Assembly (NCBI GenBank): GCA_963666365.2
Contig: CAXXNF010000002.1
Location: 1,824,001 to 1,888,000 of the forward strand
Origin: Syntrophales bacterium
GTDB taxonomy: Bacteria; Desulfobacterota; Syntrophia; Syntrophales; UBA2210
Direction: 5' to 3'
DNA length: 64,000 nt
How positions within the stretch are numbered: position 1 is the stretch's first letter; every line of letters begins with the position of its first letter. The translations under genes and the position numbers were made by a program. Of this stretch, positions 1 to 64,000 are shown in pieces. The notes beneath the pieces are model-generated. The model ran no database searches and had not been told where the DNA came from. It saw only the letters and a program-made list of their open reading frames with translations.

Positions 1-253
1 AAATATCAATAAAGACGGGAAAGAGATCAAGGCCTGTGATGTGCCCGGAGGTATGATCGGCCAACACCATCGTCTGACCGCCGGTTCCGCACCCTATGTC
101 AGCAATCTTTGATTCATCGTTCAGGGTGTCGATAAAGCTCAACGCTTTAAGCGTTACCTCGGGGCTTCCCGGCCCTTGTCGCTCCAGACTCGAATAATAT
201 TCGCAGATCAGCGCATAATCAAACTCATGAATTGATGCAGTGTTTTCACTCAT
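1..253 (-). CDS. Class I SAM-dependent methyltransferase (5' part, cut by window edge)
   Basis: Read by hand: [13 protein letters not shown]...RQGPGS...[12 protein letters not shown] (motif I). Confidence 0.8.
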
Positions 254-294
254 TGGTTTTCCTTTCCCCCTTTACTATTGCTGTAATTGTGTCG

Positions 295-1048
295 TTACTG
301 TTCTGCCGGATGAAGACGTGCACGAATCTTTTCCCACACATATGTAGTCAAGAAGCACTCATCCATATTCACAAGCATGCTTTGAAATTTAGGCCAGGGA
401 ACTGAAAAACTCAGCAGATCTGGTATGACCCACCCCCTGGCGCTCGGGTCCAATAGACCAATGACAGCTCTTGGATCCTCGGATTCCAGTTCTTTCATCG
501 GAAACGCAACAAGCATTTCACAACCTGAACAGAACGGTGCTATAACCCCATGGGGTGTCATGGTATCGTAATTTGCAAGACCATGCAGCCCCGAAAGAAT
601 GTCCGGCGTGCAGAAGAAAAATACGACCTGCGGGTCATCGTTTTCATTTAATAAATCCCATCCGTTTGAAGATCAGATATTTCTTGCTGGCTTTCAGGGG
701 AGGGCCGTGTGTAAACATGGCCTCTACATGGGCCGGGCTATTTTTATATTTTTCGACATTCACCAAAAAATCTGCTGTCCTTTCGTCAGCTGCCGCGGTC
801 ACAAAACCCAGTAACCCTTTTGAGGCCCAACAGCCAAGGTTATCCTAGTTGAACGCGCGTGCTTTGCCCTTCCGAACAGGGACCAATTGGCCGAAAATAC
901 AAGTTATGCCATGTCTGTTTGGCTTAGGTGCATCAGGAAATTCAACATCATTCAGATCATCGGAATAGAAACGCGCTATCGGGAGCTCACTTCCGGCAAA
1001 GTACTTTTTCCACTTGTCGATGAAACTTCTCTTGATGTCCAGATCCAT
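295..1048 (-). pseudogene. DUF169-like protein, interrupted
   Basis: Fragments 845-1048 and 295-561 read as one family (PFCSGC, GLLDPSAR); in-frame TAG at 845 and further stops/frameshift between them. Confidence 0.65.
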
Positions 1049-1156
1049 ACCATTCTCCTGCTTCAGGGTTGTGAGCATTCACAGAACGTACGCCGATGTA
1101 ACACAGCACCGACCGGTGCAGTCGAATCCGGCGACTGTAAGCCGGCCGTCTCCCTT

Positions 1157-1555
1157 TCATCTCGAGTCGCCCTCTCTTATATCTCTGCGCAGTTCTTCTG
1201 AATAGTCAGAGAGCCTTCTTCGTCCTTCCATGTCGAGAAGAAACCCCAAATCGGCTGCACGGTAACAGATCTGTGTCACAAGACTTTCGATGGAGCTCCT
1301 GTCTTCGAGCCCTTCTTCAACAGCGTGCTGGATAGATACTCTTATGCCGCGTCGAAACGATTCCGCTGGGCCTGGCGCATCGACTATCTCTTTTGCTTCG
1401 CCATAGGAACGCTGAATAGCAGCTACGCTTTCTTTCGGTACCCCCAGCGCTTGAGCCAGACGCGACGGATCCCACTTTTCCCGTTCAGCCTTTTCCAGAA
1501 TGTCCACATCATCCGGCATGTCATCCATCGGCACATGGGATGACAGCAACTCCAT
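1157..1555 (-). CDS. Hypothetical protein (5' end probably frameshifted)
   Basis: 132-aa ORF; the frame stays open upstream of the ATG without another start. Confidence 0.5.
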   Translation of the reverse strand: MELLSSHVPMDDMPDDVDILEKAEREKWDPSRLAQALGVPKESVAAIQRSYGEAKEIVDAPGPAESFRRGIRVSIQHAVEEGLEDRSSIESLVTQICYRAADLGFLLDMEGRRRLSDYSEELRRDIREGDSR

Positions 1556-1794
1556 GCAGGTCCAGCCCTGTCGTGCGCGGGCAATTTTCTCTCTGGCAAT
1601 GCGGGGAATACCTTTAAAGTCGCTTTGGGTACAGAGAATATAGGTTCTGGCAGCACCTGTAGTTTCGCTCCATCAAACTGCAGTTTTTCCACATACGGTG
1701 GAGGCGGCTCCGAAAACTTCTCGCCTCACGCTCCTCGTAAACGGATGGCAATTGAGCGTATCGGAATTGCCGGTCCGGGCGGTTGATGCGGTTG

Positions 1795-2493
1795 TCAAAC
1801 GTCATTATCAAAATCAGGATACAGTTTTTTCATACAGTTGGGACAAATTCCGTGGCTGAAGTCAGCTTCCGGATGTTTAATCAGGTAGTGTTCGATAGAA
1901 TGCCATTGGCCTTGCTTATCCTTAATGGCCTTGCAGTTTGAACAAATGGTCACTATTCCTCGAAGAGCCTGCAGTTCCATCAAATAGTCTGTCAGTCGTC
2001 TGTTCTTATCTCCCAATATCTGATTCATATATATCAGTTCAAGATTGCTCTCTATAATGCTTTTGAATTTTACCATGAGTTGTTCGATAATCGTGGAGTA
2101 TTCGTTTCGTTTTCTATCCAGCACACAGATTGTTCCAAATGGGCTTCCATCCGGCATGAACACTGGAAAACCCAAATAGGATATCATACCTAGCTTTACA
2201 TCCGGGTTGTTTTTCCAATTGTCGTCTGCCAATGCATCAGAAACCAGAAGTTTACTTCTTGATTTAATTACGGTTTCACAATAGAGCCCTGAATTCTCGA
2301 AGTATTCCCTCTCTCCCGGATGATAGGGATTTCCTTCGTTTCGACTTGAAATGAAGACTTCAATATCAGGGTGGCTTAACCTCATGATCAATGCGGCAGG
2401 CAGGTTGCAGACCTGAGCCAGGATATCAACGATTTGCTGCCAGTTTTCTTGAAAGTCTTCGGGGATGGCAATCCCCATTCTTTCTTTAATCAT
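1795..2493 (-). CDS. GAF-domain protein with C-terminal Cys/His (Zn-binding-like) motif
   Basis: SYLGFPVFMPDGSPFGTICVLD (GAF); CSNCK...SHGICPNC. Confidence 0.8.
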   Translation of the reverse strand: MIKERMGIAIPEDFQENWQQIVDILAQVCNLPAALIMRLSHPDIEVFISSRNEGNPYHPGEREYFENSGLYCETVIKSRSKLLVSDALADDNWKNNPDVKLGMISYLGFPVFMPDGSPFGTICVLDRKRNEYSTIIEQLMVKFKSIIESNLELIYMNQILGDKNRRLTDYLMELQALRGIVTICSNCKAIKDKQGQWHSIEHYLIKHPEADFSHGICPNCMKKLYPDFDNDV

Positions 2494-2519
2494 CGGCGAC
2501 TCCGAATATTAAAGCTTCA

Positions 2520-2550
2520 CTTATCCCGACTGCCTGCGGTCGGGATAAAC
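2520..2550. repeat. Degenerate copy of the 32-bp palindrome at 30157-30188
   Basis: TTATCCCGACTGCCTGCGGTCGGGATAAAC, followed by an attC-like remnant. Confidence 0.7.
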
Positions 2551-2608
2551 ATTTTAATCAGCGGCGCTTTTTTTGCGCCTGCTGGTTTTATCGCTTGATA
2601 CCGTAACT

Positions 2609-3916
2609 TCATGGATTTGCCGTTAATTCGAGCCAGTGCATCGCCATTCGGAGATTGGCTTGGGCCCACTGAAGAGGGACATGATCATTTGGTTCGTAAG
2701 AACCGTGATCGAGGAAATAGGCTTCAGGACATTGCAATGCCATCACGTTATTCGTCCCTTTCGTCAGTTGCCCAAGAGAACGATTCAGATAATGTGCCTG
2801 CAGCAATCGGTCCTCATTCTTTCCGCCTGTCAGCACCCTCATGCCATAACAGCATGAAATTATAGGATCAAAAATGCACCACTGGGCCTCTTCCCCAGGC
2901 GTTAGATACGTATCTCTTGATTTGATTTTTTCGTTGAGATCGTCGGTGCGATCGCCAGGAGAGAACAGGCTTCGGTAATCAGCGCACCAATATGAATCAC
3001 CAAGATACCGACGTATCCCTATAGTGCCCTTAAGAACAGTAGAAACGTCGCTTACTATTATAGATGCCATTGGGGAAGCAACTATGTTCAACGGGTAAAC
3101 CAGGAACAACAATGCCGCATCATAGCGCCGTCTCGTTGCACTGTCAGGTCCTAAACACTCATGCGGCAATATTGTATGCAATGACTCTTCACCTTTTTTA
3201 ATCAGGCAGGTTAAATAATTTTTGTTAATGCTGAATGCCCTAAAAAAAGAACGATCAAAAAAATTGTGGAGTCTGCATAGATCATAAAACTCGTGCAAAC
3301 CGGCGACAACAGTCCCTATTGAAGATGCTGAAACTTTGCGCACCTCTTCCCAATGGCCGCTATCCTGATCCTGCCAATACTCAATTGCATTAAGATATCG
3401 CACTACATCTACAAGAGTTTGAATCTCCGTCTCTTTGATTTCAATAACCCCTTCCTTTCCCATCTTGCTGAATAACCAAATAAAGTAACCTATTGCGTCA
3501 TTTTGTGCGTGCGGCCATTTTTGTGTGATTTCTTTTATTTTTAATGCATCAAAACGAACGTGAGGTCTTTTCATTGGGTCTGCGGCCACACATGGGTTCT
3601 TAATCACCTGCTCCATCCGGAATCGCTGACTTTGGAAGAAGTGCATCAGTGAAAGCGTGGTATTGGCTGCCGTTACCCGATCGCCCCAAAAAAAATGCGC
3701 ATGTGCAATATGCACGTTATCACGCACCCAGGCATTTTGATAGCCGGATGCATCGTCATTATTTGCTGAAGATGAAGCAGGAAAAAGGCCGCTCTCAAGG
3801 CAGGAAAAACGAAACGTATCGTTCCGAAGCAAAAAATCATATAACCGTTCAACATCTGCGCGTCGATATGGCAGGCACAGATAATCAAGTATTGTTTCAT
3901 TGTGAATGTGAAGCAT
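2609..3916 (-). CDS. Glycoside hydrolase family 15-like (glucoamylase / phosphorylase-kinase-alpha/beta-like) protein
   Basis: YQNAWVRDN, DSGHWEE, DAALL, PLQWA motifs. Confidence 0.7.
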   Translation of the reverse strand: MLHIHNETILDYLCLPYRRADVERLYDFLLRNDTFRFSCLESGLFPASSSANNDDASGYQNAWVRDNVHIAHAHFFWGDRVTAANTTLSLMHFFQSQRFRMEQVIKNPCVAADPMKRPHVRFDALKIKEITQKWPHAQNDAIGYFIWLFSKMGKEGVIEIKETEIQTLVDVVRYLNAIEYWQDQDSGHWEEVRKVSASSIGTVVAGLHEFYDLCRLHNFFDRSFFRAFSINKNYLTCLIKKGEESLHTILPHECLGPDSATRRRYDAALLFLVYPLNIVASPMASIIVSDVSTVLKGTIGIRRYLGDSYWCADYRSLFSPGDRTDDLNEKIKSRDTYLTPGEEAQWCIFDPIISCCYGMRVLTGGKNEDRLLQAHYLNRSLGQLTKGTNNVMALQCPEAYFLDHGSYEPNDHVPLQWAQANLRMAMHWLELTANP

Positions 3917-4067
3917 AAGATTAATCGTTTGGGTGTCTCACAGCACACCACTTATTAAACCTGCGGCCATTACTATTAACCAAGTCCAAAACCCGAGAAG
4001 AGAGTCATACGCTGACGCAATCAACGCAGCGAAACAAATAGCTATTCTTCCCACAAAACTCCAAGAC

Positions 4068-4169
4068 GTCCAGTGGGTCCGCAGCTGCGCTGCGGACCGA
4101 ACACAACGATAATTTTCAGAGAGCCGCCAGATCAAGCCGCGTATTCGTTCGCCGCAGGCGGTCGGGATG
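4068..4169 (-). repeat. Long attC/promoter repeat, copy A (internally deleted, fused to a half-palindrome)
   Basis: Visibly similar to 30036-30188; TTGATC-N18-TATCGT on - strand. Confidence 0.7.
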
Positions 4170-4297
4170 CATGTTTCGGGTATCCTAGCGGGCGCATCAC
4201 TTCACTCGGTCAAATTCATCCGATGGTTCGGCAAAACCGTTATTTCAAATTCTGTCAAGAATGAAGACCTGATTCAGCGGTTTTCAAAATAAGCTAT

Positions 4298-4723
4298 TTA
4301 CTTATCCCTTTTTCCCATCGCACTACGTTCATTATTTAACTCTTTCAGAAGGGCTGAAAGAGCCCAATGTTCTGAAAACGGCGTGAGCGTCGCCCACAAA
4401 GGGCGAGGCAATCCAGTGCCTTTGTAATGGGTAAGAATGTGGTGAAGCTCTCTTTCAGTAATTCCGGACATGACAACAGCACGTTCAATATTACAATTCG
4501 TGTTTCGTCCCGTCTGATTGGGCAAAGTCAGCAAATCACAAAGGCATTTCTCGGTATCTGCGTCTGTGGCAAAAATTACCGGAACATCTTTAATCTGAAT
4601 GGCGTCCAGTAATTTCATCAACGTTTTCTGTTCTGATGGCGTAAAGCCGCATACCAGCAAGGCTCTTGGCCCATACATCCGTTCCGTCGATTCTCCGACC
4701 TTTTTAAATGTCCCTTCACTCAT
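4298..4723 (-). CDS. DUF3783-like protein (cassette gene)
   Basis: PLWATLTPFSEHW..LLKEL..E motif; bounded by complementary GTTCGGC (4226-4232) and GCCGAAC (4745-4751). Confidence 0.7.
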   Translation of the reverse strand: MSEGTFKKVGESTERMYGPRALLVCGFTPSEQKTLMKLLDAIQIKDVPVIFATDADTEKCLCDLLTLPNQTGRNTNCNIERAVVMSGITERELHHILTHYKGTGLPRPLWATLTPFSEHWALSALLKELNNERSAMGKRDK

Positions 4724-4840
4724 GATGACTTCCTTATATTTATTGCCGAACGCTACTCATAACCAGTAGCCGGCTGTTATGGTCCCTCCGGATCATGATT
4801 GAAGTTTCCCCACTTTCAAAATCGCCCGGCAATCACTTCA

Positions 4841-5587
4841 TCACCGCTTCATCAGCGCGAACACGCCCCAGCCAAGGTATTCGCGCGTGTAAGCGGCGTA
4901 ACGCTCGGGTTCCGAGGTTAATGTGGCTCGAACATCTTTCGCGAACTCGTCGTCTGGATTGGCTTCCAGCCATTGGCGCATGGTGAGCCACTTGACCGCC
5001 TCGTACCTGTCCCAGCTGTCTTGGTCGGCCAGAACCATTTCCACAACATCGTAGCCAAGATGGCTGAAAGACGCGAGCAGTTCTGGAAGCAGGAGAAAAT
5101 CGGAGATCGAGTTGGCAAGACACCCCCTGGCAACATCTTCCGTCGGAGGTAACTGCCGCCAGTAGGGCTCACCGATGAGGATGATCCCTCCGGTGCGGAG
5201 GCTCTGCGCCAGAAGCTCGATAGTCCCGACGACTCCCCCGGCGATCCACGTGGCGCCGACACAGGCAGCCACACCGACCTTCTCGTCAGAAACATAGCCG
5301 GCAGCATCGCCATGGATGAACCTGACTTGATCGGCGACGCCGAGTTCTTCAGCGCGGAGTTTTGCGTGCTTGGTGAACAACTGACTCATGTCGATGCCGA
5401 TGCCGATGACTCCGTAATCGCGTGCCCACGTGCACAGCATCTCTCCCGATCCGCTGCCAAGGTCGAGCACTCGGGTCCCCGTTTCCAAACGCAGCGCCGC
5501 GCCGAGAGTGGCGAGCTTTTCCTTTGTGAACGGGTTATGGATGCGGTGAGCACTCTCGGTGATGTTGAAGATCCGTGGAATGTCCAT
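4841..5587 (-). CDS. SAM-dependent methyltransferase, YjhP-like
   Basis: MDIPRIFNITESAHRIHNP...VLDLGSGSGE; GGAG RBS before ATG 5587. Confidence 0.85.
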   Translation of the reverse strand: MDIPRIFNITESAHRIHNPFTKEKLATLGAALRLETGTRVLDLGSGSGEMLCTWARDYGVIGIGIDMSQLFTKHAKLRAEELGVADQVRFIHGDAAGYVSDEKVGVAACVGATWIAGGVVGTIELLAQSLRTGGIILIGEPYWRQLPPTEDVARGCLANSISDFLLLPELLASFSHLGYDVVEMVLADQDSWDRYEAVKWLTMRQWLEANPDDEFAKDVRATLTSEPERYAAYTREYLGWGVFALMKR

Positions 5588-5746
5588 TGCAGAAAATCTC
5601 CTTACGGGATTTTTACCATTATAGATGGTTTGCGATAGCATGGAGTCGTACTTTGACTATTGACTGAAATTGAAGAATCATTTCCGTATCTAGTCAGGAG
5701 TCAACGGCCTGACCCCATTCCCGCCCGATCGTTGCAATTGCGTGCC

Positions 5747-6121
5747 TTATTCTTTGGGATAATACTTGACATTACGCATATTTTTGAAATCTGAATCCTG
5801 AGTCCAGAGAATTGCTTTGAATTCTTGAGCCGTTGCGAGAATGATACTGTCCGCCATGGGAAGATTATGCTCCAAACTTAGCTTGGAAGCGGCAATTGTC
5901 AAAGGTGTGTTTATGTCGACAACAGTTCCTTTTTGCATAGCCACAACCGCCTGCAATGCTTCATTCTCGCCGGACTCTCGAAGAATGACCTTGAATACCT
6001 CGTATATCGTTACGGTTTGTACAACAAGCAAAGCGGAATCACTGAGCGGGGCTAAGAAATACTGGGCATTAGGCTCATCTGCGAAGTAGGCAAGCCAGCC
6101 TGAAGAATCAACTATATTCAT
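5747..6121 (-). CDS. vapC: Type II toxin, VapC/PIN domain
   Basis: NIVDSSGW...ADSIILATA...LWTQD acidic PIN motifs; overlaps the antitoxin stop. Confidence 0.9.
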   Translation of the reverse strand: MNIVDSSGWLAYFADEPNAQYFLAPLSDSALLVVQTVTIYEVFKVILRESGENEALQAVVAMQKGTVVDINTPLTIAASKLSLEHNLPMADSIILATAQEFKAILWTQDSDFKNMRNVKYYPKE

Positions 6122-6324
6122 AGCCGATCTCCCTCGCGGTTTAATTCCGTATTGATCCCCTTGAGGAATCCACGAAGCTCTTTGATATCACGTTCCGGTA
6201 TTAGTTCAATGCGCCCGGCATATTCAACAATTTGCATTTTTTGTCCAGGATAAAGCTTCAATGCCTCCCTGACTGTTTTAGGTATAACGACTTGGTATTT
6301 TGGTGATACAGTTACCGTTGGCAT
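6118..6324 (-). CDS. AbrB/MazE-fold antitoxin
   Basis: VSPKYQVVIPKTVRE.L motif. Confidence 0.9.
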   Translation of the reverse strand: MPTVTVSPKYQVVIPKTVREALKLYPGQKMQIVEYAGRIELIPERDIKELRGFLKGINTELNREGDRL

Positions 6325-6394
6325 GCCAATACCTCCATCGATATAGTATGTGCTACGATATCATTATCGATATAATTGTGTCAATTATACTGAT

Positions 6395-6453
6395 GCCCAA
6401 CGCAATCATCAGCCGCGGCGGGGTGCGTCGTCTGCTGCATGTTGTGGCTGGGC
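6395..6453 (-). repeat. attC site (degenerate)
   Basis: GCCCAAC...CAGCCG/CTGCTG stem...GCTGGGC. Confidence 0.6.
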
Positions 6454-6595
6454 AGCGTAAACCTATATTCCTGCCGCATGGGCGGCTTGAATCGCCTGGA
6501 GATACTCATCACGGGTTCCGTACTTTGTGCGTGTGGAACCCTTCTGATCAAATTCCCCAAGATCAAAAAGATCATAGATCCCGTAAACGGTATCT

Positions 6596-7264
6596 TCAGC
6601 CCCGGCTGCGCCTTTGTACGCTGGCGGTTACTCCCTTATGGCGTGCTTGAAACGCCTCACGAATGATTTTGTTTTTTTCTTTTTGCCGTGATTTGCAGCC
6701 AAGCTCACCGAGGTCACCCAGTTCAGTCATTGCCACTTCATGGCAGGATGGGCAAAGTCCATGAGTCAATTGTGGCATTTGATCGGCCTCGAAAAGCCTG
6801 AAATGAGCTAAGCCCTCTTCAATTTCGGCCCATTGTCCCGGCAAGACTTTAATCTTCTTACACATGCTGCACACTGTCACCAATTCCGTTGATCTCGGTG
6901 TATCCGCGTCAAGCAGTCTGACTGGGTCCCTGGGCTCCGTTCGGAGGATTTTGCTTGTCATTTGGATATGTTCATCTGGTAGGGGCTCGACAAAGAGTTC
7001 GAGGTATCTTCGTTCACTGGGAGAATCGCACCGGAACGGAATAGGCCGCAAAGGCAGACCACATCTCACTCGTCTGAACAACTCCTGATAGAGATATCGC
7101 GTTTCGGGGCCTTGAATGAATTCCCACAGCTTGTGTCCCACCACATCTTCCGGACGCAGGGAACTGCCCCAAAGATTAGCATCAGCGAACCTGTCCCAAT
7201 TGGCGCTGACGCTTACGATAGTATCGGTGCTGTCAATTCGGTAAATGAAAACATCGTTGCTCAT
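6596..7264 (-). CDS. PAS-like protein with C-terminal CxxC...HGxCPxC motif
   Basis: PFRCDSP..RR; CSMCKK...[11 protein letters not shown] 7264 lies just inside the cassette boundary. Confidence 0.65.
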
Positions 7265-7280
7265 GTTATCTCCGTTTGTC

Positions 7281-7350
7281 ACCCAATGGGGCCGCGGCTG
7301 AGCGGCGGATCGAAGAAAATTTTAATTTTCAGAGGACCGGTACATCAAGC
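7281..7350 (-). repeat. Long attC/promoter repeat, copy B (one half)
   Basis: GGGGCCGCGGCTGAGC...GAAGAAAATT..AATTTTC.GAGGACCGG..ATCAAGC matches 30044-30106; TTGATG-N18-TAAAAT on - strand. Confidence 0.75.
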
Positions 7351-7486
7351 TTGCAGCGCAGCTGAAAGCGTCCCCTGCACCCGGCTTGCTGTGTTCACTT
7401 TGTAGCTATTGACTCAACAATTTGGAACTGGCAATTCGATTGAGACTCACACCTGACTCAGTAGCTTGTATAGCCCATTTCCTATG

Positions 7487-8056
7487 TTACAGACCAGCCC
7501 GTTCCAGCCAGTACAGCAACAGAAAAATAAGCAAAGCCACCGGCATGACAACAATCCAGTCATTTACGTTGAACAGTCGCGGCAAGGTAATATCGCCAAA
7601 ATCGCCCTTGTTCAGAATACCTTGACTGAGCTGGGGATAAAGAGCAGCAAACAGACCAGCACCAATTATAATGCCTGCTAGTCCGCCAAAAATGGCATCC
7701 AGATAACCATTACCGACTGCGCCTGCAATAGTGCCGGGACAATAGCCCAACAAGGCAAAACCGATCCCAAAAATTAATCCACCAATAACATTTTTACCAA
7801 CTGAACCTGATTTGGGATAAAGCTCTACCCATCTCATGGTTTTCATACAATAAATACCGATCATTCCGGTCAAAACCGCGGAAAGCATAATTTTTAGCAC
7901 AGTGAAATCCGTCAGCAAAAGCTGGCCGATGATTACGTCATATTTTGTTGCGCCGCCTTTCTGGAGCAGAAAGCCAAACACAATACCAAACGCCAACCCC
8001 CAGATCAGGGAAGATTTATCTTTTTGGGATGTATTTACCAGTTTTTTTGTCTGCAT
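7487..8056 (-). CDS. YeeE/YedE sulfur-transport family protein
   Basis: GG.IFG.G..L.GYCPGT motif; hydrophobic. Confidence 0.85.
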   Translation of the reverse strand: MQTKKLVNTSQKDKSSLIWGLAFGIVFGFLLQKGGATKYDVIIGQLLLTDFTVLKIMLSAVLTGMIGIYCMKTMRWVELYPKSGSVGKNVIGGLIFGIGFALLGYCPGTIAGAVGNGYLDAIFGGLAGIIIGAGLFAALYPQLSQGILNKGDFGDITLPRLFNVNDWIVVMPVALLIFLLLYWLERAGL

Positions 8057-8067
8057 ATTCTTCTACC

Positions 8068-8586
8068 CTAACCGATTAATTTGAAGATTAGTTGAGCCGT
8101 CAGGATACCGCCTATAAAAAAGCAGATGGCAGAAATCCAGCTTGAAACGGCAAGCTGCAGCGTACCGCTTATACCGTGGCCGCTGGTGCATCCATCTGCC
8201 CAGCGGGCGCCGAAACCGAGGCAAATACCGCCTGCCAACGCAACGATGACTCGCAGTACCGGGTCAGTGCCAAATACATTTGCCCAGATCGAAGGAACCC
8301 ACTGCCAGTAAAAATCACCAGACAACAGCGACGAAATCATTGATCCGATTACAATGCCAACAACCAGCATCCACTGCCAATCTACAACCAGCGTTATCCT
8401 TTGGTAGTACGGTTTTAAATTGACTTTTTCCCCGAAAAAAAGTTTTTCGATCATCCCGCTAGCCTTGGCAAAGGTCGTGGAGCATGCAATCGGGTTTCTG
8501 GAAATGAGAAAACTGAACCAGCTTAAAATCCCAATGCCGATTCCCACTACATAGGGTGACCAGCGTATTTCAGTTAAAAATTCCAT
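8068..8586 (-). CDS. YeeE/YedE sulfur-transport family protein
   Basis: GARWADGCTSGHGISG motif. Confidence 0.85.
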   Translation of the reverse strand: MEFLTEIRWSPYVVGIGIGILSWFSFLISRNPIACSTTFAKASGMIEKLFFGEKVNLKPYYQRITLVVDWQWMLVVGIVIGSMISSLLSGDFYWQWVPSIWANVFGTDPVLRVIVALAGGICLGFGARWADGCTSGHGISGTLQLAVSSWISAICFFIGGILTAQLIFKLIG

Positions 8587-8604
8587 ATGATTACCTTTCG
8601 ATTG

Positions 8605-10062
8605 TTATGCTGTTTCCCAGTGTTTTTTTATTGGATCGTAGTTTGAGGAAGATCTTGATCCATGAGGATTTACACAAACCCGGCATTCCCTGGTATACCC
8701 GGCAGCGCTGTAGCCTGTCATTCCACCGGCAACGTTATAAATATCGGTAAATCCATGCTGTTTAAGAATGCTCGCGCCAAGACTGGATCGATTCCCCGAA
8801 CTGCAGATAAGAATGGTCTTTTTATTCTTATTCAGCTCAATATAACGAGTGCGAAGCTCAGATACCTGAATATTGATGGCGCCTTTGATGTGGCTGTCCT
8901 CATATTCCAACGGCGCACGCACATCCAGAAGTACAAAATTGGCTTTGCCAGTGATCATGTCGTGCAGTTCTTCGGATGAAATTAATTCTATATGACTGGT
9001 CTTGAGCCCTGCCAAAGCCCAGGCAACCATCCCCCCATCGAGATAACCAACAATTCGATCCACACCCGCCCGGCGAGCCCATATATTAGCTTCCAGCGCT
9101 TTTTGATAATCATCAACCACAAGCAGGAGATCCTTATCCGTGGGTAAAACCCAACCGGCAAATGTAGGAAAATTGCCATTGATATCTAGATGCCATGCAC
9201 CTGGGATGTGCTGACTGCCAAAGCTATAATAGCCACGGGCATCAAGCACCAGAAGGTTTGGGTCCTGTATTCGCTGTTTGAATTGATTTGCGCTTAATTC
9301 CTCCATAACGGGCAGATCGGCAACCAGGGCCGGCCCCTTACGGTTGATATCGCTGCACCGGCTGAAGTGATCCGGCGCCGGAGGCATATTCTCGGTGAGT
9401 GATTTAATAAATGCAGACTTTTCCTTAATTTTTAATATTGAATTAAAGTTACGTTCATAACCGATAGTGGTACGCCATTTGGCGCCCATTGCACGACCGC
9501 ACAATGAACCTGCGCCATGTGCTGGATATACTTCTACATAATCGGGCAGCTTGAGTAATTTGTCATGCACGCTGTGAAAAAGTTTTCCTGCCAGTTCTTC
9601 AGCCATATTCGGGAATAAATCAGGTCGCCCCACATCACCGACAAATAGCGTATCTCCTACAAACGCACCGACCGGGCTATCCGATCGTGATTTGTCTATT
9701 ACGACGTAGCTGAGATGTTCCGGGGTATGCCCCGGTGTTTCCAATACTTTTAGAAGCATATCTTCCAATTCGATGGAATCGCCTTCCGACAGGGCGACAT
9801 GATCGAAGCTACACTTTGCCGATTTTGCCACATAAATTTTTGCGCCTGTTTTTTTTGCCAAATCCATGTGTCCGGAAACGAAATCGGCGTGAAGATGAGT
9901 TTGAAGAATGTGGGTAATATGTACACCTAAAGCGCGGGCTGCAGTGATGTAGTCGTCCACATCCCTCTGAGGGTCAATCACTGCACAGGAAGTCTTGCCT
10001 GCGAGAATATAAGAGCTATGAGCAATTTTACCGATGAAAAAATGTTTAAGTAGCATGCACAA
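8605..10062 (-). CDS. MBL-fold hydrolase (persulfide dioxygenase-like) fused to two rhodanese domains
   Basis: THLHADFVSG, TPGHTPEH, GDVGRPD, HIPGA/HIKGA, CSSGNRS. Confidence 0.9.
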   Translation of the reverse strand: MCMLLKHFFIGKIAHSSYILAGKTSCAVIDPQRDVDDYITAARALGVHITHILQTHLHADFVSGHMDLAKKTGAKIYVAKSAKCSFDHVALSEGDSIELEDMLLKVLETPGHTPEHLSYVVIDKSRSDSPVGAFVGDTLFVGDVGRPDLFPNMAEELAGKLFHSVHDKLLKLPDYVEVYPAHGAGSLCGRAMGAKWRTTIGYERNFNSILKIKEKSAFIKSLTENMPPAPDHFSRCSDINRKGPALVADLPVMEELSANQFKQRIQDPNLLVLDARGYYSFGSQHIPGAWHLDINGNFPTFAGWVLPTDKDLLLVVDDYQKALEANIWARRAGVDRIVGYLDGGMVAWALAGLKTSHIELISSEELHDMITGKANFVLLDVRAPLEYEDSHIKGAINIQVSELRTRYIELNKNKKTILICSSGNRSSLGASILKQHGFTDIYNVAGGMTGYSAAGYTRECRVCVNPHGSRSSSNYDPIKKHWETA

Positions 10063-10144
10063 TTCCTCCTCGTAGTCCTTTTATGATCTGAGTACATCGT
10101 TATATGCTATGCACATGCAATCCGTGAAAAGATTGCACACTGCT

Positions 10145-10813
10145 TTATAAATAGAACAGATAAAAAACGGTCACAACAATAAAGATAAAAAGCAGCGTCA
10201 TTCCTCCCCCGGCTTTAACATAGTCTGCATTGCGATAGCCTCCGGCAGACATCAGCAGCGCATTGACCTGATGGGTAGGCAAAACAAATGAATGTCCTGC
10301 ACATACCGCTGCCATTCGCGCCAATGGGCGGGGATGAAACCCTCCAATTTGCGCCATACTCATCACAAGCGGCGCCAGTACTACAATAGCGCCCACATTG
10401 GACACGAACAGTGAAAATAAAGTGGACAACACCGCAACGGTCAAAAGTAAAAGCACAGGATGCTTTCCCTGAACCAGCATCATCATTTGCTCTGCTAAAA
10501 ATGCAGCGGCTCCGGTTTTCTGCATAGCGACGCCCAAAGGAATGAGCCCGGCGAGCAGGAAAACAACCTTCCACTCTATGCATTGATAGGCTTCCTGAAT
10601 ATCGAGCACCCCTGTCAGCACCATTGCAATTGCTCCAGTGAAAAATGCCATTGATATGGGGAAACCTGCCAGGGCGAACCCAATGGCAGCGGCAAAGCAC
10701 AGCACAGCAGCCCATGTTTTTGACGGATCTTTCTTTTCGATGGCAAAAGGAGTCGCCACCACAAAATTAGCATCCGATTTTAGATCATGAATCTTCCCGG
10801 CACACACGATCAA
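10145..10813 (-). pseudogene. C-terminal fragment of an SLC13-type permease
   Basis: Only the C-terminal TM region (SNVGA, PTHQVN, GGY...DY.K.G) is present; the 5' part is missing. Confidence 0.7.
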
Positions 10814-10914
10814 AATCAGAGCTTTTCGCGGCTACGCGAAAATACTCTGCATTTTTTGTTTGGACAATTTCCTTCTCCTGTCATTTCAGAATCCATTGAT
10901 GGACAAGAGGATCA

Positions 10915-10977
10915 GACCGGTAGATCAAGCCGCCTGTTCGTCCGCCACAGAAGACGAAAGTCGCGGCCCCGTTCAGC
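10915..10977 (-). repeat. Long attC repeat, copy C (other half)
   Basis: GACCGGTAGATCAAGCCGC.TGTTCGTCCGCC...AGTCGCGGCCCCGTTC matches 30091-30160. Confidence 0.75.
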
Positions 10978-11038
10978 ATAACCGGCTGGTAAAAGCTGCG
11001 CCGCTTCGCTATGCAGCTTTTACCAGTCCGAGTTAATG
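10976..11038 (-). repeat. attC site
   Basis: GCATAAC; stem CTGGTAAAAGCTGC/GCAGCTTTTACCAG; GTTAATG. Confidence 0.75.
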
Positions 11039-11061
11039 CTGTTTTACTGCACCCATTTGAC

Positions 11062-11466
11062 CTACCTTGCAATTACATGGGTTGTGGTGACTTCAGCTAA
11101 CAGCTTATCTTTATTTCCAATCACACGGGTCCTGATAACAAGTACTGACTTCCCCTTACTCACAAATCGAGCCTCTGCCAAAATTTCTCCGTCTCTTTGG
11201 TTGCCGATCAGATTCGTATGAATATCTATTGCAAGAGGGAATCCTTTTCCGTTTTCCTCAATGGTTTGACCTTCAAGAGCAAGAACCGAAGCGGTAACAT
11301 CAGCCAACCATATCATCGCACCAGCCTGCACCGTGCCATAAGGATTCAAAACACCGGCGGTAACCGGCATACGACTAATAACGCAATCCGCGCTCCGCTT
11401 CTGGATATGAAAATCTATATATCCAGTTCTTTTAGCCGAGTTGATATGGTCTTGCAATTTACTCAT
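11062..11466 (-). CDS. PaaI-family (hotdog) thioesterase
   Basis: LNPYGTVQAGA...LAD motif. Confidence 0.85.
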   Translation of the reverse strand: MSKLQDHINSAKRTGYIDFHIQKRSADCVISRMPVTAGVLNPYGTVQAGAMIWLADVTASVLALEGQTIEENGKGFPLAIDIHTNLIGNQRDGEILAEARFVSKGKSVLVIRTRVIGNKDKLLAEVTTTHVIAR

Positions 11467-11498
11467 GATTACTCCATCGGAAAATAATTATCGATGTC

Positions 11499-11555
11499 TT
11501 CACCGACAGAAACGGAGTGCAGCGGAGTTTCTGCCGGGTGCGAGGCAAGGTTCAC
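11499..11555 (-). repeat. attC-like hairpin (partial)
   Basis: CACCGACAGAAAC...GTTTCTGCCGGGTG...GTTCACC overlapping the antitoxin stop codon. Confidence 0.55.
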
Positions 11556-11770
11556 CTCTTTCTTCCTTCCCGAATAATATCCATTATTTCTTGTGTGGTA
11601 ATTTTTGCTTTAATTGAAGGCACATCCAGGGGGGAAGAAACGACTTTTTCCGGAACCAGCGCAAAGGTCCTGCCGTCCTTTCTTCGGATGAGTACTTTTC
11701 CCGTGTTTTCTGCCTGATCAAAAATCATGGAAAGTTCTTGCCGCGCTTCAGAATATGTAAAAATCCGCAT
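11552..11770 (-). CDS. Phd/YefM-family antitoxin
   Basis: TYSEARQ.LS..FD.A...G.VLIRRKDG. Confidence 0.8.
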   Translation of the reverse strand: MRIFTYSEARQELSMIFDQAENTGKVLIRRKDGRTFALVPEKVVSSPLDVPSIKAKITTQEIMDIIREGRKR

Positions 11771-11860
11771 TTAAAACCTCCAGAGTTTCAACGTTACAAT
11801 TTGAGGCCGATGCGATCAGTTTTCTATCCAATGTCAATAAGGGAACCTTGCATCTGATTC
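11771..11860 (-). pseudogene. C-terminal remnant of a PIN-domain toxin
   Basis: Hand translation ...CKVPLLTLDRKLIASASNCNVETLEV directly upstream of the antitoxin. Confidence 0.55.
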
Positions 11861-11915
11861 AATCTTCAAAACCATCCCAGGATTATCGAACCTTTTTCCC
11901 TGTAGCCCGCGGCTT

Positions 11916-11981
11916 CTTGAACCATGGATTAGTACCGAGCTCTCGTTCCTCGACTCGGGACTAATCCTGTATTTGTTGGGC
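11916..11981 (-). repeat. attC site
   Basis: TTGAAC; stem GGATTAGT.CCGAG/CTCGGGACTAATCC; GTTGGGC pairs with ACCCAAC at 12661. Confidence 0.7.
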
Positions 11982-11987
11982 AAATAA

Positions 11988-12653
11988 TCAGTTAACGGCG
12001 TTACCCTCTCTACCCAGCATAATACTCTGTGAGAATACCCAGATTATTGAAATAAAGAAAGCCAACCATTCCCAAATTACAGGTGTATTCCTACTGACCA
12101 TTCCTCGTTCATGGAACCCGACAAGGATGGCAAAGACTAAATATACAACCACCAACAGGAAGCACAAGAAAGGAAGAATTTTAGGAATACCTTTTAACGA
12201 TAATTCCTTAATGCCAATGATGGTTTGAAGAATGACAACGCCCAGAAAATATAGCGGGATACCCATTTTGTGAATTGCAGCAGACACATTATAAGGTACG
12301 GCGGTCATGATGACCGTGCCCGCAGTGGAAACCAAAGCAATCATTAGGGTCGTGACAATGAACGCCCGGCCTGCACCTGATTGGCCAAGCCGGAGGATTA
12401 ACAGGACAATAACAAGATACCGTATTGGTGCCGCAATGAGGGTGCCGGCATTGAATGTGATCTGCGGCCAACCAGCTGTGGCCCCAATATCACTTAAAAA
12501 TGTGCTAAAAATTGAGAAGTCTGAATGTCCTGGAAGATACACAAGAGTTGCAATTAAAACAACGAGTATTCCCCAAATGCCTGCGATTATTCCGACCAGC
12601 CTCAAAGCAGACGGAATATGAATAACTACTCTATTAATCTGATTTGCATGCAT
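11988..12653 (-). CDS. DUF998-like membrane protein (cassette gene)
   Basis: LSDIG, conserved His, C-terminal WEW; multiple TM helices. Confidence 0.65.
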   Translation of the reverse strand: MHANQINRVVIHIPSALRLVGIIAGIWGILVVLIATLVYLPGHSDFSIFSTFLSDIGATAGWPQITFNAGTLIAAPIRYLVIVLLILRLGQSGAGRAFIVTTLMIALVSTAGTVIMTAVPYNVSAAIHKMGIPLYFLGVVILQTIIGIKELSLKGIPKILPFLCFLLVVVYLVFAILVGFHERGMVSRNTPVIWEWLAFFISIIWVFSQSIMLGREGNAVN

Positions 12654-12709
12654 TTCTCACACCCAACGCTGGATTGTCCTCTGTGACACCCGGAGCATCA
12701 AAGTCGGTA

Positions 12710-13135
12710 TCACCTGGCTGGCTCGTCCGCCCAGGATTCATGTGAATGTATAATCTGCCAGCCCTGTTGACCTTTCTTCCATATCAGTGTGAATACATGT
12801 TCGGATATGGTAGTCTGACCGCCCTTCATCTGCATGTCGACCCTCTCTTGACTCGTGAGCAGGGCTGTATCCGGAGCAATAGGAGTAACCTGCACTTCGT
12901 GCAACTCCAAATACTGACTTTCTCTCATGGAGAAGTTGGACGCTATCACCTGAACCCAGTCACCTCGCGTGCCAAACAAGACTCCCCCTGCAACGGTGGA
13001 AACAAACTCATCCCTGCTATAGCATTTCTCCCAGAGAGCAATATCCTTCTGGTTTATTGCGGCTACCATCTGTGCAAATCTTTCAGTTACTTCCTTCACG
13101 ATGCGTGCCTTATCCAAGTCAATGGATGATTCCAT
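12710..13135 (-). CDS. NTF2/SnoaL-like (DUF4440) protein
   Basis: FTLIWKK...GWQIIHSHES C-terminus; upstream signal-like extension from ATG 13231 broken by TGA at 13184-13186. Confidence 0.75.
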   Translation of the reverse strand: MESSIDLDKARIVKEVTERFAQMVAAINQKDIALWEKCYSRDEFVSTVAGGVLFGTRGDWVQVIASNFSMRESQYLELHEVQVTPIAPDTALLTSQERVDMQMKGGQTTISEHVFTLIWKKGQQGWQIIHSHESWADEPAR

Positions 13136-13267
13136 GAGAGTCCTCCTTTCAGTGTTCCGAGTCCATTCAGCCAGTGCAGAAAGTCAACAGACAAATGTTG
13201 TCACAATAACTGCCAGGATATTCGTCTTCATGACTCTTGCCTTTTCCCTTCCACATCTCATTAGCGA

Positions 13268-13340
13268 ACATAACGCCTGTTTAACCCGCTTTTTTCAATG
13301 CGTAGCGGCGAAAAATATGGGGTTGAAACATCTGTTGAGC
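13268..13340 (-). repeat. attC site
   Basis: ACATAAC; TGTTTAACCC/GGGTTGAAACA stem; GTTGAGC. Confidence 0.75.
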
Positions 13341-13358
13341 CTGTCTTCCTTTAAAATT

Positions 13359-14105
13359 TTACAATTCGTACAGCCTCCTGTATTTGTCGTACTGACGTTT
13401 CAAAATATCTTTTCTCCGCTCCGATCCGTGAGCGGGAAGATAGATTCCGCAACCGGTATCGAGAAGTTTTTTCCAACTTTCAACCATCATTCCTACGTCA
13501 TCCGCGAATGGAGGAAATACCGAACCTGCAAAGACTCCAAACATCGCATCGCCAACAATGGCTATTTCGTCGTCGATTATTACGCTGATCGACCCCGGCG
13601 TATGACCGGGCGTATGGAGAATGTATCCGGGAAATCCAAAGGGTTCCAGTCCAAATTCCCCGTCCACCGAAAAATCGTAATCGGTCGGTTCGTATCCAAG
13701 CCGCTCAATCAGTTTTGTTTTGTACAATATTCTGCTCAAAATCTTTGTTAAAAACACTGTTCCGCCAATTCTTGGATTTTCACCATTCTTCAAATAGTCC
13801 CCTTCACTTTTGTGGACGATAACAGAAGCCTTGTAGGCTTTCTTGAATTTTGCTGCGTTTTCGGCATGATCGAAATGGCAGTGGGTCAATATGAGGGAAA
13901 CGGGCAAATCTTCTTTCACTCCAAGTTTACCGAGGTTTCCCTCCAGGCATTTCCAACTCTTTTCCCTTCCCGTATCTATTAGAAGAAATCTGTTTTCCTT
14001 TGAAACCAGATAACAATTGCACCTTCCCCACAAAACCCTGTGGATCATAACACCGTTTCTAGTAGTCCAGTATTTCATTTTTTGTACTGTTGATGCTCGT
14101 TCCAT
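13359..14105 (-). CDS. MBL-fold metallo-hydrolase
   Basis: THCHFDH, TPGHTPGS, GDA, PAHG; start moved inside the cassette boundary at 14122. Confidence 0.85.
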   Translation of the reverse strand: MERASTVQKMKYWTTRNGVMIHRVLWGRCNCYLVSKENRFLLIDTGREKSWKCLEGNLGKLGVKEDLPVSLILTHCHFDHAENAAKFKKAYKASVIVHKSEGDYLKNGENPRIGGTVFLTKILSRILYKTKLIERLGYEPTDYDFSVDGEFGLEPFGFPGYILHTPGHTPGSISVIIDDEIAIVGDAMFGVFAGSVFPPFADDVGMMVESWKKLLDTGCGIYLPAHGSERRKDILKRQYDKYRRLYEL

Positions 14106-14121
14106 AGAAATAGTAATTCCT

Positions 14122-14185
14122 ACCCAACGAAAGAGAACAGGGGGGCGGGTGGCAGCCCGCGTCCTTCTGGATTGAAGGGTGCGGC
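14122..14185 (-). repeat. attC site (degenerate)
   Basis: ACCCAAC...GCGGGTGGCAGCCCGC loop shared with the attC at 30182-30245. Confidence 0.65.
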
Positions 14186-14189
14186 TCTT

Positions 14190-14594
14190 TAACAATTTAC
14201 CCGAATTACTTCAGCGTGCAATTTCAAGCCGAGGGCATGCAAAACTTTCAAGATGGTGTCAAACCCTGGGCTTCTTTCTCCAGAAAGCGCTTTGTAAAGA
14301 CTTTCCCTGGAAAATAGCTTTCCATCTGAACGGGCAAGAACCCAGATGTCGTTTTGTGATGGACGTGAACCTCCGGGTAATGGAAACCTGATGCTCTGGT
14401 AGAGCTAGTAACAATTCTGTTGATGGAAACTGAGTTTCAAGAACTGAAGCAACCTCTGAAGGGAAACCATTGGCCTCTTGCCATGAGTAAGCAAGGATAC
14501 GAACGGAATAGCCCTGTCGCCAGTGTTTGTCTGGCTCGGCCAGAAACTGCGCCCACTGCTCTGCGTTTGAAGTTTGGATATAAATTTTGCTCAT
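14190..14594 (-). pseudogene. DUF6946-like (PD-(D/E)XK-like) protein, frameshifted and truncated
   Basis: W...LAEPDKHWRQGYS...LAYSW...GFP..V; after PEHQVS the similarity shifts frame (PGGSRPSQNDIWVL). Confidence 0.55.
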
Positions 14595-14975
14595 GCAGCT
14601 ATAAACTCACTTCAGAGGGCTAGCAAGTCATTTATTCGGGTGTGTTATACAGAAACTACATAACGCACTCCCTCCCCGTACTGACGGTCACAATAATCCG
14701 AGCTGCTCGCCAAAAAACAAAAGCCCTGCTTCTCTTTTTGAAAAACAGGGCTGTTACCGGCAAGCCATATCTCCTCCTTTTTATCTCATACGAAGGACCA
14801 ATCTTTTGTGATTACATACACCTCATCGTATTGTTGTCAACTTATTTTTGCTATTTTGATGAAGTTCTTGCCTGTCCATCCAGTCAAAGGTACCTCTTTT
14901 CAAGAAAATTCAGGGTTAAAAAGGAATAACAATAGAAGGCCGCGTCAAATCAGTATAGGAGTCTGTATCTGGAAC

Positions 14976-15060
14976 ATTCCAGGGACAGTATACTTAATTT
15001 TACATCATCGGGTATTCACAAAGACTGCCTCAGTTGAATTAAGTATACTGTCCCTGGAAT
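14976..15060. mobile_element. Non-autonomous mini element (REPIN/MITE-like) with perfect 24-bp inverted repeats
   Basis: ATTCCAGGGACAGTATACTTAATT (14976-14999) and its exact complement (15037-15060), 37-bp spacer; resembles the IRs at 22249/22877. Confidence 0.8.
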
Positions 15061-15274
15061 TCAATTCAAAAAAGACCGACGCCGGTTTAAATTCGGGCGT
15101 TAGCGCCTTGATAATCTCGTCTTCTTTCCGGGTACGGTCAAGCGGAGCGAGTAGACGCACCGGTAACGCGCCATACACAATAAACGTGTCGGTTTCACAC
15201 AAAAGCGCTGCCGAGGTCCCGCTTAGCGCGATATGGCTGAAACGAGAACTGAATTGATATACTGGATTTACCAC
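15059..15274 (-). pseudogene. Truncated duplicate of the ycaO 5' end
   Basis: Near-identical to 21896-22111; cut off at the mini-element IR. Confidence 0.9.
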
Positions 15275-15291
15275 AGCAGGCAATCGGTCGG

Positions 15292-15543
15292 TTAACACCA
15301 AATTGAAGCTGCCACCCGCTCTTCCAGATTATCGAGGTTGGTCTCGCCTTCCTCCATATGCGGGATAACGAGGATCTCCTCGTTGGGGGCTTCTTCGAGA
15401 ACCCTGATTTTTACATAATCGGGAATTTCGACGTTCTCGCTCCTCAATACTGCGATTGGATCGCTGATGAGCCGTTGCTTGTACTCAGCATCGCCCCACG
15501 CTTTGGCTACAACCTTGGCCCACAGCTTGTTCATATCATTCAT
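15292..15543 (-). CDS. NHLP-leader RiPP precursor (83 aa), ending ...LEERVAA-SIWC
   Basis: VVAKAWGD..YKQRLISDP..VL...V.IP nitrile-hydratase-like leader; GGAGG RBS. Confidence 0.85.
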   Translation of the reverse strand: MNDMNKLWAKVVAKAWGDAEYKQRLISDPIAVLRSENVEIPDYVKIRVLEEAPNEEILVIPHMEEGETNLDNLEERVAASIWC

Positions 15544-15908
15544 TACTGATACCTCCACTATGGAATTTATCTGCTTGCGAAGCAATCTTCTAGCAAGTTT
15601 AATATGTTGGCTCTATATCACCTGGGATATTGCAATGCAAGATTAAACTACATACTTCAGAGTTGCAGCTCTGAGATCGTTTTTTCATCTGGAGCTATAG
15701 ATATGCCTTGACGAGGGATCAGAGATGTAGAATAAGTCAACAACTTAACATCAGAACGTTTCCGGGGTTCCCAACGTGCTTCTTTTTGGCCGCTGGTTGA
15801 CGCCTGATTTTGGGCAATGCTACAATTGCATCGGTCATGGCGGTAAGAAAGTGAATGTTTGATCCCGGTATGAGATGCGCCGAGCTGTCTTTTCCTATTA
15901 ACTGAATT

Positions 15909-18044
15909 ATGAAGGTTTCGGATATGAAGAACCGAAGAGTTATGCTTATAAACGCGTGTAATCCTCCGGTTAACCTCACCTATCCTTATTCATTTGTTCA
16001 AGTGGGCGAGGTGGCCGACCGCTTTGGAATTGTCATCCAGTCCATTGAACTCTTCGGCATTCCGGAAAATGAATGGGCGCAATTCCTGTGCTCCCGTCAG
16101 GAGGAATTTCGTCCGGATCTGATCGGAGTCACCCTCCGGAATACCGACTCCATGCTCTCCAGCGATTACATCCGGCGACCCCGGAACCGGGAGTATCTTT
16201 GCCCTTTTCAGGCCACCTTCTTAGAAGGGGCGCTGGAGGGGTTCTCTCCTTACTTTCCTGTCCACACCACCCGGCGACTGATTAAAATCCTGCGCCGAAT
16301 CACGGACCTTCCGGTCGTGGTCGGGGGCTACGGTTTCTCGGTGATGCCGGAACGTATGATGGATTTTCTTCGGCCCGACTACGGGGTGAGGGGCGGACCT
16401 GACGGCTTCTTTGAGAATTTCGAGGATATCCTCTCCCGCCAACGACTTCTGGAAGTACCCAATCTGCTCTATTGGGAGGGCGAGGAGCTTTGCGCCGGAC
16501 CGCTTCGTTTCTTCGGCCCGGCTCCACGGCGGGAATACAACGAGGAAAATATTCGAGACCGCGCCCGCTTCCTAGCTGCCCGCTATCTCCCAATTTCTCC
16601 CCTTTCCCGGTCGGTTCCGCTTGAGATCATCCGGGGCTGCCCCAACCGGTGTGCTTACTGTTCCGAACCCCTGGTCAAGGGCAGACAACTCCAGTACCGG
16701 GACCGGGAGGTGATCCGGGAAGAGATTGAGTTTCTGGGGCGGCACGGCTTGAATCTCCTCTGGTTCATCTGTTCGGAGATGAACACGGAAGGGAACCAGT
16801 TCATGCTGGAGCTGGCCGAGGATATGATCCGGATTAATGAGAAACGGGATGACGCTGAAAAGGTGAAGTGGTATGGGTACTATCTCCTTACCCTTTCCCC
16901 GGACGAGCTCGGTCTCTTGAGACGTTCGGGTTTCCTGGGGGGGTGGAACGATATCGTCTCATTAGATGATTCGAACCTCTCGCGGATGGGATTCCCGTGC
17001 CAGAGCAAGAACCAGATCGAGAACCTCTTTCAGATGACGGTTTTTGCCCGGGATGATTTAAAACGGAAGGGAAAGAAATCGATGACACCGGAAGAACGGC
17101 TTTTTTACGATCCGAACCATCGGGGCACCTTTGGGATGGATAATATCTGCAATCGCGGTTGGAGCCTCTTTCTCGGCAACCCGGAGACCACGGCCGAGAC
17201 CATCCGGATTACTCTGGAAAAGTTCGACCGGAAGGGATTAGCAGATTACTACGATGTGTGTTTTATCTCCCGGGCGACCAGGGTTTACGATTACATAGAT
17301 GGGATAGATCCGGAGCGCGACCGTCTCTGCTCTTTCACGCCCTCGGGTGCGGCGGCAACAGTTGATTATGTCAATCCTACCTTCTGTTTTCCGCATGATC
17401 TGCTCGCCCGGCTCGGTTCCCCCGAAGAGATAGAAAGCTTATTTACCTTGTTGGAGAATACCTATTTCTCCCGTCACCACCTATTTCAGAAGGATTGGAA
17501 CTGGTTTTTGAATCGAAACTCCAGCCCGGCGCGGTTCGGGAGAGCTTTCCGGGATGCTCTCTCCCGGGCTCGACCTCCCTTTCCAGGGGATCTCAGCCGG
17601 CTTGGTGAGGTGCGAAAATTTTTCGATTACCTGTCTGGAGATCCGTGCCCGGAACGGATCGGGTTGCTCTTCAATCCGACCCCCGGCCGGAAACACCTTC
17701 TTAATCTCGCCGCTTGGGGCGCCATTCGTTTTGTGCTCTCCCAGCACCGGGAAGAGTTGGCCCCGGTCCGGCAAATCTTGGCTCTGCCGGATTCTTACCC
17801 GGGTGGGGTGGAGCCCTCTGAGTTCCGGGTTGCCCGCTTGATCTATCGGCGGTTTGACTCCGAACGGCAGCTTCGAAAAGCTCTTCGTTCCGAACCCGGC
17901 CTCCGGCGGGGAAAACTTGAAGATCTTTTGCTGGAATATCTGCTCTATAGGAATAACCTGGTCTTACGGCCGGACTACCGCCCCTTTTTCCTGACCGAAG
18001 ATTCGTTCGGGGAGAGCGGGCTGGATGATGAAGAGTTAACTTAA
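15909..18044 (+). CDS. Cobalamin-binding radical SAM enzyme
   Basis: N-terminal PDLIGVTLRN...VVVGG B12-domain features; RGCPNRCAYC (CxxxCxxC). Confidence 0.8.
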   Translation: MKVSDMKNRRVMLINACNPPVNLTYPYSFVQVGEVADRFGIVIQSIELFGIPENEWAQFLCSRQEEFRPDLIGVTLRNTDSMLSSDYIRRPRNREYLCPFQATFLEGALEGFSPYFPVHTTRRLIKILRRITDLPVVVGGYGFSVMPERMMDFLRPDYGVRGGPDGFFENFEDILSRQRLLEVPNLLYWEGEELCAGPLRFFGPAPRREYNEENIRDRARFLAARYLPISPLSRSVPLEIIRGCPNRCAYCSEPLVKGRQLQYRDREVIREEIEFLGRHGLNLLWFICSEMNTEGNQFMLELAEDMIRINEKRDDAEKVKWYGYYLLTLSPDELGLLRRSGFLGGWNDIVSLDDSNLSRMGFPCQSKNQIENLFQMTVFARDDLKRKGKKSMTPEERLFYDPNHRGTFGMDNICNRGWSLFLGNPETTAETIRITLEKFDRKGLADYYDVCFISRATRVYDYIDGIDPERDRLCSFTPSGAAATVDYVNPTFCFPHDLLARLGSPEEIESLFTLLENTYFSRHHLFQKDWNWFLNRNSSPARFGRAFRDALSRARPPFPGDLSRLGEVRKFFDYLSGDPCPERIGLLFNPTPGRKHLLNLAAWGAIRFVLSQHREELAPVRQILALPDSYPGGVEPSEFRVARLIYRRFDSERQLRKALRSEPGLRRGKLEDLLLEYLLYRNNLVLRPDYRPFFLTEDSFGESGLDDEELT

Positions 18045-18200
18045 TGCCCGGTACCGCTGCAAAAAATCAGTATCTCGCACCAAAATCCACACTTGGCAGG
18101 GTTATGGTAAAATGTGCAAATACGTCCCACTATCCCATGTTTGGCTTCCGGCCCGATCATGAATCTGGGCGAGTTGTCCCTTGGTAGTCATTGGGGCCTA

Positions 18201-19910
18201 TTACAATTCAAAGTCGCGGTGCGTAACCGCATAATATTGGGAATAGACAAACCGCACCAGGACAACCAGGGCGAAGACCAGGGTGAGCGGCGCCAGCGCC
18301 TGTAGCAGTCTGTTCTCGGCCGCATGGTGCGTGATGAATTCATAGAACGGCAGCAGGAAAAAGATGACGGTGAACACGGTCCCGAGTAGGCCGTACCCCA
18401 ACAAGAACGCCCGGTTCACGCCCGCGAATTCTTCCGCCTGGGCCGGCTCGGTGGTACCGCACAACCGGAAGACCAGGTAGCGCAAGTAGCGGAAGGAGCG
18501 GGAGCGCAGGTTCTTGATCCCGGACCAATCCATGAGCACGTAATATCCGTCCAGGCGCAGGAACGGGTTGAGGTTGAAGAGCAGGGAGATATAGCAGATG
18601 CAGGCTAGGGCCAGCACGAGCGTATCGAGGCCCGGCAGTACGGACGAGATGAAAAAGCTGCACCAGAAAAGACAGCTGCCCAGGGCAAAAGTCGTAAGCG
18701 GACCGGCCAGGGAAATAATAGCCCGCTGCCGCCAGTCCTTTAAACGCCAGGAGGAAGAGACATCGCAATAGAAGATAAAGGCCGCCAGGTAGAACATTAA
18801 GCCGAGACGGTAGATGCGGCAGCCGTAATGTTTGCTGGCCACGCCGTGCCCAAACTCGTGGATGATGACGATGAAAAAGAGTCCCAGGTAGACCAGGGCA
18901 AACAAAGTCGGGTTTGAGGAAACGAGCAGCGGCAGGTGCTTGGCCTGTTCCACGATCCGCGTCTGGTCGAGCCACAGCGGCACCAGCCCGGAGAGTGCGA
19001 TCAGGAGCATCAGGAAAAAGCCGGCCGGCGTTGCCAGGAAGCCGAGGCTGTGGTACACCGCGGTGACGGCGCGGTCGGCGTGACGGATGGAAAAATCCGG
19101 GTTAAGAAACCGCAGTAGCACGCGTTTGGCGCCGGGGGTGGACCTTTGCCCTTCGGTCTCGTCCAGCATTCCTTCCGCTTCCAATTTTTTATAGAGCGCT
19201 TCCAAGCGAGAAGGATGGATGAGTCCGTGTTCGTCAACAAAGCGCAGGTAGAGCTCGCGCACGGTGACGCTGCCGTCGAAGCGGCTGGCGAACCACGCAT
19301 ACTGCCAGTCAAGCTCCAGAATCTTGCCGGTACCGGTATCTTTTAGCAGGGCTCTGCCCGGAGCGCCGCTGGCGGGCGGTTCTCCGCCGTCAACGATTAT
19401 GCGCGGCAACAGCCGCGGCGCCACGCTGAGCACCCAGAGCTGCTTTTCAGCATGGGCGGGTCGGAAGTATCGCTCCATAATAAACTTTTGCTCTTTGCTG
19501 CTTCGGAAAAGGCGGACCCGGTCCATCCAGTGCTTTACCTGATGCAGCCAGAGGGTGTCGGTGTTGATATCTTCCAGATCGATATCGCCGGTGCCCAGAG
19601 TGAATTCTCCAAGCAGTTCCGGGGCCAGGGGAAGCCCGTTGCGGTAATGTACTTCGATCCGTAGTTTTTCGGCCAGGATGGCCATCTCGATTTTGATTAC
19701 CTCGCCCGGCGCCTGCCGCAGCAGCTCGCCGTATACTTCTTCAATGGCCGCGAGCACGGCCTGGTAAAATACCGGCGACAGGTCTAAACGGTGCAGCAAT
19801 GTGCTGGCGAGGTCAAAGATCGTTGTGAAGTTGTCGGCGGTAACCTCGCCGGTATAGGTCATCCTGGTTGCGGTTGGGACCGCGCGGTTTGGTTTCACCG
19901 GCTTCGCCAA
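18201..19910 (-). CDS. M50 (site-2) membrane metalloprotease with PqqD/RRE-like domain and degenerate HATPase-like N-terminus
   Basis: HEFGH, LAGP, NLNPFLRLDGY; FDGSVTVREL...L.AEGML RRE-like segment. Confidence 0.8.
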   Translation of the reverse strand: MAKPVKPNRAVPTATRMTYTGEVTADNFTTIFDLASTLLHRLDLSPVFYQAVLAAIEEVYGELLRQAPGEVIKIEMAILAEKLRIEVHYRNGLPLAPELLGEFTLGTGDIDLEDINTDTLWLHQVKHWMDRVRLFRSSKEQKFIMERYFRPAHAEKQLWVLSVAPRLLPRIIVDGGEPPASGAPGRALLKDTGTGKILELDWQYAWFASRFDGSVTVRELYLRFVDEHGLIHPSRLEALYKKLEAEGMLDETEGQRSTPGAKRVLLRFLNPDFSIRHADRAVTAVYHSLGFLATPAGFFLMLLIALSGLVPLWLDQTRIVEQAKHLPLLVSSNPTLFALVYLGLFFIVIIHEFGHGVASKHYGCRIYRLGLMFYLAAFIFYCDVSSSWRLKDWRQRAIISLAGPLTTFALGSCLFWCSFFISSVLPGLDTLVLALACICYISLLFNLNPFLRLDGYYVLMDWSGIKNLRSRSFRYLRYLVFRLCGTTEPAQAEEFAGVNRAFLLGYGLLGTVFTVIFFLLPFYEFITHHAAENRLLQALAPLTLVFALVVLVRFVYSQYYAVTHRDFEL

Positions 19911-22111
19911 TCGTCGAGCCGTATGCCGCAGTTCGAGTAGAAGAACGGGATGCGGCTCTGCTCTGCGGCGAGCCGGGGCGCCGGCAGCCAGCCGGCCCGG
20001 ACCGGCAAGTCGAAGAGGCGGGCGGTGGCGAACCGGGGCCAGAAGCGGCAGAGGCCGGGCACAATGACTCGCGTAACCACAAGCCCGTGCCCGGGCCGAG
20101 TAAGATCGATGGCCACGACCTCTAGGCCTAGCGCGGCACCGCGGGCCACCAGCAGTTCGATATCGTCTTTTAGGTTGCCGGTTTCCTGGCGCGGGAAATC
20201 GCTCGCTGTCCGTCGGGGCGCGTTAGCGGGGGCGACAAACGGTTTGGCCCAGAGTGGTTCCGGATCGTACTGCAAGCAGAAGTCGTGGAGCCGGAAATGG
20301 GGGGTCCAGTACCAAGACTGGCCCAACTCGGTGACGGCTCGATTCAGGGCGATGCCGGGATCAAGGTCGGCACCGAAACCCATTCGCGGGATCTCGCTTG
20401 GATTCGTGCGGTGGCGCGCCACTGCGACCACCACAGGCACATTAAAATCGTGGGTCAGGTCGAGAGCGTAGAAATCCCAGCCGTGCCGATCAAGATAGGC
20501 GCCCAACGGTTGCATTTGGGGCAGGGAGAAGGAATCGAGATCGAGCGCTGGCCGGGGGATCTGGTTGCACCACCAGATTGTGGCCGCATCCCGCTCAATT
20601 ACCTCGAGAAAACCGTGCAGCAGCGCTTCCTCAAGGCACCCACCCGAGGCTAGGCCGTTGGTGGCGGCATCGGCATAGTTTGTGCCATCCTCAGGAGGAA
20701 TCGAGAAATAGACGAAGGAGCGGGGCACCAGGCGCTTGGCCCGGTGGGTCAGGGACCAAGCTGGCGTCCAGGTTAGCTTCATGTCCGGTGCAAAATTGCC
20801 GGGGCCGAAGACGGGATCGGGCGGGCGGGTCGCGGCCCACTCCAGGTAGTCTGTTTCGTCGCAGCCGTAGATGCGGTGCGGCGGAACGGCTTCCCCGGCA
20901 ACTTCCGCATAACACGCCTGCACTACCGGTTCGTCGCCGCGATAGTAAGCCGAGGTCCGTTCGATCGCCTCGGCCACTGCGCTCAAACGCCCCTGCAGCT
21001 TCGTGAAGCCCTTGCCGTTACCGCCTGTGGGAACGAGGGCGCGCTTACGGTCGAAAAACCCAGCGTCGATAGGTACCGAAAAATGCGCGAGATGCGGGTA
21101 ACCGAATTCCGGCGGTACGCCGGCGAGCGGCGCCACGCGCTGCACAATCCCGGTGTGCGGGCTGATAAGCGGTTCGAGACTCGCCATGGCCTCCGCCGAG
21201 TCCCGGATGCGCAGACCGTTCTCCCGTGAGAGCTGACGGGGACGGGAGGTCAGGGTGAGCGGGGGCCCACTGTCGGGCCGGGCCCGGCGGGGGGCGCAGG
21301 TTTGGCATTGGCTGTCGTTGTCGACGCGATGGCAGCGTAGCGCTGCAGTGGCCAGATCGACGGTTACCAGGTGACCGCTAAATGCCGCGGCGGCCGGGCC
21401 GGTACCGGTTTTGCCTATTTCCGCCGCGAGCAGTTTGAACGTCGCACTGAGCGAGGCCTCCGAGCGTTCGCGGGAAAGGCGGAGCGGCTGGCCCGAAGTG
21501 CTATGGTCCAAGTGCCAGGCTTCAAGGCTGTGATTGCGTCTCAGCCGGGATATCAGACAGCCAAAGCAAGGATCGCCGTCGTGGCCGAAGCGCGGTCCGA
21601 ACCAGGGAACGCGGCCGACCGCCTTTACCGGGAGCCAAGACTGGCCGTGACTCCGGCTTGTGGCAAATTCGGCCAACTGCGGATCAAGGTAGTCGTCAAT
21701 GATGACTATTCTGAGCGGCAAGGGAACTAGGGCGGCCAAGTAGTGTTGCAAAAGCGGGCCAGCGCTGGGTTCCGTTCCTAAATCCACGATTTCCGAGAAC
21801 GCGTTTTTCCGGCTGGGCATTGCGTTGGCCGCGGTTAGCGGCCGCTTCGCGGCCGCGCTGCCGCCGGTCTCGAGGAAACCACCGTCGTGTAGCCGATTCA
21901 ATTCAAAAAAGACCGACGCCAGTTTGAATTCGGGCGTTAGCGCCTCGATAATCTCGTCTTCTTTCCGGGGACGGTCAAGCAGAGCGAGTAAACGCACCGG
22001 TAACGCGCCATACACAATAAACGTGTCGGTTTCACACAAAAGTGCTGCCGAGGTCCCGCTTAGCACGATATGGCTGAAACGAGGACTGAATTGATATACT
22101 GGATTTACCAC
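19895..22111 (-). CDS. TOMM fused cyclodehydratase (RRE/E1-like + YcaO)
   Basis: GP...PCFGC, CQTC; EAIER, TNGLASG...EEA...EVIERD ATP-binding motifs; RIPFF near the C-terminus. Confidence 0.9.
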   Translation of the reverse strand: MVNPVYQFSPRFSHIVLSGTSAALLCETDTFIVYGALPVRLLALLDRPRKEDEIIEALTPEFKLASVFFELNRLHDGGFLETGGSAAAKRPLTAANAMPSRKNAFSEIVDLGTEPSAGPLLQHYLAALVPLPLRIVIIDDYLDPQLAEFATSRSHGQSWLPVKAVGRVPWFGPRFGHDGDPCFGCLISRLRRNHSLEAWHLDHSTSGQPLRLSRERSEASLSATFKLLAAEIGKTGTGPAAAAFSGHLVTVDLATAALRCHRVDNDSQCQTCAPRRARPDSGPPLTLTSRPRQLSRENGLRIRDSAEAMASLEPLISPHTGIVQRVAPLAGVPPEFGYPHLAHFSVPIDAGFFDRKRALVPTGGNGKGFTKLQGRLSAVAEAIERTSAYYRGDEPVVQACYAEVAGEAVPPHRIYGCDETDYLEWAATRPPDPVFGPGNFAPDMKLTWTPAWSLTHRAKRLVPRSFVYFSIPPEDGTNYADAATNGLASGGCLEEALLHGFLEVIERDAATIWWCNQIPRPALDLDSFSLPQMQPLGAYLDRHGWDFYALDLTHDFNVPVVVAVARHRTNPSEIPRMGFGADLDPGIALNRAVTELGQSWYWTPHFRLHDFCLQYDPEPLWAKPFVAPANAPRRTASDFPRQETGNLKDDIELLVARGAALGLEVVAIDLTRPGHGLVVTRVIVPGLCRFWPRFATARLFDLPVRAGWLPAPRLAAEQSRIPFFYSNCGIRLDDWRSR

Positions 22112-22248
22112 AGCTTATTCATATCATTCACTACTGATACCTCCACTATGGAATTTATCTGCTTGCGAAGCAATCTTCTAACAAGTTTAATGTGTTAGCT
22201 CTATATCACCCAGGATATTGCAATTCAAGATTAAACTACATACTTCAG

Positions 22249-22900
22249 GGAATTCCGGGGACACCTTACTTATCTCTTTTTTTAGATCCAGGGCTTTGAT
22301 GCTTAAGTCTTCGGCCCAAAAGGTGTTCCATTGTCCCAATAAAAGAATCAGTTCCTAAGGGCCGACCGGTTCATTCGTGTTTTCTAAATAACGCTATTTC
22401 CTGATCCTGAGCATCAAAGGACAAGAAGTCTTCCCAAGGCTCATTTACTATTTCCAGCAATGGCTTTGTTTTTACAAGGATATCATCTTTGCCTTTCATA
22501 TGTGGACTGGCACTACTCCATTGCCAGTCGCCAGGCTTTTTTTTCACCAAGCCTGCCCGAACAGGATTTACTTCCACATATCTAGTACATGCTAAGAGAT
22601 ACCCCTCATCCATGATAAAAGATGAAAACCTTCCCTGCCATAAGTGCCCACGCCATCCTTCACGAAAATTGATCCATCCTGTGTATCTTCTGTGCGCTTC
22701 ACCAATTGCCTGATTCAAACCTTCCTTTGTTTCAGGTACAACAATCAATCGTTGAAAAATGTGTGCTTCTGCCTGTTTTCTTAGTGTGTTACATGATGCG
22801 GGATTCCCGGCGCTATTGCTCTTGCTATTCGTGCCATGTTTAGAATCAATCAAACTGGCTGGCTTTTGTCAATAATTAAGTAAGGTGTCCCCGGAACTCC
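22249..22900 (-). mobile_element. RAYT-type (Y1 HUH transposase) element with 24-bp terminal inverted repeats
   Basis: GGAATTCCGGGGACACCTTACTTA (22249-22272) and TAAGTAAGGTGTCCCCGGAACTCC (22877-22900), one mismatch. Confidence 0.8.
22280..22837 (-). pseudogene. REP-associated tyrosine transposase pseudogene
   Basis: MARIAR...PHHVTH*; HUH segment deleted; GHLWQGRF, YVEVNPVRAG, W.WSS retained; premature stop at HE*TGRPLG. Confidence 0.8.
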
Positions 22901-22927
22901 CAAATAAACATATCTATTTCACTTTCA

Positions 22928-23009
22928 ACCTAACGTCAAACCTAACGCGCGAGGGAAGGCCAGAGCGAAGCGGCGGCCTTCACTCGTCGCGTTCAGGTTC
23001 TTGTTGGAC
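22928..23009 (-). repeat. attC site
   Basis: ACCTAAC; AACCTAACGCG/CGCGTTCAGGTT stem; GTTGGAC, complementary to GTCCAAC at 26679. Confidence 0.85.
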
Positions 23010-23940
23010 GTCTCCTTGATGGAGCAGTTTCCTGGCTTCTTCGACGAACCCTTGCAGGTTGGGTGCCGCTGGAGGATCGTCGAGCAGTGCCTGAAGCGTC
23101 TTCTTCGCGTCTGCCACTGAGCCCCGGTGATACTACAGAACTCCGAGCGCCAGGCGGAGTTGCTTCCTGTCAGGGAAGTGGGCGATTGACTGGGAAATGA
23201 AACTGACGCATTGGTTTATCATCTCTTCCTCATATGAGGTCTTCTTGGCAAGGCCGAGACGGTACTGGTCCCTGGACCGTCGCAGGTCGCCAGTGAAGTT
23301 GTAGAGAAAGGCTAGTCCGAGGTTGCCGATGGAAGCGGCTCGCGGAGCCAGCAGATCAGCTTTCTCTTCCGCTCTGATTGCTCCCCTAATGTCCCCGGAG
23401 AGAAAGAGATAGATAGCTCGCGAGTTCTCGTGAATGGAGTTCTGGGGATCGAGTTTGGCCGCCTGTGTGACGTTCTTCAGCCACGCGGCGAGCAGATTGG
23501 GCGGGATGTCGTATATCTTTCCCTCAACTAACCACTTCCTGTACTGGTCGCCCGTTGCCATGGTCAGGGCATAAGCCAGATCAAACTGCACCTGCATCTG
23601 GAATCGTCTTACGGGAAGCGAGGTCTTCTTTGGGAACGCAGCCCTAAGATCCACGTGCAGCGGTCCCAGTATCTTTGCAGCTTCATCATGTCGTCGGTCG
23701 ATCAGCAATGCCAACCCAAGGACGTTGCGCACGACGATACCAATATCCTTGGCAACAAGTCGCTGGTCAGCGATTCGTGTTCCCTCACGTACGTGAAGTT
23801 GACGCTCAACAAGCGACATCGCCAACGTTTCGTGGCGTGAACGGTGGATGCGTGCAGGTCGGTGCACACAGGTAATGGAGATGTCAATGGTCTTTTAAAA
23901 ATGAGCCATTTTCGGTCGTGAAAACTGAGCCACTCGCCTC

Positions 23941-24711
23941 TTAACCATGGTCCATTTTTTCCTCCCCTTGCTCAGTGTTTTTCCGAAGTCTGTAACTGTT
24001 GCCCCGGATATTTATTATAATGCTGTGATGGAGCAGGCGATCCAGAAACGCCGTGACGATGACCGGATCGTGAAACAGCTCGGTCCAGTCGGAAAAGGCC
24101 TTGTTGGACGTGATCACAGTGCTGGCCTTCTCATAGCGGTTGGCAATGAATCTGAAAAAAAGGTTGCATTCCTCTCTGTCGATTGGTGTATAGCCGACCT
24201 CGTCAACGATCACCAGTGCCGATTTGTAATAGCTTCTTCCTCTGCCTTTGCGTCCTGCCTCGTGATCTTTTTTCAGTTTCCCGATTAGATCCTCCATCGT
24301 CGTAAAGTAAATGCTCATGCCCGCCTGACAGGCCTTCAATGCGAGAGAGACGGCCAGGTGGGTCTTGCCCACGCCCGGAGGCCCCAAAAAGATGACATTC
24401 CCTTTCTCACGGATAAAGGTCAGATCGAAAAGCGACATGACTTTCTGACGATCCAGCTTGGGTTGAAAGGTAAAGTCGAATTCATCAATGCTCTTGATAA
24501 AGGGGAGCCCCGATATCTTCAGCGCCGTTTCCACCCGTCGCTGTTCCTTGCAGGCGATTTCCTCTTCCAGCAGTTCGTCGAGAAAGGAAAGATAGCTTGC
24601 GCTTTTTTCCTCGGCCGTTTTGGTCGCCTGTACAAGTATGGCGCCCATTCGGGAGAGCCGAAGCCGCGTGAGACTGGACTGTATGCGATCGACAAGCAAT
24701 GTCTCGTTCAT
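23941..24711 (-). CDS. istB: IS21 helper ATPase IstB
   Basis: GPPGVGKTHLA, VDEVGY, TSN, DRLLHH, GNSYR. Confidence 0.95.
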   Translation of the reverse strand: MNETLLVDRIQSSLTRLRLSRMGAILVQATKTAEEKSASYLSFLDELLEEEIACKEQRRVETALKISGLPFIKSIDEFDFTFQPKLDRQKVMSLFDLTFIREKGNVIFLGPPGVGKTHLAVSLALKACQAGMSIYFTTMEDLIGKLKKDHEAGRKGRGRSYYKSALVIVDEVGYTPIDREECNLFFRFIANRYEKASTVITSNKAFSDWTELFHDPVIVTAFLDRLLHHSIIINIRGNSYRLRKNTEQGEEKMDHG

Positions 24712-25967
24712 AGGCCCATCTCCCCGACGAGCGAGTCATACAGCGCTGTGGGACGGATTTCAACGTCCATGGTGGCATAGGACGACTTCAAGGGACTGAT
24801 GGTGCATTTGGCGCGTCCCTTACCGTGTCTGCCCCGGCCATATTTGCGCTTGTTCATCTCCCGGTCTTTTCTGAGCGCCTCGTAGAAGCGGGGATCTTGG
24901 ACCAAGTTCCCCTTGCCTTCCGGAATGTCGTACGTCGCCAACAGGCAATCGTCGTGGAATATCCGCATGCATCTGTCCTTGACCCGTAAAATCAGATGCT
25001 TCCCCACCACGGTATGGGGCACTACATAACTGTTGCCTTCGAAACGGACCAGGCAGTCCTTGCTGACCTTGCGGTACACGCGGTACGACGTATCGAAAGG
25101 GCGGGAAGGCAACGCCTGTAAATGAGGAAGTTCGCGGGCGAAACGGCACGCTACGACTTCATGGGTGGTGCCGTGCACACGCTCGTCTTTCATTGCAATC
25201 CATTGCTGAAGATCTCGATTGGCCGTTGTGAGACACACATATCCGTACCCCCTCCAGAACCCTTCACGGATGAAATGGTAGGGCCGCTCGACTTTTCCCT
25301 TCACCCAGGCGGCATAGGCGGGGGCAACCGCCGGTTTGAACCCATTATGCAGCGCAAAGGCCATCAGCGTGTCGTTGAATCGATCTTTGCCGGCCAGTTT
25401 CCCGATGAACACGTTTCTCATGCGATCGTAAAGTATCTCCGCCGGGATGCCCCCGAAATGTTCGAAGGCGCGAATATGACAATCGAGAAAGGTGGGCAGG
25501 TCGCATCGCTCAATGAATTCGCCATACAGTTTTCTGGAGTATCCCAGAATCATTGAAAACAGATAGAGCTTCTTGACGCTCCCGTCGGCATTGGCAACCT
25601 GGAATTCACCAAAATCCACCTGCGCCTGAAAGCCCGGCTCCGTCTCAAACCGCATATAGGCCACGCGCTGTTGTTCCGCTTTGAGCTGATGCACCTGCCT
25701 TTTCACGATTTCATAACTTCCGGTAAATCCCATTGCACGGAGCCGATCATAGAGCAGGGTGGCCCTGTACTCGCCGTCTTCCTCCAACCATGCCGCAATA
25801 TTGTCCCTATAGGGATCTACGAGACTCTTGCGCTTCGCCTTCTCTCTCGTAACTCCCTGATCCCCTTGATTCTCTATATACTTCTTCACCGTGTTCCTGC
25901 TGATCCCCAGCTTCCGTGAAATGTGCCTCTGGCTCAGTCCTCTTCTCTGTAATAACAATATGTCCAA
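24708..25967 (-). CDS. istA: IS21 transposase IstA
   Basis: N-terminal HTH, RFETEPG.QAQVDF, KGKVER. Confidence 0.95.
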   Translation of the reverse strand: MDILLLQRRGLSQRHISRKLGISRNTVKKYIENQGDQGVTREKAKRKSLVDPYRDNIAAWLEEDGEYRATLLYDRLRAMGFTGSYEIVKRQVHQLKAEQQRVAYMRFETEPGFQAQVDFGEFQVANADGSVKKLYLFSMILGYSRKLYGEFIERCDLPTFLDCHIRAFEHFGGIPAEILYDRMRNVFIGKLAGKDRFNDTLMAFALHNGFKPAVAPAYAAWVKGKVERPYHFIREGFWRGYGYVCLTTANRDLQQWIAMKDERVHGTTHEVVACRFARELPHLQALPSRPFDTSYRVYRKVSKDCLVRFEGNSYVVPHTVVGKHLILRVKDRCMRIFHDDCLLATYDIPEGKGNLVQDPRFYEALRKDREMNKRKYGRGRHGKGRAKCTISPLKSSYATMDVEIRPTALYDSLVGEMGL

Positions 25968-26678
25968 AACGGTCTCCTTTTTTTCAAATCAGCCACCTCG
26001 ATTACTCTGAGATAAATAACCATACTTTACTCATTCATCTCATTAACTCCACCTCTAAGTGGCTCACTTTTAAACGACCATTTTTGGCTCAGTTTATCAC
26101 GACCATGAACAGGAGAGCTTGGAGAACCCTGTTGTCTTCCCATCAGCTGACTCCTGCTGCTCAAATGGCCCCCAAACAGCAACAACGCCACGGGATTCCC
26201 GCAGCATGCGCGTGGCCTCTTCTGCTGAGTCCAGAGAAAGGTTGGGAGGTAGGCGCTTGAGATGGAACCGCACTCCCAGTTCATGGGACTTGATCTCTTG
26301 CCTCAGATGGACAAACAGTCGGTCTATCACGTCCTGTGTGGCTGGTGCTGCATTGGGGGCGAAGAGAATACCAAGCTCGTTCCTCTTGAAACGTGGAACC
26401 GAGCGAATCCGGGACCAGAACCCCGCAGCGATGAAAGGCGCGAGAAGGAACCCAAGCAGATAGAACGCACGACACCACCCGAGTGCCCCGTCGCAGCCCA
26501 AGGAATTCAGCAACAGTACTACGTCGCGGCCGACTGCCCGCACAACACCGTAGTAGAGCGCTTCGGCCGCCAGCAGGAGCACAACCAAGCCGTCAGCGAA
26601 GTGCAGCCTTTTCCGGAGAAACTGCAGGATGTCGATCGCCTTGTCCATGGTTGCGACTGGTTCTCCTTCTTTTCCTCC

Positions 26679-26739
26679 GTCCAACGCCCGGCATCAACGG
26701 CCCGAGGTACGAGGGTCCGCTTGGATGCCGATGTTAGGA
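26679..26739 (-). repeat. attC site
   Basis: GTCCAAC; CGGCATC.A.CGG/CCGCTTGGATGCCG stem; GTTAGGA. Confidence 0.9.
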
Positions 26740-27393
26740 TTTACTTTCCCCTTCAACTGAAAATGCACCTTGTGCGTCTGAGAATCGCGTACATAAATCA
26801 TCGATACGTGAGGTAAAATCCATCGTTCCAGTAGTTTTACGATCAGTCCAGTATTTTGCAGTAAGTGTTTCTGGTTTCAGACTCGGCCCGTGAGTCTCAA
26901 TGATGATGGCACCTTGGTGCATCTCACTAATTCTTTCGTCTCGGAGGTGAACATTGGGCTCATTAGTATAAACCCCGATAATTTGGAAACCGTTACCATT
27001 GGGTGACGGTCTTACATGGTCCGCGATAAACCATGACTCAGATTCAGGGGTCATTAGATGCATTTGAAGCTTAGAAAGCGTCTGCTTGACGCCCATATAG
27101 CAAACAATCATTGGGACACGTTCATTGGTTTCGGGGCTTACATAACTTGATTGGAGTTCGACACGCCATGTTCCCCTAAGATCGGGCCGCTTGACGAACC
27201 AACCGTGAAGAAATGAGTGACGCCATAAGACAAATTCAAAGAGTAATCCGAGCCCGACTAAGCAGCTGACAACAACACTGAAGGGGCGGGCATGAGACCA
27301 AGATATAGGTGTGCCCTGACATAACAGCACAATCAGCCAAATGATCACGGCAATGGCAAGGAAAGCTGTAATATGGAGTCGATCAAGTTTCAT
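26734..27393 (-). CDS. cap15: CBASS 2TM beta-barrel effector, Cap15-like
   Basis: Two N-terminal TM helices, PDLRGTW, KQT, YTNEP, HQG, YWTDRKTTG; ATGA overlap with the CD-NTase stop. Confidence 0.8.
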   Translation of the reverse strand: MKLDRLHITAFLAIAVIIWLIVLLCQGTPISWSHARPFSVVVSCLVGLGLLFEFVLWRHSFLHGWFVKRPDLRGTWRVELQSSYVSPETNERVPMIVCYMGVKQTLSKLQMHLMTPESESWFIADHVRPSPNGNGFQIIGVYTNEPNVHLRDERISEMHQGAIIIETHGPSLKPETLTAKYWTDRKTTGTMDFTSRIDDLCTRFSDAQGAFSVEGESKS

Positions 27394-28316
27394 ATTGGCT
27401 TTACTCCAACATAATCCCACGCCGCATTAATAAAAGCGTGTGCTTGTTCTCGTGTCCATGGTTGCACTACATGGAAGAGGTATTTGATGTCATCAACTTC
27501 ACACCATTTATCGCAATTTGTCACTTCGTTAGTATTCTGCCATAGATATCTTAGCACTGACTGGACGCGGTCTACCCAAGTATACTTATCAAAACACCAA
27601 TTTGGTGCATTCCATACAAGACATTCAAGAAGATAACCAGGAACGGCTTTTGCCTGATCGTTGCCTAAGTCCTCCAATTCAATACGCAATTTCTTCAAGA
27701 TGCGAACCATTCCTTTAAAGCGTTGACTTGTGGAGCTGTTTTTTGAGACACCATTTTCGTAGTGCAACGGAGTAGATGGCCAGTAATCTACTAGACGCTC
27801 AGGATAATTCTCGATTCTGCGTATGCTATTGTCGGGGTAAAGAGCAACTCCTGCACGATAACTACCATTGTCCCAATAATGTCGAAATTCGAAAAGTGGC
27901 ACAACATCAGCTTCAACTCGTGTCTGAGTTGCTTTGATATCAAAGGCCTTGTTACCTCGTTTTACTGCAGCGATGCCAAAGTAATCGACGAGGGCTCCCT
28001 CTAACTCATTTTTGAACTGTGAGAAAGAGTAGCCAGCATCACTGTTTCCAAAATCGGCATGCTTTTTCCCTTCTGGATACTGTGAGAGGAAGTAATCGTA
28101 GAGCATCACACCAACGTCTACGTCGCTGTCTTGACGAACATTAACACGGTTGCGAAACGATCCTTGTGTGAAGACTTGTATTTTTCTATGTTGAAGTTTC
28201 GGGCTTTGACTAACTGCGGCTTTAATAGCTCGAATGACTCGCTCACAGCGTTCCTGCTCAGTCTTACTGGGCGACTGTGCCCAAAAGGTAAAAGTACTCT
28301 CCCAATCACGACTCAA
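27390..28316 (-). CDS. CBASS CD-NTase (cGAS/DncV-like nucleotidyltransferase, CdnE-like)
   Basis: QGSFRNRVNVRQDSDVD, EADVVP, NYPE..H..NG..KN, YLLECLVWN. Confidence 0.9.
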   Translation of the reverse strand: MSRDWESTFTFWAQSPSKTEQERCERVIRAIKAAVSQSPKLQHRKIQVFTQGSFRNRVNVRQDSDVDVGVMLYDYFLSQYPEGKKHADFGNSDAGYSFSQFKNELEGALVDYFGIAAVKRGNKAFDIKATQTRVEADVVPLFEFRHYWDNGSYRAGVALYPDNSIRRIENYPERLVDYWPSTPLHYENGVSKNSSTSQRFKGMVRILKKLRIELEDLGNDQAKAVPGYLLECLVWNAPNWCFDKYTWVDRVQSVLRYLWQNTNEVTNCDKWCEVDDIKYLFHVVQPWTREQAHAFINAAWDYVGVKPI

Positions 28317-28397
28317 TGCAATTCTCCCTATGAATTTATCTACAAATTATGAGGACTGATAATGTTTTCATTTTCTTCACTCTTCGTCTACTAGTAA

Positions 28398-28480
28398 TCC
28401 TAACGCCTGCGCATCACCGGCGGCCTGCCGTAGCCGCTTCGTGGCGAAGGCGGACGTCCGCGTGCATGCGCTTGTTAGGG
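28398..28480 (-). repeat. attC site
   Basis: TCCTAAC; GCGCAT.CAC.CGG/CCGCGTGCATGCGC stem; GTTAGGG. Confidence 0.9.
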
Positions 28481-29035
28481 ATTTAGTGATTCAATTTCTT
28501 CTTGCCAAAAATTTTTTACAGATTCAGCAATCTTCATAAAACTTGTTTCAATTCCATCTTTTGTCTCAATAATCAGTTCTTCAGTAGGGGAAATTGATAT
28601 GCCATTAATTTTTTTAATTTGAGAAATTGGAACGCCATTAATCTTGGAAATTTTAGTAATTGGCACACCATTAACTTTTGAAATTCCCCCTTTTGAAGCT
28701 TGCTTCGCGGACTTCACAATATTCACTGTGCTATTGTGATAATGTTTATAAATGATCGACAAATCGTGACAAATTTGAAGTTCAGGACACAGCCGGTAAA
28801 CCTTTTCAAAAAATATTTTCCAAGTTTCGCATCCTTTTTCTTCTAACGCCTTATTAGTATCGGGATAATTAAAAACCTTATCCGTTAGATGCCATGCTGT
28901 TAATGCGAAATTAATTGCATGATCAACATGCTCGTTGATGTCTTGTCCGACAGATTTGGATAGTCGTCCATACTCTCTATTTAATTTCTTTAAATCTTCA
29001 AAAGGGCTTGAATTTCTAAATAATTTATCGTTCAT
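28475..29035 (-). CDS. Hypothetical cassette protein, possibly HEPN-like, with three 11-aa repeats
   Basis: NFALTAWHLTD...ICHDLSIIYKH; ISKVNGVPITK/ISKINGVPISQ/IKKINGISIS; stop codon lies in the attC core site. Confidence 0.6.
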   Translation of the reverse strand: MNDKLFRNSSPFEDLKKLNREYGRLSKSVGQDINEHVDHAINFALTAWHLTDKVFNYPDTNKALEEKGCETWKIFFEKVYRLCPELQICHDLSIIYKHYHNSTVNIVKSAKQASKGGISKVNGVPITKISKINGVPISQIKKINGISISPTEELIIETKDGIETSFMKIAESVKNFWQEEIESLNP

Positions 29036-29042
29036 AATCCCT

Positions 29043-29110
29043 CCCTAACGTTGTGGATGAGGGGCGCGCCGCGATTTTTTGCCGCGTCCCTCTCTAGCCG
29101 CTTGTTAGAG
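29043..29110 (-). repeat. attC site
   Basis: CCCTAAC; GAGGGGCGCG/CGCGTCCCTC stem; GTTAGAG. Confidence 0.9.
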
Positions 29111-29112
29111 CT

Positions 29113-30012
29113 TTACTCGATGGACGCTCCTTTACCGAAATTACATTCATTGCAGAGCGTTCGTAGATTATCAATTACCGTCTTTCCGCCTTTTGACCAA
29201 GGAACGATATGATCAACATGTAGCTCAAGGTTTGCTGTATTGGCCGGGCTTCGACCGCATTTTTCACATTTGTAGTTTGATCTCTTTAAAATTTTCCATC
29301 GACGCCCAAGAGGTATATCTCTTCTCTCTGGAACTGGTACTGATTGTTTCCTCTGCTTCGGACCATTAATGGTCGGAGGCGGAGCGGGCTGGTCGGAGTT
29401 TGCATATTCCACAAATGCCTCAAGAGCTTTATTCCACGTACCCCACTTTACAATATATGCTTTTCCACCAACTTTAGACGGCGGTGCTGACATTTCTCGA
29501 TAATATGGCTCCCTACCAAGGGTAGACCACATTAACAAAATATTCTCGTAACACTCTTCTTCTGTATATCGTCGCCCATGTGTTTTTGCTTGGAGTCCTG
29601 CACGCTTTAATGCCGCATTCCATGAGCCGAATCTTCTGCGAACTGTATCTGGACTTATAGTTGAGTGATCTCTGAACTCATTAACTGTTAACGTTTCCTT
29701 TCCAAGCGTTCGCGCAACTTCTATAACTTGTAAAAGCACCTCATCATCCATTGCTTTTGCGCCCTGGCGTTGAGTTTTTTCAGATAATGTTGGCGTATTG
29801 TATAAATGAGGGAATCCGGAAATCGTTAGTGCGTTTTTCCAACTTACGAAGCGTCTACGAACAGTGGTAAGACCTACTTTAGAATGTTTTTGGAACTCTG
29901 CGGTAGAAAGGGTACCGCTTGATACAAGCCTACAAACTCTTTTAATTTCTGCAATTAAATTATCATCCGAATAATCAGAAAGACGTTTTAGTTTAAACGA
30001 AAATTTTTTCAT
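29113..30012 (-). CDS. HNH endonuclease with N-terminal homing-endonuclease-associated repeats
   Basis: Three RRF.SW..AL-like repeats; CEKCG...LHVDHIVPWSKGG...NLRTLCNECN; start inside the cassette boundary GCTCTAAC (30036). Confidence 0.85.
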   Translation of the reverse strand: MKKFSFKLKRLSDYSDDNLIAEIKRVCRLVSSGTLSTAEFQKHSKVGLTTVRRRFVSWKNALTISGFPHLYNTPTLSEKTQRQGAKAMDDEVLLQVIEVARTLGKETLTVNEFRDHSTISPDTVRRRFGSWNAALKRAGLQAKTHGRRYTEEECYENILLMWSTLGREPYYREMSAPPSKVGGKAYIVKWGTWNKALEAFVEYANSDQPAPPPTINGPKQRKQSVPVPERRDIPLGRRWKILKRSNYKCEKCGRSPANTANLELHVDHIVPWSKGGKTVIDNLRTLCNECNFGKGASIE

Positions 30013-30035
30013 AATTGTGCTGTAAAAATTTTTGT

Positions 30036-30163
30036 GCTCTAACGGGGCCGCGGCTGAGCTGCGGTCCGAAGAAAATTGTAATTTTCTGAGGACCGGCAGA
30101 TCAAGCCGCGTGTTCGTCCGCCGCAGGCGGCGGCACGTGGCGACAGTCGCGGCCCCGTTCATC
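30036..30163 (-). repeat. Long attC site containing a sigma70-like promoter (copy D, intact)
   Basis: AACGGGGCCGCGGCTG/CAGTCGCGGCCCCGTT arms; TTGATC (30104-30099) N18 TACAAT (30080-30075). Confidence 0.8.
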
Positions 30164-30188
30164 CCGACCGCTTGCGGTCGGGATGAAC
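30157..30188. repeat. 32-bp palindrome forming the body of a gene-less cassette
   Basis: GTTCATCCCGACCGC-TT-GCGGTCGGGATGAAC between two attC sites. Confidence 0.85.
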
Positions 30189-30245
30189 GGCCAGCATCAG
30201 CGGCGCGGGCGGCAGCCCGCGTCCGCCTGCATGCTGTGGTTAGCC
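30182..30245 (-). repeat. attC site
   Basis: GATGAAC; CAGCAT.CAG.CGG/CCGCCTGCATGCTG stem; GTTAGCC, complementary to GGCTAAC at 31249. Confidence 0.9.
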
Positions 30246-30262
30246 CAATGTGTTTTCATATT

Positions 30263-30541
30263 TTATCTAAATCTCCAGAAGCCTCTTTGACCAGTATAGG
30301 TAATAGTTCCATTCTCTGACTTAAGGAATTGAAGAGCGTTTCTAACAGTATGATTCCATTCAGGCTGATTATTACCTGAGCGACAGTTTTCAGAACAGTA
30401 ATAAGTATCGTCGCAAAGTGCTGGATATTGGGCTTTAACAGCACTGTAAATTTCATAAATGGTTCTGGTGCCTCTAGGAAGAAATGAAAATCTAGAGGTT
30501 ATTAAATTTTGATATAAATCAATCTCTTTTGGACGAGCCAT
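30263..30541 (-). CDS. Small protein, possibly winged-helix (Mrr-N-like)
   Basis: EIY..VK...PEWNHTVRNALQ...RGFW; GGAG RBS. Confidence 0.55.
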   Translation of the reverse strand: MARPKEIDLYQNLITSRFSFLPRGTRTIYEIYSAVKAQYPALCDDTYYCSENCRSGNNQPEWNHTVRNALQFLKSENGTITYTGQRGFWRFR

Positions 30542-30560
30542 ATTTGATCTCCTTGCCTTA

Positions 30561-31232
30561 TTACTGATGATCTCGGATAATACGAGCAATTGTATCCAAA
30601 GCTCTTGTAAGTTGAACTGCGACTCTTTCCCAAGCTACTCTTGCTGCTTTATCTCCTGATGAGTAACCCCACATATTTGACTCACGATGTTCAGCGACAA
30701 TCGGCATCGTAAAAGTAATTGGATTCTGCCCTCGATTATCTTGCACTTCCAAATCAAGCCATGCAGCTCCGTTCCACCAGCCTTCGCCGGAAAATGTACA
30801 CCCAAAAACCGTCTGCTCAGACGATATAGATCCAACAACAGGACCCCATGGGCCAACTGCATTTATCTTTGCTGAATCTACAGAATTTAAAAAATCAACT
30901 GATGACACTAAACGACTTCCAAACGAAGAACCCAGTGTTACAATTCGAATGCGAATAGAAACTCGACCGGCAGGTGTTTTTTGGAAGTAGTCTGTCCATT
31001 CAATAGATGAACCATATAATCGGCTTAGGTCCGTCTGAAGTATTGCTGCTGCATCATTTGGTATTTGCGATGTTCGCCCATCGAATACAGAACCAAGGAT
31101 TGCAGGAGATATTACGAGATGTGTACGCGGAGTTCCAGAAATGATAGGGCAAATCACTCTTTCTGTGGCACACCCATTCAATAATGCTAAGGTAATGAGA
31201 ATTGTTGAAACACAACATGAGATTTTGATCAT
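30561..31232 (-). CDS. Putative lipoprotein
   Basis: Signal peptide with LNGC lipobox; GGAGGAG RBS. Confidence 0.7.
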   Translation of the reverse strand: MIKISCCVSTILITLALLNGCATERVICPIISGTPRTHLVISPAILGSVFDGRTSQIPNDAAAILQTDLSRLYGSSIEWTDYFQKTPAGRVSIRIRIVTLGSSFGSRLVSSVDFLNSVDSAKINAVGPWGPVVGSISSEQTVFGCTFSGEGWWNGAAWLDLEVQDNRGQNPITFTMPIVAEHRESNMWGYSSGDKAARVAWERVAVQLTRALDTIARIIRDHQ

Positions 31233-31252
31233 TGTGTCTCCTCCAGAAGGCT

Positions 31253-31468
31253 AACATTTAAGGTTGTATGCGGAGTTAGCCATAATTCCGCATACAATCC
31301 TGTTGGACTAAGCCGCAACTCGGTGTTTCCCTATGGGGATTCAATAACGCGGCTTCGTCCAACATTTAAGGTTGTATGCGGAGTTAGCCATAATTCCGCA
31401 TACAATCCTGTTGGACTAAGCCGCAACTCGGTGTTTCCCTATGGGGATTCAATAACGCGGCTTCGTCC
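31253..31468. repeat. Exact tandem duplication of a 108-bp unit (attC + short gene-less body)
   Basis: 31253-31360 = 31361-31468; stem TTGTATGCGGA.TTA/TAATTCCGCATACAA. Confidence 0.95.
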
Positions 31469-31680
31469 TATTTTTCCATTAAAATATCGATATGGTCATT
31501 GATTGAATAGCGTTTTTACGAAAAAGCCCGGCAAAAAATGCTCCTTTGTTGCTGTGAGCGCTGTTGATGCTGCCTTCGGTGGCGTGGATGTTGAGACATA
31601 TCTCCGAAAAGGGCGCACAGATCCGACGCAATCTTTTGGTGTTCCGATATTCGACTGCAATCATTGATCAACATCCCTTT

Positions 31681-32865
31681 CTATGGAGGCCACCTACCGG
31701 TTTGTGACAGAAGAACCTCCTTCCGCACCATGATTCCCTTGCCGCAATGGGGGCATATCCGAAGATCAACGCCGGTCACCCGGAGGAATGTCTCTTCCCA
31801 GGGTTCTTTGGGGGAATCATTTTTCTCTGCCTGTTCCGGTATGCCGAGGAGCTTTTTGCACTGAGCAAGCTTTCTCTTTCGGTTTCGGTTGCTCAGCAGT
31901 CCGTAATAGCGGATCTTCATGAACTGATCGGGGAGAATGTGCAGGAGAAAGCGACGGATGAACTCGAAGGCGTCGAGGGTCATGAGCTTGGTTGCGCCTT
32001 CCTTTGACGGATCGCGCACTCGGAAGGTAACATCGTGAGTGCCTATCCTAATAATTCTGTCGTTCGAGATGGCCACACGGTGGGTGTAGCGACCGAGATA
32101 CTCGATGACATGTTTTACGCTTCTGAAAGGTTCCTTGCAGTAGACAACCCACTCTTTGCGATAAAGATCGGCAACGAACTGTCGAAAGATCGCCCGTTCC
32201 TTTAGGGCCTCGATCTTGCCGGGGAATCTCAGATCGGCTGCTTCGTAGGCTTTTTTGAGATAGTGAAGAAACTTACCCCGAAAGAGCCGGGAAAGAACCT
32301 TGACCGGCAGGAAGTAGTCCTCCTTCGCCGGAATCCATCGCTCCCCGTCAAGGGAAAGTCCGCCGCCTGTCACGATGCAGTGAACATGGGGATGATCGAT
32401 CAGGCTCTGCGACCAGGTGTGCAGGATGGCAATGCAGCCGATCTCAGCACCCAGATGACGATGATCGCGGGAAAGATCCATGATGGTCTCGGAGGCGGCC
32501 TTGAAAAGTATGTGGTAGAGGGTCTTCTGGTTCCGCAGGGCCAGCGGTCGAAGTTCCTGGGGAATCGTGAAAACGATATGCACGTAGGAAATGGGCAGCA
32601 AGTCCTTTTTTCTTGCCTCCAGCCACAGCTCTCGCTTCAGTCCCTGGCATTTGGGGCAGTGGCGATTCCGGCAGGAGTTGTAGGAGATCCGAACGGCACC
32701 GCAATGGTCGCATTCATCCACATGTCCGCCAAGCGCGGCGGTCCGGCATAGTTCAATGGCTCGCATCGCCCGGTGGTGTCGTCCGGCCATTCTGCCGCCA
32801 TGGATATCTCGATAGGCCTCCCCAAATTCACGGAAGACCTGGGCCACTTCCGTGGTTCCACGCAT
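31681..32865 (-). CDS. IS91-family (Y2 HUH) transposase with Zn-binding N-terminus
   Basis: CRTAALGG, NSCRNRHCPKC, HPHVH, YLGRY, IRYYG. Confidence 0.95.
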   Translation of the reverse strand: MRGTTEVAQVFREFGEAYRDIHGGRMAGRHHRAMRAIELCRTAALGGHVDECDHCGAVRISYNSCRNRHCPKCQGLKRELWLEARKKDLLPISYVHIVFTIPQELRPLALRNQKTLYHILFKAASETIMDLSRDHRHLGAEIGCIAILHTWSQSLIDHPHVHCIVTGGGLSLDGERWIPAKEDYFLPVKVLSRLFRGKFLHYLKKAYEAADLRFPGKIEALKERAIFRQFVADLYRKEWVVYCKEPFRSVKHVIEYLGRYTHRVAISNDRIIRIGTHDVTFRVRDPSKEGATKLMTLDAFEFIRRFLLHILPDQFMKIRYYGLLSNRNRKRKLAQCKKLLGIPEQAEKNDSPKEPWEETFLRVTGVDLRICPHCGKGIMVRKEVLLSQTGRWPP

Positions 32866-32879
32866 GAAACGGCGACCCG

Positions 32880-33734
32880 CTAAAGAACGCTGTCCCGCGA
32901 GGCGGCGATCACGTCGAGGGGATTGGCGATCCGTTCAAAGTCCTTTCGAGAGAGGTGGAGGTAAACGGCCGTAGTCTTGGGGCTGGCGTGCCCCAGAAGC
33001 CGCTGTATGTGGTACAGGTCCGCCCCGTTCTCCAAGAGATGGGTGGCAAAGCTGTGGCGCAGGGTATGGACGCTCCCCGCTTTCCTAACGCCCGCTCTGA
33101 GCAGCGCATCTTTAAAGGCTTTCTGGACGCTTGACACTGAAAGAGGCGACCACTTGTCTTTGCCGAAGAAGAGCCAGTTCACGGGATGGCACTGCGACCA
33201 GTAAAACCGCAGTTCTTCCAGGGTCCGTTTGGCCAGCAGGGTGTAGCGGTCTTTGTTGCCCTTCCCCTGGCGTATGCGAATCACCATGCGCTCGCTGTCG
33301 ATGTCAGACACTCTCAGGTGCACGGCTTCATTGAGCCGCAATCCTCCCGAGTAGATCGTCATGAGAATGGCCCGATGCTTCAGATTGCCGACGACCGAAA
33401 GAACGGCCCGCACCTCCTCCGGCGAAAAAACCGCAGGTAGGCTCTTTTGTTTCTTCGCACGAGGTATCCGGTAGGAGATCCAGTCGCGCTTCAATGTCGT
33501 CTCATAGAAAAACTTCAGGGCGCTGTAAGTCTGACTCACCGTTGACTGAGAAGCCTTCTTCTCTTCGATGAGATAGTGAAGATAGGTCTTGATCTCTTCT
33601 TCTCCCAACGTCTCCGGCGACGCCCCAAAGTGACGCACAAATCTGCGCATGTGCTCCAGATAGCATTCCCGCGTCCTCCGGCTGAGGTGGCGCAGCTCCA
33701 TATCGCGTTTCATCTGATCGCGCAGTCTTCCCAT
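32880..33734 (-). CDS. Tyrosine recombinase (XerD/IntI-related, without the integron-specific insertion)
   Basis: GLRLNE, GKGNKDR, HTLRHSFATHLLE, LGH, TTAVY. Confidence 0.9.
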   Translation of the reverse strand: MGRLRDQMKRDMELRHLSRRTRECYLEHMRRFVRHFGASPETLGEEEIKTYLHYLIEEKKASQSTVSQTYSALKFFYETTLKRDWISYRIPRAKKQKSLPAVFSPEEVRAVLSVVGNLKHRAILMTIYSGGLRLNEAVHLRVSDIDSERMVIRIRQGKGNKDRYTLLAKRTLEELRFYWSQCHPVNWLFFGKDKWSPLSVSSVQKAFKDALLRAGVRKAGSVHTLRHSFATHLLENGADLYHIQRLLGHASPKTTAVYLHLSRKDFERIANPLDVIAASRDSVL

Positions 33735-33868
33735 ATCTTTTCTCCTTTCTTGCATGAATGATGAATCATCCTTACAAAAAGAAGAACGATCAGGACAGCA
33801 ACAATGTACGCTATTCAATTGTCAAAGAACGACCATTTTTACTTAAAATACCGCCGCGTAGCGGCTTA

Positions 33869-34020
33869 GTTCAACAATGAGTAGATTGTTTCTTCGTATC
33901 AAAATTAGGCAGCAATGTTGCGGGATAAGTACCCGCTCGTTGCGTTGTCATAACTACAATTATTACAGTTAATTGGATCTTTTAACTCATTTAATCTGTG
34001 GTGTTATATTGTTTCCATGT
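33869..34020 (-). promoter_or_regulatory. Putative attI / Pc region
   Basis: AT-rich interval between the intI stop and the first GTTGAAC core; GAAACAAT repeated at 33885-33892 and 34008-34015. Confidence 0.5.
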
Positions 34021-34038
34021 AATACCCTTACACTTTTT

Positions 34039-34127
34039 TTACAAGTCGTCCACGGGGCTTTTCACGCCCTTGCCTCCCCTATTAAGAACGTGGGTATAGA
34101 TCATCGTTGTTTTGACATCTTTATGAC
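34039..34127 (-). pseudogene. intI: Integron integrase C-terminal remnant
   Basis: [26 protein letters not shown] is the characteristic IntI C-terminus; nothing integrase-like upstream. Confidence 0.85.
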
Positions 34128-34442
34128 TTTGTTCTTCTGAAACTCTTGTCATCATACCGGGCACCGCTGAATGGAACATGACGCCGTTTGTTTTCTGATG
34201 TCGTCGAGGTATGTGCGGTTCGGACACCACTATGTTATATGACACACGATATCCCTCTCTACCGGCGAGGGTCCGAACGTTTTGGAAGGTTGTGAATTCA
34301 TTCTATGCCAAATTTGTCTTTTGATTGCAATATATTTATTTTTTTGTAGTATGGTACGCACAATATTTGAAGACGTACTGGAAAGATCGGGAATGAACTC
34401 TCTTCTCCCGCAATAACCGACATCGAAAGGAGCACAATCGCC

Positions 34443-36065
34443 ATGGCCGATTTTTGCACGGCAGACCTGATTTTAAAAAATGGGAACATCGTGACCATGA
34501 ACGCCAATGACGACACCGCCGAAGCGGTTGCCGTCAAGAACGGGCTCATTTTTGCGGTAGGATCGACGGAAGATATTATGTCGCTTGCCGGAAGGGGAAG
34601 CGACATAATCGATCTCGAGGGGAAAACCGTCACGCCGGGCCTCGTGGAAAATCACTGTCACGCCTCCATTGTGGGACTGAATATGTGCTTCGAGGTTGAT
34701 GTTCGGCAGGCTCGTTCCATCGACGAGATTACGGCACTTATAGAAAACAAGGCACGGGAGCTTCCGAAGGGCAGATGGTTGAAGGGATTCGGCTACAACG
34801 ATCAAAGACTGAAGGAGAAGCGCCACCCCTCCCGCAGAGACCTTGACGGGGCGACGATGGATCATCCCGTGTTTCTGGCGCGCACCGACGGCCACCTGGC
34901 CGTGGCGAACAGTGCCGCCTTCGCCCTGGCCGGCATCACAAGGAACAGCGCTGATCCGGAGGGCGGCCGTATCGACAGGGACCCTCACACCAGCGAACCG
35001 ACGGGGGTGCTGAGAGAAACGGCTCAAACGCTCGTGAGAACCCATATTCCCCGCTATACGGTCGCCGACTTCAAGGAGGGGATCATCGCGGCCTGCCGCC
35101 AGCTTGCCGCCTGGGGTGTGACCTCCTTCAATGACGCCGCCGTGGGCCGGGAAGCACTGACGGCCTACCAGGAACTGCTGGCAGAAAACCGCTTGCCCCT
35201 GCGGGTGGGCGTCATGATTCCGGGGTTACCATTGCTGGAACTTCCGGGATATCTGGATTCGTTAAGGTTTCTCGGCATCCGCGCCGGATTCGGAAGCGAC
35301 CGCCTGAAGATTTACGGCACAAAGTTTATGTGTGACGGTTCCATGAGCGGCTGGACGGCCGCCCTGTATGAACCCTATGCCAATGAGCCGAATGAATACG
35401 GCATTACGGTCATACCGAAAGAGGAACTCACCGAAGGCATCGTCGCCGCTCACAAGGCCGGCCTGCGTCCCCTCACCCACGCCATCGGCGACCGCGCCAT
35501 CGACATCGTACTCGACGCCATCGAACTGGCCCTGAAGGAACGACCTGATGCGAATCACCGCATGACCGTCGAGCACTGCAGCCTGCCTACGACCGCGGCA
35601 ATCGACCGGATGAAACGGCTGGGCGTAGTGCCGTCGTCATCGGTCGGGTTTATCTACGAGCTGGGCGCCGCCCATCTGCTGGGCCTGGGAGCGGATCGCA
35701 TCAGGGGCTATTTCCCCCACAAGACCTATCTTGAAAAGGGCATCATCTCCGTGGGAAATTCGGACTGGTTTGTCACTTCCGGCAACATCGCCCAGCAGAT
35801 TTACAGCGCCGTGACTCGCAGAAGTTATACCGGCGAAACTATCGGGATCGAGCAGGCGATTCCCGTAAAAGAGGCGCTGCGTCTGTACACCGCCAACGCC
35901 GCCTACGCCTCCTTCGAGGAACATATCAAGGGTACCATCGAACCGGGAAAGCTGGCCGACATGACGGTGCTGGACCGGGATATTCTCACCATATCGCCGG
36001 AAGAAATCAGGGAGATGCGCCCTGAGATGACCATTGTGGGAGGCACCATCGTCTACCGGAAGTAA
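34443..36065 (+). CDS. Amidohydrolase family 3 (YtcJ-like)
   Basis: ENHCH, RTDGH, K...DGS, HAIGDRA, EH, GTIEPGKLAD. Confidence 0.9.
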   Translation: MADFCTADLILKNGNIVTMNANDDTAEAVAVKNGLIFAVGSTEDIMSLAGRGSDIIDLEGKTVTPGLVENHCHASIVGLNMCFEVDVRQARSIDEITALIENKARELPKGRWLKGFGYNDQRLKEKRHPSRRDLDGATMDHPVFLARTDGHLAVANSAAFALAGITRNSADPEGGRIDRDPHTSEPTGVLRETAQTLVRTHIPRYTVADFKEGIIAACRQLAAWGVTSFNDAAVGREALTAYQELLAENRLPLRVGVMIPGLPLLELPGYLDSLRFLGIRAGFGSDRLKIYGTKFMCDGSMSGWTAALYEPYANEPNEYGITVIPKEELTEGIVAAHKAGLRPLTHAIGDRAIDIVLDAIELALKERPDANHRMTVEHCSLPTTAAIDRMKRLGVVPSSSVGFIYELGAAHLLGLGADRIRGYFPHKTYLEKGIISVGNSDWFVTSGNIAQQIYSAVTRRSYTGETIGIEQAIPVKEALRLYTANAAYASFEEHIKGTIEPGKLADMTVLDRDILTISPEEIREMRPEMTIVGGTIVYRK

Positions 36066-36222
36066 TAGTTCCTGCCTGCGTAACCGTGCACCCAGTGCGA
36101 AACTCATTACGCACTTTTTTGCAATATTTCCCGCAATGGAAGTACGCGGTGAAATCTACCCTCATACCCTAACCCATCGAAATCAAGGAGACCTCCCGAA
36201 ATCTCGGCGCGCCGCGCTTTTC

Positions 36223-36238
36223 TGGCACGCATTCTGCT
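36223..36238 (+). promoter_or_regulatory. sigma54 (-24/-12) promoter
   Basis: TGGCACG-CATT-CTGCT versus consensus TGGCACG-N4-TTGCW, upstream of the fab cluster. Confidence 0.65.
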
Positions 36239-36279
36239 CATATAGAACTGCTGAATGGAGAGCTTTATCACATCTCATA

Positions 36280-36360
36280 GTCATTCCGGGGAAGCGAAGC
36301 GCGACCCGGAATCCAGGAACTATCTAAGAAACCTGGATGCCGGATCGCGTCCGGCATAAC
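36280..36360. repeat. Palindromic REP-like element
   Basis: GTCATTCCGG...CCGGAATCCAG...CTGGATGCCGGATC.CGTCCGGCATAAC nested hairpins. Confidence 0.7.
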
Positions 36361-36401
36361 AACATTGAAGTTAGAGGATTTTTTTAAGCTCTCGAAGCAT
36401 T

Positions 36402-37373
36402 ATGCGCAAGAAAGGTATCTACATGGACTCTCAATCGATCGCCCTTGTCTTTCCCGGGCAGGGATCGCAAAAAACCGGGATGGGCAGGGATTTCTACGAC
36501 GAAAGCGGTATCGGGAAAGCCACCTATCAGGAGGCATCGGAGGCGCTCGGTTTTGATGTGGCGGCACTTTGTTTTGAAGAAGATGAACGCCTCAACCTGA
36601 CCGAATATGCCCAGCCCTGCATCCTTGCAACGGAAATCGCCATGTTCAGGGTCATAGACAATCTGTATGGTCTGCGCCCGGCGCGTTTCGGGGGCCACAG
36701 CCTCGGCGAATACACTGCACTGGTGACGGCAGGCGTTCTGCCCTTCCCGGGCGCTCTGAGAGTCGTGCGGGAACGCGGCCGTCTCATGCAGCAGGCAACC
36801 CCTGTCGGCATGGGGGGCATGGCGGCGTTAATTGCAGACAATCTCGATAAGGAAGAACTTGCGGCAATTCTCAGTGATCTTCCCGTGGATATCGCAAACC
36901 TCAACTCGGCACGGCAGGTGGTCATAAGCGGCGAAACGAAGGGCCTTGCAGAGGCGGAAACTCGCCTCACTGATATACTGGGCGCCAGGGGGGCCTTCCG
37001 CTATGTGCCCCTCACGGTAAGCGCCCCATTTCACAGCCGCTTCATGGAAACGATAAAAGAGCCCTTCCGGACGGTATTGAAGGACATTGAATCGACCATT
37101 CATCCCGAAGGTGCGTCTTCCGTCACCTCGAACTTCAGCGGCGGTTTTCACGAAAACAGCAGCGAAAAAATTATCGACCGGCTCGTTTCGCAGCTTTCCG
37201 GCACCGTCCGGTGGACCGACAACATGCATGCACTGGCCGCCGGAAACGCATCGATTATCGAAATGGGACCGGGCCGCCCCCTGAGGGATTTTTTTAAAAG
37301 CATCGACGTCTCCTGCACATCGGTCACCACTTTTACCGCAGCACGCAGGACTTTTGAAAAGAGTACCACTTAA
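36402..37373 (+). CDS. fabD: Malonyl-CoA:ACP transacylase
   Basis: FPGQGSQ, GHSLGE, SAPFHS; start may be 36423. Confidence 0.9.
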   Translation: MRKKGIYMDSQSIALVFPGQGSQKTGMGRDFYDESGIGKATYQEASEALGFDVAALCFEEDERLNLTEYAQPCILATEIAMFRVIDNLYGLRPARFGGHSLGEYTALVTAGVLPFPGALRVVRERGRLMQQATPVGMGGMAALIADNLDKEELAAILSDLPVDIANLNSARQVVISGETKGLAEAETRLTDILGARGAFRYVPLTVSAPFHSRFMETIKEPFRTVLKDIESTIHPEGASSVTSNFSGGFHENSSEKIIDRLVSQLSGTVRWTDNMHALAAGNASIIEMGPGRPLRDFFKSIDVSCTSVTTFTAARRTFEKSTT

Positions 37374-37403
37374 TACAATCTGAGTTTTAAGGAAGGAATC
37401 ATA

Positions 37404-38603
37404 ATGGATCTGAGTCTCTCCGACGAGCAGCGGATGTACATCGACACTGTGCGAAAATTTGTAAAACAGGAAATTTCCCCCGGCATCATGAATCTGGAAA
37501 AGGAACACCTCTTTCCTTATTCGCTCATAGAGAAAACATGGGATCTGGGCCTGATGAATCTCTCTCTTCCGGAGGAAATCCGCGGCTACGAGATTGATAT
37601 CGTCTCCACTGCACTTATCATAAAGGAACTTTCTTACGGAGATACCGGCATCTCCACGTCGGCCATGTGCAACGATCTGGCAAACGTGGTCATCGCCATG
37701 CACGGGACGGAGGCGCAAAAAGAATCTTTTCTGCGTCCCTTTACGGAACAGCCGATTATTTCTTCATTCTGTCTGACCGAACCGGAAGCCGGTTCGGACA
37801 ACAGCGCCATGAAGACCTTCATTAAAAAGGGACCCGACGGACGGTACATTCTCAACGGGGAAAAGTGTTTCATCACCAACGCCTCCTTTGCCTCACAGTT
37901 CACCGTCTTCTGCAAGGTGGGTAAGCCTAACGGCCTTATGGTCGCCTGCCTGATTATCCCCTATACCAAGCTGAAAGACGCCAAGATCGTAACGCTCCCT
38001 TCAGGGGCCAGGGAAATCAACCTTCCCGGGGGAGGAACCATCACGACGGGAAAACCGGAAGACAAGTTGGGACAGCGCCTGTCCAATACGGCAACGGTCA
38101 ATTTCGAAGACGTTCCCATAGACGACGACCAGATTATCGGCAACCGGAGACTCGGATTCCATTATGCCGTGGATGTGCTCGATTACGCCCGCCCCATGGT
38201 CGCCGCAATCGGAGTGGGACTGGCACGGCGGGCCTTTGATGTGACCGTGGCCTACACGAGGGAACGCCGGCAGTTCGGCAAAAGGATCTGCGATATGCCG
38301 GTGGCGCAAAACACTCTCGTGCAGATGTGGAAAAAGGTGGAACTTGCCGATGCGGCGCTGATGAAGGCTGCCTGCAAAGTGCAGGAAAGGGCCGAGGATC
38401 GGGGCATGTATGCGTCGCTTGCAAAGAACACCGCTGCCGAGGCGGCCCTTTTCTGCACCACCGAAGGGCTCCATCTCCACGGCGGGTATGGATTCATGAC
38501 GGAATACGAAATATCGAAGCTCGCCCGCGACGCCCACATCATCGACATCTATGAGGGCACCAGGGAAGTGCAGGACATGATCATCGGAAGAGAGATTGTA
38601 TAG
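37404..38603 (+). CDS. Acyl-CoA (or acyl-ACP) dehydrogenase
   Basis: LTEPEAGSD, R.QFG, HGGYG, IYEGT. Confidence 0.9.
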   Translation: MDLSLSDEQRMYIDTVRKFVKQEISPGIMNLEKEHLFPYSLIEKTWDLGLMNLSLPEEIRGYEIDIVSTALIIKELSYGDTGISTSAMCNDLANVVIAMHGTEAQKESFLRPFTEQPIISSFCLTEPEAGSDNSAMKTFIKKGPDGRYILNGEKCFITNASFASQFTVFCKVGKPNGLMVACLIIPYTKLKDAKIVTLPSGAREINLPGGGTITTGKPEDKLGQRLSNTATVNFEDVPIDDDQIIGNRRLGFHYAVDVLDYARPMVAAIGVGLARRAFDVTVAYTRERRQFGKRICDMPVAQNTLVQMWKKVELADAALMKAACKVQERAEDRGMYASLAKNTAAEAALFCTTEGLHLHGGYGFMTEYEISKLARDAHIIDIYEGTREVQDMIIGREIV

Positions 38604-38605
38604 CC

Positions 38606-39589
38606 ATGGTGTATCTTCACGGATTAGGACACTTTCACCCTGAAACTATTATTACCAACGGGTTCCTCGCCGATCTGGACATCGGTTGCAGCGAGGAATG
38701 GATTATGGAACGGGTGGGCATAAAAACCCGGCGCACTGCCCTGCCCCTGGATTATATACGATCAACGAAAAACAGCGATCCCCGGGCCGCCAGGGAGGCC
38801 AGCCGCTATGATCACGGCCAGATGGGGGCTTTTGCCGCGCGCATGGCGATCGAGCGCGCCGGTATCGAAGCCGCTGACATCGGCATGGTGATTTCCGGCT
38901 CATCGGCGCCGGATCATGTCTCGCCGGCTGAGGCATCGTCAGTGGCAACGGAACTGGACATTACGGTCCCCTGCTTTGACATCACCTCCGCCTGCAGCAC
39001 CTTCGGCACCCAGTTGCGCCTCCTCTCTTCAATGAAACCGGAGGAACTGCCCACATATATTCTTATCGTAAACCCCGAAAGCCTCACCCAGACGGTGGAT
39101 TACAGCGATCGCCGGGTGGTTCCCCTTTTCGGAGACGGAAGCAGCGCCGCAGTGGTCTCGCTGGCCGTTCCTTCCGAGATCGTCGTCACCGACTGCCTCA
39201 TCGATTCCAACCCGCAGGGATGGAATAAGGTCATGATACCCCGGTTCAATTATTTTTCCCAGGACGGCAATGCCGTGCAGGGATTTGCGATCAGGAAAAC
39301 CACCGAAGGGGTTCGCCGCCTCATGAACGGCGCCGGCAACAGAACGAAGGGCTTTAAATTCATCGGTCATCAGGCCAATCTGGGCATGCTGACGACGGTG
39401 TGCGAGCGATGCGGCATCGAGAACGGAAGTCACTGGTTCAACGTGGACACTTTCGGCAATACGGGATGTTCCTCTGCCCCTGCGGTACTGAGTCAGCATT
39501 GGGACGATCTGCGTCCCGGCCACCGTATCGCCATGGTGGTAGTGGGATCGGGACTCACCTGGGCCTCAATGATGATGGAAGTGAAATAA
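38606..39589 (+). CDS. FabH-like 3-oxoacyl-ACP synthase III
   Basis: SACSTF, LFGDG, HQAN, FGNTG (C-H-N triad). Confidence 0.85.
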   Translation: MVYLHGLGHFHPETIITNGFLADLDIGCSEEWIMERVGIKTRRTALPLDYIRSTKNSDPRAAREASRYDHGQMGAFAARMAIERAGIEAADIGMVISGSSAPDHVSPAEASSVATELDITVPCFDITSACSTFGTQLRLLSSMKPEELPTYILIVNPESLTQTVDYSDRRVVPLFGDGSSAAVVSLAVPSEIVVTDCLIDSNPQGWNKVMIPRFNYFSQDGNAVQGFAIRKTTEGVRRLMNGAGNRTKGFKFIGHQANLGMLTTVCERCGIENGSHWFNVDTFGNTGCSSAPAVLSQHWDDLRPGHRIAMVVVGSGLTWASMMMEVK

Positions 39590-39592
39590 GAC

Positions 39593-40201
39593 ATGACCTA
39601 TCAGGAATTTATTACAAAAAACAGTTTTTCTCTCACGGATTTGATCGGCTTCGCCTATGGCCGTCTTGTGGACGATCCACCGGAGCATTTCGACGCCCGT
39701 TTGCCGGCGCCGCCGTTTCTGATGCCCGATCGGATCGTATCGATTACGGAAAACGGTAGAAAAGGAACAATTATCGCAGAACAGGATGTGCGACTGGACG
39801 GCTGGTATTTTCAGTGTCACATGCCGGGCGATCCCGTGCTTCCCGGCTGTCTCTGCGTCGATGCAATCTGGCAGCTGCTCGGATTTTACTGCGTCTGGCG
39901 GCAGGCCCTTGGATCGGGACGGGCCCTGGGATGTGACGAAGTAAGCTTCAATGGACAGATTCGCCCCTTCAACCGGATTATCCGTTACGAACTCGATATC
40001 CTCCGCTTTTCCAATCTCAAGGATTCCGGCGCAAGTCTTGCCATCGCCGACGGCAGGGTCTTTGTGGACAATGAGTTGATCATGACGGTGCAGCGGGCCC
40101 GCACGGGCACCTTCAGGGGGATTGCCTATCCCGATTACCCGTTGGAGTCGGCCAACAGCCGTGGGGGGATGATCACGCGAGGGAACGAGGAAAGGAACTG
40201 A
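39593..40201 (+). CDS. fabA: FabA-type dehydratase/isomerase
   Basis: LPAPPFLM.DRI, WYFQCH..GDPVLPGCL..DA.WQLLGF, GRALG. Confidence 0.85.
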   Translation: MTYQEFITKNSFSLTDLIGFAYGRLVDDPPEHFDARLPAPPFLMPDRIVSITENGRKGTIIAEQDVRLDGWYFQCHMPGDPVLPGCLCVDAIWQLLGFYCVWRQALGSGRALGCDEVSFNGQIRPFNRIIRYELDILRFSNLKDSGASLAIADGRVFVDNELIMTVQRARTGTFRGIAYPDYPLESANSRGGMITRGNEERN

Positions 40202-40202
40202 C

Positions 40203-40967
40203 ATGGATTCGAATCGAAGCGCATCTGCATCCGTTGAATCCGGCACAAAGCCGGTAGCCCTGGTGACGGGGGGCGGCAGGGGAATCGGTGCGGCCTGCTG
40301 CCGCGCCCTTGCAGCGGAAGGATTCCGTGTGGGGATTCATTACCGTTCAAGCGAAAAGGAGGCACAGAAGGTACTGGATGATATCGAAGACGGGTTTCTT
40401 CTCCGCGCCGATCTCTCAAATCCCGACGAAGTGGACGAACTGGTGAAATCAGTCAAGTCCGAGGCGGGTCGTCTCGATGTACTTGTCAATAATGCGGGAA
40501 TTTCCATCGACAAGGACATCAACAGCATGAAAATCGACGAATTCGACCTGCAGCGATCGGTGGTGCGCGGCGCCTGGTACCTCACGAAACGTGTGCTTCG
40601 CCTCTTCATGCTGAGAAGCGGAAACGGCCGGATCATCAATATCTCCAGCGTGGTGGCCCATACGGGGAACGGCGGACAGATTCCCTATACCATGGAAAAG
40701 GCCGCCCTCGACGCCTTCACGAAGTCGCTGGCCAAAGAACTCTGGGGACGCAATATTCTGATCAACTCGGTGGCGCCGGGCTTTATCGAAACGGCCATGA
40801 CGGAAACACTCCCCGCCGAGGTTCGTGACAGGATCCTCTCAAACATTCCCCTGGCACGCATGGGAACCCCTGAGGAGGTGGCGGACATGGTGGCCTTTCT
40901 CGCACGCCGCGGCACCTACATCACGGGGACGGTGATTCATGTCAGTGGAGGACTTTATGGAGGCTAA
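40203..40967 (+). CDS. fabG: 3-oxoacyl-ACP reductase
   Basis: TGGGRGIG, NNAG, YTMEK, PGFIET. Confidence 0.85.
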   Translation: MDSNRSASASVESGTKPVALVTGGGRGIGAACCRALAAEGFRVGIHYRSSEKEAQKVLDDIEDGFLLRADLSNPDEVDELVKSVKSEAGRLDVLVNNAGISIDKDINSMKIDEFDLQRSVVRGAWYLTKRVLRLFMLRSGNGRIINISSVVAHTGNGGQIPYTMEKAALDAFTKSLAKELWGRNILINSVAPGFIETAMTETLPAEVRDRILSNIPLARMGTPEEVADMVAFLARRGTYITGTVIHVSGGLYGG

Positions 40968-41433
40968 CGGAATCGCGGTCAAAGAGATACTGGATCTGGT
41001 TCCGCAGCAGGCGCCGTTCCGTTTTATCGACGACATACTCGAACTGAACGACGAGTCTATCGTGGGAACCTACCGTTTCAAAGAAGACGAATATTTTTAT
41101 CGGGGTCACTTCCCGGACTGCCCGGTGACCCCGGGAGTCATTCTGGTGGAGACAATGGCGCAGACCGGCGTTGTCGCCTTCGGCATTTATCTTCTCCTGC
41201 GCCGGGGCATCAGCGCCGAACGGATAAGAAACATGACCACACTGTTTGCGATGGCCGACGGCGTGGAATTCAGCGCCCTGGTCAGCCCCGGCGAGCGCGT
41301 AAGAGTGCGGGGTGAAAAGGTATATCTGCGCAGGGGGAACCTTAAAACAAAAATTACGCTGGAAAAGGAGGATGGCCGACTGGCCTGTTCCGGCATATTG
41401 ACAGGAAAAGGAGTGACAATCAATGAGACATAG
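40957..41433 (+). CDS. FabZ-type dehydratase
   Basis: PFRFID, GHFP..PVTPGV.LVE.MAQ; GGAGG RBS. Confidence 0.85.
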   Translation: MEANGIAVKEILDLVPQQAPFRFIDDILELNDESIVGTYRFKEDEYFYRGHFPDCPVTPGVILVETMAQTGVVAFGIYLLLRRGISAERIRNMTTLFAMADGVEFSALVSPGERVRVRGEKVYLRRGNLKTKITLEKEDGRLACSGILTGKGVTINET

Positions 41434-42697
41434 AGTGGTAATCACCGGCCTGGGCGTCGTCGCACCCAACGCGATAGGACTGGAGGAATTCAGAAAGGCC
41501 CTTCGAAAAGGAAAACCGGGAATCCGGTTCATACAGGAACTGGCGGACCTGAAATTCGCCTGTCAGATAGGGGGGGTGCCGGAGAATTTCAGCGAAGTGC
41601 GCGCACGCTACTTCGATCATGAAAAGCTTCTCTCGATCAACGACAACATAGGATATGCCTCGGTGGCAGCGGTCGACGCCTGGAAAGACAGCGGATTCAG
41701 TCTGTTGGAAGAAAACGGTCATGTAGACTGGGATACCGGCGCGATTCTAGGAAGCGGCATCGGCGGGATGGATACCATCGCACAACAGGTGGTTCCCATG
41801 GTCAAGGAAGGAAAAACACGGCGTCTGGGAAGCCGCATCGTAGAGCAGGTCATGAACAGCGGCACCAGCGCCCGTGTGGGCGGCCTTCTGGGCCTGGGAA
41901 ACCAGGTAACATCGAATTCATCGGCCTGCAGCACCGGTACGGAGGCAATCAACGAGGCCTTTTGGCGGATACGGACGGGACAGGCGAAACGGATGCTTGC
42001 CGGCGGTTCGGAAGGAGCGTCTCCCTTTATCTGGGCCGGCTTCGACGCCATGCGCGTCATTGCCCGAAAATTCAACGATTCACCGGAGGAGGGATCACGC
42101 CCGCTTTCCGCCTCGGCAAACGGGTTTGTTCCCGGATCGGGGGCCGCGGTGTTGCTCCTCGAGGATCTTGATACGGCTCTTGCACGGGGAGCACGCATTT
42201 ACTGCGAACTTATCGGCGGATCGGTAAACTCCGGCGGGCAGAGAAACGGGGGCAGCATGACCGCACCCAATCCCGAAGGAGTGCAGCGATGTATCCAGCA
42301 GGCCATAGCCGACGCGGGAATTACCGCAGACGACATCGACGCAATCAATGGACATCTGACGGCCACCTTTGCCGATCCTTCGGAAGTGAAGAACTGGTCG
42401 GCGGCGCTCGGCAGGGGACCCGATCGTTTCCCCATGATTCAATCGACAAAATCCATGATCGGTCATTGCCTGGGCGCCGCCGGCGCCATCGAAAGCGTGG
42501 CCGTAGCCGTGCAGCTGCAGGAAGGATTTCTCCATCCCTCGATTAACTGTGACGATGTGCACCCGGAGATCGAGGCATTCGGAGATAAAATTCCACAAAA
42601 GGTCATGGAGATTCCCGATCTGAACATCGTGGCAAAATCGAGTTTCGGCTTCGGCGACGTCAATAGTTGCCTCATTTTCAAAAAATGGCAACCCTGA
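41423..42697 (+). CDS. FabF-like beta-ketoacyl-ACP synthase
   Basis: SACST, NGHLTAT, KSMIGH, SFGFG (C-H-H). Confidence 0.9.
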   Translation: MRHRVVITGLGVVAPNAIGLEEFRKALRKGKPGIRFIQELADLKFACQIGGVPENFSEVRARYFDHEKLLSINDNIGYASVAAVDAWKDSGFSLLEENGHVDWDTGAILGSGIGGMDTIAQQVVPMVKEGKTRRLGSRIVEQVMNSGTSARVGGLLGLGNQVTSNSSACSTGTEAINEAFWRIRTGQAKRMLAGGSEGASPFIWAGFDAMRVIARKFNDSPEEGSRPLSASANGFVPGSGAAVLLLEDLDTALARGARIYCELIGGSVNSGGQRNGGSMTAPNPEGVQRCIQQAIADAGITADDIDAINGHLTATFADPSEVKNWSAALGRGPDRFPMIQSTKSMIGHCLGAAGAIESVAVAVQLQEGFLHPSINCDDVHPEIEAFGDKIPQKVMEIPDLNIVAKSSFGFGDVNSCLIFKKWQP

Positions 42698-42748
42698 CAT
42701 CCCGGGATCACAGTAACACTATTAAAAAATAACACTCACGTAAGGAGA

Positions 42749-43003
42749 ATGATTATGGAAAATGCAGCAATTTTTGAAGAAATGGTCGGTATTTTAAAAC
42801 CCTATGTAAAGGATGTCTCCGCCCTTGACGGGGTATCCGAAAACACCCACATCCTTGATGATCTAAAGGTAAATTCGGCCCGCCTTGTGGACATCATCAT
42901 CAAGTGCGAGGATGTATTCGACATCGAAATTGATGACGACGACGCCGACACGATTCGGACCATCGGTGATGCCGTGTCCGTGATAAAAAAGAAACTGTCA
43001 TAG
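42749..43003 (+). CDS. Acyl carrier protein
   Basis: DDLKVNSARLVD...ED.FDIEI; acidic. Confidence 0.9.
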   Translation: MIMENAAIFEEMVGILKPYVKDVSALDGVSENTHILDDLKVNSARLVDIIIKCEDVFDIEIDDDDADTIRTIGDAVSVIKKKLS

Positions 43004-43010
43004 ACGGGCC

Positions 43011-43838
43011 ATGAAACGCACCACTAAATATTCTTTACGGCTTCAATATGTCCTGGGGTGGATATCGGTGCTCTTTTTGGCACCGCTTACCTTTGTCGTG
43101 CTCAAGGCAATGGGATACCGCATAAAGGACCTGAACCAATTACGGGCACAGGTGCGGGCGGCCATGGGAGAAGACCGGGGCGGCTGGATCATCTGCGCGA
43201 ATCATCTGACAATGATCGATTCAGTCATTCTGGCCCATGCCATGATGCCTCTGCACCACTATGTTGGACATTACAGGGATATGCCCTGGAATCTGCCGGA
43301 ACGGGCCAACTTTCAGAAAAATATCGTGCTCACCATCCTCTGTTATCTCACCAAGTGCATTCCCATCAGCCGAGGGGGAGACAGAGGCAAGATGAAAGAA
43401 ACGATGGAAAAGTGTGTCCACCTTCTTAACAGCGGATCGAATCTTCTTATCTTCCCCGAGGGGGGACGCACCCGCACCGGCAGGGTCGACACTGATTCCT
43501 TTTCCTACGGTGTGGGCCGCCTGGCCCAGAAAAGTGACCACTGCCGCATACTCTGTGTGTTTCTCCGGGGAATAGGCCAGGAGCACTATTCCGCCATTCC
43601 ACGGCGTGGAGAAACCTTCATGGGAGAGGCGGTCCCCTTTGTACCGGACGCCGTTGCAGGCGGGCTGAAGGGGCAGCGGGAACTGGCCCGGCAGATTGTA
43701 GAAACACTGGCTGCCATGGAAGAGGAATGGTTTTCCCGGGTCAAAGGGCTTCGGCATCACCGTATTCCCGCAAGCGCAGAAAAAAGACGGTACGGCGGAC
43801 GCTACCGCACCGAAGAAGCCGGCTTTTACAAGGCGTAA
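43011..43838 (+). CDS. PlsC-like lysophospholipid acyltransferase
   Basis: NHLTMID (HX4D), FPEGGR. Confidence 0.85.
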   Translation: MKRTTKYSLRLQYVLGWISVLFLAPLTFVVLKAMGYRIKDLNQLRAQVRAAMGEDRGGWIICANHLTMIDSVILAHAMMPLHHYVGHYRDMPWNLPERANFQKNIVLTILCYLTKCIPISRGGDRGKMKETMEKCVHLLNSGSNLLIFPEGGRTRTGRVDTDSFSYGVGRLAQKSDHCRILCVFLRGIGQEHYSAIPRRGETFMGEAVPFVPDAVAGGLKGQRELARQIVETLAAMEEEWFSRVKGLRHHRIPASAEKRRYGGRYRTEEAGFYKA

Positions 43839-43843
43839 TACAT

Positions 43844-43915
43844 CCCCCCCCCTCGCACTGCCCTGGACAGGCATCGCACGGCATCCCTGTCCAGGACTGC
43901 GGGGGGTTTTTTTTC
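43844..43915 (+). terminator. Intrinsic terminator
   Basis: C-rich/G-rich stem with CCTGGACAGG/CCTGTCCAGG, followed by a T run. Confidence 0.6.
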
Positions 43916-43950
43916 AGCATCATCAGAATCGCGTAAAAAGGAGAACCCGG

Positions 43951-45488
43951 GTGACAACGGAAAACAAACGGAAAAGATTACTGCAGGCGCGCTCCCGCAT
44001 CGAAGCGGGAGGGGGCAACGCCGCCATGGACAAAATCAGGGATACGGGACGCCGCACCGTCCGTGAGAGACTGGGGCTTCTTTTCGACGAAGGGAGTTTC
44101 GTAGAAACAGATGCCTTCGTGGCGCACCGCGCAACGGAGCTGGGAATGGACAAGATGGAAACCCCCGGCGAAGGGGTGGTCACGGGCTACGGCACGGTGG
44201 AAGGGCGACAGGTGTTCGCTTTCGCCCAGGACTTCAGCGTCATGGGGGGATCGCTGGGCGAGATGCATGCGAAGAAAATTCAGTCAAGTGCCTTGACAAG
44301 GCCATGACCGTGGGCTGCCCCGTTGTGGGACTGAACGACTCGGGCGGCGCCCGGATACAGGAGGGAGTGGATGCCCTTGCCGGCTACGGAAGCATTTTTA
44401 CCCGCAACACCATGGCGTCGGGGGTAATTCCTCAGATAACGGCGATCATGGGGCCTTCGGCGGGGGGCGCGGTGTACTCGCCGGCGCTCATGGACTTCAT
44501 CTATATGGTGAAAAAGGACTATGCCCAGATGTTCATTACCGGACCCCAGGTGATCAAGGCGACCACAGGGGAGAAAATCGGGGCCATCGAACTTGGCGGC
44601 GCCATGACGCACAACGAAAAAAGCGGCGTGGCCCATTTCCTGGCGGCATCCGACGAAGACTGCATTGCCCAGATCACACAATTATTACGGTATCTTCCGT
44701 CCAATTGCCGGGAGAAACCGCCTGTGATCACCTGCACAGATCCGGCGGACCGTATCGAAGCATCCCTGAACAGCATTGTTCCTGACAGGAGCACCCGCCC
44801 CTACGACATGAAAAAAATAATCGCCCCTGTGGTGGACAATGGAGAGTTCTACGAGAGCCAACAGCACTTTGCAAAGAACATGATCACCTGTTTCGCCCGC
44901 CTTGAGGGAAAACCGGTGGGAATTATCGCCAACCAGCCCCGGTTTATGGCAGGATGCCTTGACATCAGTGCCTCGGACAAGGCTTCGCGATTCATTCGAT
45001 TCTGCGACTGCTTCAATCTTCCCATTGTTACCTTTGTGGACGTACCGGGATATCTTCCCGGAACGCAGCAGGAATTCGGGGGCATTATACGGCACGGAGC
45101 GAAGCTCCTTTTCGCGTACCCGGAAGCAACGGTACCGAAGGTAACGGTGGTGATACGGAAGGCATACGGCGGCGCCTATCTGGGCATGTGTTCCGGTCAG
45201 ACCGGGGCGGACATGGTCATCGCCTGGCCTACGGCGGAGATTGCCGTAATGGGGGCGGCCGGCGCTGCCAATATCATCTTCCGAAAAGAAACGGGCGAAG
45301 AGAGACGGCAAAAACAGGAGGAATATGAGCGGAATTTCGCCACCCCCTACCAGGCGGCGAAACGGGGATTGATCGATCAGATAATCGAACCGAAGGATAC
45401 CCGTCCCGCCCTGATTGCGGCCCTGCGCATGCTCGAAGGGAAGCGAGAGGATCGTCCCTGGAAGAAACACGGGAATATGCCGCTGTAG
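43951..45488 (+). pseudogene. Acyl-CoA carboxylase carboxyltransferase (beta) subunit, frameshifted
   Basis: QDFSVMGGSLG in one frame, DSGGARIQEG in the next; two extra bases near 44281 break KKI-VKCLDKAM. Confidence 0.8.
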
Positions 45489-45535
45489 GGAAAGTTTAAA
45501 AAGTAGGAAAAGTAGGAAAAGTGAGGAGAGGGGAA

Positions 45536-46174
45536 ATGGTGCCGTATATCGGCAATGATATCGTCGATTTTACTGCGCCCGGCGCGGTCGGAAAGCACCG
45601 CGACGAGCGATTCGTTGCCCGTGTGTTTACAGGGAATGAACGGCGGTGGATTGAGGACGACTCCGATCCGGACCGGATGCTCTGGACTCTCTGGTCCTGC
45701 AAGGAAACAGCCTATAAAGCGGTCGGCAAGTCCCACCGCCGGACAGTGTGGGCGCCTGTCCGCTATACGGTGCACATTGAAGAAATGATCTCCCGACGCC
45801 GCATCAGGGGAGTGGTGAATACTCCCGCGGGCAATGTCCTCTTTGAAGCCGGAATCGAAGGAAATTTCGTACACTGCGTTGGCACTTCGGGCGCATTGTG
45901 CGACCTTCAGTCGATTGTAACGGGTGTCAACCGATGTACCCGAAGCAGAGAGGTTCCTCCTGATCTCTCAAAAGAAGCCAGGGCGCTGATTGTGGAGCGC
46001 CTGGCATCCCACGGGGCAGGGGGAAAGGAATCCATTAAAATCCTCCGTCCTGGAGGAGCACGGGGGCTGAATCCCCCCATCGTCAGTATCGGCGACAGGA
46101 TTGCACCGATCGATATCAGCCTCAGTCACGATGGCCTGTATGTCGCCTGTGCCTTCATCATGCACCGTCACTGA
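45536..46174 (+). CDS. 4'-phosphopantetheinyl transferase
   Basis: IGNDIVD, WSCKETAYK, ISLSHDG. Confidence 0.85.
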   Translation: MVPYIGNDIVDFTAPGAVGKHRDERFVARVFTGNERRWIEDDSDPDRMLWTLWSCKETAYKAVGKSHRRTVWAPVRYTVHIEEMISRRRIRGVVNTPAGNVLFEAGIEGNFVHCVGTSGALCDLQSIVTGVNRCTRSREVPPDLSKEARALIVERLASHGAGGKESIKILRPGGARGLNPPIVSIGDRIAPIDISLSHDGLYVACAFIMHRH

Positions 46175-47046
46175 TCGCAGTGTTCCCATTTAAGGGCTTC
46201 GATAATTTCTTCTCCGATTTCATCGACTTTCCTGGACGAAAGGATCCCTGATCGCTTCAGAGAATCGAGCGTATCTATGTCGGCGCGCACAAGTTCCATC
46301 AAATCATCATCCGATAAAATCATGAATCGAGCCCTGTTTATCCTGCTGGCCTTCTCAAATCTCCAATAATAGAGACGTTTGAGACGTTCCTGCCCCCTTT
46401 CGTTCAGCTCCTCGAACCCCTGAATTCTCGTGTAACCCTTTCTATTGAGCGTTTTCTTGCGCCATCTTACGGCAGTCATCTCTTCAAAGGCTTCGGACGC
46501 CGCACAGGTGAGTCCCTGGGTATTCAATGCTTCATCCAGCTTCTTCTGAAGCGGAATGAGACAGACGGCATCACGGGCCGCATAATGGAGCTGTTCCTGT
46601 GCCAGGGGTCGAAGGTCCCACCGTGAACGTTGAATCTTCTTCTCCTTGTTCAGCTCGCACCCGAGATACTCCTTGAGAACCGAATGCAGGGACAGCAGGG
46701 TGCTTCCCAGGAGAGAGGCCGCCCGATGGGTATCAAACAGGTTGGCAAATTCAAATGCATAGTCGCGATTCAGAAGGCGCACGTCATTGTCGCAGGCGTG
46801 GAGCACCTTCAGGATTTTGTGATCGGCAAAGATATCTCCCAGAAAGGAAAAATCGATATCACCGAAGGGGTCGAACAGATAGGCCTCGGAATCGGCGCCT
46901 ACCTGCACAAGGCAGAGAAGTTCTCTGAAATATCTGAACGAATCGTATTCCGTATCGACACCGATAATGGGGCATGCTGCAATTCGCCTTTTCGCTATCT
47001 CCAGTTGCGTTTCTGTTTCCACAAGAACACAGTTGCATTCCACCAT
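46168..47046 (-). CDS. rnd: Ribonuclease D-like (DEDD exonuclease + HRDC)
   Basis: GVDTE, LFDT, W..RPL...QLHYAARD. Confidence 0.85.
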   Translation of the reverse strand: MVECNCVLVETETQLEIAKRRIAACPIIGVDTEYDSFRYFRELLCLVQVGADSEAYLFDPFGDIDFSFLGDIFADHKILKVLHACDNDVRLLNRDYAFEFANLFDTHRAASLLGSTLLSLHSVLKEYLGCELNKEKKIQRSRWDLRPLAQEQLHYAARDAVCLIPLQKKLDEALNTQGLTCAASEAFEEMTAVRWRKKTLNRKGYTRIQGFEELNERGQERLKRLYYWRFEKASRINRARFMILSDDDLMELVRADIDTLDSLKRSGILSSRKVDEIGEEIIEALKWEHCDQ

Positions 47047-47080
47047 AGGACTACTCCTTCCAACGCGTCGGCTCGGTCTG

Positions 47081-48259
47081 CTACGCCCATCTTCCTATCC
47101 CATGGGCGCAATAATTTTTCAGGCAACGCAAAAACAGCGCCTGGGGAAGCCGGGGAATTAACCAGACAAGATAGTCAAGATACCGCCCATTCACGGCAGG
47201 AACTCGAAGAAACCGTTCATAGATCGATCTGTCGGCGGCAAAGAGGTCAACAAAAAAAGAAGGAAAGCGGTACACCGTCGCAGCCACCATGCGGGCATAT
47301 CTGAAATTGCGGGCAAATGCGCTTTTACAGAATATTCGGTAATCGTCAATGCTGTCGATGTTCCTTTTTTTCTGAATCACGTCTGCCACAAGATCAGCCG
47401 CAATCTGCCCGGAACGTACGGCATAGGGAATACCTTCGCCGGAAAAGGGATCCACGAACCCTGCCGCATCTCCGCTTAAAAGCACCCGCGAACCGATCAC
47501 GCCTTTATACCTCTCCTTCATGGGGATTACCCGACCTCTTAAACGGGAACTCCCTTCAAATCCTGCATTTTTTAAAAACCGCTTCATGGTCCCCTTCGGA
47601 TCGGGAAGCGTTTGCGCTTCTCCCCAGATTCCCACGGAGTAGTATCCGTTATGAGGGAACACCCATCCGTATCCGTTGCAGGAAATATCAAGGTGAATCT
47701 CAAACATGCCGGGAAGACGCGTGTCGATTTCGCCGTTATTCGCCTCTATTTCCGTCACCATGGTGATACTGCATGCGTCTCGTGCATATCGTTCCCCCAT
47801 GTGCCTCATCACCAATCCCTGCGCCCCTTCCGTCAACAGGACGTACCTCGCACGATAGGATCCTTTGACCGCCGTAATTTCCACATAGTCGCCCTTTTCG
47901 TCGACGCCTGTAGCCTTTTCTTCCATTTTTATCTCCGCTCCAGTCTCTGCGGCTTTCATGAGAAGATAGGTATCGAAGGCGCTTCTTGTGACGGTTACGG
48001 CCATAGGCGTCTCTGTCCTACTTTCAATTGTCCGTTCCCCCGCACAAAGGCGCATTCCGTATATCTCTTTTTCTTTCAGATTATCGGGCAATTCAAAATC
48101 GAGATAGTCCATGCCCCGCCGTGTAAGTCCTCCGGCACAGGGTTTATAGCGCGGGAAACGATCCTTTTCGATTACCAGGACGTTCAATCCTCGCATCGCC
48201 GCCCTCATCCCCGCCGTCGAACCGGATGGTCCCCCTCCTATCATAATCAGATCGTACAT
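47081..48259 (-). CDS. Geranylgeranyl reductase family FAD oxidoreductase
   Basis: GGGPSG, RYKPCAG, YGWVFP, GDAAGFVDPFSGEGI. Confidence 0.85.
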   Translation of the reverse strand: MYDLIMIGGGPSGSTAGMRAAMRGLNVLVIEKDRFPRYKPCAGGLTRRGMDYLDFELPDNLKEKEIYGMRLCAGERTIESRTETPMAVTVTRSAFDTYLLMKAAETGAEIKMEEKATGVDEKGDYVEITAVKGSYRARYVLLTEGAQGLVMRHMGERYARDACSITMVTEIEANNGEIDTRLPGMFEIHLDISCNGYGWVFPHNGYYSVGIWGEAQTLPDPKGTMKRFLKNAGFEGSSRLRGRVIPMKERYKGVIGSRVLLSGDAAGFVDPFSGEGIPYAVRSGQIAADLVADVIQKKRNIDSIDDYRIFCKSAFARNFRYARMVAATVYRFPSFFVDLFAADRSIYERFLRVPAVNGRYLDYLVWLIPRLPQALFLRCLKNYCAHGIGRWA

Positions 48260-48456
48260 GAACCGAGCGTCCCTTGTAATATTTTTTAAGTCTTTTGATA
48301 CATAGCTTTTGCGGAGGCGTCAAATAAAAAGACCAATTAAAGTATTGACAAAGTCTGAAAGGATATACTAATTTTCAACCAAGAGACGGGTATGGGACCA
48401 GTGGTGACATAGAGCATAACAGTGCCCTCTACAATGCCGGAGAAAAGGAGACGCGT

Positions 48457-49188
48457 ATGACAACCAAACCCACTTCAACAACGCGAATTGATCATCTTAT
48501 TGAAGAGCAAGTACTCAAATGGCAGAAAGAAAGCGACCGGAGGAAGCAGAAGCGAGAACCGGCACCGCCTGTGATCACCATATCGCGACAGTCGGGAAAC
48601 GAATCAACTGAGGTAATCAAAAAAATCTCAGAGGCGTTGAAGCTTGACATATTTGACACTCAGATTATTCACGAAGTAGCGCAGAGCGTCAAAATGAGCG
48701 ACAAGGTTGCGGAATCACTGGACGGGAAGACACGGAGCACCCTTGACAACTGGATACAGTTCCTCAAGGCCAACCGCTACATTTTTCCCGATACCTATCT
48801 TACCCATCTTACAAAGGTAATCGGCACTATCGGTGAGCAGGGGGGCGCCATCATCCTGGGAAGAGGCGCAAACAATATCCTTCCACCGGAGGAGACGTTA
48901 CGAATCCGATTCATTGCGCCACTGGGACACCGAATCCAGAATATGTCGAAAAAAGAGGGTATATCCATTGAAGCGGCCGAACGTCAGATAACCAAAAAGG
49001 AATCTGAGCAGCGCGCCTTTATTAAAAAATATTTTGAAGTTGATATCGATGATCCCATATACTACGATCTGATCATCAATACCCAGTATTTATCGGACGA
49101 TAAGATAGTCGCTCTTGTCAAAGCCGCGTTGAAATTTAAAAAAATCCCCTCACGGCGCCGATTCGATCCAAAACCGGCGGAGGAATAG
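48457..49188 (+). CDS. Cytidylate kinase-like family protein
   Basis: VITISRQSG, ILGRGA, YDLIINT. Confidence 0.8.
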   Translation: MTTKPTSTTRIDHLIEEQVLKWQKESDRRKQKREPAPPVITISRQSGNESTEVIKKISEALKLDIFDTQIIHEVAQSVKMSDKVAESLDGKTRSTLDNWIQFLKANRYIFPDTYLTHLTKVIGTIGEQGGAIILGRGANNILPPEETLRIRFIAPLGHRIQNMSKKEGISIEAAERQITKKESEQRAFIKKYFEVDIDDPIYYDLIINTQYLSDDKIVALVKAALKFKKIPSRRRFDPKPAEE

Positions 49189-49194
49189 AAACAG

Positions 49195-49232
49195 AAAAGG
49201 GCTTTCAGGGCGCGATTCTGGAAGCCTTTTTT
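49195..49232 (+). terminator. Intrinsic terminator
   Basis: GGCTTTCAG/CTGGAAGCC stem followed by TTTTTT. Confidence 0.6.
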
Positions 49233-49287
49233 ACTATTCAACGGGCAATAAATAGTAAAATAAAATACACAGCAAAAAGGGCATCGC

Positions 49288-49629
49288 ATGATAATTCAAA
49301 ATTTTAACGACGTTGAAGCTGTCGATCTCATGGAAGGGATCAAGAAGAGAATCGTAATCGGCAAGAAAGTAGGAGCACCCAATTTCATTATGAGAATTTT
49401 CGATCTGGCGCCGGGTGCATCCAGCCCCTATCACACTCATCCCTGGGAGCATGAAATTTACGTCATCCAGGGCAAGGCGGCCGCCAGGGACGAAGCAGAA
49501 AAGGAAACGCCCATCGGCGAAGGAGATACGGTCTTTATTGCACCGGGTGAGAAACACTGCCTCATCAATAAGGGTGAGGAACTCTTCCGCTTCATGTGCC
49601 TCATTCCCACGAGCGCAACGGAAGAATAA
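49288..49629 (+). CDS. Cupin-domain protein
   Basis: HTHPWEHE, PGEKH. Confidence 0.85.
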   Translation: MIIQNFNDVEAVDLMEGIKKRIVIGKKVGAPNFIMRIFDLAPGASSPYHTHPWEHEIYVIQGKAAARDEAEKETPIGEGDTVFIAPGEKHCLINKGEELFRFMCLIPTSATEE

Positions 49630-49644
49630 GGACTTCGCAGAAAG

Positions 49645-50415
49645 CTACATTATTAAATCTTTCAAACAATTGCGAGCGGTTCCAAGAACCGCATGACGGG
49701 TCAGATCGTGCTGGAGAGGCGTGATCGATATGAAGCCCCTGCTCAACGCACAGGCATCCGATTCCACATCCTCGCTGTCGGGGAGAAGCGTTTCTCCCGC
49801 CAGCCAGTAATAGGTGTTCGATCTCGGATCGAGCCGTTTCTCAAACATTTCGACCAGCCGAGCCGCACCCTGTTTCGTAACCGCGATGCCCCTGATCTTC
49901 TCTTCCGGCAGCGAAGGCACATTGACATTGAGGGTCAATCCCTCGAGAAAATTTTTCTCCCGCATATATGAAACAAGCCTCGCGGTAAAACGGGCCGCGA
50001 AGGAAAAATCCGCCCGCCCTGCTCGTGTATCAAGTGACACGGCAATCGAGGGAACCCCCAAAATCGCTCCTTCCGTTGCCGCCGAAACCGTCCCCGAATA
50101 GAGTATATTGACCCCCACATTGGCCCCGGCATTAATGCCTGATACAATCAGATCGATCGGCCGGTCAGACAATTCCCTGATCCCTATTTTCACACAGTCC
50201 GCGGGGGTTCCCGTCACGGCATGGCCAAGAAATATTCCCCCTTTCCTGGCTTCCCGAACCCTGAGCGGTCGATACAGCGTGATGGCATGTCCAACCGCGC
50301 TCTGTTCCGTTTCCGGCGCCACAATAATGCAGTCGGCAACCTTCGACATTTCCCGATAAAGGGCGGAAATGCCCTCGGCATAGATCCCATCGTCATTTGT
50401 AAGCAGCACTCGCAT
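49645..50415 (-). CDS. surE: 5'/3'-nucleotidase SurE
   Basis: LLTNDDG, GTPADCV, SGIN.G.N, YSGT. Confidence 0.95.
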   Translation of the reverse strand: MRVLLTNDDGIYAEGISALYREMSKVADCIIVAPETEQSAVGHAITLYRPLRVREARKGGIFLGHAVTGTPADCVKIGIRELSDRPIDLIVSGINAGANVGVNILYSGTVSAATEGAILGVPSIAVSLDTRAGRADFSFAARFTARLVSYMREKNFLEGLTLNVNVPSLPEEKIRGIAVTKQGAARLVEMFEKRLDPRSNTYYWLAGETLLPDSEDVESDACALSRGFISITPLQHDLTRHAVLGTARNCLKDLIM

Positions 50416-50470
50416 TATCGATCCTTTTCATATTCTCTGCGTGCCCGGAACCTGAGGCGGCGCCTTGTTG

Positions 50471-52402
50471 TTATTCTATCTGCACGATTTCGCCATCCAT
50501 AACGGTCAGGATATACAGTTGTTTCTCTGCGTCCCCCGTTTCCGAAAAGGTGGTTGCCCCTGTAGTTCCCTGATAGTCTTTCACCTCGCCAAGCCGGTCC
50601 CGCATCTCGGATCGACTGTCTACACCCTCGCTGATGACAATGTTCATGATGAGTTTCGCCGTGTCATAGGAAAGGCCCTCTATGCCGTCGGGAACTCTTC
50701 CATAGGCGGCATAAAAGCGGTCAATGAACTCGACCACCTCCGGATAGTAACTGTGATGAAAAAACACATCGACAAAGATTGCACCCTCCAGGTATTCACT
50801 GTCCCCCTCAACAAGCGCCGGCGTATTCCAGCTGCTCATCCCCAACAACTGTATTCCCGTCACATCGTAGAAGGCAAGTTGCGGGGCGATCAGCCGTGCC
50901 CTGGCCGCGGAGTCCGCAATGAAGAGAGCATCGAAATCGACAATCGGAAGCGGCTTACTTCCCCCTGTGGAATCCTTCCGGGAAGAATCAAGTCCCACAA
51001 GACCCTTGATTTCATCGCCGAAGTCGGTCTGTTCCCTTTCGTACGACTGGACAGCCCTGATTTCGCCGCCTTCCTCAACGACAGCATCCCTGAAGAGATT
51101 CATGATCTCGATCCCGTGCGAATCGTGCGGATACAGAACGGCAAACCGGCGATTGCCCAAATTGTTCACCGCATAGGACACAAGGGCGCGCATCTCTATA
51201 GGACTGGTCAGAAAGTTTCTGAAGATATAATCGCCCGCTTCCGTAATTCCCTCGCATTGCGTGAGCGTTACGAGCGGAACCTCCAATTCCTGCGCCTTTT
51301 CCGCCGCCGCCTTCGCTGCATTGCTTCCCAGAGGACCTATAATGGCAATCACCCGGCCCTCGCGGGCAAGCGCTTCCACCGCACGGGTCGTCTCTTCCGG
51401 ATCACCCTTCGAATCCCTTACGAACAGCCTGATTTCACTACTTTTTTCCGGATCAAATACCCCGGAGGCCAGCAGTATTGCCTCAAGCACCTTTGTGCCA
51501 TAGGGCGCATAACGACCGGTAAGGGGCATCAGGCATCCCAGGGAATACCGGTCGACCTGCCGTTCCTTTTCCTCGGTCACCACACGCCGATACAGCGAGA
51601 GGGCCTCTTCGAAACGGGGGCTCTCCGGGTATCTTTCAATAAATTCCCACAGGACCTCTTTGGCTTGACGGTACTTTCCGCTCTCAGCATAACGCGCGCC
51701 CAGCCCCAAAACAATCAATCCTGAAGGATAGGAGGCGCCGTACCGCCCCTTGGCCAGTTCAAGCTCTTCCAGTGTAAGATCCACTTCAATCATCTTTTCT
51801 ATCGTCCCTCGTGTATGCGCTGCAAGGGATGCGGATGGATTTTTCCCAAGGACCGCCACATAGGATGCAAGCGCCTCGGGTCGGTTACCTGCCCTGTAGT
51901 AATTATCGGCAATCATGGAAACAATATCGGCACTTCGCGGTGCAAAATATTTCTCGTTCCTAAGGGGCAGCAGCAAATCGTTGGACTGACCGGGAAGACC
52001 GAGTTTTGCAAAGGCAATGCCCTGCTGGAAGCGGGATTCCAGGTAAAGAGGATCATGTGCATCTGAACTGACAATGCGACTGAGTGCGTTTACCGCCTCA
52101 CGGTATCGCTTCGTCACGACAAGTATCTGCCCTTTTCTCATGAGCGCCCAGGAAAGGACGGTACCCTCGGGCGCGTGCTCGACCACCACATCAAATAAGC
52201 GCAACGATTCATTCAGACGTCCCTCCGCATAGGCATCCTCGGCGTTCTGAAACAACGGCCGAATTTTCTCGGGAATCTCCTCAAGTGGAAGCAGCAACTC
52301 CCCAAATCGGGGACCCTTCACAGGAACCGTCGTGGCACAGGCGGAAAAACAGATCACCGCAATTATCATCGCGATCAATGCTTTTTTTACCCGAAAGGTC
52401 AT
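50471..52402 (-). CDS. Lipoprotein with TPR repeats and periplasmic-binding domain (LpoA/LppC-like)
   Basis: FSAC lipobox, TPR-like helices, LMPLTG...IIGPL. Confidence 0.75.
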   Translation of the reverse strand: MTFRVKKALIAMIIAVICFSACATTVPVKGPRFGELLLPLEEIPEKIRPLFQNAEDAYAEGRLNESLRLFDVVVEHAPEGTVLSWALMRKGQILVVTKRYREAVNALSRIVSSDAHDPLYLESRFQQGIAFAKLGLPGQSNDLLLPLRNEKYFAPRSADIVSMIADNYYRAGNRPEALASYVAVLGKNPSASLAAHTRGTIEKMIEVDLTLEELELAKGRYGASYPSGLIVLGLGARYAESGKYRQAKEVLWEFIERYPESPRFEEALSLYRRVVTEEKERQVDRYSLGCLMPLTGRYAPYGTKVLEAILLASGVFDPEKSSEIRLFVRDSKGDPEETTRAVEALAREGRVIAIIGPLGSNAAKAAAEKAQELEVPLVTLTQCEGITEAGDYIFRNFLTSPIEMRALVSYAVNNLGNRRFAVLYPHDSHGIEIMNLFRDAVVEEGGEIRAVQSYEREQTDFGDEIKGLVGLDSSRKDSTGGSKPLPIVDFDALFIADSAARARLIAPQLAFYDVTGIQLLGMSSWNTPALVEGDSEYLEGAIFVDVFFHHSYYPEVVEFIDRFYAAYGRVPDGIEGLSYDTAKLIMNIVISEGVDSRSEMRDRLGEVKDYQGTTGATTFSETGDAEKQLYILTVMDGEIVQIE

Positions 52403-52415
52403 AGTGTCCTGCTCC

Positions 52416-52994
52416 TCACCGGCAGAATGAATTGAGATAGGCAGCGGCACTCTTTGCTATTTCCGGTGATTCCACAAGGAGTGACATTTCATGATTATAT
52501 TTCAGGGCGGAATTCGTCATGTTGTGACTGCCCACAAAGGTCCACAGTTCATCGATGACCACCATTTTTACATGGGTGGTGACCGATGGCGAATCAAAAC
52601 GCACGTCGATTCCCTGTGTTCTGAAACGCGCTGCCGTCGCACGGTTGATCCTGTTGATTGACGAATCATCGTCGTCGGTCCGCTCCAGTATCACCCTGAC
52701 GTGCACACCACGCTTCGCCGCCTTCACAAGTCCCTCGAGCAGACGGTCGGGATAATTGCCCCGGTAGCCGTTCGTTTTGAAGAGATAAAAGGCCATTATA
52801 ATCTCTTTTTCAGCATGGCCGACGGCCTTCGCCAACTCTTCAAAATAGGCGCCGTCCGCGAGCATCCGCACCCGGCATGTTTCATCACTGTACTTGAAAT
52901 CGGAGGCAGCAGAGAGATGCTTAAAGGAGCACAGGCACACTACCGTGCACAGAAACGCCATAAAACCGATTGTAAGGGAATGATGATTCTTCAA
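52416..52994 (-). CDS. Phospholipase D-like protein (single HKD); start uncertain
   Basis: HVKMVVID...GSHN. Confidence 0.8.
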   Translation of the reverse strand: MKNHHSLTIGFMAFLCTVVCLCSFKHLSAASDFKYSDETCRVRMLADGAYFEELAKAVGHAEKEIIMAFYLFKTNGYRGNYPDRLLEGLVKAAKRGVHVRVILERTDDDDSSINRINRATAARFRTQGIDVRFDSPSVTTHVKMVVIDELWTFVGSHNMTNSALKYNHEMSLLVESPEIAKSAAAYLNSFCR

Positions 52995-53085
52995 CGCTCT
53001 ATCCTGCAGCTCCGGTAGCGGGGAAACGGAGCTTTCACGCAATTCGGGGAAAAATGATACACAAGCAGGGCGGGAAAGTCGACAT

Positions 53086-53127
53086 AAAAAATGCCCGGGG
53101 AGCTTTGCATCCACATCCCCGGGCATT
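53086..53127 (-). terminator. dnaK intrinsic terminator
   Basis: ATGCCCGGGGA/TCCCCGGGCAT stem, T run on - strand. Confidence 0.75.
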
Positions 53128-53158
53128 CGGATCAAAAATTCAACCGCTTTCCGATTGT

Positions 53159-55081
53159 TTACTTCACCTCTTCGAAATCGGCGTCCACCACATCATCATC
53201 GGCCTTCGTCGATCCTGCCTGTCCCGTTCCCTGACCGGCCGACGTCTCCGCACCGGCGGCGCCCTGGGCCTGAGCGGATGCCTTGGCATACATAGCCTCG
53301 GCCAGCTTGTGGGACGCCTTGGTCAACTCTTCCTGAGCGGAATTGATGGCCTCAAGATCGTCGCCTTCCATGGCCTTTTTCAATTGGGCCACCTTGTCCT
53401 CAATTGAGGTCTTTTCGGCGCCGTCGATCTGGTCGCCCATCTCTTTCAGATTCTTTTCTACGCTGTAGATCAGGGTATCCGCCTGATTCCGCGCCTCTAT
53501 AAGATCCCGTTTTTTCTTGTCCTCCTCGGAATGGGCTTCGGCTTCTTTCACCAGTTTTTCGATTTCCTGTTCAGAGAGACCGCTTGACGAGGTAATTCTA
53601 ATACTCTGTTCCTTCCCCGTACCGAGGTCCTTGGCCGATACGTGCACAATACCATTGGCATCAATGTCAAAGGATACTTCCACCTGAGGAACGCCACGGG
53701 GCGCCGGCGGAATTCCCGTCAGCTCAAATCTTCCAAGAGTCCTGTTGTCCGTCGCCATGGGACGTTCTCCCTGAAGCACGTGTATGCTTACGGCGGGCTG
53801 ATTATCGGCTGCGGTTGAAAACACCTGGCTCTTCTTTGTGGGAATGGTAGTGTTTTTTTCTATCAGCTTTGTCATCACACCGCCCAGCGTCTCGATTCCG
53901 AGGGACAGCGGGGTCACGTCGAGCAGCAGTACATCCTTGACGTCGCCCGCCAGCACACCTGCCTGAATCGCGGCGCCCACGGCGACCACTTCGTCCGGAT
54001 TGACGCCTCTGTGGGGATCTTTGCCGAATATTTCTTTTACTTTCTGCTGGACGCGAGGCATACGGGTCATGCCGCCCACCAGGATCACCTCATTGACCTC
54101 CTTGGGGGTGAGACCGGCATCCTTGAGCGCCAGTTTGCAGGGACCCTCGACCCGGTCGATCAGATCGGAAACGAGCATCTCCAGCTTCGCCCTGCTCAGT
54201 TTCATATTCAGGTGTTTCGGACCTGTGGCATCGGCGGTGATAAAGGGAAGATTGATGTCCGTTTCCATGGAGCTGGACAGTTCCATCTTGGCTTTCTCTG
54301 CGGCCTCTTTTATGCGCTGAAGGGCCATTTTATCGCTTCTCAGATCAATCCCCTGATCCTTTTTAAATTCATCGGCTACATAGTCTATCAATCGCTGGTC
54401 GAAATCTTCTCCGCCGAGATGGGTATCGCCATTGGTGGATTTGACTTCGAACACGCCGTCGCCGAGTTCCAGAATGGAAATGTCAAAAGTGCCGCCGCCC
54501 AGGTCGAATACGGCGATCTTTTCGTCCTTTTTCTTGTCGAGCCCGTAGGCAAGCGACGCCGCGGTCGGCTCGTTGATGATTCTCAACACATTGAGCCCGG
54601 CTATTCTGCCGGCATCCTTTGTGGCCTGTCGCTGTGAATCGTTGAAATAGGCCGGTACGGTAATCACCGCATCGGTGACCTTATCACCCAGATAATCCTC
54701 GGCGGTCTGCTTCATTTTCGCCAGTACCATCGAAGATATTTCGGCGGGGCTGTAGTTCTTGCCTTTCACGCTTATCTGGGCGTCGCCGTTCGATGCCTCG
54801 GTAATTTTGAAGGGGCTGATCGTAATGTCGTACTGCACTTCTTTCGATGAGAAGCGCCTTCCAATCAGCCTCTTTATTGCATATACGGTATTCTCAGGAT
54901 TCGTTATCGCCTGTCTTCTGGCAGTCTGACCAACCAAACGCTCGCCGCTGTCGGTAAAGGCAACGACCGATGGAGTGGTTCTGTTTCCTTCCTGATTCGC
55001 GATTACTACAGGATCGCCGCCCTCCATAATGGCAACGCAGGAATTGGTAGTTCCCAAATCAATCCCTATGATCTTCCCCAT
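53159..55081 (-). CDS. dnaK: Chaperone DnaK
   Basis: [25 protein letters not shown]. Confidence 0.99.
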
Positions 55082-55124
55082 TTTTTTTATCCTCCTTGCT
55101 ATATACTATTAGTTCGCTCTGTCG

Positions 55125-55691
55125 CTAATGAATACGTTTTGCAACGGATACTTTGGCCGGACGCAGGAGCCTTCCGTTCAGCATGTAGCCCTTTTCAAAT
55201 TCTTCCACTACTTCATTTGTCTGGTGGTCCTTACTCTCCACCTGAATCATGGCTTCATGAAAGTTCGGGTCGAAATCGCTGCCCACCGATTCAATTGCTT
55301 CCACGCCGTTCTTTCCCAACATACCCGTAAATTGATCGAGTATAAGTTTTAATCCTTCAACAAACACGTCAAAATCAACGGACTTCTCTGCATGGCCTAA
55401 TGCCCGTTCCAGGGCATCAACCAGCGGGAGCACCTCTTTCAGCAATTTTTCGTTTCCATAATTTAAAAGATCGGCCCGTTCCTTCTGAACCCGTTTTTTG
55501 TAGTTATCGAACTCTGCGGCAAGCCGCAAATACTTGTCGTAATTTTCTCTCGCCTCGTTCTTTGCAGCATCGAGCTCGGAAACTGCATCTTTTTCGTCCT
55601 TCATCGTTTCCTGTTCGTTCACTTCCAGTGGGGTTTCATCCTGCTCAAAGAGGGCATCGGCCTTCCTGTCTTTCTGTGGTTTCCCTTTCAT
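55125..55691 (-). CDS. grpE: Nucleotide exchange factor GrpE
   Basis: AEFDNYKKR, FDPNFHEA, GY....RLLRPA.V. Confidence 0.97.
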   Translation of the reverse strand: MKGKPQKDRKADALFEQDETPLEVNEQETMKDEKDAVSELDAAKNEARENYDKYLRLAAEFDNYKKRVQKERADLLNYGNEKLLKEVLPLVDALERALGHAEKSVDFDVFVEGLKLILDQFTGMLGKNGVEAIESVGSDFDPNFHEAMIQVESKDHQTNEVVEEFEKGYMLNGRLLRPAKVSVAKRIH

Positions 55692-55723
55692 GTGATATTA
55701 CGCAACCTTTCCCATTCGCATCA

Positions 55724-56314
55724 TTATTCATCGGGCCGTTTAAAAAGCCTGTAATCAACCATCTCACAGATCACATGAGCCGCCGTTATTTGTGTTTCCT
55801 GAATTCTCGGTACACTGTTCGCAGGAACATTGAGGCAATAGTCAACCATTTTCGCGATTATCCCCCCATCTTTGCCGGTAAAAGCGATTGTCGTCATATC
55901 AAGCCGTTTGGCAACCTCAAATGCCTTTACCACATTCTCAGAGTTCCCGCTGGTACTGATACCCCACGCCACATCCCCTGCATGACCAAGAGCTCTGATC
56001 TGCTTGGAAAATACCTCCGAAAAATCATAGTCATTGGCAATACTTGTCAATACGGAGGTATCGGTTGAGAGGGCGATTGCCGGAAGAGGCGGCCGCTCTA
56101 TAAGAAACCGGTTCACAAATTCCGCTGCAATATGCTGTGCATCAGCGGCACTTCCGCCGTTTCCGAAAAGAACAATTTTACTGCCCCGTTTCAACGCATC
56201 GGTAATCACATTGATCACTTTCACCATGCGTGAAAGATTTTCATTCACAAAGACTTCCTTGTGATGAATGCTTTCCCTGAAATTGCGTATAATTATATCT
56301 TCTATCTCTTCCAT
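55724..56314 (-). CDS. gmhA: Sedoheptulose-7-phosphate isomerase
   Basis: GNGGSAADAQH, STSGNS, RIQE. Confidence 0.95.
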   Translation of the reverse strand: MEEIEDIIIRNFRESIHHKEVFVNENLSRMVKVINVITDALKRGSKIVLFGNGGSAADAQHIAAEFVNRFLIERPPLPAIALSTDTSVLTSIANDYDFSEVFSKQIRALGHAGDVAWGISTSGNSENVVKAFEVAKRLDMTTIAFTGKDGGIIAKMVDYCLNVPANSVPRIQETQITAAHVICEMVDYRLFKRPDE

Positions 56315-56386
56315 GGCACCTTACGGCTCCGACTTTCTCCAGTAATATATTTATGAATTTCCGTATGTCAAGGAAGAGGGCGGGGA

Positions 56387-58450
56387 TTACACCTTCCCGA
56401 CTCTGCGATCTTTGAGTTCGGCGATTTTCCCCTTGTTCAGATTGGAGACTTTGGAGTAGTATCCAGCGATTCTGCTTATTCCCTCGACCTCTTGGGATCT
56501 ACAGAAAGGACAGCGGCCTGCAAGTCCTCGAAAGGTCTTTCCACAGGCAAGACAGGTAGTAAATTCGGGAGAAAAGGCAATTTGCTGATTGTCTGTTTCC
56601 TTAAACACGGTTTCAATAAAAGCGGCCAGATGCTCTTTGTCAGGACGAGAACCGCCCAGACAGACGTAGGATATCGCCTCCCCCTCGATAAGGGGGTGCA
56701 GAACCCCTTCCGCATGCACCCTCTGCATTGTTTCCACGGACGATGCAATATCGAAAAGCACCGAGTTGGTATAATAGACTTCGCCTCGCACGATGTTCCC
56801 CTTTACGGCGTGACCCGCGGCGGGCGAATGATATTTCAGATCGAGACGGGCAAATCGGTAGGGCGTACTTTCCGCCGGAGACTGCTCAAGGATGAATTTC
56901 ATTGCGTATTCATTCGAAAGCATGTCGGCCGCCGTCTTCATTTTTTTCACCACATGAAGTCCAAATGCCCGAGCCTCCTTTGATTCGTGAAGCTGCTGTC
57001 CCCTGTGTATCTTTACCAGTTCATTGAGCCCCACGATCCCGATAAGGTAGGACGCCTGCGACAGTCTCAAGTAGGGGGTCCCGTCGCAGTCCGCCGTAAG
57101 GAGCGACAGGGGTCCTTCATTGCCATGGGACAGCAGTTTTTCGATGAAATATTTTTTCTGCTGGTGTGCCTCCGCCACCAGTTTCATCCGCTCCCCCAGC
57201 AGTGCAAAAAAGCGCCCGTCGTCCCCTTCCGCCTCATACCCCAGCCGAGGAAGGTTGATGGATACATTTTGAATTGCACTGTAGCGCATTCTCCACGGTT
57301 CCCTGCACCAACGGTCGTCCCGACCTCCGCCGCAATCCACGGCAATACGCCCGCATTCCGAAAGACTGACCCCCCCTTTCCGATCCAGAACAAAATAAGG
57401 GTTTCCCTTTTCCGCAGCCGCATCACAGACATGATTGAGCAATTCCTTATAGTCGGGCAGTTCGAAAAATTGCTCCGTCAGGTGCATGATAGGCCTGGGA
57501 AACACAAAGGGACGGCCCGATGCATCCCCCCTTTTATACACCTCGAAGAGCGCCCGTACAAAGCGGCGGGCATCGTCGCCATAGGCCATATAGGGTTCGC
57601 CCGTATAACGGCCTCCGGGGCCTATGGCGGGAATATGCTTGAGATATTCCGGGACTTCCCAATGGAGATGAATGTCGGTGAACAGTGTCTGCCCGCCTCT
57701 TCCCACTGCCTGTTGAGCGAATTCGTAGATGAGCATTTGGGCCAGTTGTTTCACCTCGGAATCATTCAGCCCTCTCAGATAGGGAGCGAAAAGAGTATTC
57801 ACATCAAGCCAGCCGATAGCGCCCGAATAGTTTCCCTGAAGGGCTGCGGCAAAACGAATCATGTGCGCCAGGAGCACCTCGGCATGTTTCGCCGGCGCCG
57901 CAACCGCCAGTGAATGTGGCACGTTCAGCCCGAATTTTTTTATATATTCAAGCGACTGACAGGAGCAGTATGCCCTGTCGATATATCCGAGGTGATGAAG
58001 ATGTATGTCCCCGATCAGATGCGCATATCCCACCTCATCGGAAAACACGTTCAGCAGGGCATATTCCCTTTTGATCCCCTCGGCAAGGATCAGGTTGGTC
58101 CCTTCGGGGCTGTGGGGTACGTTGGCATTCTCGTTGTTTTTGTAGAGTATCAGATGGTCCACATCGAAAAGGGGGAACCCCAGACGACCGTGCATCTTGG
58201 TGGCCCTGTCGAGCCCCCGTTCGATCAGCTTTGCATTCACCAGTTCCCTGATAAGCGGCGTGGTGAGCAAACCGATCGATGACGAGGCAATCTGCCTTTC
58301 CACCTCCCTACTGATTTCCTCGGCCGTTCCCATATCGACATTCGTTTCCCGAATGAGCGCATCGATGATTTTCTGTCTGTTCCATGTCGTGATATCATCC
58401 CCCGATGTCTTTACAAAGAGGGTAATATCGGTTGTTTCCCGGCTTTTCAT
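56387..58450 (-). CDS. nrdD: Class III anaerobic ribonucleotide reductase
   Basis: ATP cone, PAES, YYTNS, CxxC...CPFC, SRIAGYYS glycyl-radical motif. Confidence 0.9.
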   Translation of the reverse strand: MKSRETTDITLFVKTSGDDITTWNRQKIIDALIRETNVDMGTAEEISREVERQIASSSIGLLTTPLIRELVNAKLIERGLDRATKMHGRLGFPLFDVDHLILYKNNENANVPHSPEGTNLILAEGIKREYALLNVFSDEVGYAHLIGDIHLHHLGYIDRAYCSCQSLEYIKKFGLNVPHSLAVAAPAKHAEVLLAHMIRFAAALQGNYSGAIGWLDVNTLFAPYLRGLNDSEVKQLAQMLIYEFAQQAVGRGGQTLFTDIHLHWEVPEYLKHIPAIGPGGRYTGEPYMAYGDDARRFVRALFEVYKRGDASGRPFVFPRPIMHLTEQFFELPDYKELLNHVCDAAAEKGNPYFVLDRKGGVSLSECGRIAVDCGGGRDDRWCREPWRMRYSAIQNVSINLPRLGYEAEGDDGRFFALLGERMKLVAEAHQQKKYFIEKLLSHGNEGPLSLLTADCDGTPYLRLSQASYLIGIVGLNELVKIHRGQQLHESKEARAFGLHVVKKMKTAADMLSNEYAMKFILEQSPAESTPYRFARLDLKYHSPAAGHAVKGNIVRGEVYYTNSVLFDIASSVETMQRVHAEGVLHPLIEGEAISYVCLGGSRPDKEHLAAFIETVFKETDNQQIAFSPEFTTCLACGKTFRGLAGRCPFCRSQEVEGISRIAGYYSKVSNLNKGKIAELKDRRVGKV

Positions 58451-58485
58451 AGCAACCGCCTTGCCAGTTTGATTTTACTGCTTGT

Positions 58486-59901
58486 TTATATGTTTGTGGG
58501 CATACTCTCCGAGGATGATGCCAGCATGCGTTCAGCGGCCCGAACCAGCGCTTCGTCATGCCGGTGATCCAGTGAGAAAATCCTGAAGTGCACTACCCGC
58601 GAGGGTATAAAACGGTATATGTCTCTTAGTGGTTCCCAGGAGGTGTGGTCCGTTGAGGGATTATAAATATTGATGCGTTTGTCCCCTTCCACCATGGGGT
58701 TGATCGGTCTCGGATCCTGAGTTGCCAGATCCACCCTGAATCTGATTTTTCTGAAAGAAGCGGGTAAATGCTCCCTGATCCGCCTTTCGTAATCGCGGGC
58801 CGTCGCAAATTCGGCGCCCTTCTGCAGCTGATCGACAGACAAATCCACAAAAAATGACATTTTCCACTTCACCTGTCGGGTGTAGAGTTTCTGCCACTCT
58901 CTCCCCAGCTTCCTCTTCTTCGCATCAGCGCCGGCAAGCCACGTCTTCACTTCACAAAAAAGACGCCATTCATCGCAGTTAAGATAGTCGTCTATCGCAT
59001 CAAGTGGATTGCATGGAAATAATATATTCATGGTGTCCCTGAATATTTCCTGCAGATGAAGATCAAGGGCGCGTGTCGTGCGGTGATAATATATATTTGA
59101 ATAGAGATTAATACGGGCATGGAGGAACCGGCTGAGCGCCGATGTGCCCGCTTGATGCAGCGTCACCCCTTCGCCGGTGAAAAATGAATAAAAGCAGAGC
59201 CGCTGAATATCGACAATGTCCATGGAAAATCCCGACATATACGCATCTCGCTGGACATAATCCATATTGTCTACCGTATAGACGCCGGAAAAAAGCTGCC
59301 GCAGCAATGAGAGCCAACGAGGTATCGTTGCCTCTTTTCCTGAGGGCTTTCTGATGAGGGAAGCAACCTGATGGGGATCGATGCGTTCCCCCTTTTCAAA
59401 ACTTCCGGAAGGACTTCTTCGTAGTTTTTTTATTGTGTCGGCCAATTTTTCAACAATAATTTTCTGACCCACTATTTCATGGGTAAGCTCGAACTGGCTC
59501 AAAAAATGCTCGTCGAAAAAGTGGCCGTAGGGCCCGTGCCCCACGTCATGGAGCAGACCGGCCACCCTGAGCAGTTCCTCTATGTAATTGATCGAGGGCG
59601 CTTCGGGGCACACCTCTTTGAGTCCCGGATAGAGATGCCGTCCGAACTCTCCCGCCATGTGCATAGTTCCCAGGGCGTGCTGAAATCGTGTATGCTCCGC
59701 TGCCGGGAACACCCATCGGGCGCTCTGGAGCTGGTAAATTCGTCTCAGCCGCTGCATCCACGGAGAATCGATAAGATCCTGCTCAGTTTTCTCCGCCGCC
59801 GGGGCCTCGGAAGGAACGGTGAACCAGATGTAGTGATAGATAGGATCGGCAATCAGGGCCTTCCCCTGGTAGGTTTTTGCAATATCGGTTTTATTGCGCA
59901 T
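58486..59901 (-). CDS. HD-domain phosphohydrolase (SAMHD1/YdhJ-like)
   Basis: QRLRRI.QL, HTRFQHALG, LLHDVGHGP, DNMDYV.RD. Confidence 0.85.
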   Translation of the reverse strand: MRNKTDIAKTYQGKALIADPIYHYIWFTVPSEAPAAEKTEQDLIDSPWMQRLRRIYQLQSARWVFPAAEHTRFQHALGTMHMAGEFGRHLYPGLKEVCPEAPSINYIEELLRVAGLLHDVGHGPYGHFFDEHFLSQFELTHEIVGQKIIVEKLADTIKKLRRSPSGSFEKGERIDPHQVASLIRKPSGKEATIPRWLSLLRQLFSGVYTVDNMDYVQRDAYMSGFSMDIVDIQRLCFYSFFTGEGVTLHQAGTSALSRFLHARINLYSNIYYHRTTRALDLHLQEIFRDTMNILFPCNPLDAIDDYLNCDEWRLFCEVKTWLAGADAKKRKLGREWQKLYTRQVKWKMSFFVDLSVDQLQKGAEFATARDYERRIREHLPASFRKIRFRVDLATQDPRPINPMVEGDKRINIYNPSTDHTSWEPLRDIYRFIPSRVVHFRIFSLDHRHDEALVRAAERMLASSSESMPTNI

Positions 59902-59973
59902 AATGACCCCGTGAATACAAAATAACTCCCTAAATATCAATCTATATTATCGGGGAGCCGTCTCTTGCAGCAG

Positions 59974-61215
59974 TCAGCAGGTTTCGTTCGGCAAGGGAAT
60001 CTTTTCTCCCATATAAAGCCCGAGCAGATAGGGTTTTTGGGACAGAAAGGCCCATGCCTGCCGGTGAACTTCCTCTTCGGCAAAGACCGGACTGTATCTG
60101 CGTGTGAGGTAATCAAAGGTAAGACTTCTGGCAAAATAAAGGGGTTTCAATACGTTGATGATGTCTCTCTTTGTCTGCTCTTCAGCGCCGTCAAAGAGGA
60201 AAAGCATCGAATAGACGATTTGGGACCAGAGCATGATATCCATCTCATAATAATCCATGACAAACATGTCGTTGACCTTCTGATAGGCATAGGGGCTCAA
60301 ATACCATTCCACCAGTTCGTGATAGGTTTCATACTCCCGGCGGCAGTCCCCTTTCAGCTTCAAAATATCAATCTGCAGGGTCTGCCCCTCCCCCAATGTT
60401 TGAAGCCCGTACCGTTCAATTTCGCGAATATGCGTATGCCAATAGGTTTTCCCCCCTTTTCTCATCCAGGTCCCCAGCCACTTCTGTTTGTATTCGAGCA
60501 AAGTGGAATACAGCGTATAAACGACCTCCTCAAACATTCTGCCCAGCTTTGGTGAGCTCGCATTGTGGATCTTTGCCCCCAGTCCCGCTTCCATTATGCG
60601 GAAGTTGCCGAAAAATGCGTGAAGCGACATAAAGATATCTATTCCGTACTGAAGGGTCATTTCGTTCCACTTCTTTGCAAGCCAGTGTGCGCAAAGCCTG
60701 TCGGAAAAAGCGAAATCGCCGCCGATGGGCTGGCGTATATTGAGCCCCGCCAGAGGAAATACGAGGGGATAACAGAGATGATTTGTGATCGTTCCATCAA
60801 AGTGATGGCGCGCATAGGCAGGCGTCACAAAATCAGCCCCTTTTTTCAAAGGATGCCCGAGGAATTTGATCCAGCGCGGGGTAATCGATCGAAGATCGGC
60901 ATCAACCACAATATTTATCCTGGAATTTACCTCCTGCACAAATTTGAAGAGATTGAGAAAATTGTTCCCCTTTCCCCGTACTCCATCGGGAGTGGCTATA
61001 TATTTTTTTTCAATCCCCCGAGGCACTTCCGCCGCAAGAAATGCCTGCTCCGTGCCGTCAGGACTTTTGTTGTCACAATTAACGATTATACAGCGGGCAT
61101 CGGGAAAGTATTTTTCCAAACCCCTCCCTGCCATCTGCGTTACATAACCTATTGTTTTTACCTCATTATAAGATGGAATACCAACAACCACATCGTATTG
61201 GTTCTTCATTGACAC
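59974..61215 (-). CDS. Glycosyltransferase (glucosyl/mannosyl-glycerate synthase-like)
   Basis: GIPSYNE, GKG, VDADL, DGTITN, RQPIGGDF. Confidence 0.75.
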   Translation of the reverse strand: MSMKNQYDVVVGIPSYNEVKTIGYVTQMAGRGLEKYFPDARCIIVNCDNKSPDGTEQAFLAAEVPRGIEKKYIATPDGVRGKGNNFLNLFKFVQEVNSRINIVVDADLRSITPRWIKFLGHPLKKGADFVTPAYARHHFDGTITNHLCYPLVFPLAGLNIRQPIGGDFAFSDRLCAHWLAKKWNEMTLQYGIDIFMSLHAFFGNFRIMEAGLGAKIHNASSPKLGRMFEEVVYTLYSTLLEYKQKWLGTWMRKGGKTYWHTHIREIERYGLQTLGEGQTLQIDILKLKGDCRREYETYHELVEWYLSPYAYQKVNDMFVMDYYEMDIMLWSQIVYSMLFLFDGAEEQTKRDIINVLKPLYFARSLTFDYLTRRYSPVFAEEEVHRQAWAFLSQKPYLLGLYMGEKIPLPNETC

Positions 61216-61318
61216 ACCCCCGCTCTACCTTGCATCGCACCATGCGTCGATCCTGGGAACTTTTCATATGCTGTATTGTTGCAGAAAGGCTTTGGTGATC
61301 TGGGACTGACAGTATATA

Positions 61319-61394
61319 TGGTGGAGATGAGGGGGATCGAACCCCTGACCTCGGCATTGCGAACGCCGCGCTCTCCCAGCTGAGCTACATCCCC
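61319..61394 (-). tRNA. tRNA-Ala(CGC)
   Basis: GGGGATGTAGCTCAGCTGGGAGAGCG...TTCGCAA...GGTTCGATCCC...CTCCACCA; G3:U70 pair; encoded CCA. Confidence 0.95.
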
Positions 61395-61450
61395 ACTAAG
61401 AACTAGACGTGGAAACGTGCATATCCCAAAGACAGCCTTCCTGTCAAGCA

Positions 61451-62410
61451 TTAGTTGAAGACATTCCTTTCCTTGGCTTTTTCATATATTTCTCGAGCCT
61501 TTGCATCCAGGCCGCCCTTCTCGCAGGCTCTTAAAATACCAAGGTAGTAAAAGGGGGTTTCCGGGTCCTCTGCAATCGCCTTCTCGAATGCCTCAACTGC
61601 CTCGGATATGAATCCTTCCGCAAGCAGGGAGTTTCCCAGGCGGTTGCAGTACACCGCTTTTGAGGATGGATCGATTGCAACTGCATGATCATAGCATGCT
61701 TGTCCCTCGGCCGGTTTTCCCTCTTTGAGATATAGATCCCCCAGGCTGCAATGATAAAGGGGGTTTGCGCCATTGGCGGCAATTGATTTTTTCAGCGCAT
61801 CCTCTGCCCTCTGAAGCTCTCCCGCCCCGATATAGGCATCGGCCATTCTGAAATAAAACGAATCGGTCTCCTCAGAATCAATAATCAAGGCCCTTTCGTA
61901 GGCCTCCTCGGCGCCGGCGAAGTCGCCATCGGCAATCAGGGCATTGCCGAGATGTAACCAGTAGGGGGCGGACTCGGGTTCCATCAATGTGAGTGCCTTG
62001 AAAACCTGAGCAGCTCGCTGCACCCGCCCCCCCCGAATGCATGATTCTCCAAGTGTCGCAAGAAGGGCGCATTCATCAGGCTGTGCCGCTGCAACCCGCT
62101 CGCACAGGTCGATCAGTTTTTCATGTTCGCCCATTTCCCGCAATATTCTGACGAGTTCATCGTAGGCAAACCCCGTAAAGACCTCCCTCGCCAACTCTTT
62201 TTCGAGAAGCCTCTCGAGACATTGAACGGCGTTGTTCAAATCACCGTTGTCACGATAGGCGCATGCCATTGACATGATGAGCGAATCATCGCCGGGGTTC
62301 AACTCCGCCAGCTTTTGATAGAGAACAATCGCCTCTTCATATCGTTTGTCCTGGACGAATTGATCGGCGCGATCATAAAAATCATCATATTCCGTGTTAC
62401 TGCTCATCAC
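61451..62410 (-). CDS. Tetratricopeptide repeat protein
   Basis: Multiple LG...G....A...Y/F..A...DP repeats. Confidence 0.85.
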   Translation of the reverse strand: MMSSNTEYDDFYDRADQFVQDKRYEEAIVLYQKLAELNPGDDSLIMSMACAYRDNGDLNNAVQCLERLLEKELAREVFTGFAYDELVRILREMGEHEKLIDLCERVAAAQPDECALLATLGESCIRGGRVQRAAQVFKALTLMEPESAPYWLHLGNALIADGDFAGAEEAYERALIIDSEETDSFYFRMADAYIGAGELQRAEDALKKSIAANGANPLYHCSLGDLYLKEGKPAEGQACYDHAVAIDPSSKAVYCNRLGNSLLAEGFISEAVEAFEKAIAEDPETPFYYLGILRACEKGGLDAKAREIYEKAKERNVFN

Positions 62411-62586
62411 ACTGCCACTTTCCGTTTTTTCCCCATTTTATAGGCAAAAGAGATATTGTCAATTTTTTTCCTGCCTGCAGCCGGAAATCAAAGCCGTGAC
62501 TTTTACATTTCCACTATGCTATACAACGCCGGTCAATCGTAATTGAAAGGCACACCTACCCTATTATGAAAAGAAAGGAGTGACAG

Positions 62587-63390
62587 ATGGCACGTTTTGG
62601 ACGTCTCGATGGCAAGGTCGCCATCATAACGGGCGCAGCCAGCGGTATCGGCAAAGCAACGGCGCAACTCTTTGCCCGCGAGGGGGCAAAACTTGTGTTG
62701 GCCGATGTAAGCGAGAAGGCGCTCGCAGAAGTGGTCAAGGGCATTACCGATGACGGCGGTACGGCGGTTATGAGAAAGACCGACGTTTCGAATGAAGCGG
62801 AAGTAAAAGAGTTGATTGATTTGGCGCTTTCCACATACTCGGAGATCCATATTCTCTGCAATAACGCGGGTATCACCGGCGGTCACGAGCGACTTACTCC
62901 GGAAGATCAGGAGGGCACCGACTGGATGAAGGTTTATTCAGTCAATGTCATGGGCGCCGTCTATGCAATAAAACATGTGGCCGCTCATATGAAAGCGCGG
63001 GGGAGCGGCGCCATTGTCAATACTGCATCGGTGGCGGGCATTCGCGCAGGCGCGGGTACCAACGCGTACAGCGCGAGCAAGGCGGCCGTCATCAACCTGA
63101 CGCAAACCAATGCCTGTGATTTGGGGAAATATAATGTACGCGTCAATGCCGTCTGCCCGGGGCTTATCGAAACGGGCATGACAAAACCGGTCTTTGATTT
63201 TGCCAGGGAGACGGGCAAAGAAGCGAAGCTTGGGAGCCGCTGTGAACTGAGACGATACGGGAAACCTGAAGAACTCGCTGCAGCGATTCTCTTTCTGGCA
63301 AGCGATGATGCAAGCTATGTGACAGGACAGGCACTCGCCGTAGACGGCGGAAATACGGCTTCACTCAATCTTCCCGGAATGAAGTTCTGA
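62587..63390 (+). CDS. SDR-family oxidoreductase
   Basis: TGAASGIG, NNAG, YSASK. Confidence 0.9.
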   Translation: MARFGRLDGKVAIITGAASGIGKATAQLFAREGAKLVLADVSEKALAEVVKGITDDGGTAVMRKTDVSNEAEVKELIDLALSTYSEIHILCNNAGITGGHERLTPEDQEGTDWMKVYSVNVMGAVYAIKHVAAHMKARGSGAIVNTASVAGIRAGAGTNAYSASKAAVINLTQTNACDLGKYNVRVNAVCPGLIETGMTKPVFDFARETGKEAKLGSRCELRRYGKPEELAAAILFLASDDASYVTGQALAVDGGNTASLNLPGMKF

Positions 63391-63485
63391 TCTCTGCGGA
63401 CCGAATGCCCTTGTCATAGACGAAAGGTCATGAGGGGAGATTTGCCGCGGCAGGGCCAGGTGAGTCTCCCCCTTACGGTCAGGCA

Positions 63486-64000
63486 TTACATTTCAATAGT
63501 AATCAACCCTTCACGAATCGCACACTTCACCAGTTCCGACATGCTGTGAATGTGAAGTTTTTCCATAATATTCCGGCGATGGGTCTCAATCGTTTTCGTG
63601 CTTACATGAAGGTGTTCGGCAATTTCACGGGTTGCCAGCCCTTCTGCGAGATTTTGAAACACTTCGCGCTCCCTCGGTGTAAGGGTAGTAAAAACAGATG
63701 CATCCGACTGTGGGGATTTTCCTATGTACCTGTTCACCACGATCCCGGCGATCTTCGGACTTAAATAGGTCTGATCCGCAACAACCGATCGTATCGCCCG
63801 CACAAGCTCTTCGAACGCGCAATCTTTCAGAAGATATCCTGAGGCACCGGCATCCAGCATTCCCGATACAAAGCGACGGTCGGAATACATTGACAGCGCA
63901 ATTACCTTTACTTCGGAATTTTCACTCAAAATGGTTCGCGTTGCGTCTATTCCGTTCATTTCAGGCATGGAAATATCCATTATGATGACGCTCGGCGACA
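63486..64000 (-). CDS. NarL/FixJ-family response regulator (5' end beyond window)
   Basis: MDISMP, GASGYLLK, LTPREREV...STKTIETHR LuxR HTH. Confidence 0.9.
   Translation of the reverse strand, partial: SPSVIIMDISMPEMNGIDATRTILSENSEVKVIALSMYSDRRFVSGMLDAGASGYLLKDCAFEELVRAIRSVVADQTYLSPKIAGIVVNRYIGKSPQSDASVFTTLTPREREVFQNLAEGLATREIAEHLHVSTKTIETHRRNIMEKLHIHSMSELVKCAIREGLITIEM

Follow-up and report, generated by a model that had tools for sequence, protein, structure and literature searches.

Four related repeats lie in the window (the whole stretch of 64,000 nucleotides that was analysed), and three of them carry on the minus strand a pair of sigma-70-like hexamers with identical 18-nt spacers. 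The question raised by this locus is whether such an element is a promoter that travels inside a recombination site, as the first-pass annotation proposed, or a cassette of another kind. That interpretation as a whole is partly supported: the repeats, the hexamer sequences and the gene-less cassette were found as described, and the hexamers as a selected, built-in promoter were not borne out. The intact element is a cassette without a gene, of which its own branched recombination hairpin is the sole content. The reading favoured here, with a probability of about one half, is that of a minimal, self-propagating attC-only ('empty') integron cassette. The features on which the argument draws are collected in Table 1.

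Table 1. Position, strand and character of the features in the window.
Feature	Position	Strand	Remarks
Isolated R'-palindrome-R'' module (GTTTATCCCGACCGCAGGCAGTCGGGATAA)	2515..2548	-	Without attC; repeat family D8
Decayed copy	4068..4169	-	Deletion between short GC repeats has removed R''/L'' and part of arm B
TTGATC / TATCGT	4135-4130 / 4111-4106	-	18-nt spacer
Chimeric copy	7281..7350	-	Only arm A and L'; 5' half unrelated
TTGATG / TAAAAT	7348-7343 / 7324-7319	-	18-nt spacer
5' half only (R'', L'', arm B, -35-like box)	10915..10981	-	No -10
Downstream cassette, HNH endonuclease gene and attC (29111-29049)	29049..30042	-	ATG 30013, stop 29113
Intact gene-less cassette, 145 bp	30043..30187	-	From TT of GTTCATC to G of GTTAGAG
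L' (CGCGGCCCC, 30052-30044) and R' (GTTAGAG, 30043-30037)	30037..30052	-	
Arm A, 23-pair hairpin, AT-rich tip (AAAATTACAATTTT)	30053..30104	-	Contains both promoter-like hexamers
-10-like TACAAT	30080-30075	-	Apical loop of arm A and first stem pairs; 18 nt after the -35-like box
-35-like TTGATC	30104-30099	-	Positions 1, 3, 4 and 6 in stem; 2 is a bulged T; 5 faces a mismatch
Arm B, GC-rich hairpin, core GCCTGCGGCGGACGAACACGCGGCT	30105..30147	-	Fold; anchor pattern of the collection scans
R'' (GATGAAC, 30163-30157) and L'' (GGGGCCGCG, 30156-30148)	30148..30163	-	Bulge-free pairing to L'/R' (fold)
Perfect 32-nt palindrome	30157..30188		R' (GTTCATC), CCGACCGC-AA-GCGGTCGG and R'' (GATGAAC); sequence, folds
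attC of upstream cassette	30182..30246	-	R'' GGCTAAC (30246-30240) to R' GTTCATC (30188-30182)
Integron platform remnant	33873..34245	-	Integrase C-terminal piece and likely attI

Reading of the intergenic regions between 1 and 34 kb revealed a cassette array on the minus strand, in which each gene is followed by an imperfect inverted repeat ending in GTT. In addition to the two sites of Table 1, attC-like sites occupy 28474-28400, 23030-22960, 11040-10975, 11985-11915 and 13340-13270 (minus strand). The 5' ends of the cassettes are complementary to their own R'' (GTTAGAGC/GCTCTAAC, GTTAGCC/GGCTAAC and GTTCATCC/GGATGAAC): the upstream cassette opens with GTTAGCC (31255-31249), complementary to its R'', the TTAGAG of R' belongs to the next (HNH) cassette, whose attC begins with the complementary GCTCTAAC at 29111-29104, and the gene-less element itself starts with TTCATCC and carries GGATGAAC in its R''. 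Domain searches upheld two of the three labels given to neighbouring genes, i.e. the HNH nuclease (29113-30013; Pfam HNH_repeat 1.3e-31, HNH 5.6e-14) and the GH15 fragment (2609-3916), and gave no Pfam and no NCBIfam family for the third, the 'PAS-like' ORF 6596-7282.

At the head of the array, ORF 34245-34039 encodes the final 35 residues of an integron integrase (TIGR02249 positions 281-315, E 4.2e-11), with only 31% identity to the IS91-linked recombinase. The hexanucleotide ATTGTT (33878-33873), 164 nt downstream of this remnant, aligns with the site adjoining full or partial intI in G054, L054 and L086, and from this alignment is likely to be the attI crossover. No complete intI was found in this genome, the best TIGR02249 score being below the cut-off. 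In a related organism (X3), a contig of low depth has the cassette of the window joined directly to the attI-like GTT.

R' (GTTCATC), a palindrome of 16 nt and an attC-like site of about 125 nt make up the element. The '32-bp body' of the first-pass annotation does exist as a palindrome at 30157, but it is the cassette's own R' pairing with its own R'' and enclosing a 'body' of 16 nt, within a cassette of 145 bp. The borders of this cassette coincide with the ends of two 151-bp genomic copies located at other attC junctions, one 100% identical (C2:558960) and one 96% identical (C2:1664178); their flanks diverge exactly at GTT, the breaks being G|TT on both sides. In run X4, a 155-nt contig spans 30039-30189 and no more. 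Taken together, these junctions indicate that the element is or was mobile and has been moved or copied whole, with G|TT at its borders. Its core sites (R'' GATGAAC; R' GTTAGAG or GTTCATC) keep AAC/GTT, and their degenerate positions fit RYYYAAC/GTTRRRY no more than partly, GTTRRRY being the R' consensus given for attC core sites in the available part of PMC11014356.

That the bulk of the cassette is a long attC-like hairpin agrees both with the array context and with folding. The intact copy reaches -60.9 kcal/mol on the plus strand (z -8.5) and -57.2 kcal/mol on the minus strand (z -7.0), and on either strand none of 200 shuffles folded as well. The structure is, however, not a simple hairpin but a branched one, a stem with two arms. 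The stem of 24 bp (extended R box and L box) is shut at one end by a loop of 2-3 nt and opens at the opposite end into a three-way junction with the GC-rich arm B and arm A. The outer stem covaries strongly across 52 family members, with four pair types at several positions (for example GC 18, CG 17, AU 7 and UA 6 at columns 75-211). Arm A is mismatch-free in the intact copy; in 19 AT-tipped sequences 88.3% of its cells are paired and 7 of 23 pairs show compensatory changes, a result matched by 0/500 shuffles. What the family conserves, judged from this covariation, is the fold.

The bottom strand, opposite to the genes, is the more stable one in 46 of 49 members (mean -48.0 vs -44.3 kcal/mol), a bias to be expected if the site is used as bottom-strand DNA, and in the window copy the R-L stem is present in the bottom-strand minimum-energy fold only. 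Hallmarks of characterised attC sites are extrahelical bases and, between the R and L boxes, a central spacer that stays unpaired. Neither occurs here, the stem AAC-GGGGCCGCG / CGCGGCCCC-GTT being continuous in the folded structure as well as in the aligned family, and the site is thus atypical. Its asymmetry might be supplied by the two arms instead.

Scans of sequence collections gathered a family of 67 loci with 44 distinct cores; the anchor pattern was a stretch of arm B, part of which is therefore fixed by construction, and the members are related, so that counts over the family are not independent. Hosts include assemblies titled Nitrospirales, NC10, Binatia and Desulfobacteraceae, as well as metagenomes, and the plasmid and phage collections searched contained no match. 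The palindrome, which marks the empty form, is found in 47/67 loci. Another 16 have the same attC without it, in some cases behind a coding sequence, and such palindrome-less attC sites end the cassettes of L027-L029, L037, L040, L044, L050 and L133. In L046/L143, L054, L086 and L055 the first cassette next to the integrase gene belongs to the family, and in G054 and G058 a full-length IntI (483 and 418 bits, cut-off 265) is encoded 165-200 nt from a member.

Within the window, the four copies were recovered both by repeat families (D3, D5, D7 and D15 join 4062-4161, 7275-7350, 10915-10981 and 30031-30167) and by whole-genome BLAST with the intact element, which returned the same three partial copies; their similarity is far beyond chance, unlike the promoter match considered below. 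The copy at 4068..4169 has nine unpaired positions in arm A and an R' degenerated to ACTGGAC, that at 7281..7350 eight unpaired positions and ATTGGGT as R', and the half-copy at 10.9 kb is joined to a truncated CitMHS gene. The pattern TTGAT(C/G)-18-TA...T survives in three of the four, and the 10.9-kb copy has the -35-like box only.

It is possible, though doubtful, that the cassette is kept for its AT-tipped arm A as a working sigma-70 promoter (TTGATC-18-TACAAT), from which transcription would start in the 3' half of the attC and switch on the downstream cassette. The hexamers do point at the next cassette, as annotated, and in all three intact genomic copies they face a sense gene 10-75 nt downstream; the 9/12 match of the intact copy, with its 18-nt spacer, includes the key TTGA and TA...AT positions; and hybrids without the attC 5' half (at 7.3 kb in the window and in G001) retain arm A before a gene. 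Precedents are described for gene-less Vibrio cassettes (PMC11014356, available part) and for ORF-less oral Treponema cassettes (PMC6557892, likewise in part). The quality of the match is nevertheless at chance level, sites of at least 9/12 numbering 10 in 22000-32000 against 11.8 +/- 2.7 in shuffles, and in-silico promoter calls failed to predict activity in the accessible account of the Vibrio study (PMC11014356). Among 52 aligned members 9/12 is reached only by the three copies of this genome, by none of the other 49 on either strand, and the metagenomic AT-tipped form attains just 8/12. Moreover, the AT-rich tip is missing in 27 of the 44 distinct cores, so that the family as a whole cannot be accounted for by a promoter. 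TTGA-C forms the 5' strand of a conserved stem (partner strand GCTCAGCC), and the GGCT-N-GA core of this strand is kept in most members without any -10, where the bulged T of the -35-like box reads A, G or C. A T stands at the bulge in 14/17 AT-tipped cores and in 0/27 others, and the AT-tipped sub-lineage keeps TTGAnC in 18 and a TAnnnT box at 16-18 nt in 19 of 21 sequences, which fits a promoter, or simply shared descent. A double change in L123, an AT-tipped member, preserves the pairing and destroys the -10; L024/L006 lacks the -35 and shows compensating changes; L155 is without a -10. The alignment of homologues suggested as a check for hexamer conservation beyond base-pairing gave a negative answer. 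In the decayed window copies 2/12 and 3/12 hexamer positions had changed, vs 7/46 and 9/46 elsewhere in arm A, and in a further comparison 6/12 vs 13/46; the hexamers thus diverge as much as their surroundings, or faster, and both boxes are retained in only two of six decayed genomic copies. Judged by these comparisons, the hairpin seems to yield the promoter-like boxes as by-products; promoter activity in the lineage of this genome is physically plausible, though doubtful.

A 'selfish' reading of an empty cassette argues from the absence of cargo, and the strong conservation across phyla and the repeated first position could equally mean a function useful to the host. Such a function might be exerted by a structured regulatory element, either as RNA, with read-through transcripts that act as an sRNA, stabilise 3' ends or insulate cassettes from each other, or as DNA, a site near attI that is bound by the integrase or by a protein of the host and modulates recombination or array expression. 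This appears improbable. The very stable, conserved and covarying fold, the recurrent place beside attI/intI and the conserved 16-nt palindrome CGACCGC-N-GCGGTCG, which resembles an operator, speak for it, as does the precedent of ORF-less Xanthomonas cassettes, said to encode regulatory RNAs in the part of a review available (PMC8876359). On the other side, no Rfam family reached threshold (best 18.7 bits vs a gathering score of 81), a terminator-like T-run follows neither arm, the strand that folds better is the antisense one, and G-T pairs in arm A are equally frequent on the two strands (15 vs 16). Very unlikely is a non-cassette origin, in which a miniature non-autonomous transposable or REP-like palindromic repeat would target GTT in attC sites and be moved by another enzyme, e.g. 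of IS91 type or IS1111-attC type. Cargo is absent, copies are many, terminal inverted repeats are present, the R-L stem is without the irregularities usual for attC and an IS91-family element lies at the attI-like GTT of the window. Yet the same attC (arms A and B, L', R') ends palindrome-less cassettes, some of them behind a coding sequence, the junctions correspond precisely to those that cassette insertion leaves, with a 5' end complementary to the element's own R'', copies were found only at attC/attI-like junctions (beside IntI where the platform sequence is covered), and the plasmid and phage collections contained no match.

If the element is an attC-only cassette, it would be excised as a circle of 145 nt, nearly all of it one branched hairpin because its own recombination site is its sole content, and it would spread and persist because the integron integrase presumably recombines it at G|TT like any cassette. 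As only the 35-residue integrase remnant is left, the copies of this genome are probably frozen and decaying, from which the three broken window copies would follow. The sigma-70-like boxes would then arise from the fold, TTGA-C as one strand of the arm-A base stem and TACAAT as the AT-rich tip carried by one sub-lineage, and any transcription from them would be incidental, or exapted late and in a single lineage, not the reason the family is kept.

Long attC sites have AAC...GTT ends, a G|TT crossover, a better-folding bottom strand and lineage-specific conserved sequence. The V. cholerae repeats are of this kind, with about 128 bp according to the part of PMC11014356 available, and the present site resembles them in its length of about 125 nt, its AAC...GTT ends, its G|TT crossover, its better-folding bottom strand and a conserved sequence specific to its lineage. 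They form, however, a single long hairpin within one genus, whereas the element is branched at a three-way junction, has a continuous R-L stem without extrahelical bases or a central bubble, and belongs to a family common to several phyla. Most of 29 gene-less Vibrio cassettes had sense promoter activity, and in one of them, F2, transcription starts within the attC (Blanco et al., NAR 2024, PMC11014356, in the text available). Like these promoter cassettes of the Vibrionaceae superintegrons, the element is ORF-less, lies in a large chromosomal array and is in sense to the next cassette. The Vibrio cassettes, in contrast, have their body outside the attC and measured activity, while the body of this element amounts to 16 nt and its candidate promoter is part of the hairpin; the family is also GC-rich and spread over several phyla. 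Promoter function has been demonstrated for the oral Treponema cassettes (Tansirichaiya et al., Sci Rep 2019, PMC6557892, as far as available), which are gene-less as well, whereas in the present family a 9/12 match occurs in only 3/52 aligned members. Group IIC-attC introns carry an outward promoter that can serve downstream cassettes at attC sites (PMC3001079, available part). Each of those is a retroelement of about 2 kb with its own enzyme, whereas the element here is a 145-bp cassette without coding capacity. Finally, CALINs, reportedly defined in the IntegronFinder papers as clusters of attC sites without an integron integrase, are comparable in that the array of the window has attC sites and no complete intI, but differ from it in that here the array head still shows an IntI remnant of 35 residues together with an attI-like site.

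The open reading frames between position 1 and ~31.3 kb of the window lie nearly all on the minus strand, and a search of the window with Pfam and NCBIfam models showed that many of them are incomplete or of the kind usually carried by cassettes. They comprise antitoxin genes (PIN/MazE and Phd), a CitMHS gene that is truncated, part of a GH15 gene, a gene for an HNH nuclease, and a CBASS-like nucleotidyltransferase gene together with one for a Cap15-domain protein. The minus-strand intergenic gaps close with an imperfect inverted repeat that has AAC at one end and GTT at the other, and the first bases of each cassette complement its own R'' box, as found for GTTAGAGC (from 30043, minus strand) with GCTCTAAC (29111-29104) and for GTTAGCC (from 31255, minus strand) with GGCTAAC (30246-30240). 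As judged from its sequence, the region is an integron-type cassette array. A complete integron integrase was not found in the genome, the best TIGR02249 match scoring below the cut-off of 265 bits; this match is a recombinase paired with an IS91-family transposase (31681-33818). The remnant of an integron integrase (IntI), which shares only 31% identity with the IS91-linked enzyme, is oriented toward the array (33873-34245 region), and an attI-like ATTGTT (33878-33873) follows 164 nt further on. The IS91-family transposase and its tyrosine recombinase, of which a second identical copy is present near 440000 of the same contig (C2), start right after the attI-like GTT; this IS91-family element and one more cassette separate the attI-like site from the gene-less element. 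Another short match to the IntI C-terminus (model positions 275-313, E 7.8e-9) was seen ~32 kb before the window on the opposite strand (C2:1791625-1791738, plus), and it may mark another degraded platform.

Several other features of the array were recorded. There are attC-like sites on either side of the CBASS-like pair (26734-28316), whose members match an anti-phage nucleotidyltransferase model (NF053871, E 7.9e-43) and the Cap15 cyclic-dinucleotide receptor domain (PF18153, E 4.5e-13); the pair would represent a cassette-borne defence system. An island at 15059-22248 encodes a YcaO cyclodehydratase (738 aa), an M50 peptidase-like protein, a radical-SAM/B12 protein and a nitrile-hydratase-alpha-like small ORF; its GC content is raised, up to 0.63. 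Direct repeats 219 nt (96% identical) and 141 nt (94%) in length lie at its flanks, and its appearance is that of a RiPP-type gene cluster that has entered the array. The array is also interrupted at 23941-25967 by an IS21-family element with an istA-like transposase and an istB ATPase; contig depth in the sequencing runs X1 and X4 goes up where this element ends, which suits a sequence present in several copies. Two identical 108-bp tandem units occupy 31253-31468; on the minus strand their shared and downstream boundaries are GTT and the outer 5' boundary is ATA, and within each unit the ends are self-complementary (TTGGAC...GTCCAAC) and a hairpin resembling attC (GGATTGTATGCGG / CCGCATACAACC) is present. 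They look like a second, unrelated ORF-less mini-cassette, duplicated.

The four related copies of a gene-less cassette reported in the first-pass annotation are real: a repeat search links 4062-4161, 7275-7350, 10915-10981 and 30031-30167, and whole-genome BLAST with the intact copy recovers all of them. The minus-strand hexamer pairs ascribed to the 30-kb, 7-kb and 4-kb copies are likewise present with the claimed spacing. The 32-bp body assigned to the intact copy consists of R', 16 nt and R''.

Parts of the gene-less element, hexamer pairs of its copies and the integrase remnant
Feature	Position	Strand	Sequence	Remark
Intact element	30187-30043	-		145 bp
Element part 1		-	TTCATCC	cassette's share of R'
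Element part 2		-	CGACCGC-AA-GCGGTCG	16-nt palindrome
Element part 3		-	GGATGAAC	R'', exact complement of cassette start
Element part 4		-	GGGGCCGCG	L''
Element part 5		-		arm B, GC-rich
Element part 6		-		arm A
Element part 7		-	CGCGGCCCC	L'
Element part 8		-	G	of next GTT
Hexamers, intact copy	30104-30099 / 30080-30075	-	TTGATC / TACAAT	18-nt spacer
Hexamers, 7-kb copy	7348-7343 / 7324-7319	-	TTGATG / TAAAAT	18-nt spacer
Hexamers, 4-kb copy	4135-4130 / 4111-4106	-	TTGATC / TATCGT	18-nt spacer
IntI remnant	34245-34039	-		68-codon ORF ending in last 35 residues of integron-integrase model, E 4.2e-11

The intact copy folds at -60.9 kcal/mol (z -8.5) for the plus strand and -57.2 kcal/mol (z -7.0) for the minus strand, and in either case none of 200 shuffles was as good. 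The fold of the bottom (plus) strand contains the R-L stem and both hairpin arms, and the R-L stem is not formed in the minimum-energy fold of the top strand. Arm A comprises 23 pairs with no mismatch; the -35-like box supplies the 5' strand at the foot of this arm, and the -10-like box is made up of its apical loop and the first AT pairs. In a circular form, the element would be one long stem with a 2-3-nt loop at one end and a three-way junction at the other. Of the decayed copies in the window, that at 4 kb is 5'-deleted, that at 7 kb is 5'-replaced and that at 10.9 kb is 3'-truncated, its end falling just past its TTGATC. The R'-palindrome-R'' module also has isolated relatives (TTATCCCGACYGC...GTCGGGATAA), at 2515-2548 and, far outside the array, at 52722-52755.

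Elsewhere in the genome, a 151-bp stretch (CGTT...GTTAG) at C2:558960-559110 is 100% identical to the element and a second one at C2:1664178-1664028 is 96% identical. Each has a different gene and attC upstream and a different sense-oriented gene downstream, and the flanks part ways at the GTTs; on this comparison the element has evidently moved as a unit. A 155-nt contig of run X4 corresponds to 30039-30189 and contigs of run X1 end inside the element, both of which are expected for a repeat. One X1 contig joins 30189 to 31253 with short sides (26 letters) and does not represent a clean cassette excision. A contig of run X3, from a related organism (depth 2, side 26), joins 30185 to 33873, that is, the attI-like GTT directly to the cassette start CATCCCGACC, and hints weakly at a cassette at the attI-like site. 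Deletion forms were also found, lacking arm A (C2:1069785), lacking both arms so that a ~50-nt hairpin is left (C2:1640406) or ending inside the spacer (C2:1662186). Both hexamers are retained in two of the six decayed copies of the genome.

Besides this genome, BLAST against sets of 41 and 38 related genomes turned up two carriers of the element, a member of the same genus (G001) and a member of another genus (G019, 76% identity). The collections were also scanned with an arm-B pattern as anchor, which contains none of the hexamer positions, and the 5' ends were read with a separate pattern that takes in GTTCATCCC forms; 50 stretches were found in genome_contigs and 91 in metagenome_contigs. 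Among 143 pattern matches in the scanned loci, 72 without the family 3' motif were left out and four more (L066, L067, L070, L071) were dropped as coding look-alikes, leaving a family of 67 loci with the family 3' stem and 44 distinct cores. The carriers are assemblies titled Nitrospirales, candidate division NC10, Binatia, Desulfobacteraceae, Syntrophales and 'Deltaproteobacteria', and several of the genome-collection loci sit on contigs of 0.2-2.7 Mb. The palindrome that marks the empty, gene-less form is present in 47/67 loci; 16 carry this attC but not the palindrome, in some cases after apparent coding sequence, and in the remaining four the flank is too short to judge. Four members (L140, L121, L122, L123) are packed into 5.5 kb of a single metagenome contig. 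No match to the family was obtained in the plasmid and phage collections. The arm-B pattern also matches coding regions and an unrelated repeat of one assembly (many VGRO01/Ga0194120 loci). This highly repeated element of at least 190 nt (L023, L031, L034, L036, L041 and others), from one 'Deltaproteobacteria' assembly and its metagenome, lies on many short contigs of one assembly, lacks the family 3' stem and does not belong to the family.

The outer stem displays strong covariation across 52 aligned members, and in 46 of 49 it is the strand opposite to the genes that has the more stable fold; both observations, like the place of the element in complete integrons, fit its use as a DNA recombination site. 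Counts of G-T against A-C mismatches in arm A (15 versus 16) do not tell the strands apart. In genome G054, the end of a full-length IntI (483 bits) lies 165 nt ahead of an ATTGTT that is directly followed by an empty cassette with a GC-tipped arm A; locus L143 is a 98% copy of this arrangement, and the AT-tipped loci L054 and L086 have the same layout with a partial IntI in the available flank. G058/L055 has a full IntI (418 bits) that is divergent, and an empty cassette, here long-tipped, is again the first. The ATTGTT of the window aligns with these sites, and its distance from the IntI remnant is the same. Newly captured integron cassettes land in the first position, and its repeated occupancy by the family thus suggests frequent capture. 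The R-L stem is continuous, without extrahelical bases or a central bubble, which counts against plain attC membership. These irregularities of attC are important for strand choice; the two arms may supply the asymmetry in their place.

The first-pass annotation had seen in the hexamers a sigma70-like promoter built into the long attC, portable and switching on the next cassette. In homologues, the hexamers are not conserved beyond the needs of pairing. Relative to the intact copy, 2/12 hexamer positions are changed in the 7-kb copy (7/46 in the rest of arm A), 3/12 in the 4-kb copy (9/46) and 6/12 in G019 (13/46), so that the hexamers are kept no better than their surroundings. What is retained is the arm-A hairpin, with 88.3% of cells paired and double changes in 7/23 pairs; none of 500 shuffles equalled this pairing, and slid controls gave 26-54%. 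In L123 a T-A pair at the stem top is replaced by C-G, which preserves the pair and destroys the -10, and L024/L006 have CTAAGC in place of the -35 with compensating changes opposite. The 44 cores comprise 25 with a short GC hairpin as arm A, 2 with a long AAGCAAGCTT tip and 17 with an AT-rich tip. The typical GC form is GGCT-N-GA-N-C...GACGGGCCTTCGGCCCGC...GCTCAGCC, in which GGCT-N-GA persists in most cores through its pairing with GCTCAGCC, which hardly varies; its N, a bulge corresponding to the first T of 'TTGA', is A, G or C. AT-tipped sequences have TTGAnC in 18/21 and a TAnnnT box at 16-18 nt in 19/21, and their common metagenomic form, TTGAGC-17-TAAATT, matches at only 8/12 positions. 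By the criteria of the scan tool, 9/12 is reached among the 52 aligned members only by the three copies of this genome, and by none on the antisense strand. Sites of at least this quality are not commoner than chance in the window region scanned (10 versus 11.8 +/- 2.7 in shuffles). Inspection of arm B by eye revealed no sigma-54-type motif.

A portable promoter is thus disfavoured by the comparative test and is rather doubtful, being plausible for this lineage only. The bulge T occurs only in AT-tipped cores (14/17 versus 0/27 of the others), hybrids (the 7-kb copy and that of G001) retain arm A ahead of a gene, and in the lineage of this genome and G001 a loop longer by 2 nt raises the -10 match to 5/6; however, shared descent can account for all three alike, the hexamers occur at chance frequency with 9/12 in only 3/52 aligned members, and it is the pairing and not the -10 that L123 preserves. 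We favour, with a probability of about 0.5, the reading that the element is an attC-only cassette that is minimal and propagates itself, that it belongs to a widespread family, and that its promoter-like boxes arise from the fold. That the structure serves the host as a structured RNA or a protein-binding site appears unlikely. Rfam at its gathering score matched nothing in the window but a tRNA (61322-61394), a relaxed threshold adding chance-level matches only (at most 18.7 bits). A miniature transposon foreign to integrons is very improbable.

A bolder version of the attC-only reading, and an unlikely one, is that this cross-phylum family of empty cassettes is a hyper-mobile integron passenger repeatedly taking the attI-proximal slot, its hairpin tip exapted as an outward promoter in one sub-lineage that includes this genome. 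If so, the recombination site would double as a movable switch of the array and would possibly replace Pc where the integrase gene points toward the cassettes; as a bolder corollary, free attC-only cassettes would be raw material for new gene cassettes. Natural variants with AT and GC tips, together with L123, a natural mutant in which the pairing is preserved, can serve directly as controls for the promoter idea.

What is new about the attC-only cassette is that its site is a branched attC-like structure without the usual irregularities, that sequence conservation of the site extends over assemblies titled Nitrospirales, NC10, Binatia and Desulfobacteraceae as well as the Syntrophales-type lineage of the window, and that several integrons have a family member in first position next to the integrase gene. 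If recombination-proficient, it would be a compact natural substrate for what the integron integrase needs in attC and a candidate 'selfish' cassette, and it would bear on the origin of attC sites for new cassettes. In the literature collection searched, no paper was found to describe this sequence family, a branched attC or a family of attC-only cassettes. In Vibrionaceae, promoter activity is reported for most of 29 gene-less cassettes, one of which has starts inside its attC, and in-silico promoter prediction is stated to have failed in them (PMC11014356). Gene-less cassettes of oral Treponema are described as having promoter activity too (PMC6557892), and a review sums up the promoter cassettes of both groups (PMC8876359). 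Gene-less cassettes, some of them acting as promoters, are thus already known from Vibrionaceae and Treponema; new here is a cassette reduced to the recombination site alone.

Follow-up and report, generated by a model that had tools for sequence, protein, structure and literature searches.

NHLP leaders are described, in the accessible text of Haft, Basu and Mitchell 2010 (PMC2887384), as having a Gly-Gly cleavage motif and a C39-peptidase ABC exporter. Here we analyze a gene cluster in a 64,000-nucleotide stretch of a Syntrophales bacterium genome (the window). As far as the available portions of that paper and of the MprC/MprE report (PMC12455567) describe the NHLP azol(in)e peptides, the cluster shares with them an NHLP leader of ~80 aa, an E1/YcaO protein of the cyanobactin/NHLP group and a variable tail. 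It departs from those same descriptions in a leader that ends in ERVAA, an M50-type protease, a putative core of 4 aa rather than ~20-30 aa, and a genome in which neither a C39 ABC exporter nor a dehydrogenase was detected.

The best solved relatives of the YcaO protein are the cyanobactin heterocyclases LynD, TruD and MusD (4v1t, 4bs9 and 7u58; 308-323 bits). LynD (323 bits) aligns over nearly all of it (residues 3-722), including the N-terminal leader-binding part. Unlike the cyanobactin systems, the window has no PatA/PatG proteases, macrocyclisation signals or core-flanking recognition sequences. Both bottromycin and the NHLP-led proteusins are modified by class B radical SAM methylases. 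In bottromycin these are combined with a C-terminal Cys heterocycle that YcaO forms on a short core, and a follower peptide is used; proteusins have long cores with epimerases. The window encodes a leader of the NHLP type and a single B12 radical SAM protein, its putative core is 4 aa long, and its island carries no epimerase gene.

Three other described systems bear on the protease and on the length of the core. The daptide peptidase MpaP/DapP, which removes a RiPP leader, carries an RRE N-terminal to an intramembrane site-2-type protease (bioRxiv 10.1101/2023.03.08.531785, as set out in the accessible part of that preprint), and the window protease has the same N-terminal fusion of an RRE to a site-2-type protease domain. 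The daptide leaders described there are of the ELExMEAP type with a C-terminal Thr, whereas the window has an NHLP leader and a core ending in Cys; the Dmp-forming set of decarboxylase, aminotransferase and methyltransferase is absent from the island genes and from the 50 window ORFs that we scanned. TglG, TmoG and EpeP are membrane M50 proteases that free tiny C-terminal products or cleave and possibly export a RiPP (PMC10885120, available text). The likeness of the window to these pearlin and epipeptide systems lies in the membrane M50 protease, compared by description, and it lacks their PEARL and epimerase enzymes. Finally, the available text of PMC10853753 describes PalX/PalQ of Paenibacillus alvei, in which an NHLP-type precursor with an 8-aa core, DNVRRFFW, yields a small Trp-containing peptide, and thus offers a precedent for very short tails on NHLP leaders. 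As described there, its chemistry is prenylation of the C-terminal Trp with a cut at T72/D73, as opposed to the YcaO of the window, and its neighbour PalP is called a histidine kinase. PalX was not among the NHLP relatives that we retrieved.

The first-pass annotation of this DNA had called four genes, for a precursor, a YcaO, a radical SAM protein and an M50 protease, and all four are confirmed where it placed them. The NHLP precursor (83 aa) lies at 15292-15543 on the minus strand; the B12-binding/radical SAM protein (711 aa) at 15909-18044 on the plus strand; the membrane protease, with GHKL-like (anti-sigma-like), PqqD/RRE-like and M50 domains, at 18201-19910 on the minus strand; and the fused E1-like/YcaO cyclodehydratase (738 aa) at 19895-22111, also on the minus strand. 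We read the locus as a RiPP island of a group that we call NHLP(ER-x-AA), in which a C-terminal thiazoline tetrapeptide would be made by YcaO and freed by the M50 protease. We give this reading a probability of about 0.5, jointly with horizontal acquisition of the island.

The precursor starts at an ATG with GGAGG 7 nt upstream and ends in NLDNLEERVAASIWC, followed by the TAA at 15292-15294. It belongs to the NHLP leader family by score (TIGR03793, 60.3 bits against a cut-off of 50.9), scores 47.4 bits with the NHase_alpha model, and matches the MprE7 leader's NMR structure (8tb1, E 1.2e-12). The metal-binding Cys cluster of nitrile hydratase is absent; the single Cys is Cys83, the last residue. 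A word-based search with the precursor matched only itself, and it is the sole NHLP gene found in the genome. The leader, residues 1-79, ends without a Gly-Gly motif in LEERVAA, which lines up with the (E/D)ER-[LIVM]-A-A motif conserved in relatives, and leaves SIWC as the putative core, with Ser80 and Cys83 as candidate residues for YcaO chemistry.

We retrieved 19 genome loci with an alignment of the M50 protein and its two closest homologues (35-37% identity), and used as controls 80 metagenome loci whose M50 proteins match residues 165-566 of the window protease only. The window protease is 27-34% identical over its full length to the proteins of 16 of the retrieved loci. NHLP precursors ending in (E/D)ER-x-AA or KKAA occur in the examined flanks of 16/19 loci, and no NHLP, YcaO or radical SAM match was found at any of the 80 control loci with distant M50 proteins. 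The proposal that VAA replaces the Gly-Gly site is therefore borne out as a family trait tied to the M50 protease, and it is a sound inference from these sequences that the AA site is cut by that protease in place of the GG/C39 pairing. All 30 complete precursors beside M50 relatives carry R/K-x-small-small before a variable tail. More widely, 28 of the 48 nearest single-domain NHLP relatives among the best 150 phmmer matches end in ER-x-Ala-Ala, in contrast to the Gly-Gly/C39 arrangement described earlier (a regular expression gave 30, of which 2 false matches were removed by eye). A preference of AA-type cores for an aromatic C-terminus was dropped after a check of 28 relatives. As a check, the first-pass annotation had proposed to look among homologues for a conserved ERxAA ending with a short core and for the three enzymes together. 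The ending is conserved and a YcaO, fused or split, is present in 7/19 loci; the radical SAM gene is not shared, and the window core is shorter than the 30 complete ones next to M50 relatives.

The protease matches Peptidase_M50 at 42.7 bits and has HEFGH at 351-355 followed by NPF...LDG; HExxH and NPF...LDG are invariant in the family (HE..H, P449-F450...D454). Its likeness to the daptide peptidase stays below the equivalog cut-off of NF041824 (173.4 bits against 300; residues 187-551, E 7.6e-51), a difference to which the GHKL-like domain adds, and the match to the LiaK/YydH model is weak (33 bits; cut-off 225). The window protease alone does not reach E<=1 with PqqD or HATPase_c_2. In an hhalign comparison, however, its residues ~187-250 fall with 99.2% probability on the PqqD domain of a related protein, P0058, which passes the Pfam cut-off by itself; this alignment and the NF041824 match uphold the RRE that had been assigned to the protease. 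With Foldseek, SpoIIAB/RsbW is matched by the N-terminal domain (target TM 0.7-0.88) and SpoIVFB by the C-terminal part. This extra GHKL-like domain, of ~150 aa at the N-terminus, was absent from the first-pass annotation.

The YcaO protein exceeds the cut-offs of TIGR03882 (88 bits against 36.9) and TIGR03604 (221.5 against 219.25), and retains the residues that are invariant across 15 homologues. Used alone as a query for related loci it returned no relative. The reported absence of dehydrogenase and C39 genes holds among the 50 window ORFs scanned, which include no nitroreductase/ThcOx, C39 or ABC gene, and it extends to the genome (94% complete): TIGR03605 gives a single 19-bit match outside the island, against a cut-off of 78.4, and PF03412 gives none, while control genomes matched. 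ThcOx-type dehydrogenases are present in 5/7 YcaO-bearing relatives (L019, L022, L025, L028 and L030), which suggests that the SagB-type enzyme was lost here or that the locus represents a minority state.

In the proposed mechanism, the fused E1/YcaO would bind the structured NHLP leader and cyclodehydrate Cys83 onto the Trp82 carbonyl, giving a thiazoline-4-carboxylate. The ring would stay at the azoline level, since no azoline dehydrogenase was detected in the genome. The protease would then dock the leader through its cytoplasmic domains and, at an active site embedded in the membrane, cleave it after Ala79, so that the tetrapeptide Ser-Ile-Trp-thiazoline would be freed and perhaps exported.

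The island carries the traces of a rearrangement, which the first-pass annotation had not noticed. A REP-like palindrome (14976-15060, unstranded) has arms at 14976-14999 and 15037-15060 (24 nt, 100% complementary), and the arm sequence has ~50 copies genome-wide at <=4 mismatches, often as inverted pairs. The palindrome truncates a second YcaO copy, whose 5' fragment (codons 1-73) is left as a pseudogene remnant at 15059-15277 on the minus strand. This repeat D1 (219 nt) is 96% identical to 21896-22114, and the fragment is 89% identical in amino acids to YcaO residues 1-73 in a tblastn-type match; its 9 nucleotide differences from the full copy are 3 synonymous and 6 non-synonymous. A second repeat, D2 (141 nt), joins upstream-region copy A at 15520-15660 (minus strand), which covers the 5' region, the GGAGG and 8 precursor codons, to 22108-22248 with 94% identity. 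The latter lies in copy B (22105-22248, minus strand), which ends in an 8-codon precursor remnant whose stop overlaps the YcaO start (22105-22131: GTG AAT GAT ATG AAT AAG CTG TGG TAA). Read from the sequence, the precursor that stood beside the full YcaO was lost by a 249-nt deletion between 7-nt GCTGTGG repeats, and 15059-15660 is a diverged partial copy of the upstream region, precursor and 73 YcaO codons that ends at the REP palindrome. Copy B abuts a RayT-like (REP-associated tyrosine transposase) element at 22248-22901 on the minus strand, with inverted arms at 22248-22272 and 22877-22901 (96% complementary) and an NF047646 score of 35 bits, below the cut-off of 80.

This gene order would have arisen by a duplication of ~6.8 kb and two later deletions, after which every gene remains in a single intact copy; the common upstream region is retained twice, once with the precursor and once with the YcaO-M50 pair. 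The precursor adjoins the radical SAM gene, 2.6 kb from the protease within the same island, and its separation from the protease by that gene would be a result of the rearrangement. The junctions recur in contigs from runs of other studies, with X3 and X5 spanning 22108 and X4 spanning 15059/15060. The locus thus illustrates a RiPP operon reshaped by REP-associated duplication and microhomology deletion with one copy per gene kept. Horizontal acquisition, part of the joint reading above, is suggested by composition (GC 0.55-0.63 in island genes versus 0.52 in the genome and 0.42-0.49 in flanking genes), by the lack of a close YcaO in 40 relatives and by a left flank with no DNA match in a same-genus genome. 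No Rfam family was found over 10-35 kb of the window and no tRNA near the island, the sole tRNA lying at 61.3 kb.

The same features can be read as decay: a longer core (e.g., SIWC-x-PTDCLLW) truncated by a nonsense mutation, the dehydrogenase lost, the genes rearranged in association with REP sequences, and the product gone. We regard such a relic as a serious, though less likely, alternative. The 30 complete cores next to M50 relatives (5-19 aa) and the 23 cores of the YcaO-bearing loci (7-19 aa) are all longer than SIWC, and read-through of the TAA would stay open for 7 codons, adding a second Cys in a 12-aa tail that ends where YcaO begins, at a TAA overlapping its GTG. Yet 7 open codons past a stop are expected by chance ~70% of the time. 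In addition, 6 of the 28 AA-type database relatives have tails of 4-6 aa and another 2 have tails of 2-3 aa, so that SIWC can be explained without a truncation, and a C-terminal Cys is seen in the relatives L030 (IDWCCHC) and P0094 (...MCCC). The missing dehydrogenase favours decay, as do the partial duplication, the 249-nt deletion and the truncation at the REP palindrome, and a precursor that stands apart from its enzymes counts against the thiazoline reading; against decay, every gene survives in exactly one undamaged copy that keeps an upstream region of its own, YcaO, M50 and the radical SAM protein retain their catalytic motifs, and the arrangement is kept in contigs from three other studies. 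The strain variants point toward decay: in low-depth contigs of related strains the variant letters are mostly non-synonymous (X5 has 8 codons altered versus 3 silent, and 5/5 changes in YcaO codons 10-158 replace the residue), and one run has an in-frame 24-nt gap in YcaO. None of the contigs of X3, X4 and X5 spans the stop codon of the precursor. Under the reading of a thiazoline-making island, the cluster would still be active.

The radical SAM gene raises a separate question, which is compatible with the thiazoline reading: whether its product is a true tailoring enzyme, which might for instance C-methylate Ile, Trp or the thiazoline. The cluster would then yield a methylated azoline tetrapeptide of the kind that the first-pass annotation had suggested. 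The protein has a CxxxCxxC motif, Pfam Radical_SAM and B12-binding matches below the gathering scores (25 and 24.2 bits), and matches to 15 NCBIfam families, mostly B12/radical SAM, with E down to 3e-27 and none near its cut-off. Among solved structures it matches TsrM best, a tryptophan C2-methyltransferase, which would suit such a role, although the match is limited to 46 residues of the B12 domain. The AlphaFold model has a mean pLDDT of 48. The C-terminal ~300 aa have no assigned domain; a Pfam search at E<=10 with the C-terminal 314 and N-terminal 120 residues gave nothing meaningful, and the lack of an RRE or other known domain in the C-terminal part speaks against tailoring. In favour, the gene shares the high-GC block of the island and sits between the repeat copies (GC3 0.64 versus 0.37-0.46 for most flanking genes), and pieces of it accompany the M50 and YcaO genes in X3 and X5. 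Its head-to-head placement with the precursor, on the other hand, would be a by-product of the duplication junction under a tandem-duplication model.

Comparative evidence for tailoring comes from L014 and L015, two loci of one MAG, where distantly related B12 radical SAM genes stand beside NHLP precursors in YcaO/M50 clusters. One of these proteins is 25% identical to the window protein over residues 10-342; with phmmer, L014 gives a weak match (E 4e-11) and the L015 genes fall short of E 1e-3. Set against this, a radical SAM relative is absent from the examined flanks of 17/19 related loci, and 5 genomes with related clusters have generic matches and no close relative. In a sample of the phylum, 2/300 genomes matched at E<=1e-20, both confined to the core domain, and in a second sample, apparently of the same phylum, 0/400 matched at E<=1e-25. 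That one MAG is the only case found of such clusters with B12 radical SAM genes of another kind, and the radical SAM gene is not a conserved partner; the first-pass annotation had itself called its action on this peptide unproven. The protein stands outside the conserved system and is at best a lineage-specific tailoring enzyme, a role that we think unlikely.

It is very improbable that the NHLP protein serves a regulated-proteolysis signalling switch, as its substrate or its partner, rather than being a natural-product precursor: the SpoIIAB/RsbW-like and SpoIVFB-like parts of the protease and the sensor kinases or sigma-54 activators that adjoin L023 and L024 would fit such a switch, but a conserved leader is followed by hypervariable tails, precursors occur in tandem (up to 7, in L022), Cys-rich cores, YcaO and azoline dehydrogenase come together in 5 loci in the classic RiPP pattern, and, by eye, the family consensus shows no conservation at the N-box and G-box of the GHKL-like domain.

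Returning to the RiPP group, the pairing of its precursor and protease spans Desulfobacterota, Bacteroidota (including a cultured Parabacteroides distasonis strain), Acidobacteriota and Victivallis MAGs. The P. distasonis cluster, L022, combines its 7 precursors with a ThcOx-type dehydrogenase, YcaO and M50; L023 is a minimal pair of a precursor (tail LWGLF) and an M50 protein. Our search of the literature, which covered papers without their supplements, found none in which NHLP precursors are connected with an M50 protease or with an Ala-Ala site, and the group is apparently widespread in anaerobic bacteria and undescribed. We advance one further, speculative pair of ideas, which we judge improbable when taken together. 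The NHLP domain might be a folded carrier of a 4-residue Trp-thiazoline-carboxylate, perhaps C-methylated, exported by a protease that docks the carrier via its anti-sigma-like domain; and the NHLP(ER-x-AA)/M50 group, including human-gut Parabacteroides, might make ultrashort modified or unmodified peptides that serve as signals or metal binders, not as bacteriocins. If confirmed, the pairing would mean that structured leaders can be removed by a new peptidase logic, and would offer a mining handle for short-peptide products that length filters skip, and a tractable example in a gut commensal. The window locus has both features that define the group, a full-length relative of the three-part protease and an NHLP precursor with the basic-x-small-small motif, and it is the least tidy member.

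All four genes that the first-pass annotation had claimed for the locus exist as described. The precursor gene (15292..15543, minus strand) has its best start at the ATG at 15543, with GGAGG 7 nt upstream, and encodes 83 aa with the C-terminal end ETNLDNLEERVAASIWC; the stop codon is TAA. Its score against the NHLP model TIGR03793 exceeds the cut-off (60.3 versus 50.9 bits), and it matches the solved NHLP leader 8tb1, which upholds its description as an NHLP-leader peptide. The 738-aa protein (19895..22111, minus strand) is a fused E1-like/YcaO cyclodehydratase, as proposed: it scores above the cut-offs of both TIGR03882 and TIGR03604, and its match to LynD (residues 3-722) reaches 323 bits. 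The 569-aa protein (18201..19910, minus strand) is an M50 protease. The 711-aa protein (15909..18044, plus strand) contains CxxxCxxC, and its matches to the B12-binding and Radical_SAM Pfam models are weak, both below the gathering scores; its top NCBIfam match reaches 95 bits, where the cut-off is 360. None of 50 window ORFs scanned is a dehydrogenase, C39 or ABC gene, in agreement with the earlier statement that the window has neither a dehydrogenase nor a C39 transporter. Across the whole genome (4.0 Mb in 2 contigs, 94% complete), the dehydrogenase model TIGR03605 gives a single 19-bit match and the C39 model PF03412 gives none.

Our best reading, to which we assign a probability of about one half, is that the YcaO protein would form a thiazoline at the C-terminal Cys of the precursor, that this thiazoline would stay unoxidised, and that the M50 protease would then cleave after Ala79 to release a tetrapeptide. 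Cyclisation of Ser80 is unlikely, because the ring would include the scissile bond. Excerpts of Haft 2010 (PMC2887384) define NHLP by Gly-Gly sites and C39 exporters, whereas the leader here ends LEERVAA in a genome lacking a PF03412 match. In the available portions of the respective texts, a TOMM survey notes no dedicated protease for NHLP clusters (PMC4603692), and a protease review lists M50 enzymes for epipeptides and pearlins only (PMC10885120). PalX, described in an excerpt of PMC10853753, is likewise an NHLP precursor with a short core, of 8 aa compared with the 4 aa of SIWC. Our literature search found no paper on the NHLP/Ala-Ala/M50 pairing.

No YcaO relative exceeded 35% identity among the proteins scored, and a precursor search by shared words returned only the precursor itself; for the M50 protein there are two full-length homologues, at 35-37% identity. 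With an alignment of the M50 protein and these two homologues we retrieved 19 loci from species-representative genomes, in Desulfarculus and other Desulfobacterota MAGs, Parabacteroides (including P. distasonis strain An897), Rikenellaceae, Acidobacteriota and Victivallis. Within the flanks examined, 16 of the 19 loci have an NHLP gene and 7 a fused or split YcaO. As a control we took the 80 metagenome loci at which the M50 protein aligns with query residues 165-566 alone, and NHLP, YcaO and radical SAM matches were found in none of them (0/80). The complete precursors at the related loci (n = 30) end in ERLAA, ERIAA, DRMAA, KKAA, ERVQA or similar, followed by variable tails of 5-19 residues, and LEERVAA of the window precursor aligns with this motif. 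An exhaustive phmmer search returned 1842 proteins at E ≤ 0.001; among the best 150 of these, 28 of the 48 single-domain proteins carry the motif (30 by regular expression, less 2 false matches removed by eye), with tails of 2-44 aa. In 8 of the 28 the tail has at most 6 residues (TLWT, LKCG, WLFK, WSIFYQ, GPSATI, FFGAPS, IC and IMI). By the co-occurrence and the shared motif, the Ala-Ala site is a family trait tied to the three-part M50 protease (GHKL-like, PqqD/RRE-like and M50 domains), and very short tails are a recurrent feature. The proposal that VAA replaces the GG site is thus supported. That of an ultrashort core stands only in part: such tails do recur among relatives, but cores at loci that also have YcaO (n = 23) are 7-19 aa long, so SIWC is an outlier among these.

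Several of the related loci and proteins have features of their own. The P. distasonis An897 locus (388-8085) offers a tidy, culturable representative of the family, with seven tandem NHLP precursors with KKAA/KNAA ends and Cys-rich cores, a ThcOx-type dehydrogenase amid them, a fused YcaO and the M50 protease. Three loci (L023, L024 and L017) are minimal pairs of precursor and M50 protease with no modifying enzyme in the flanks examined, and their neighbours are hybrid sensor kinases, a sigma-54 activator or an SbmA/BacA-like transporter. Many top phmmer matches (P0062, P0063, P0065, P0069, P0076) contain 2-4 tandem NHLP domains, some ending in a GG site plus core; P0076 is a near-perfect internal duplication.

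Two direct repeats tie together the ends of the island region. The first, D1 (15059-15277 versus 21896-22114, 96% identity), covers the first 73 YcaO codons, and the second, D2 (15520-15660 versus 22108-22248, 94% identity), covers the upstream region and ribosome-binding site together with the first 8 precursor codons. The minus strand therein holds two partial copies. Copy B runs from a RayT-like element through the upstream region and an 8-codon remnant (V-N-D-M-N-K-L-W-stop) to the full YcaO and M50 genes; copy A has the same upstream region, the intact precursor and a 73-codon YcaO stump that stops exactly at a REP-like palindrome. Copy B lacks the precursor body, which was lost in an in-frame deletion of 249 nt bounded by two 7-nt GCTGTGG repeats. 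Because the repeat spacings of 6837 and 6588 nt differ by these 249 nt, the simplest history would be a tandem duplication of a ~6.8-kb unit (radical SAM, M50, YcaO, precursor), the 249-nt deletion in one copy and, for the other copy, a REP-associated event that removed most of it; alternatively, a 600-bp piece may have been copied and pasted. Under the duplication model, the head-to-head placement of the precursor and radical SAM genes would be a junction artefact, and the ancestral order would be precursor-YcaO-M50, followed downstream by a convergent radical SAM gene. Relative to the full YcaO gene, the stump has 9 nucleotide differences (3 silent, 6 replacing), as expected for a pseudogene. 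The REP-like family (14976-15060, 22248-22901 and genome-wide) has the arm ATTCCGGGGACAGTATACTTAATT, with ~50 genome matches at ≤ 4 mismatches, often in inverted pairs; related arms flank the RayT-like tyrosine transposase gene within 22248-22901. Both copies of the upstream region keep a short palindrome, TGCTTCGCAAGCA, immediately ahead of the ribosome-binding site (15551-15575 and 22139-22163, minus strand), which could serve as an operator or form an RNA hairpin.

We compared the island with contigs from sequencing runs. Run X1, possibly the source sample, covers 15176-15573 with one contig and 15544-22021 with another, both with zero differences. A 2023-nt contig from X3, a different study with a different organism label, bridges the deletion junction over 20879-22350, as does X5 (marine sediment, ~97-98% identity) over 21923-22238; X5 also contains pieces of the radical SAM, M50 and YcaO genes, and X4 bridges the REP/stump junction (14972-15205). 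Since the junctions are bridged in these three runs, the rearranged form is a stable trait of a lineage and an assembly artefact is excluded. The related strains have the stump state at 3 of the 9 sites that distinguish stump and gene. The variant letters listed are mostly replacing (in X5, 8 codons changed versus 3 silent), which, at a depth of only 2-5, gives a mere hint of relaxed constraint. Beside these observations stands the alternative that the locus is a truncated or decaying relic, which we hold possible at well under even odds.

GC content is 0.55 in the radical SAM gene, 0.59 in the M50 gene and 0.63 in the YcaO gene, compared with 0.52 for the genome and 0.42-0.49 for neighbouring genes. 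Among 40 relatives, including a same-genus genome (97% complete), YcaO has only distant domain matches (≤ 33% identity). At the DNA level, the left flank (7.4-14.9 kb) is without a match in the same-genus genome, whereas 36.4-42.7 kb matches it at 71%, and the 22-34 kb stretch is crowded with mobile genes. By these features together, the island is foreign DNA within a variable region. Its mobile neighbours include an IS21 pair (IstA/IstB, 23941-25967), an HNH endonuclease with homing-endonuclease repeats (29113-30162), and an IS91-type Y2 transposase with a phage-type integrase (31681-33818). A Cap15 cyclic-dinucleotide receptor domain protein (26734-27420, E 4.5e-13) adjoins an unassigned 308-aa ORF (27390-28316), and the two may be a CBASS-type defence remnant within this mobile stretch. 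Further along, a fatty-acid or polyketide-like set (36402-46174; acyltransferase, acyl-CoA dehydrogenase, KAS III, two FabA-like proteins, ketoreductase, ketosynthase, acyltransferase, carboxyltransferase and PPTase) is kept in the same-genus genome at 71% DNA identity.

The radical SAM protein could be a real tailoring enzyme, which is compatible with the thiazoline tetrapeptide, though we hold this at well under even odds. Its gene shares the island composition and co-occurs with the other island genes in related strains. The expected co-occurrence of precursor and enzymes held for NHLP and, in part, YcaO, but not for this protein, which has no relative in the flanks examined at 17 of the 19 loci. 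At L014, a B12 radical SAM gene next to a precursor encodes a protein with 25% identity to it over residues 10-342; two further such genes at L015, of the same MAG, can barely be aligned. Five genomes that carry related clusters, and samples of 300 and 400 genomes from the phylum, yielded generic matches only. Among solved structures the top match is TsrM, with an alignment confined to 46 residues of the B12 domain, and the last 300 residues have no match. L014 and L015 are paralogous clusters of a delta-proteobacterial MAG, with NHLP precursors ending ERMQP or ERVQA, and each has split E1/YcaO genes, the three-part protease and B12 radical SAM genes; L014 additionally has a truncated precursor and a transposase.

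The membrane part of the M50 protein resembles SpoIVFB in an AlphaFold model (pLDDT 75.9), which also predicts a strand-strand-helix-helix-helix unit at residues 186-245. Residues 187-551 match NF041824 (E 7.6e-51, yet below its equivalog cut-off), the daptide peptidase, described in part of bioRxiv 10.1101/2023.03.08.531785 as a leader-removing fusion of an RRE and an intramembrane site-2 protease. A 17-member family profile aligns with the protein P0058 at 99.2% probability, placing residues ~187-250 of the window protein on a PqqD domain that in P0058 passes the Pfam threshold. At E ≤ 1, single members match PqqD in 6/17 cases and HATPase_c_2 in 13/17; the window protein matches neither. 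The modelled N-terminal 150 residues resemble the anti-sigma factors SpoIIAB and RsbW (TM 0.7-0.88 on target), and the usual nucleotide-binding motifs are not evident by eye in the domain consensus. A regulatory proteolysis switch is, in our view, very improbable. The extra N-terminal domain is likely to be a docking surface for the folded NHLP leader.

Follow-up and report, generated by a model that had tools for sequence, protein, structure and literature searches.

What has brought a transposon with its own tyrosine recombinase gene to the first slot of a cassette array, at the exact crossover base beside a truncated integron integrase gene? The window (the whole stretch of DNA analysed, 64,000 nt of contig CAXXNF010000002.1 from a Syntrophales bacterium) carries such a unit on the - strand. 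To our knowledge, the mobile elements generally named as targeting integron recombination sites are of just two kinds, IS1111-attC elements and group IIC-attC introns. A widespread IS91 subgroup with an att-like end, carrying the closest relatives of IntI and found at the exact attI/attC crossover base, would be a third kind. The matter bears on the disruption and rearrangement of cassette arrays, on the role of the unexplained recombinase in these IS91 members and on the origin of the integron integrase. Judged from its sequence, the unit is an IS91-family insertion sequence that looks active and belongs to the subgroup in which an IntI-like tyrosine recombinase gene lies upstream of an HUH-Y2 transposase gene. 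We put the probability at roughly 65% that it transposes as IS91 does and lands at a short target word, with attC and attI sites favoured.

Borders and family of the element

31361..33875, - strand: the whole mobile unit, about 2512-2515 bp (2.5 kb); borders ambiguous within a shared GTT/AAC triplet
32880..33734, - strand: tyrosine recombinase, 284 aa, IntI/XerA-like without the IntI insertion; the ORF is open to 33818
31681..32865, - strand: IS91-family HUH-Y2 transposase, 394 aa, assigned by Pfam, NF033538 and motifs

A second genomic copy (C2:438266-440783) is 99% identical to the element, and the match begins and stops at 33875 and 31361, so that the 60-nt attC-like hairpin at the right end is included. 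Position 31361 is also the exact stopping point of a metagenome contig carrying a ~96.5% relative and, among contigs assembled from public runs, X1 ends at 33875 and X5 at 31361. The preliminary description had placed the end of the element at 31410, with its final box as the inverse core of the next attC, and so had taken the 60-nt sequence (31416-31357) for an outside site. Since the second copy and the metagenome contig both reach 31361, this sequence is the element's own end, and it moves with the second copy. A joint in X5 (33879 to 34132), supported by 28 letters, appears to represent the corresponding locus of a close relative and not an independent insertion.

When the two genomic copies were compared, the only sequence common to both junctions was the triplet GTT, read as AAC on the opposite strand, so that the position of the cut is uncertain within 3 nt. 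The reported lack of a target duplication holds beyond this triplet, which does stand at both junctions. The IS91 family, as defined in the available sections of PMC13181058, makes no target duplication, has palindromes close to its cleavage sites (one at ter, one or two at ori) and uses the target words GTTC, CTTG and GTCC. The unit agrees with the family in its HUH-Y2 transposase with an N-terminal zinc-binding domain, in lacking a target duplication while having an ori-side short target word that resembles the ter-side word, and in its subterminal palindromes, a single one on the ter side (33864-33854) and those at 31468-31413 and 31416-31357 on the ori side.

Recombinase and transposase

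Intact ORFs, Pfam matches and catalytic motifs bear out the original reading of a tyrosine recombinase paired with an IS91 transposase, both with their catalytic motifs complete (R, K, HxxR, H and Y in the recombinase). The transposase matches PF04986 (8e-63) and PF14319 (4e-31), scores 463 bits on NF033538 (cut-off 125) and has HVH as its HUH motif and YLGRY as its Y2 motif. Relatives of the recombinase are mostly 283-284 aa long (range 268-295), so its start is probably at 33734. It matches PF00589 (3e-37) and PF13495 (2e-24), and residues R133, K158, H223, R226, H249 and Y258, which are invariant in 13 diverse homologues, are all present; the protein is conserved and predicted to be catalytically intact.

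In profile searches, the recombinase scored 215.4 bits on the integron-integrase model (TIGR02249), 211 on XerA and 167 on both XerC and XerD. It scores best on the integron-integrase model, yet remains below the TIGR02249 cut-off for IntI (265 bits), and its match to that model is in two pieces (positions 3-177 and 239-314), with positions 178-238 absent. In the accessible part of a preprint (10.1101/542381), this stretch is called IntI-specific and necessary for specific DNA recognition by IntI, and IS91-borne recombinases are placed in an 'integron-like' subgroup. The suggestion that the recombinase may substitute for the lost IntI, or move downstream cassettes, is not supported.

Ends of the element

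33861..33875, - strand: left (ter-side) terminal repeat, the 7-nt box GTTGAAC plus TAAGCCGC; the motif is also at the left ends of relatives
33854..33864, - strand: ter-like small GC hairpin, CCGC-TAC-GCGG, adjoining the left end; CCGC-loop-GCGG is kept in relatives
31413..31468, - strand: first ori-side palindrome, GGACGAAGCCGC, 32 nt (holding CCCCATAGGG) and GCGGCTTAGTCC, from the repeat search
31410..31424, - strand: right inverted repeat, GCGGCTTA plus box GTCCAAC; subterminal, not the element end
31357..31416, - strand: the element's 60-nt attC-like hairpin, GTCCAAC, stem/loop, TAAAT and GTTGGAC; its final 6 nt already belong to the following unit

Read in the direction of the genes, the left end consists of a 7-nt box, TAAGCCGC and the small GC hairpin, followed by the recombinase and transposase genes. 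The right end is made up of the CCCCATAG region, GCGGCTTA with the complementary 7-nt box, a hairpin of 45-95 nt, a spacer of 4-5 nt and a final G. The CCCCATAG motif 5' of the right repeat is found also in the related G015 family, in family 2 and in ISAzo26 (see below). The 15-nt inverted repeats reported as the ends are real, with GTTGAACTAAGCCGC at 33875-33861 and GCGGCTTAGTCCAAC at 31424-31410 of the - strand differing by one mismatch, but the right one is subterminal. A repeat search extended the arms to 23 nt at 87%. The pattern GCGGCTTNGTYCAAC (two mismatches or fewer) occurs five times in the window against 1.03 expected, a number reached in 1 of 100 shuffles; this count is weak by itself because three of the five occurrences are exact copies inside a duplicated 108 bp, and the repeats are supported chiefly by their recurrence at the ends of related elements.

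The 60-nt hairpin has a folding energy of -18.4 kcal/mol and boxes that are complementary at 7/7 positions (script scan). A circle joining both ends would form one long attC-like hairpin, with the ori/ter joint at the G|TT of the box; rebuilt circle junctions fold at -39.4 and -41.3 kcal/mol in family 1, which includes the window's element, and at -28 and -26 kcal/mol in family 2.

The probable integron locus

34042..34143, - strand: integron integrase C-terminal remnant, 34 residues, in the same direction as the cassettes
33876..34041, - strand: putative attI region, from the intI stop to the crossover G|TT, assigned by position only
31253..31360, - strand: an isolated repeat of the terminal 108 bp of the element, a stump or miniature in head-to-tail arrangement, 100% identical to 31361-31468
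30561..31254, - strand: first ordinary cassette, starting G|TTAGCC (31254-31248), with an RBS and ORF 31232..30561

The element lies exactly at G|TT between the truncated intI/attI region and the first cassette, parallel to the cassettes. Its assignment to the first slot after a putative attI is supported, and the IntI remnant at 34143-34042 matches TIGR02249 positions 282-315 (E 7.8e-10; 42.8 bits to positions 281-315). Profile searches of the genome found no full-length IntI above the TIGR02249 cut-off anywhere and no intI remnant beside the second copy of the element. Folding of the rebuilt empty attI site gave no hairpin closing at the junction, and the two family-1 copies showed no convincing similarity in their left flanks, which lends no support to a shared attI-like sequence. 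Downstream of the element are small, co-oriented ORFs, including that of the first cassette (223 aa), which matched no Pfam family. A clean 83-nt attC (boxes CCCTAAC/GTTAGGA) is present at 28480-28398, and GC-rich intergenic modules are repeated at 2515, 4062, 7275, 10915, 14138 and 30031. A crude, home-made attC scan of the whole contig and the window detected nothing beyond the hairpin of the element and this 83-nt site.

The 108-bp unit bears on whether the cut falls before, inside or after AAC: it is compatible with cleavage behind GTCC, whereas family-2 copy a suits either of the remaining registers. It does not decide the matter, since a head-to-tail dimer could also yield such a unit by deletion between GCGGCTTCGTCC and GCGGCTTAGTTC, which are imperfect direct repeats of 12 nt.

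Given these surroundings, the unit might be a plain integron cassette, that is, an IS91 element with a captured attC that was put in the first slot by the host's now-decayed IntI. Like a gene cassette, it is bounded exactly by G|TT on both sides and ends in a 60-nt site with complementary consensus boxes (GTCCAAC and GTTGGAC, of the RYYYAAC/GTTRRRY type), and it adjoins attI and the intI remnant in first position. A cassette, however, owes its mobility to IntI and integron att sites only, which does not apply here because relatives lie at non-integron sites and two 99% identical copies occur in a genome without an IntI above the family cut-off, the second of them with no intI remnant alongside. 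The hairpin is at the same place in every family with fixed ends, even far from arrays or at non-attC targets, and in all cases its outer box is complementary to the left box of the element that carries it, indicating that the hairpin co-evolves with the element. We regard the plain cassette as improbable. The likeness carries a risk for annotation: hairpin and stumps of the element may be mistaken for attC sites or for empty cassettes, an error made in the preliminary description.

Relatives and their insertion sites

The same architecture recurs in family 1, in family 2 (from the same genome as the window) and in the G015 set (four loci, three distinct sites), for each of which multiple copies define the ends. 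A wider set of 73 recombinase-transposase pairs came from Acidobacteriota, Alpha- and Gammaproteobacteria, Ignavibacteriota and the window's own class; 44 of these passed the score and distance filters for terminal repeats, and most, though not all, of the 44 have a CCGC-type motif. Among 80 distant recombinase loci that were considered as IS91 pairs, tblastn found no IS91 transposase at 40, and all 40 were excluded from the counts. At three of the 40, which were inspected, the recombinases appear to stand alone.

The first three nucleotides of the element equal the three that follow its end in 9/11 GTT-type and 7/7 GAA-type insertions, and the word after the right repeat is GTCC in family 1, GTTC in the G015 family and CTTG in family 2. 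The 11 GTT-type insertions were curated by hand and read by eye, and come from relatives that are not fully independent. At five of them (L108, L115, L117, L122 and family-2 copy b) an attC-like hairpin is split at AA|C of its first box, L117 being a weak case in which the outer boxes match at only about 4 of 7 positions. One is the attI junction occupied by the window's element, two (L103, L107) are doubtful and three (L111, family-2 copy a, L002) are not att-like. Two scripted tests comparing hairpins in the left flanks with those at random positions did not discriminate between them, raw energy favouring long windows. The GAA-type subfamily, found in related genomes, is placed at the end of a dispersed, non-integron repeat of ~55 nt, at GAA, in 7/7 cases; GAAA follows five of the nine uninterrupted copies of this repeat examined in G015. 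Orientation relative to cassettes varies, being parallel in the window and antiparallel to the adjoining 469-aa ORF in family-2 copy b. The preference for integron sites that had been proposed for homologues is thus partly supported: GTT-type elements show it, with five attC-like sites and one attI among the 11, but it is not universal, as three of these sites are not att-like and the GAA subfamily goes elsewhere.

Chance offers another explanation, in which an insertion sequence with a target word of 3-4 nt simply met the GTT of a cassette border. In its favour, GTT is frequent, and three of the 11 GTT-type sites are not att-like. Against it are the five insertions at the same base of attC-like hairpins (one weak), together with that at attI, and the use of a single repeat family by the GAA subfamily in all seven cases; by our informal judgement, a 3-nt word would not be expected to lead to such repeated use of one base in rare sites. 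Placement by chance is therefore very improbable.

Mode of integration

In the reading that we favour, the transposase would displace the bottom strand as a single-stranded circle, starting at the hairpin (ori) end and finishing at the left (ter) end, in keeping with the bottom-strand single-stranded circle given as the functional IS91 intermediate in the available text of PMC13181058. The circle would then be pasted at a word matching the first three bases of the element, GTT here and GAA in the sister subfamily. The preferred word may be one next to a hairpin or sequence similar to the element's ori end, and attC sites and attI junctions would offer such places. The idea that the target resembles the ori hairpin fits poorly at family-1 sites, since a hairpin adjoining the cut is absent both from the window's site and from L002.

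The junctions fit a transposase cut and a recombinase crossover alike, because the two differ by no more than 3 nt inside the triplet common to element and target. Alternatively, then, the IntI-like recombinase could be the integrase, the transposase making only the bottom-strand circle, whose folded attC-like ends would be exchanged at G|TT with attI, attC or look-alikes on one strand, as IntI does with cassettes. The ends join at the G|TT of a 7-bp box that pairs with an RYYYAAC box and after which come a bulged spacer and another stem; this is the geometry of attC. Integration by attI x attC recombination places a new cassette in the first slot beside attI, and the window's element is found there, parallel to the cassettes. 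The recombinogenic strand of attC is the bottom strand. The active IS91 circle is likewise the bottom strand (PMC13181058, available sections), and further points in favour are the profile affinities of the recombinase (integron integrase and XerA), its 'integron-like' subgroup (10.1101/542381, accessible part) and the invariance of all its catalytic residues. Against this, the recombinase lacks the IntI model positions said to be needed for DNA recognition (same preprint), family-2 copy b appears antiparallel to its adjoining ORF, which is unexpected for IntI-type integration, and the target of the GAA subfamily is a repeat that does not look like a hairpin. Moreover, a word rule of this kind also holds for classical IS91 elements, which have no recombinase (PMC13181058, available sections), so the recombinase is not required to explain the junctions. 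We consider integration by the recombinase possible but doubtful. The fuller version, in which these elements are cassette mimics that couple two single-stranded DNA machines, the transposase's bottom-strand circle folding like attC and the element's own recombinase integrating it at attI or attC, seems to us rather unlikely. If true, it would provide a living model for the integron integrase and the attC hairpin arising from, or giving rise to, a transposon.

In form, the element is close to integron cassettes: it shares their G|TT borders, has at its 3' end an imperfect palindrome of 60 nt whose boxes are of the RYYYAAC and GTTRRRY types, and occupies the first slot. Unlike gene cassettes, it carries its own transposase, and its family occurs outside arrays too.

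Comparison with known mobile elements

IS1111-attC elements and group IIC-attC introns resemble elements of this type in their site-specific invasion of integron recombination sites. Their enzymes, a DEDD transposase and a reverse transcriptase/ribozyme, respectively, are unrelated to those of the window's element, and we know of no att-like end of their own in either group. Both are named as attC invaders in the available part of PMC9229058.

The classical elements IS91, IS801, IS1294 and IS1294b share with the window's element the HUH-Y2 transposase, the lack of target duplication, the ter and ori palindromes and the words GTTC/CTTG/GTCC (PMC13181058, available sections). They have no recombinase, IS91 carrying orf121 in its place, and no preference for integron hairpin sites was found described for them in the accessible portions of the literature searched. 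The window's element also differs from them in the 15-nt inverted repeat that joins its two ends around the ori hairpin. A literature search found no paper describing docking of such IS91 elements at integron sites, and the searchable literature gave no statement of a target rule or att-like end for ISAzo26 and other named relatives.

We take ISShvi3, ISSod25, ISWz1, ISSde12 and ISMno23 to be members of the recombinase-bearing IS91 subgroup. Relatives on Clostridium plasmids (about 56% identity) are annotated by NCBI as 'IS91 family transposase' beside 'site-specific tyrosine recombinase/integron integrase'. In ISAzo26 itself (Aromatoleum aromaticum EbN1 plasmid 2, NC_006824), the transposase, named by NCBI as ISAzo26 family, is 51% identical to that of the window, the recombinase gene is directly upstream of it, as here, and the ends are the same, with GTTGGACTAAACCGC, CCCCATAG and GCGGTTCAGTCCAAC in that order and a hairpin of ~85 nt.

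Organisation and borders of the element

Judged from its sequence, the element is a real, intact and recently active member of the IS91 family; its recombinase is IntI-like, one of its ends resembles an att site, and it is inserted at the crossover point of a probable integron. The features of the locus are listed from high to low coordinates.

Features of the locus (window coordinates)
34143-34042 (-): integron-integrase gene remnant, last 34 codons (translation matches TIGR02249 positions 282-315, E 7.8e-10, 42.8 bits)
166 bp: stretch between intI remnant and element, no recognisable gene
33875 (-): left end of the element, G|TTGAACTAAGCCGC-TAC-GCGG
33734/33818..32880 (-): tyrosine-recombinase gene
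32865..31681 (-): IS91-type transposase gene, after a 14-nt gap
~210 bp: non-coding DNA after the transposase gene
31468-31413 (-): ori-side palindrome, GGACGAAGCCGC, 32 nt, GCGGCTTAGTCC
31416-31357 (-): 60-nt hairpin, GTCCAAC-AGGATTGTATGCGGA-loop-TCCGCATACAACCT-TAAAT-GTTGGAC
31360-31253 (-): 108-bp stretch, identical to the preceding 108 bp
31232..30561 (-): first ordinary ORF, after G|TTAGCC and a ribosome-binding site

The same genome holds a second copy (C2:438266-440783, 99% identity). With both flanks aligned, identity between the copies runs from 31361 to 33875, so that the mobile unit, in gene direction, extends from G|TTGAAC.. to ..TAAATG|TT, and the 60-nt hairpin is, by this alignment, part of it. 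Contigs from two public runs break at the same borders, one (X1) at 33875 and the other (X5), which carries a ~96.5% relative, at 31361. The right border at 31410 proposed in the preliminary description is an inner, subterminal inverted repeat, and the supposed attC beyond it is the end of the element itself, lying within the stretch common to both copies. Its statement that there is no target duplication holds beyond the triplet GTT (AAC on the other strand), since these are the only letters common to both junctions; the triplet itself stands at each of them. The catalytic motifs that it reported as intact in both genes are present, the recombinase and the transposase each having those of its family.

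Integron surroundings

That this locus is an integron with a decayed intI is probable and well supported, but the support does not extend to a count of its cassettes. The C-terminus encoded by the remnant, when its translation is compared with the recombinase alignment, is of the IntI type and unlike that of the IS recombinase, and the remnant points in the same direction as the ORFs downstream. Small co-oriented ORFs follow the element, GC-rich intergenic modules recur among them, one clean attC of 83 nt is present (28480-28398), and most 1-kb bins between 1 and 15 kb and between 27 and 32 kb have a lower G+C, of 0.40-0.49. A search of the genome with the integron-integrase model gave no integron integrase above the family cut-off, the top matches being the element-borne recombinases. 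Outside the window, two fragments (C2:1791625-1791738 (+) and C2:1674932-1675230 (+)) match the C-terminal part of this model (E 7.8e-9 and 4.3e-9); from such matches, the genome may contain several decayed integrons.

The GC-rich modules common to the cassette borders are composites of ~190-250 nt (30013-30262 (-), with repeats at 2515, 4062, 7275, 10915 and 14138); they contain several nested hairpins and are far longer than usual attC sites. Genes of the presumed cassette array (26734-27420 (-) and 29113-30162 (-)) include those for a protein with a Cap15-like cyclic-dinucleotide receptor domain (PF18153, 4.5e-13) and for an HNH endonuclease that contains homing-endonuclease repeats (PF18780, PF01844), and the array therefore appears to carry defence-type genes.

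Related elements

Besides the two copies of this element (family 1), the genome carries two copies of a second, 39%-related recombinase-transposase element (family 2), which are 99.6% identical over 2432 aligned bp. Its left end is G|TTCAAG TAAGCCGC-TAC-GCGG and its right end CCCCTATAGCCC GCGGCTT CTTGAAC, followed by a hairpin and ATTTG|. In a genome of the same order (G015), a 55%-related element occurs at four loci, counted as three distinct sites because two have common flanks; it begins with GAAGAAC TAAACCGC-TAC-GCGG and ends with CCCCATAG..GCGGCTTA GTTCTTC, an 80-nt hairpin and ATTCGAAA|. More widely, the recombinase-transposase pair was found in 73 of 115 fetched loci, from Acidobacteriota, Alpha- and Gammaproteobacteria, Ignavibacteriota and the window's own class. 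Terminal repeats passed the score and distance filters in 44 of these pairs, most of them with a CCGC-type motif, and two short contigs (L096, L051) are whole elements, starting at the left-end motif and stopping ~80 nt past the right repeat. ISAzo26, a named IS on an Aromatoleum aromaticum plasmid, has the same ends as the window element. Its left end adjoins a perfect 24-nt palindrome, CCTTATGGAAAGCTTTCCATAAGG (L143 920-950, NC_006824), a further instance of a hairpin right next to the insertion point.

Some distant recombinase homologues, in Bacteroidota, Gemmatimonadota and Methanosarcinales (L018, L022, L073), have no adjoining IS91 transposase. The recombinase ORF of L018 is longer (456 aa; 4449-5819), and small ORFs in the same orientation come after it; these loci may be stand-alone integron-like platforms.

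Insertion sites

Empty sites were rebuilt for every insertion with placeable ends and read in the bottom-strand orientation of the element. Elements beginning with GTT were tallied by eye (n=11; two scripted significance tests did not discriminate). Five of the 11 insertions interrupt an attC-like hairpin after the AA of its first box, just before the C: L115 (CCCTAA|C...GTTAGCT), L108 (GCATAA|C...GTTATGC), L122 (CTAA|C...GTTAGGC), L117, whose outer boxes agree at no more than about 4 of 7, as well as family-2 copy b. The window element itself lies at a putative attI-cassette junction (GGCTAA|C; 1/11), two sites are doubtful (L103, L107) and three do not resemble att sites (L111, L002, which is the second family-1 copy, and copy a of family 2). 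By this tally, integron recombination sites are favoured targets of GTT-type members, which bears out the earlier idea of a parasite of integron sites.

In the subfamily beginning with GAA, all seven independent insertions (7/7) are followed by (G)AAA and lie where a repeat of ~55 nt ends. This landing site (..CACCTACAAGTCCWCA..ATTGAGGATTAC..TT|GAAA) is dispersed across genome G015, with 40 matches at E<=10 (C2:39166, C7:1461401, C7:1144181, C7:1054319, C9:90354 and others, L131-L140), and among nine uninterrupted copies examined there the next letters are GAAA in five, AAAA in two and others in two. The repeat could be REP-like, the stump of another element, or regulatory. The two site patterns show that insertion is selective, the triplet at the cut changing in step with the one that opens the element.

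Mechanism of insertion

All junction features fit IS91 as described in PMC13181058: the target is not duplicated, a palindrome adjoins the cleavage site at ter (the left end) and one or two lie at ori (the right end), the target words are GTTC, CTTG and GTCC, and the functional intermediate is a bottom-strand single-stranded circle. The four letters after the right repeat in three families are exactly the words given there. Because of this fit, our best reading is a rolling-circle cycle that would be driven by the transposase and would target a short word next to a structure resembling the element's ori end.

Crossover by the recombinase would explain the same junctions just as well: the cut positions of the two models lie no more than 3 nt apart, within the common triplet. 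In the predicted fold of a circular junction between the ends (family 1; -39.4 kcal/mol for one strand, -41.3 for the other), the hairpin is enclosed by pairing of the two repeats. The joint then falls at the G|TT of a box of 7 bp, beside which lie a spacer with a bulge and another stem, a geometry like that of an attC site. The recombinase is strictly conserved among homologues and is kin to IntI, both by profile scores and in a preprint that groups recombinases of IS91 members with IntI (10.1101/542381), and the parallel, first-slot position at attI is that expected from IntI-type integration. The protein nevertheless lacks the IntI-specific stretch, IS91 elements without a recombinase obey a word rule of this sort too, and family-2 copy b is apparently antiparallel to the adjoining ORF. 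The suggestion in the preliminary description that the element may take the place of the lost IntI found no support.

Public records annotate IS91 members that have a recombinase gene upstream. In the openly accessible full-text papers searched, neither an att-like end nor attC/attI targeting was found described for such elements. Peculiar to the present case are the insertion at the attI junction, parallel to the cassettes and adjoining a decayed intI, the presence of two element families in one genome, the tandem 108-bp stump, and a sister subfamily revealing the link between cut triplet and element end.

Remnants

The 108-bp unit (AAC...GTCC) equals the last 108 bp of the element. It is either the stump of a head-to-tail tandem that lost the DNA between two imperfect 12-nt repeats, GCGGCTTCGTCC and GCGGCTTAGTTC, or a miniature produced by termination at a pseudo-ter there. 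Other remnants are a 187-bp ori end (88%) behind an unrelated surface-protein gene (L003) and a 45-bp copy of the hairpin elsewhere in the genome (L005). A block of three ORFs (about 113, 536 and 82-96 aa) occurs at C2:435415-437732, and again at C2:2182601-2184876, one copy near the second family-1 copy and the other near family-2 copy b; the sizes of its ORFs suggest another insertion sequence, possibly one of IS66 type.
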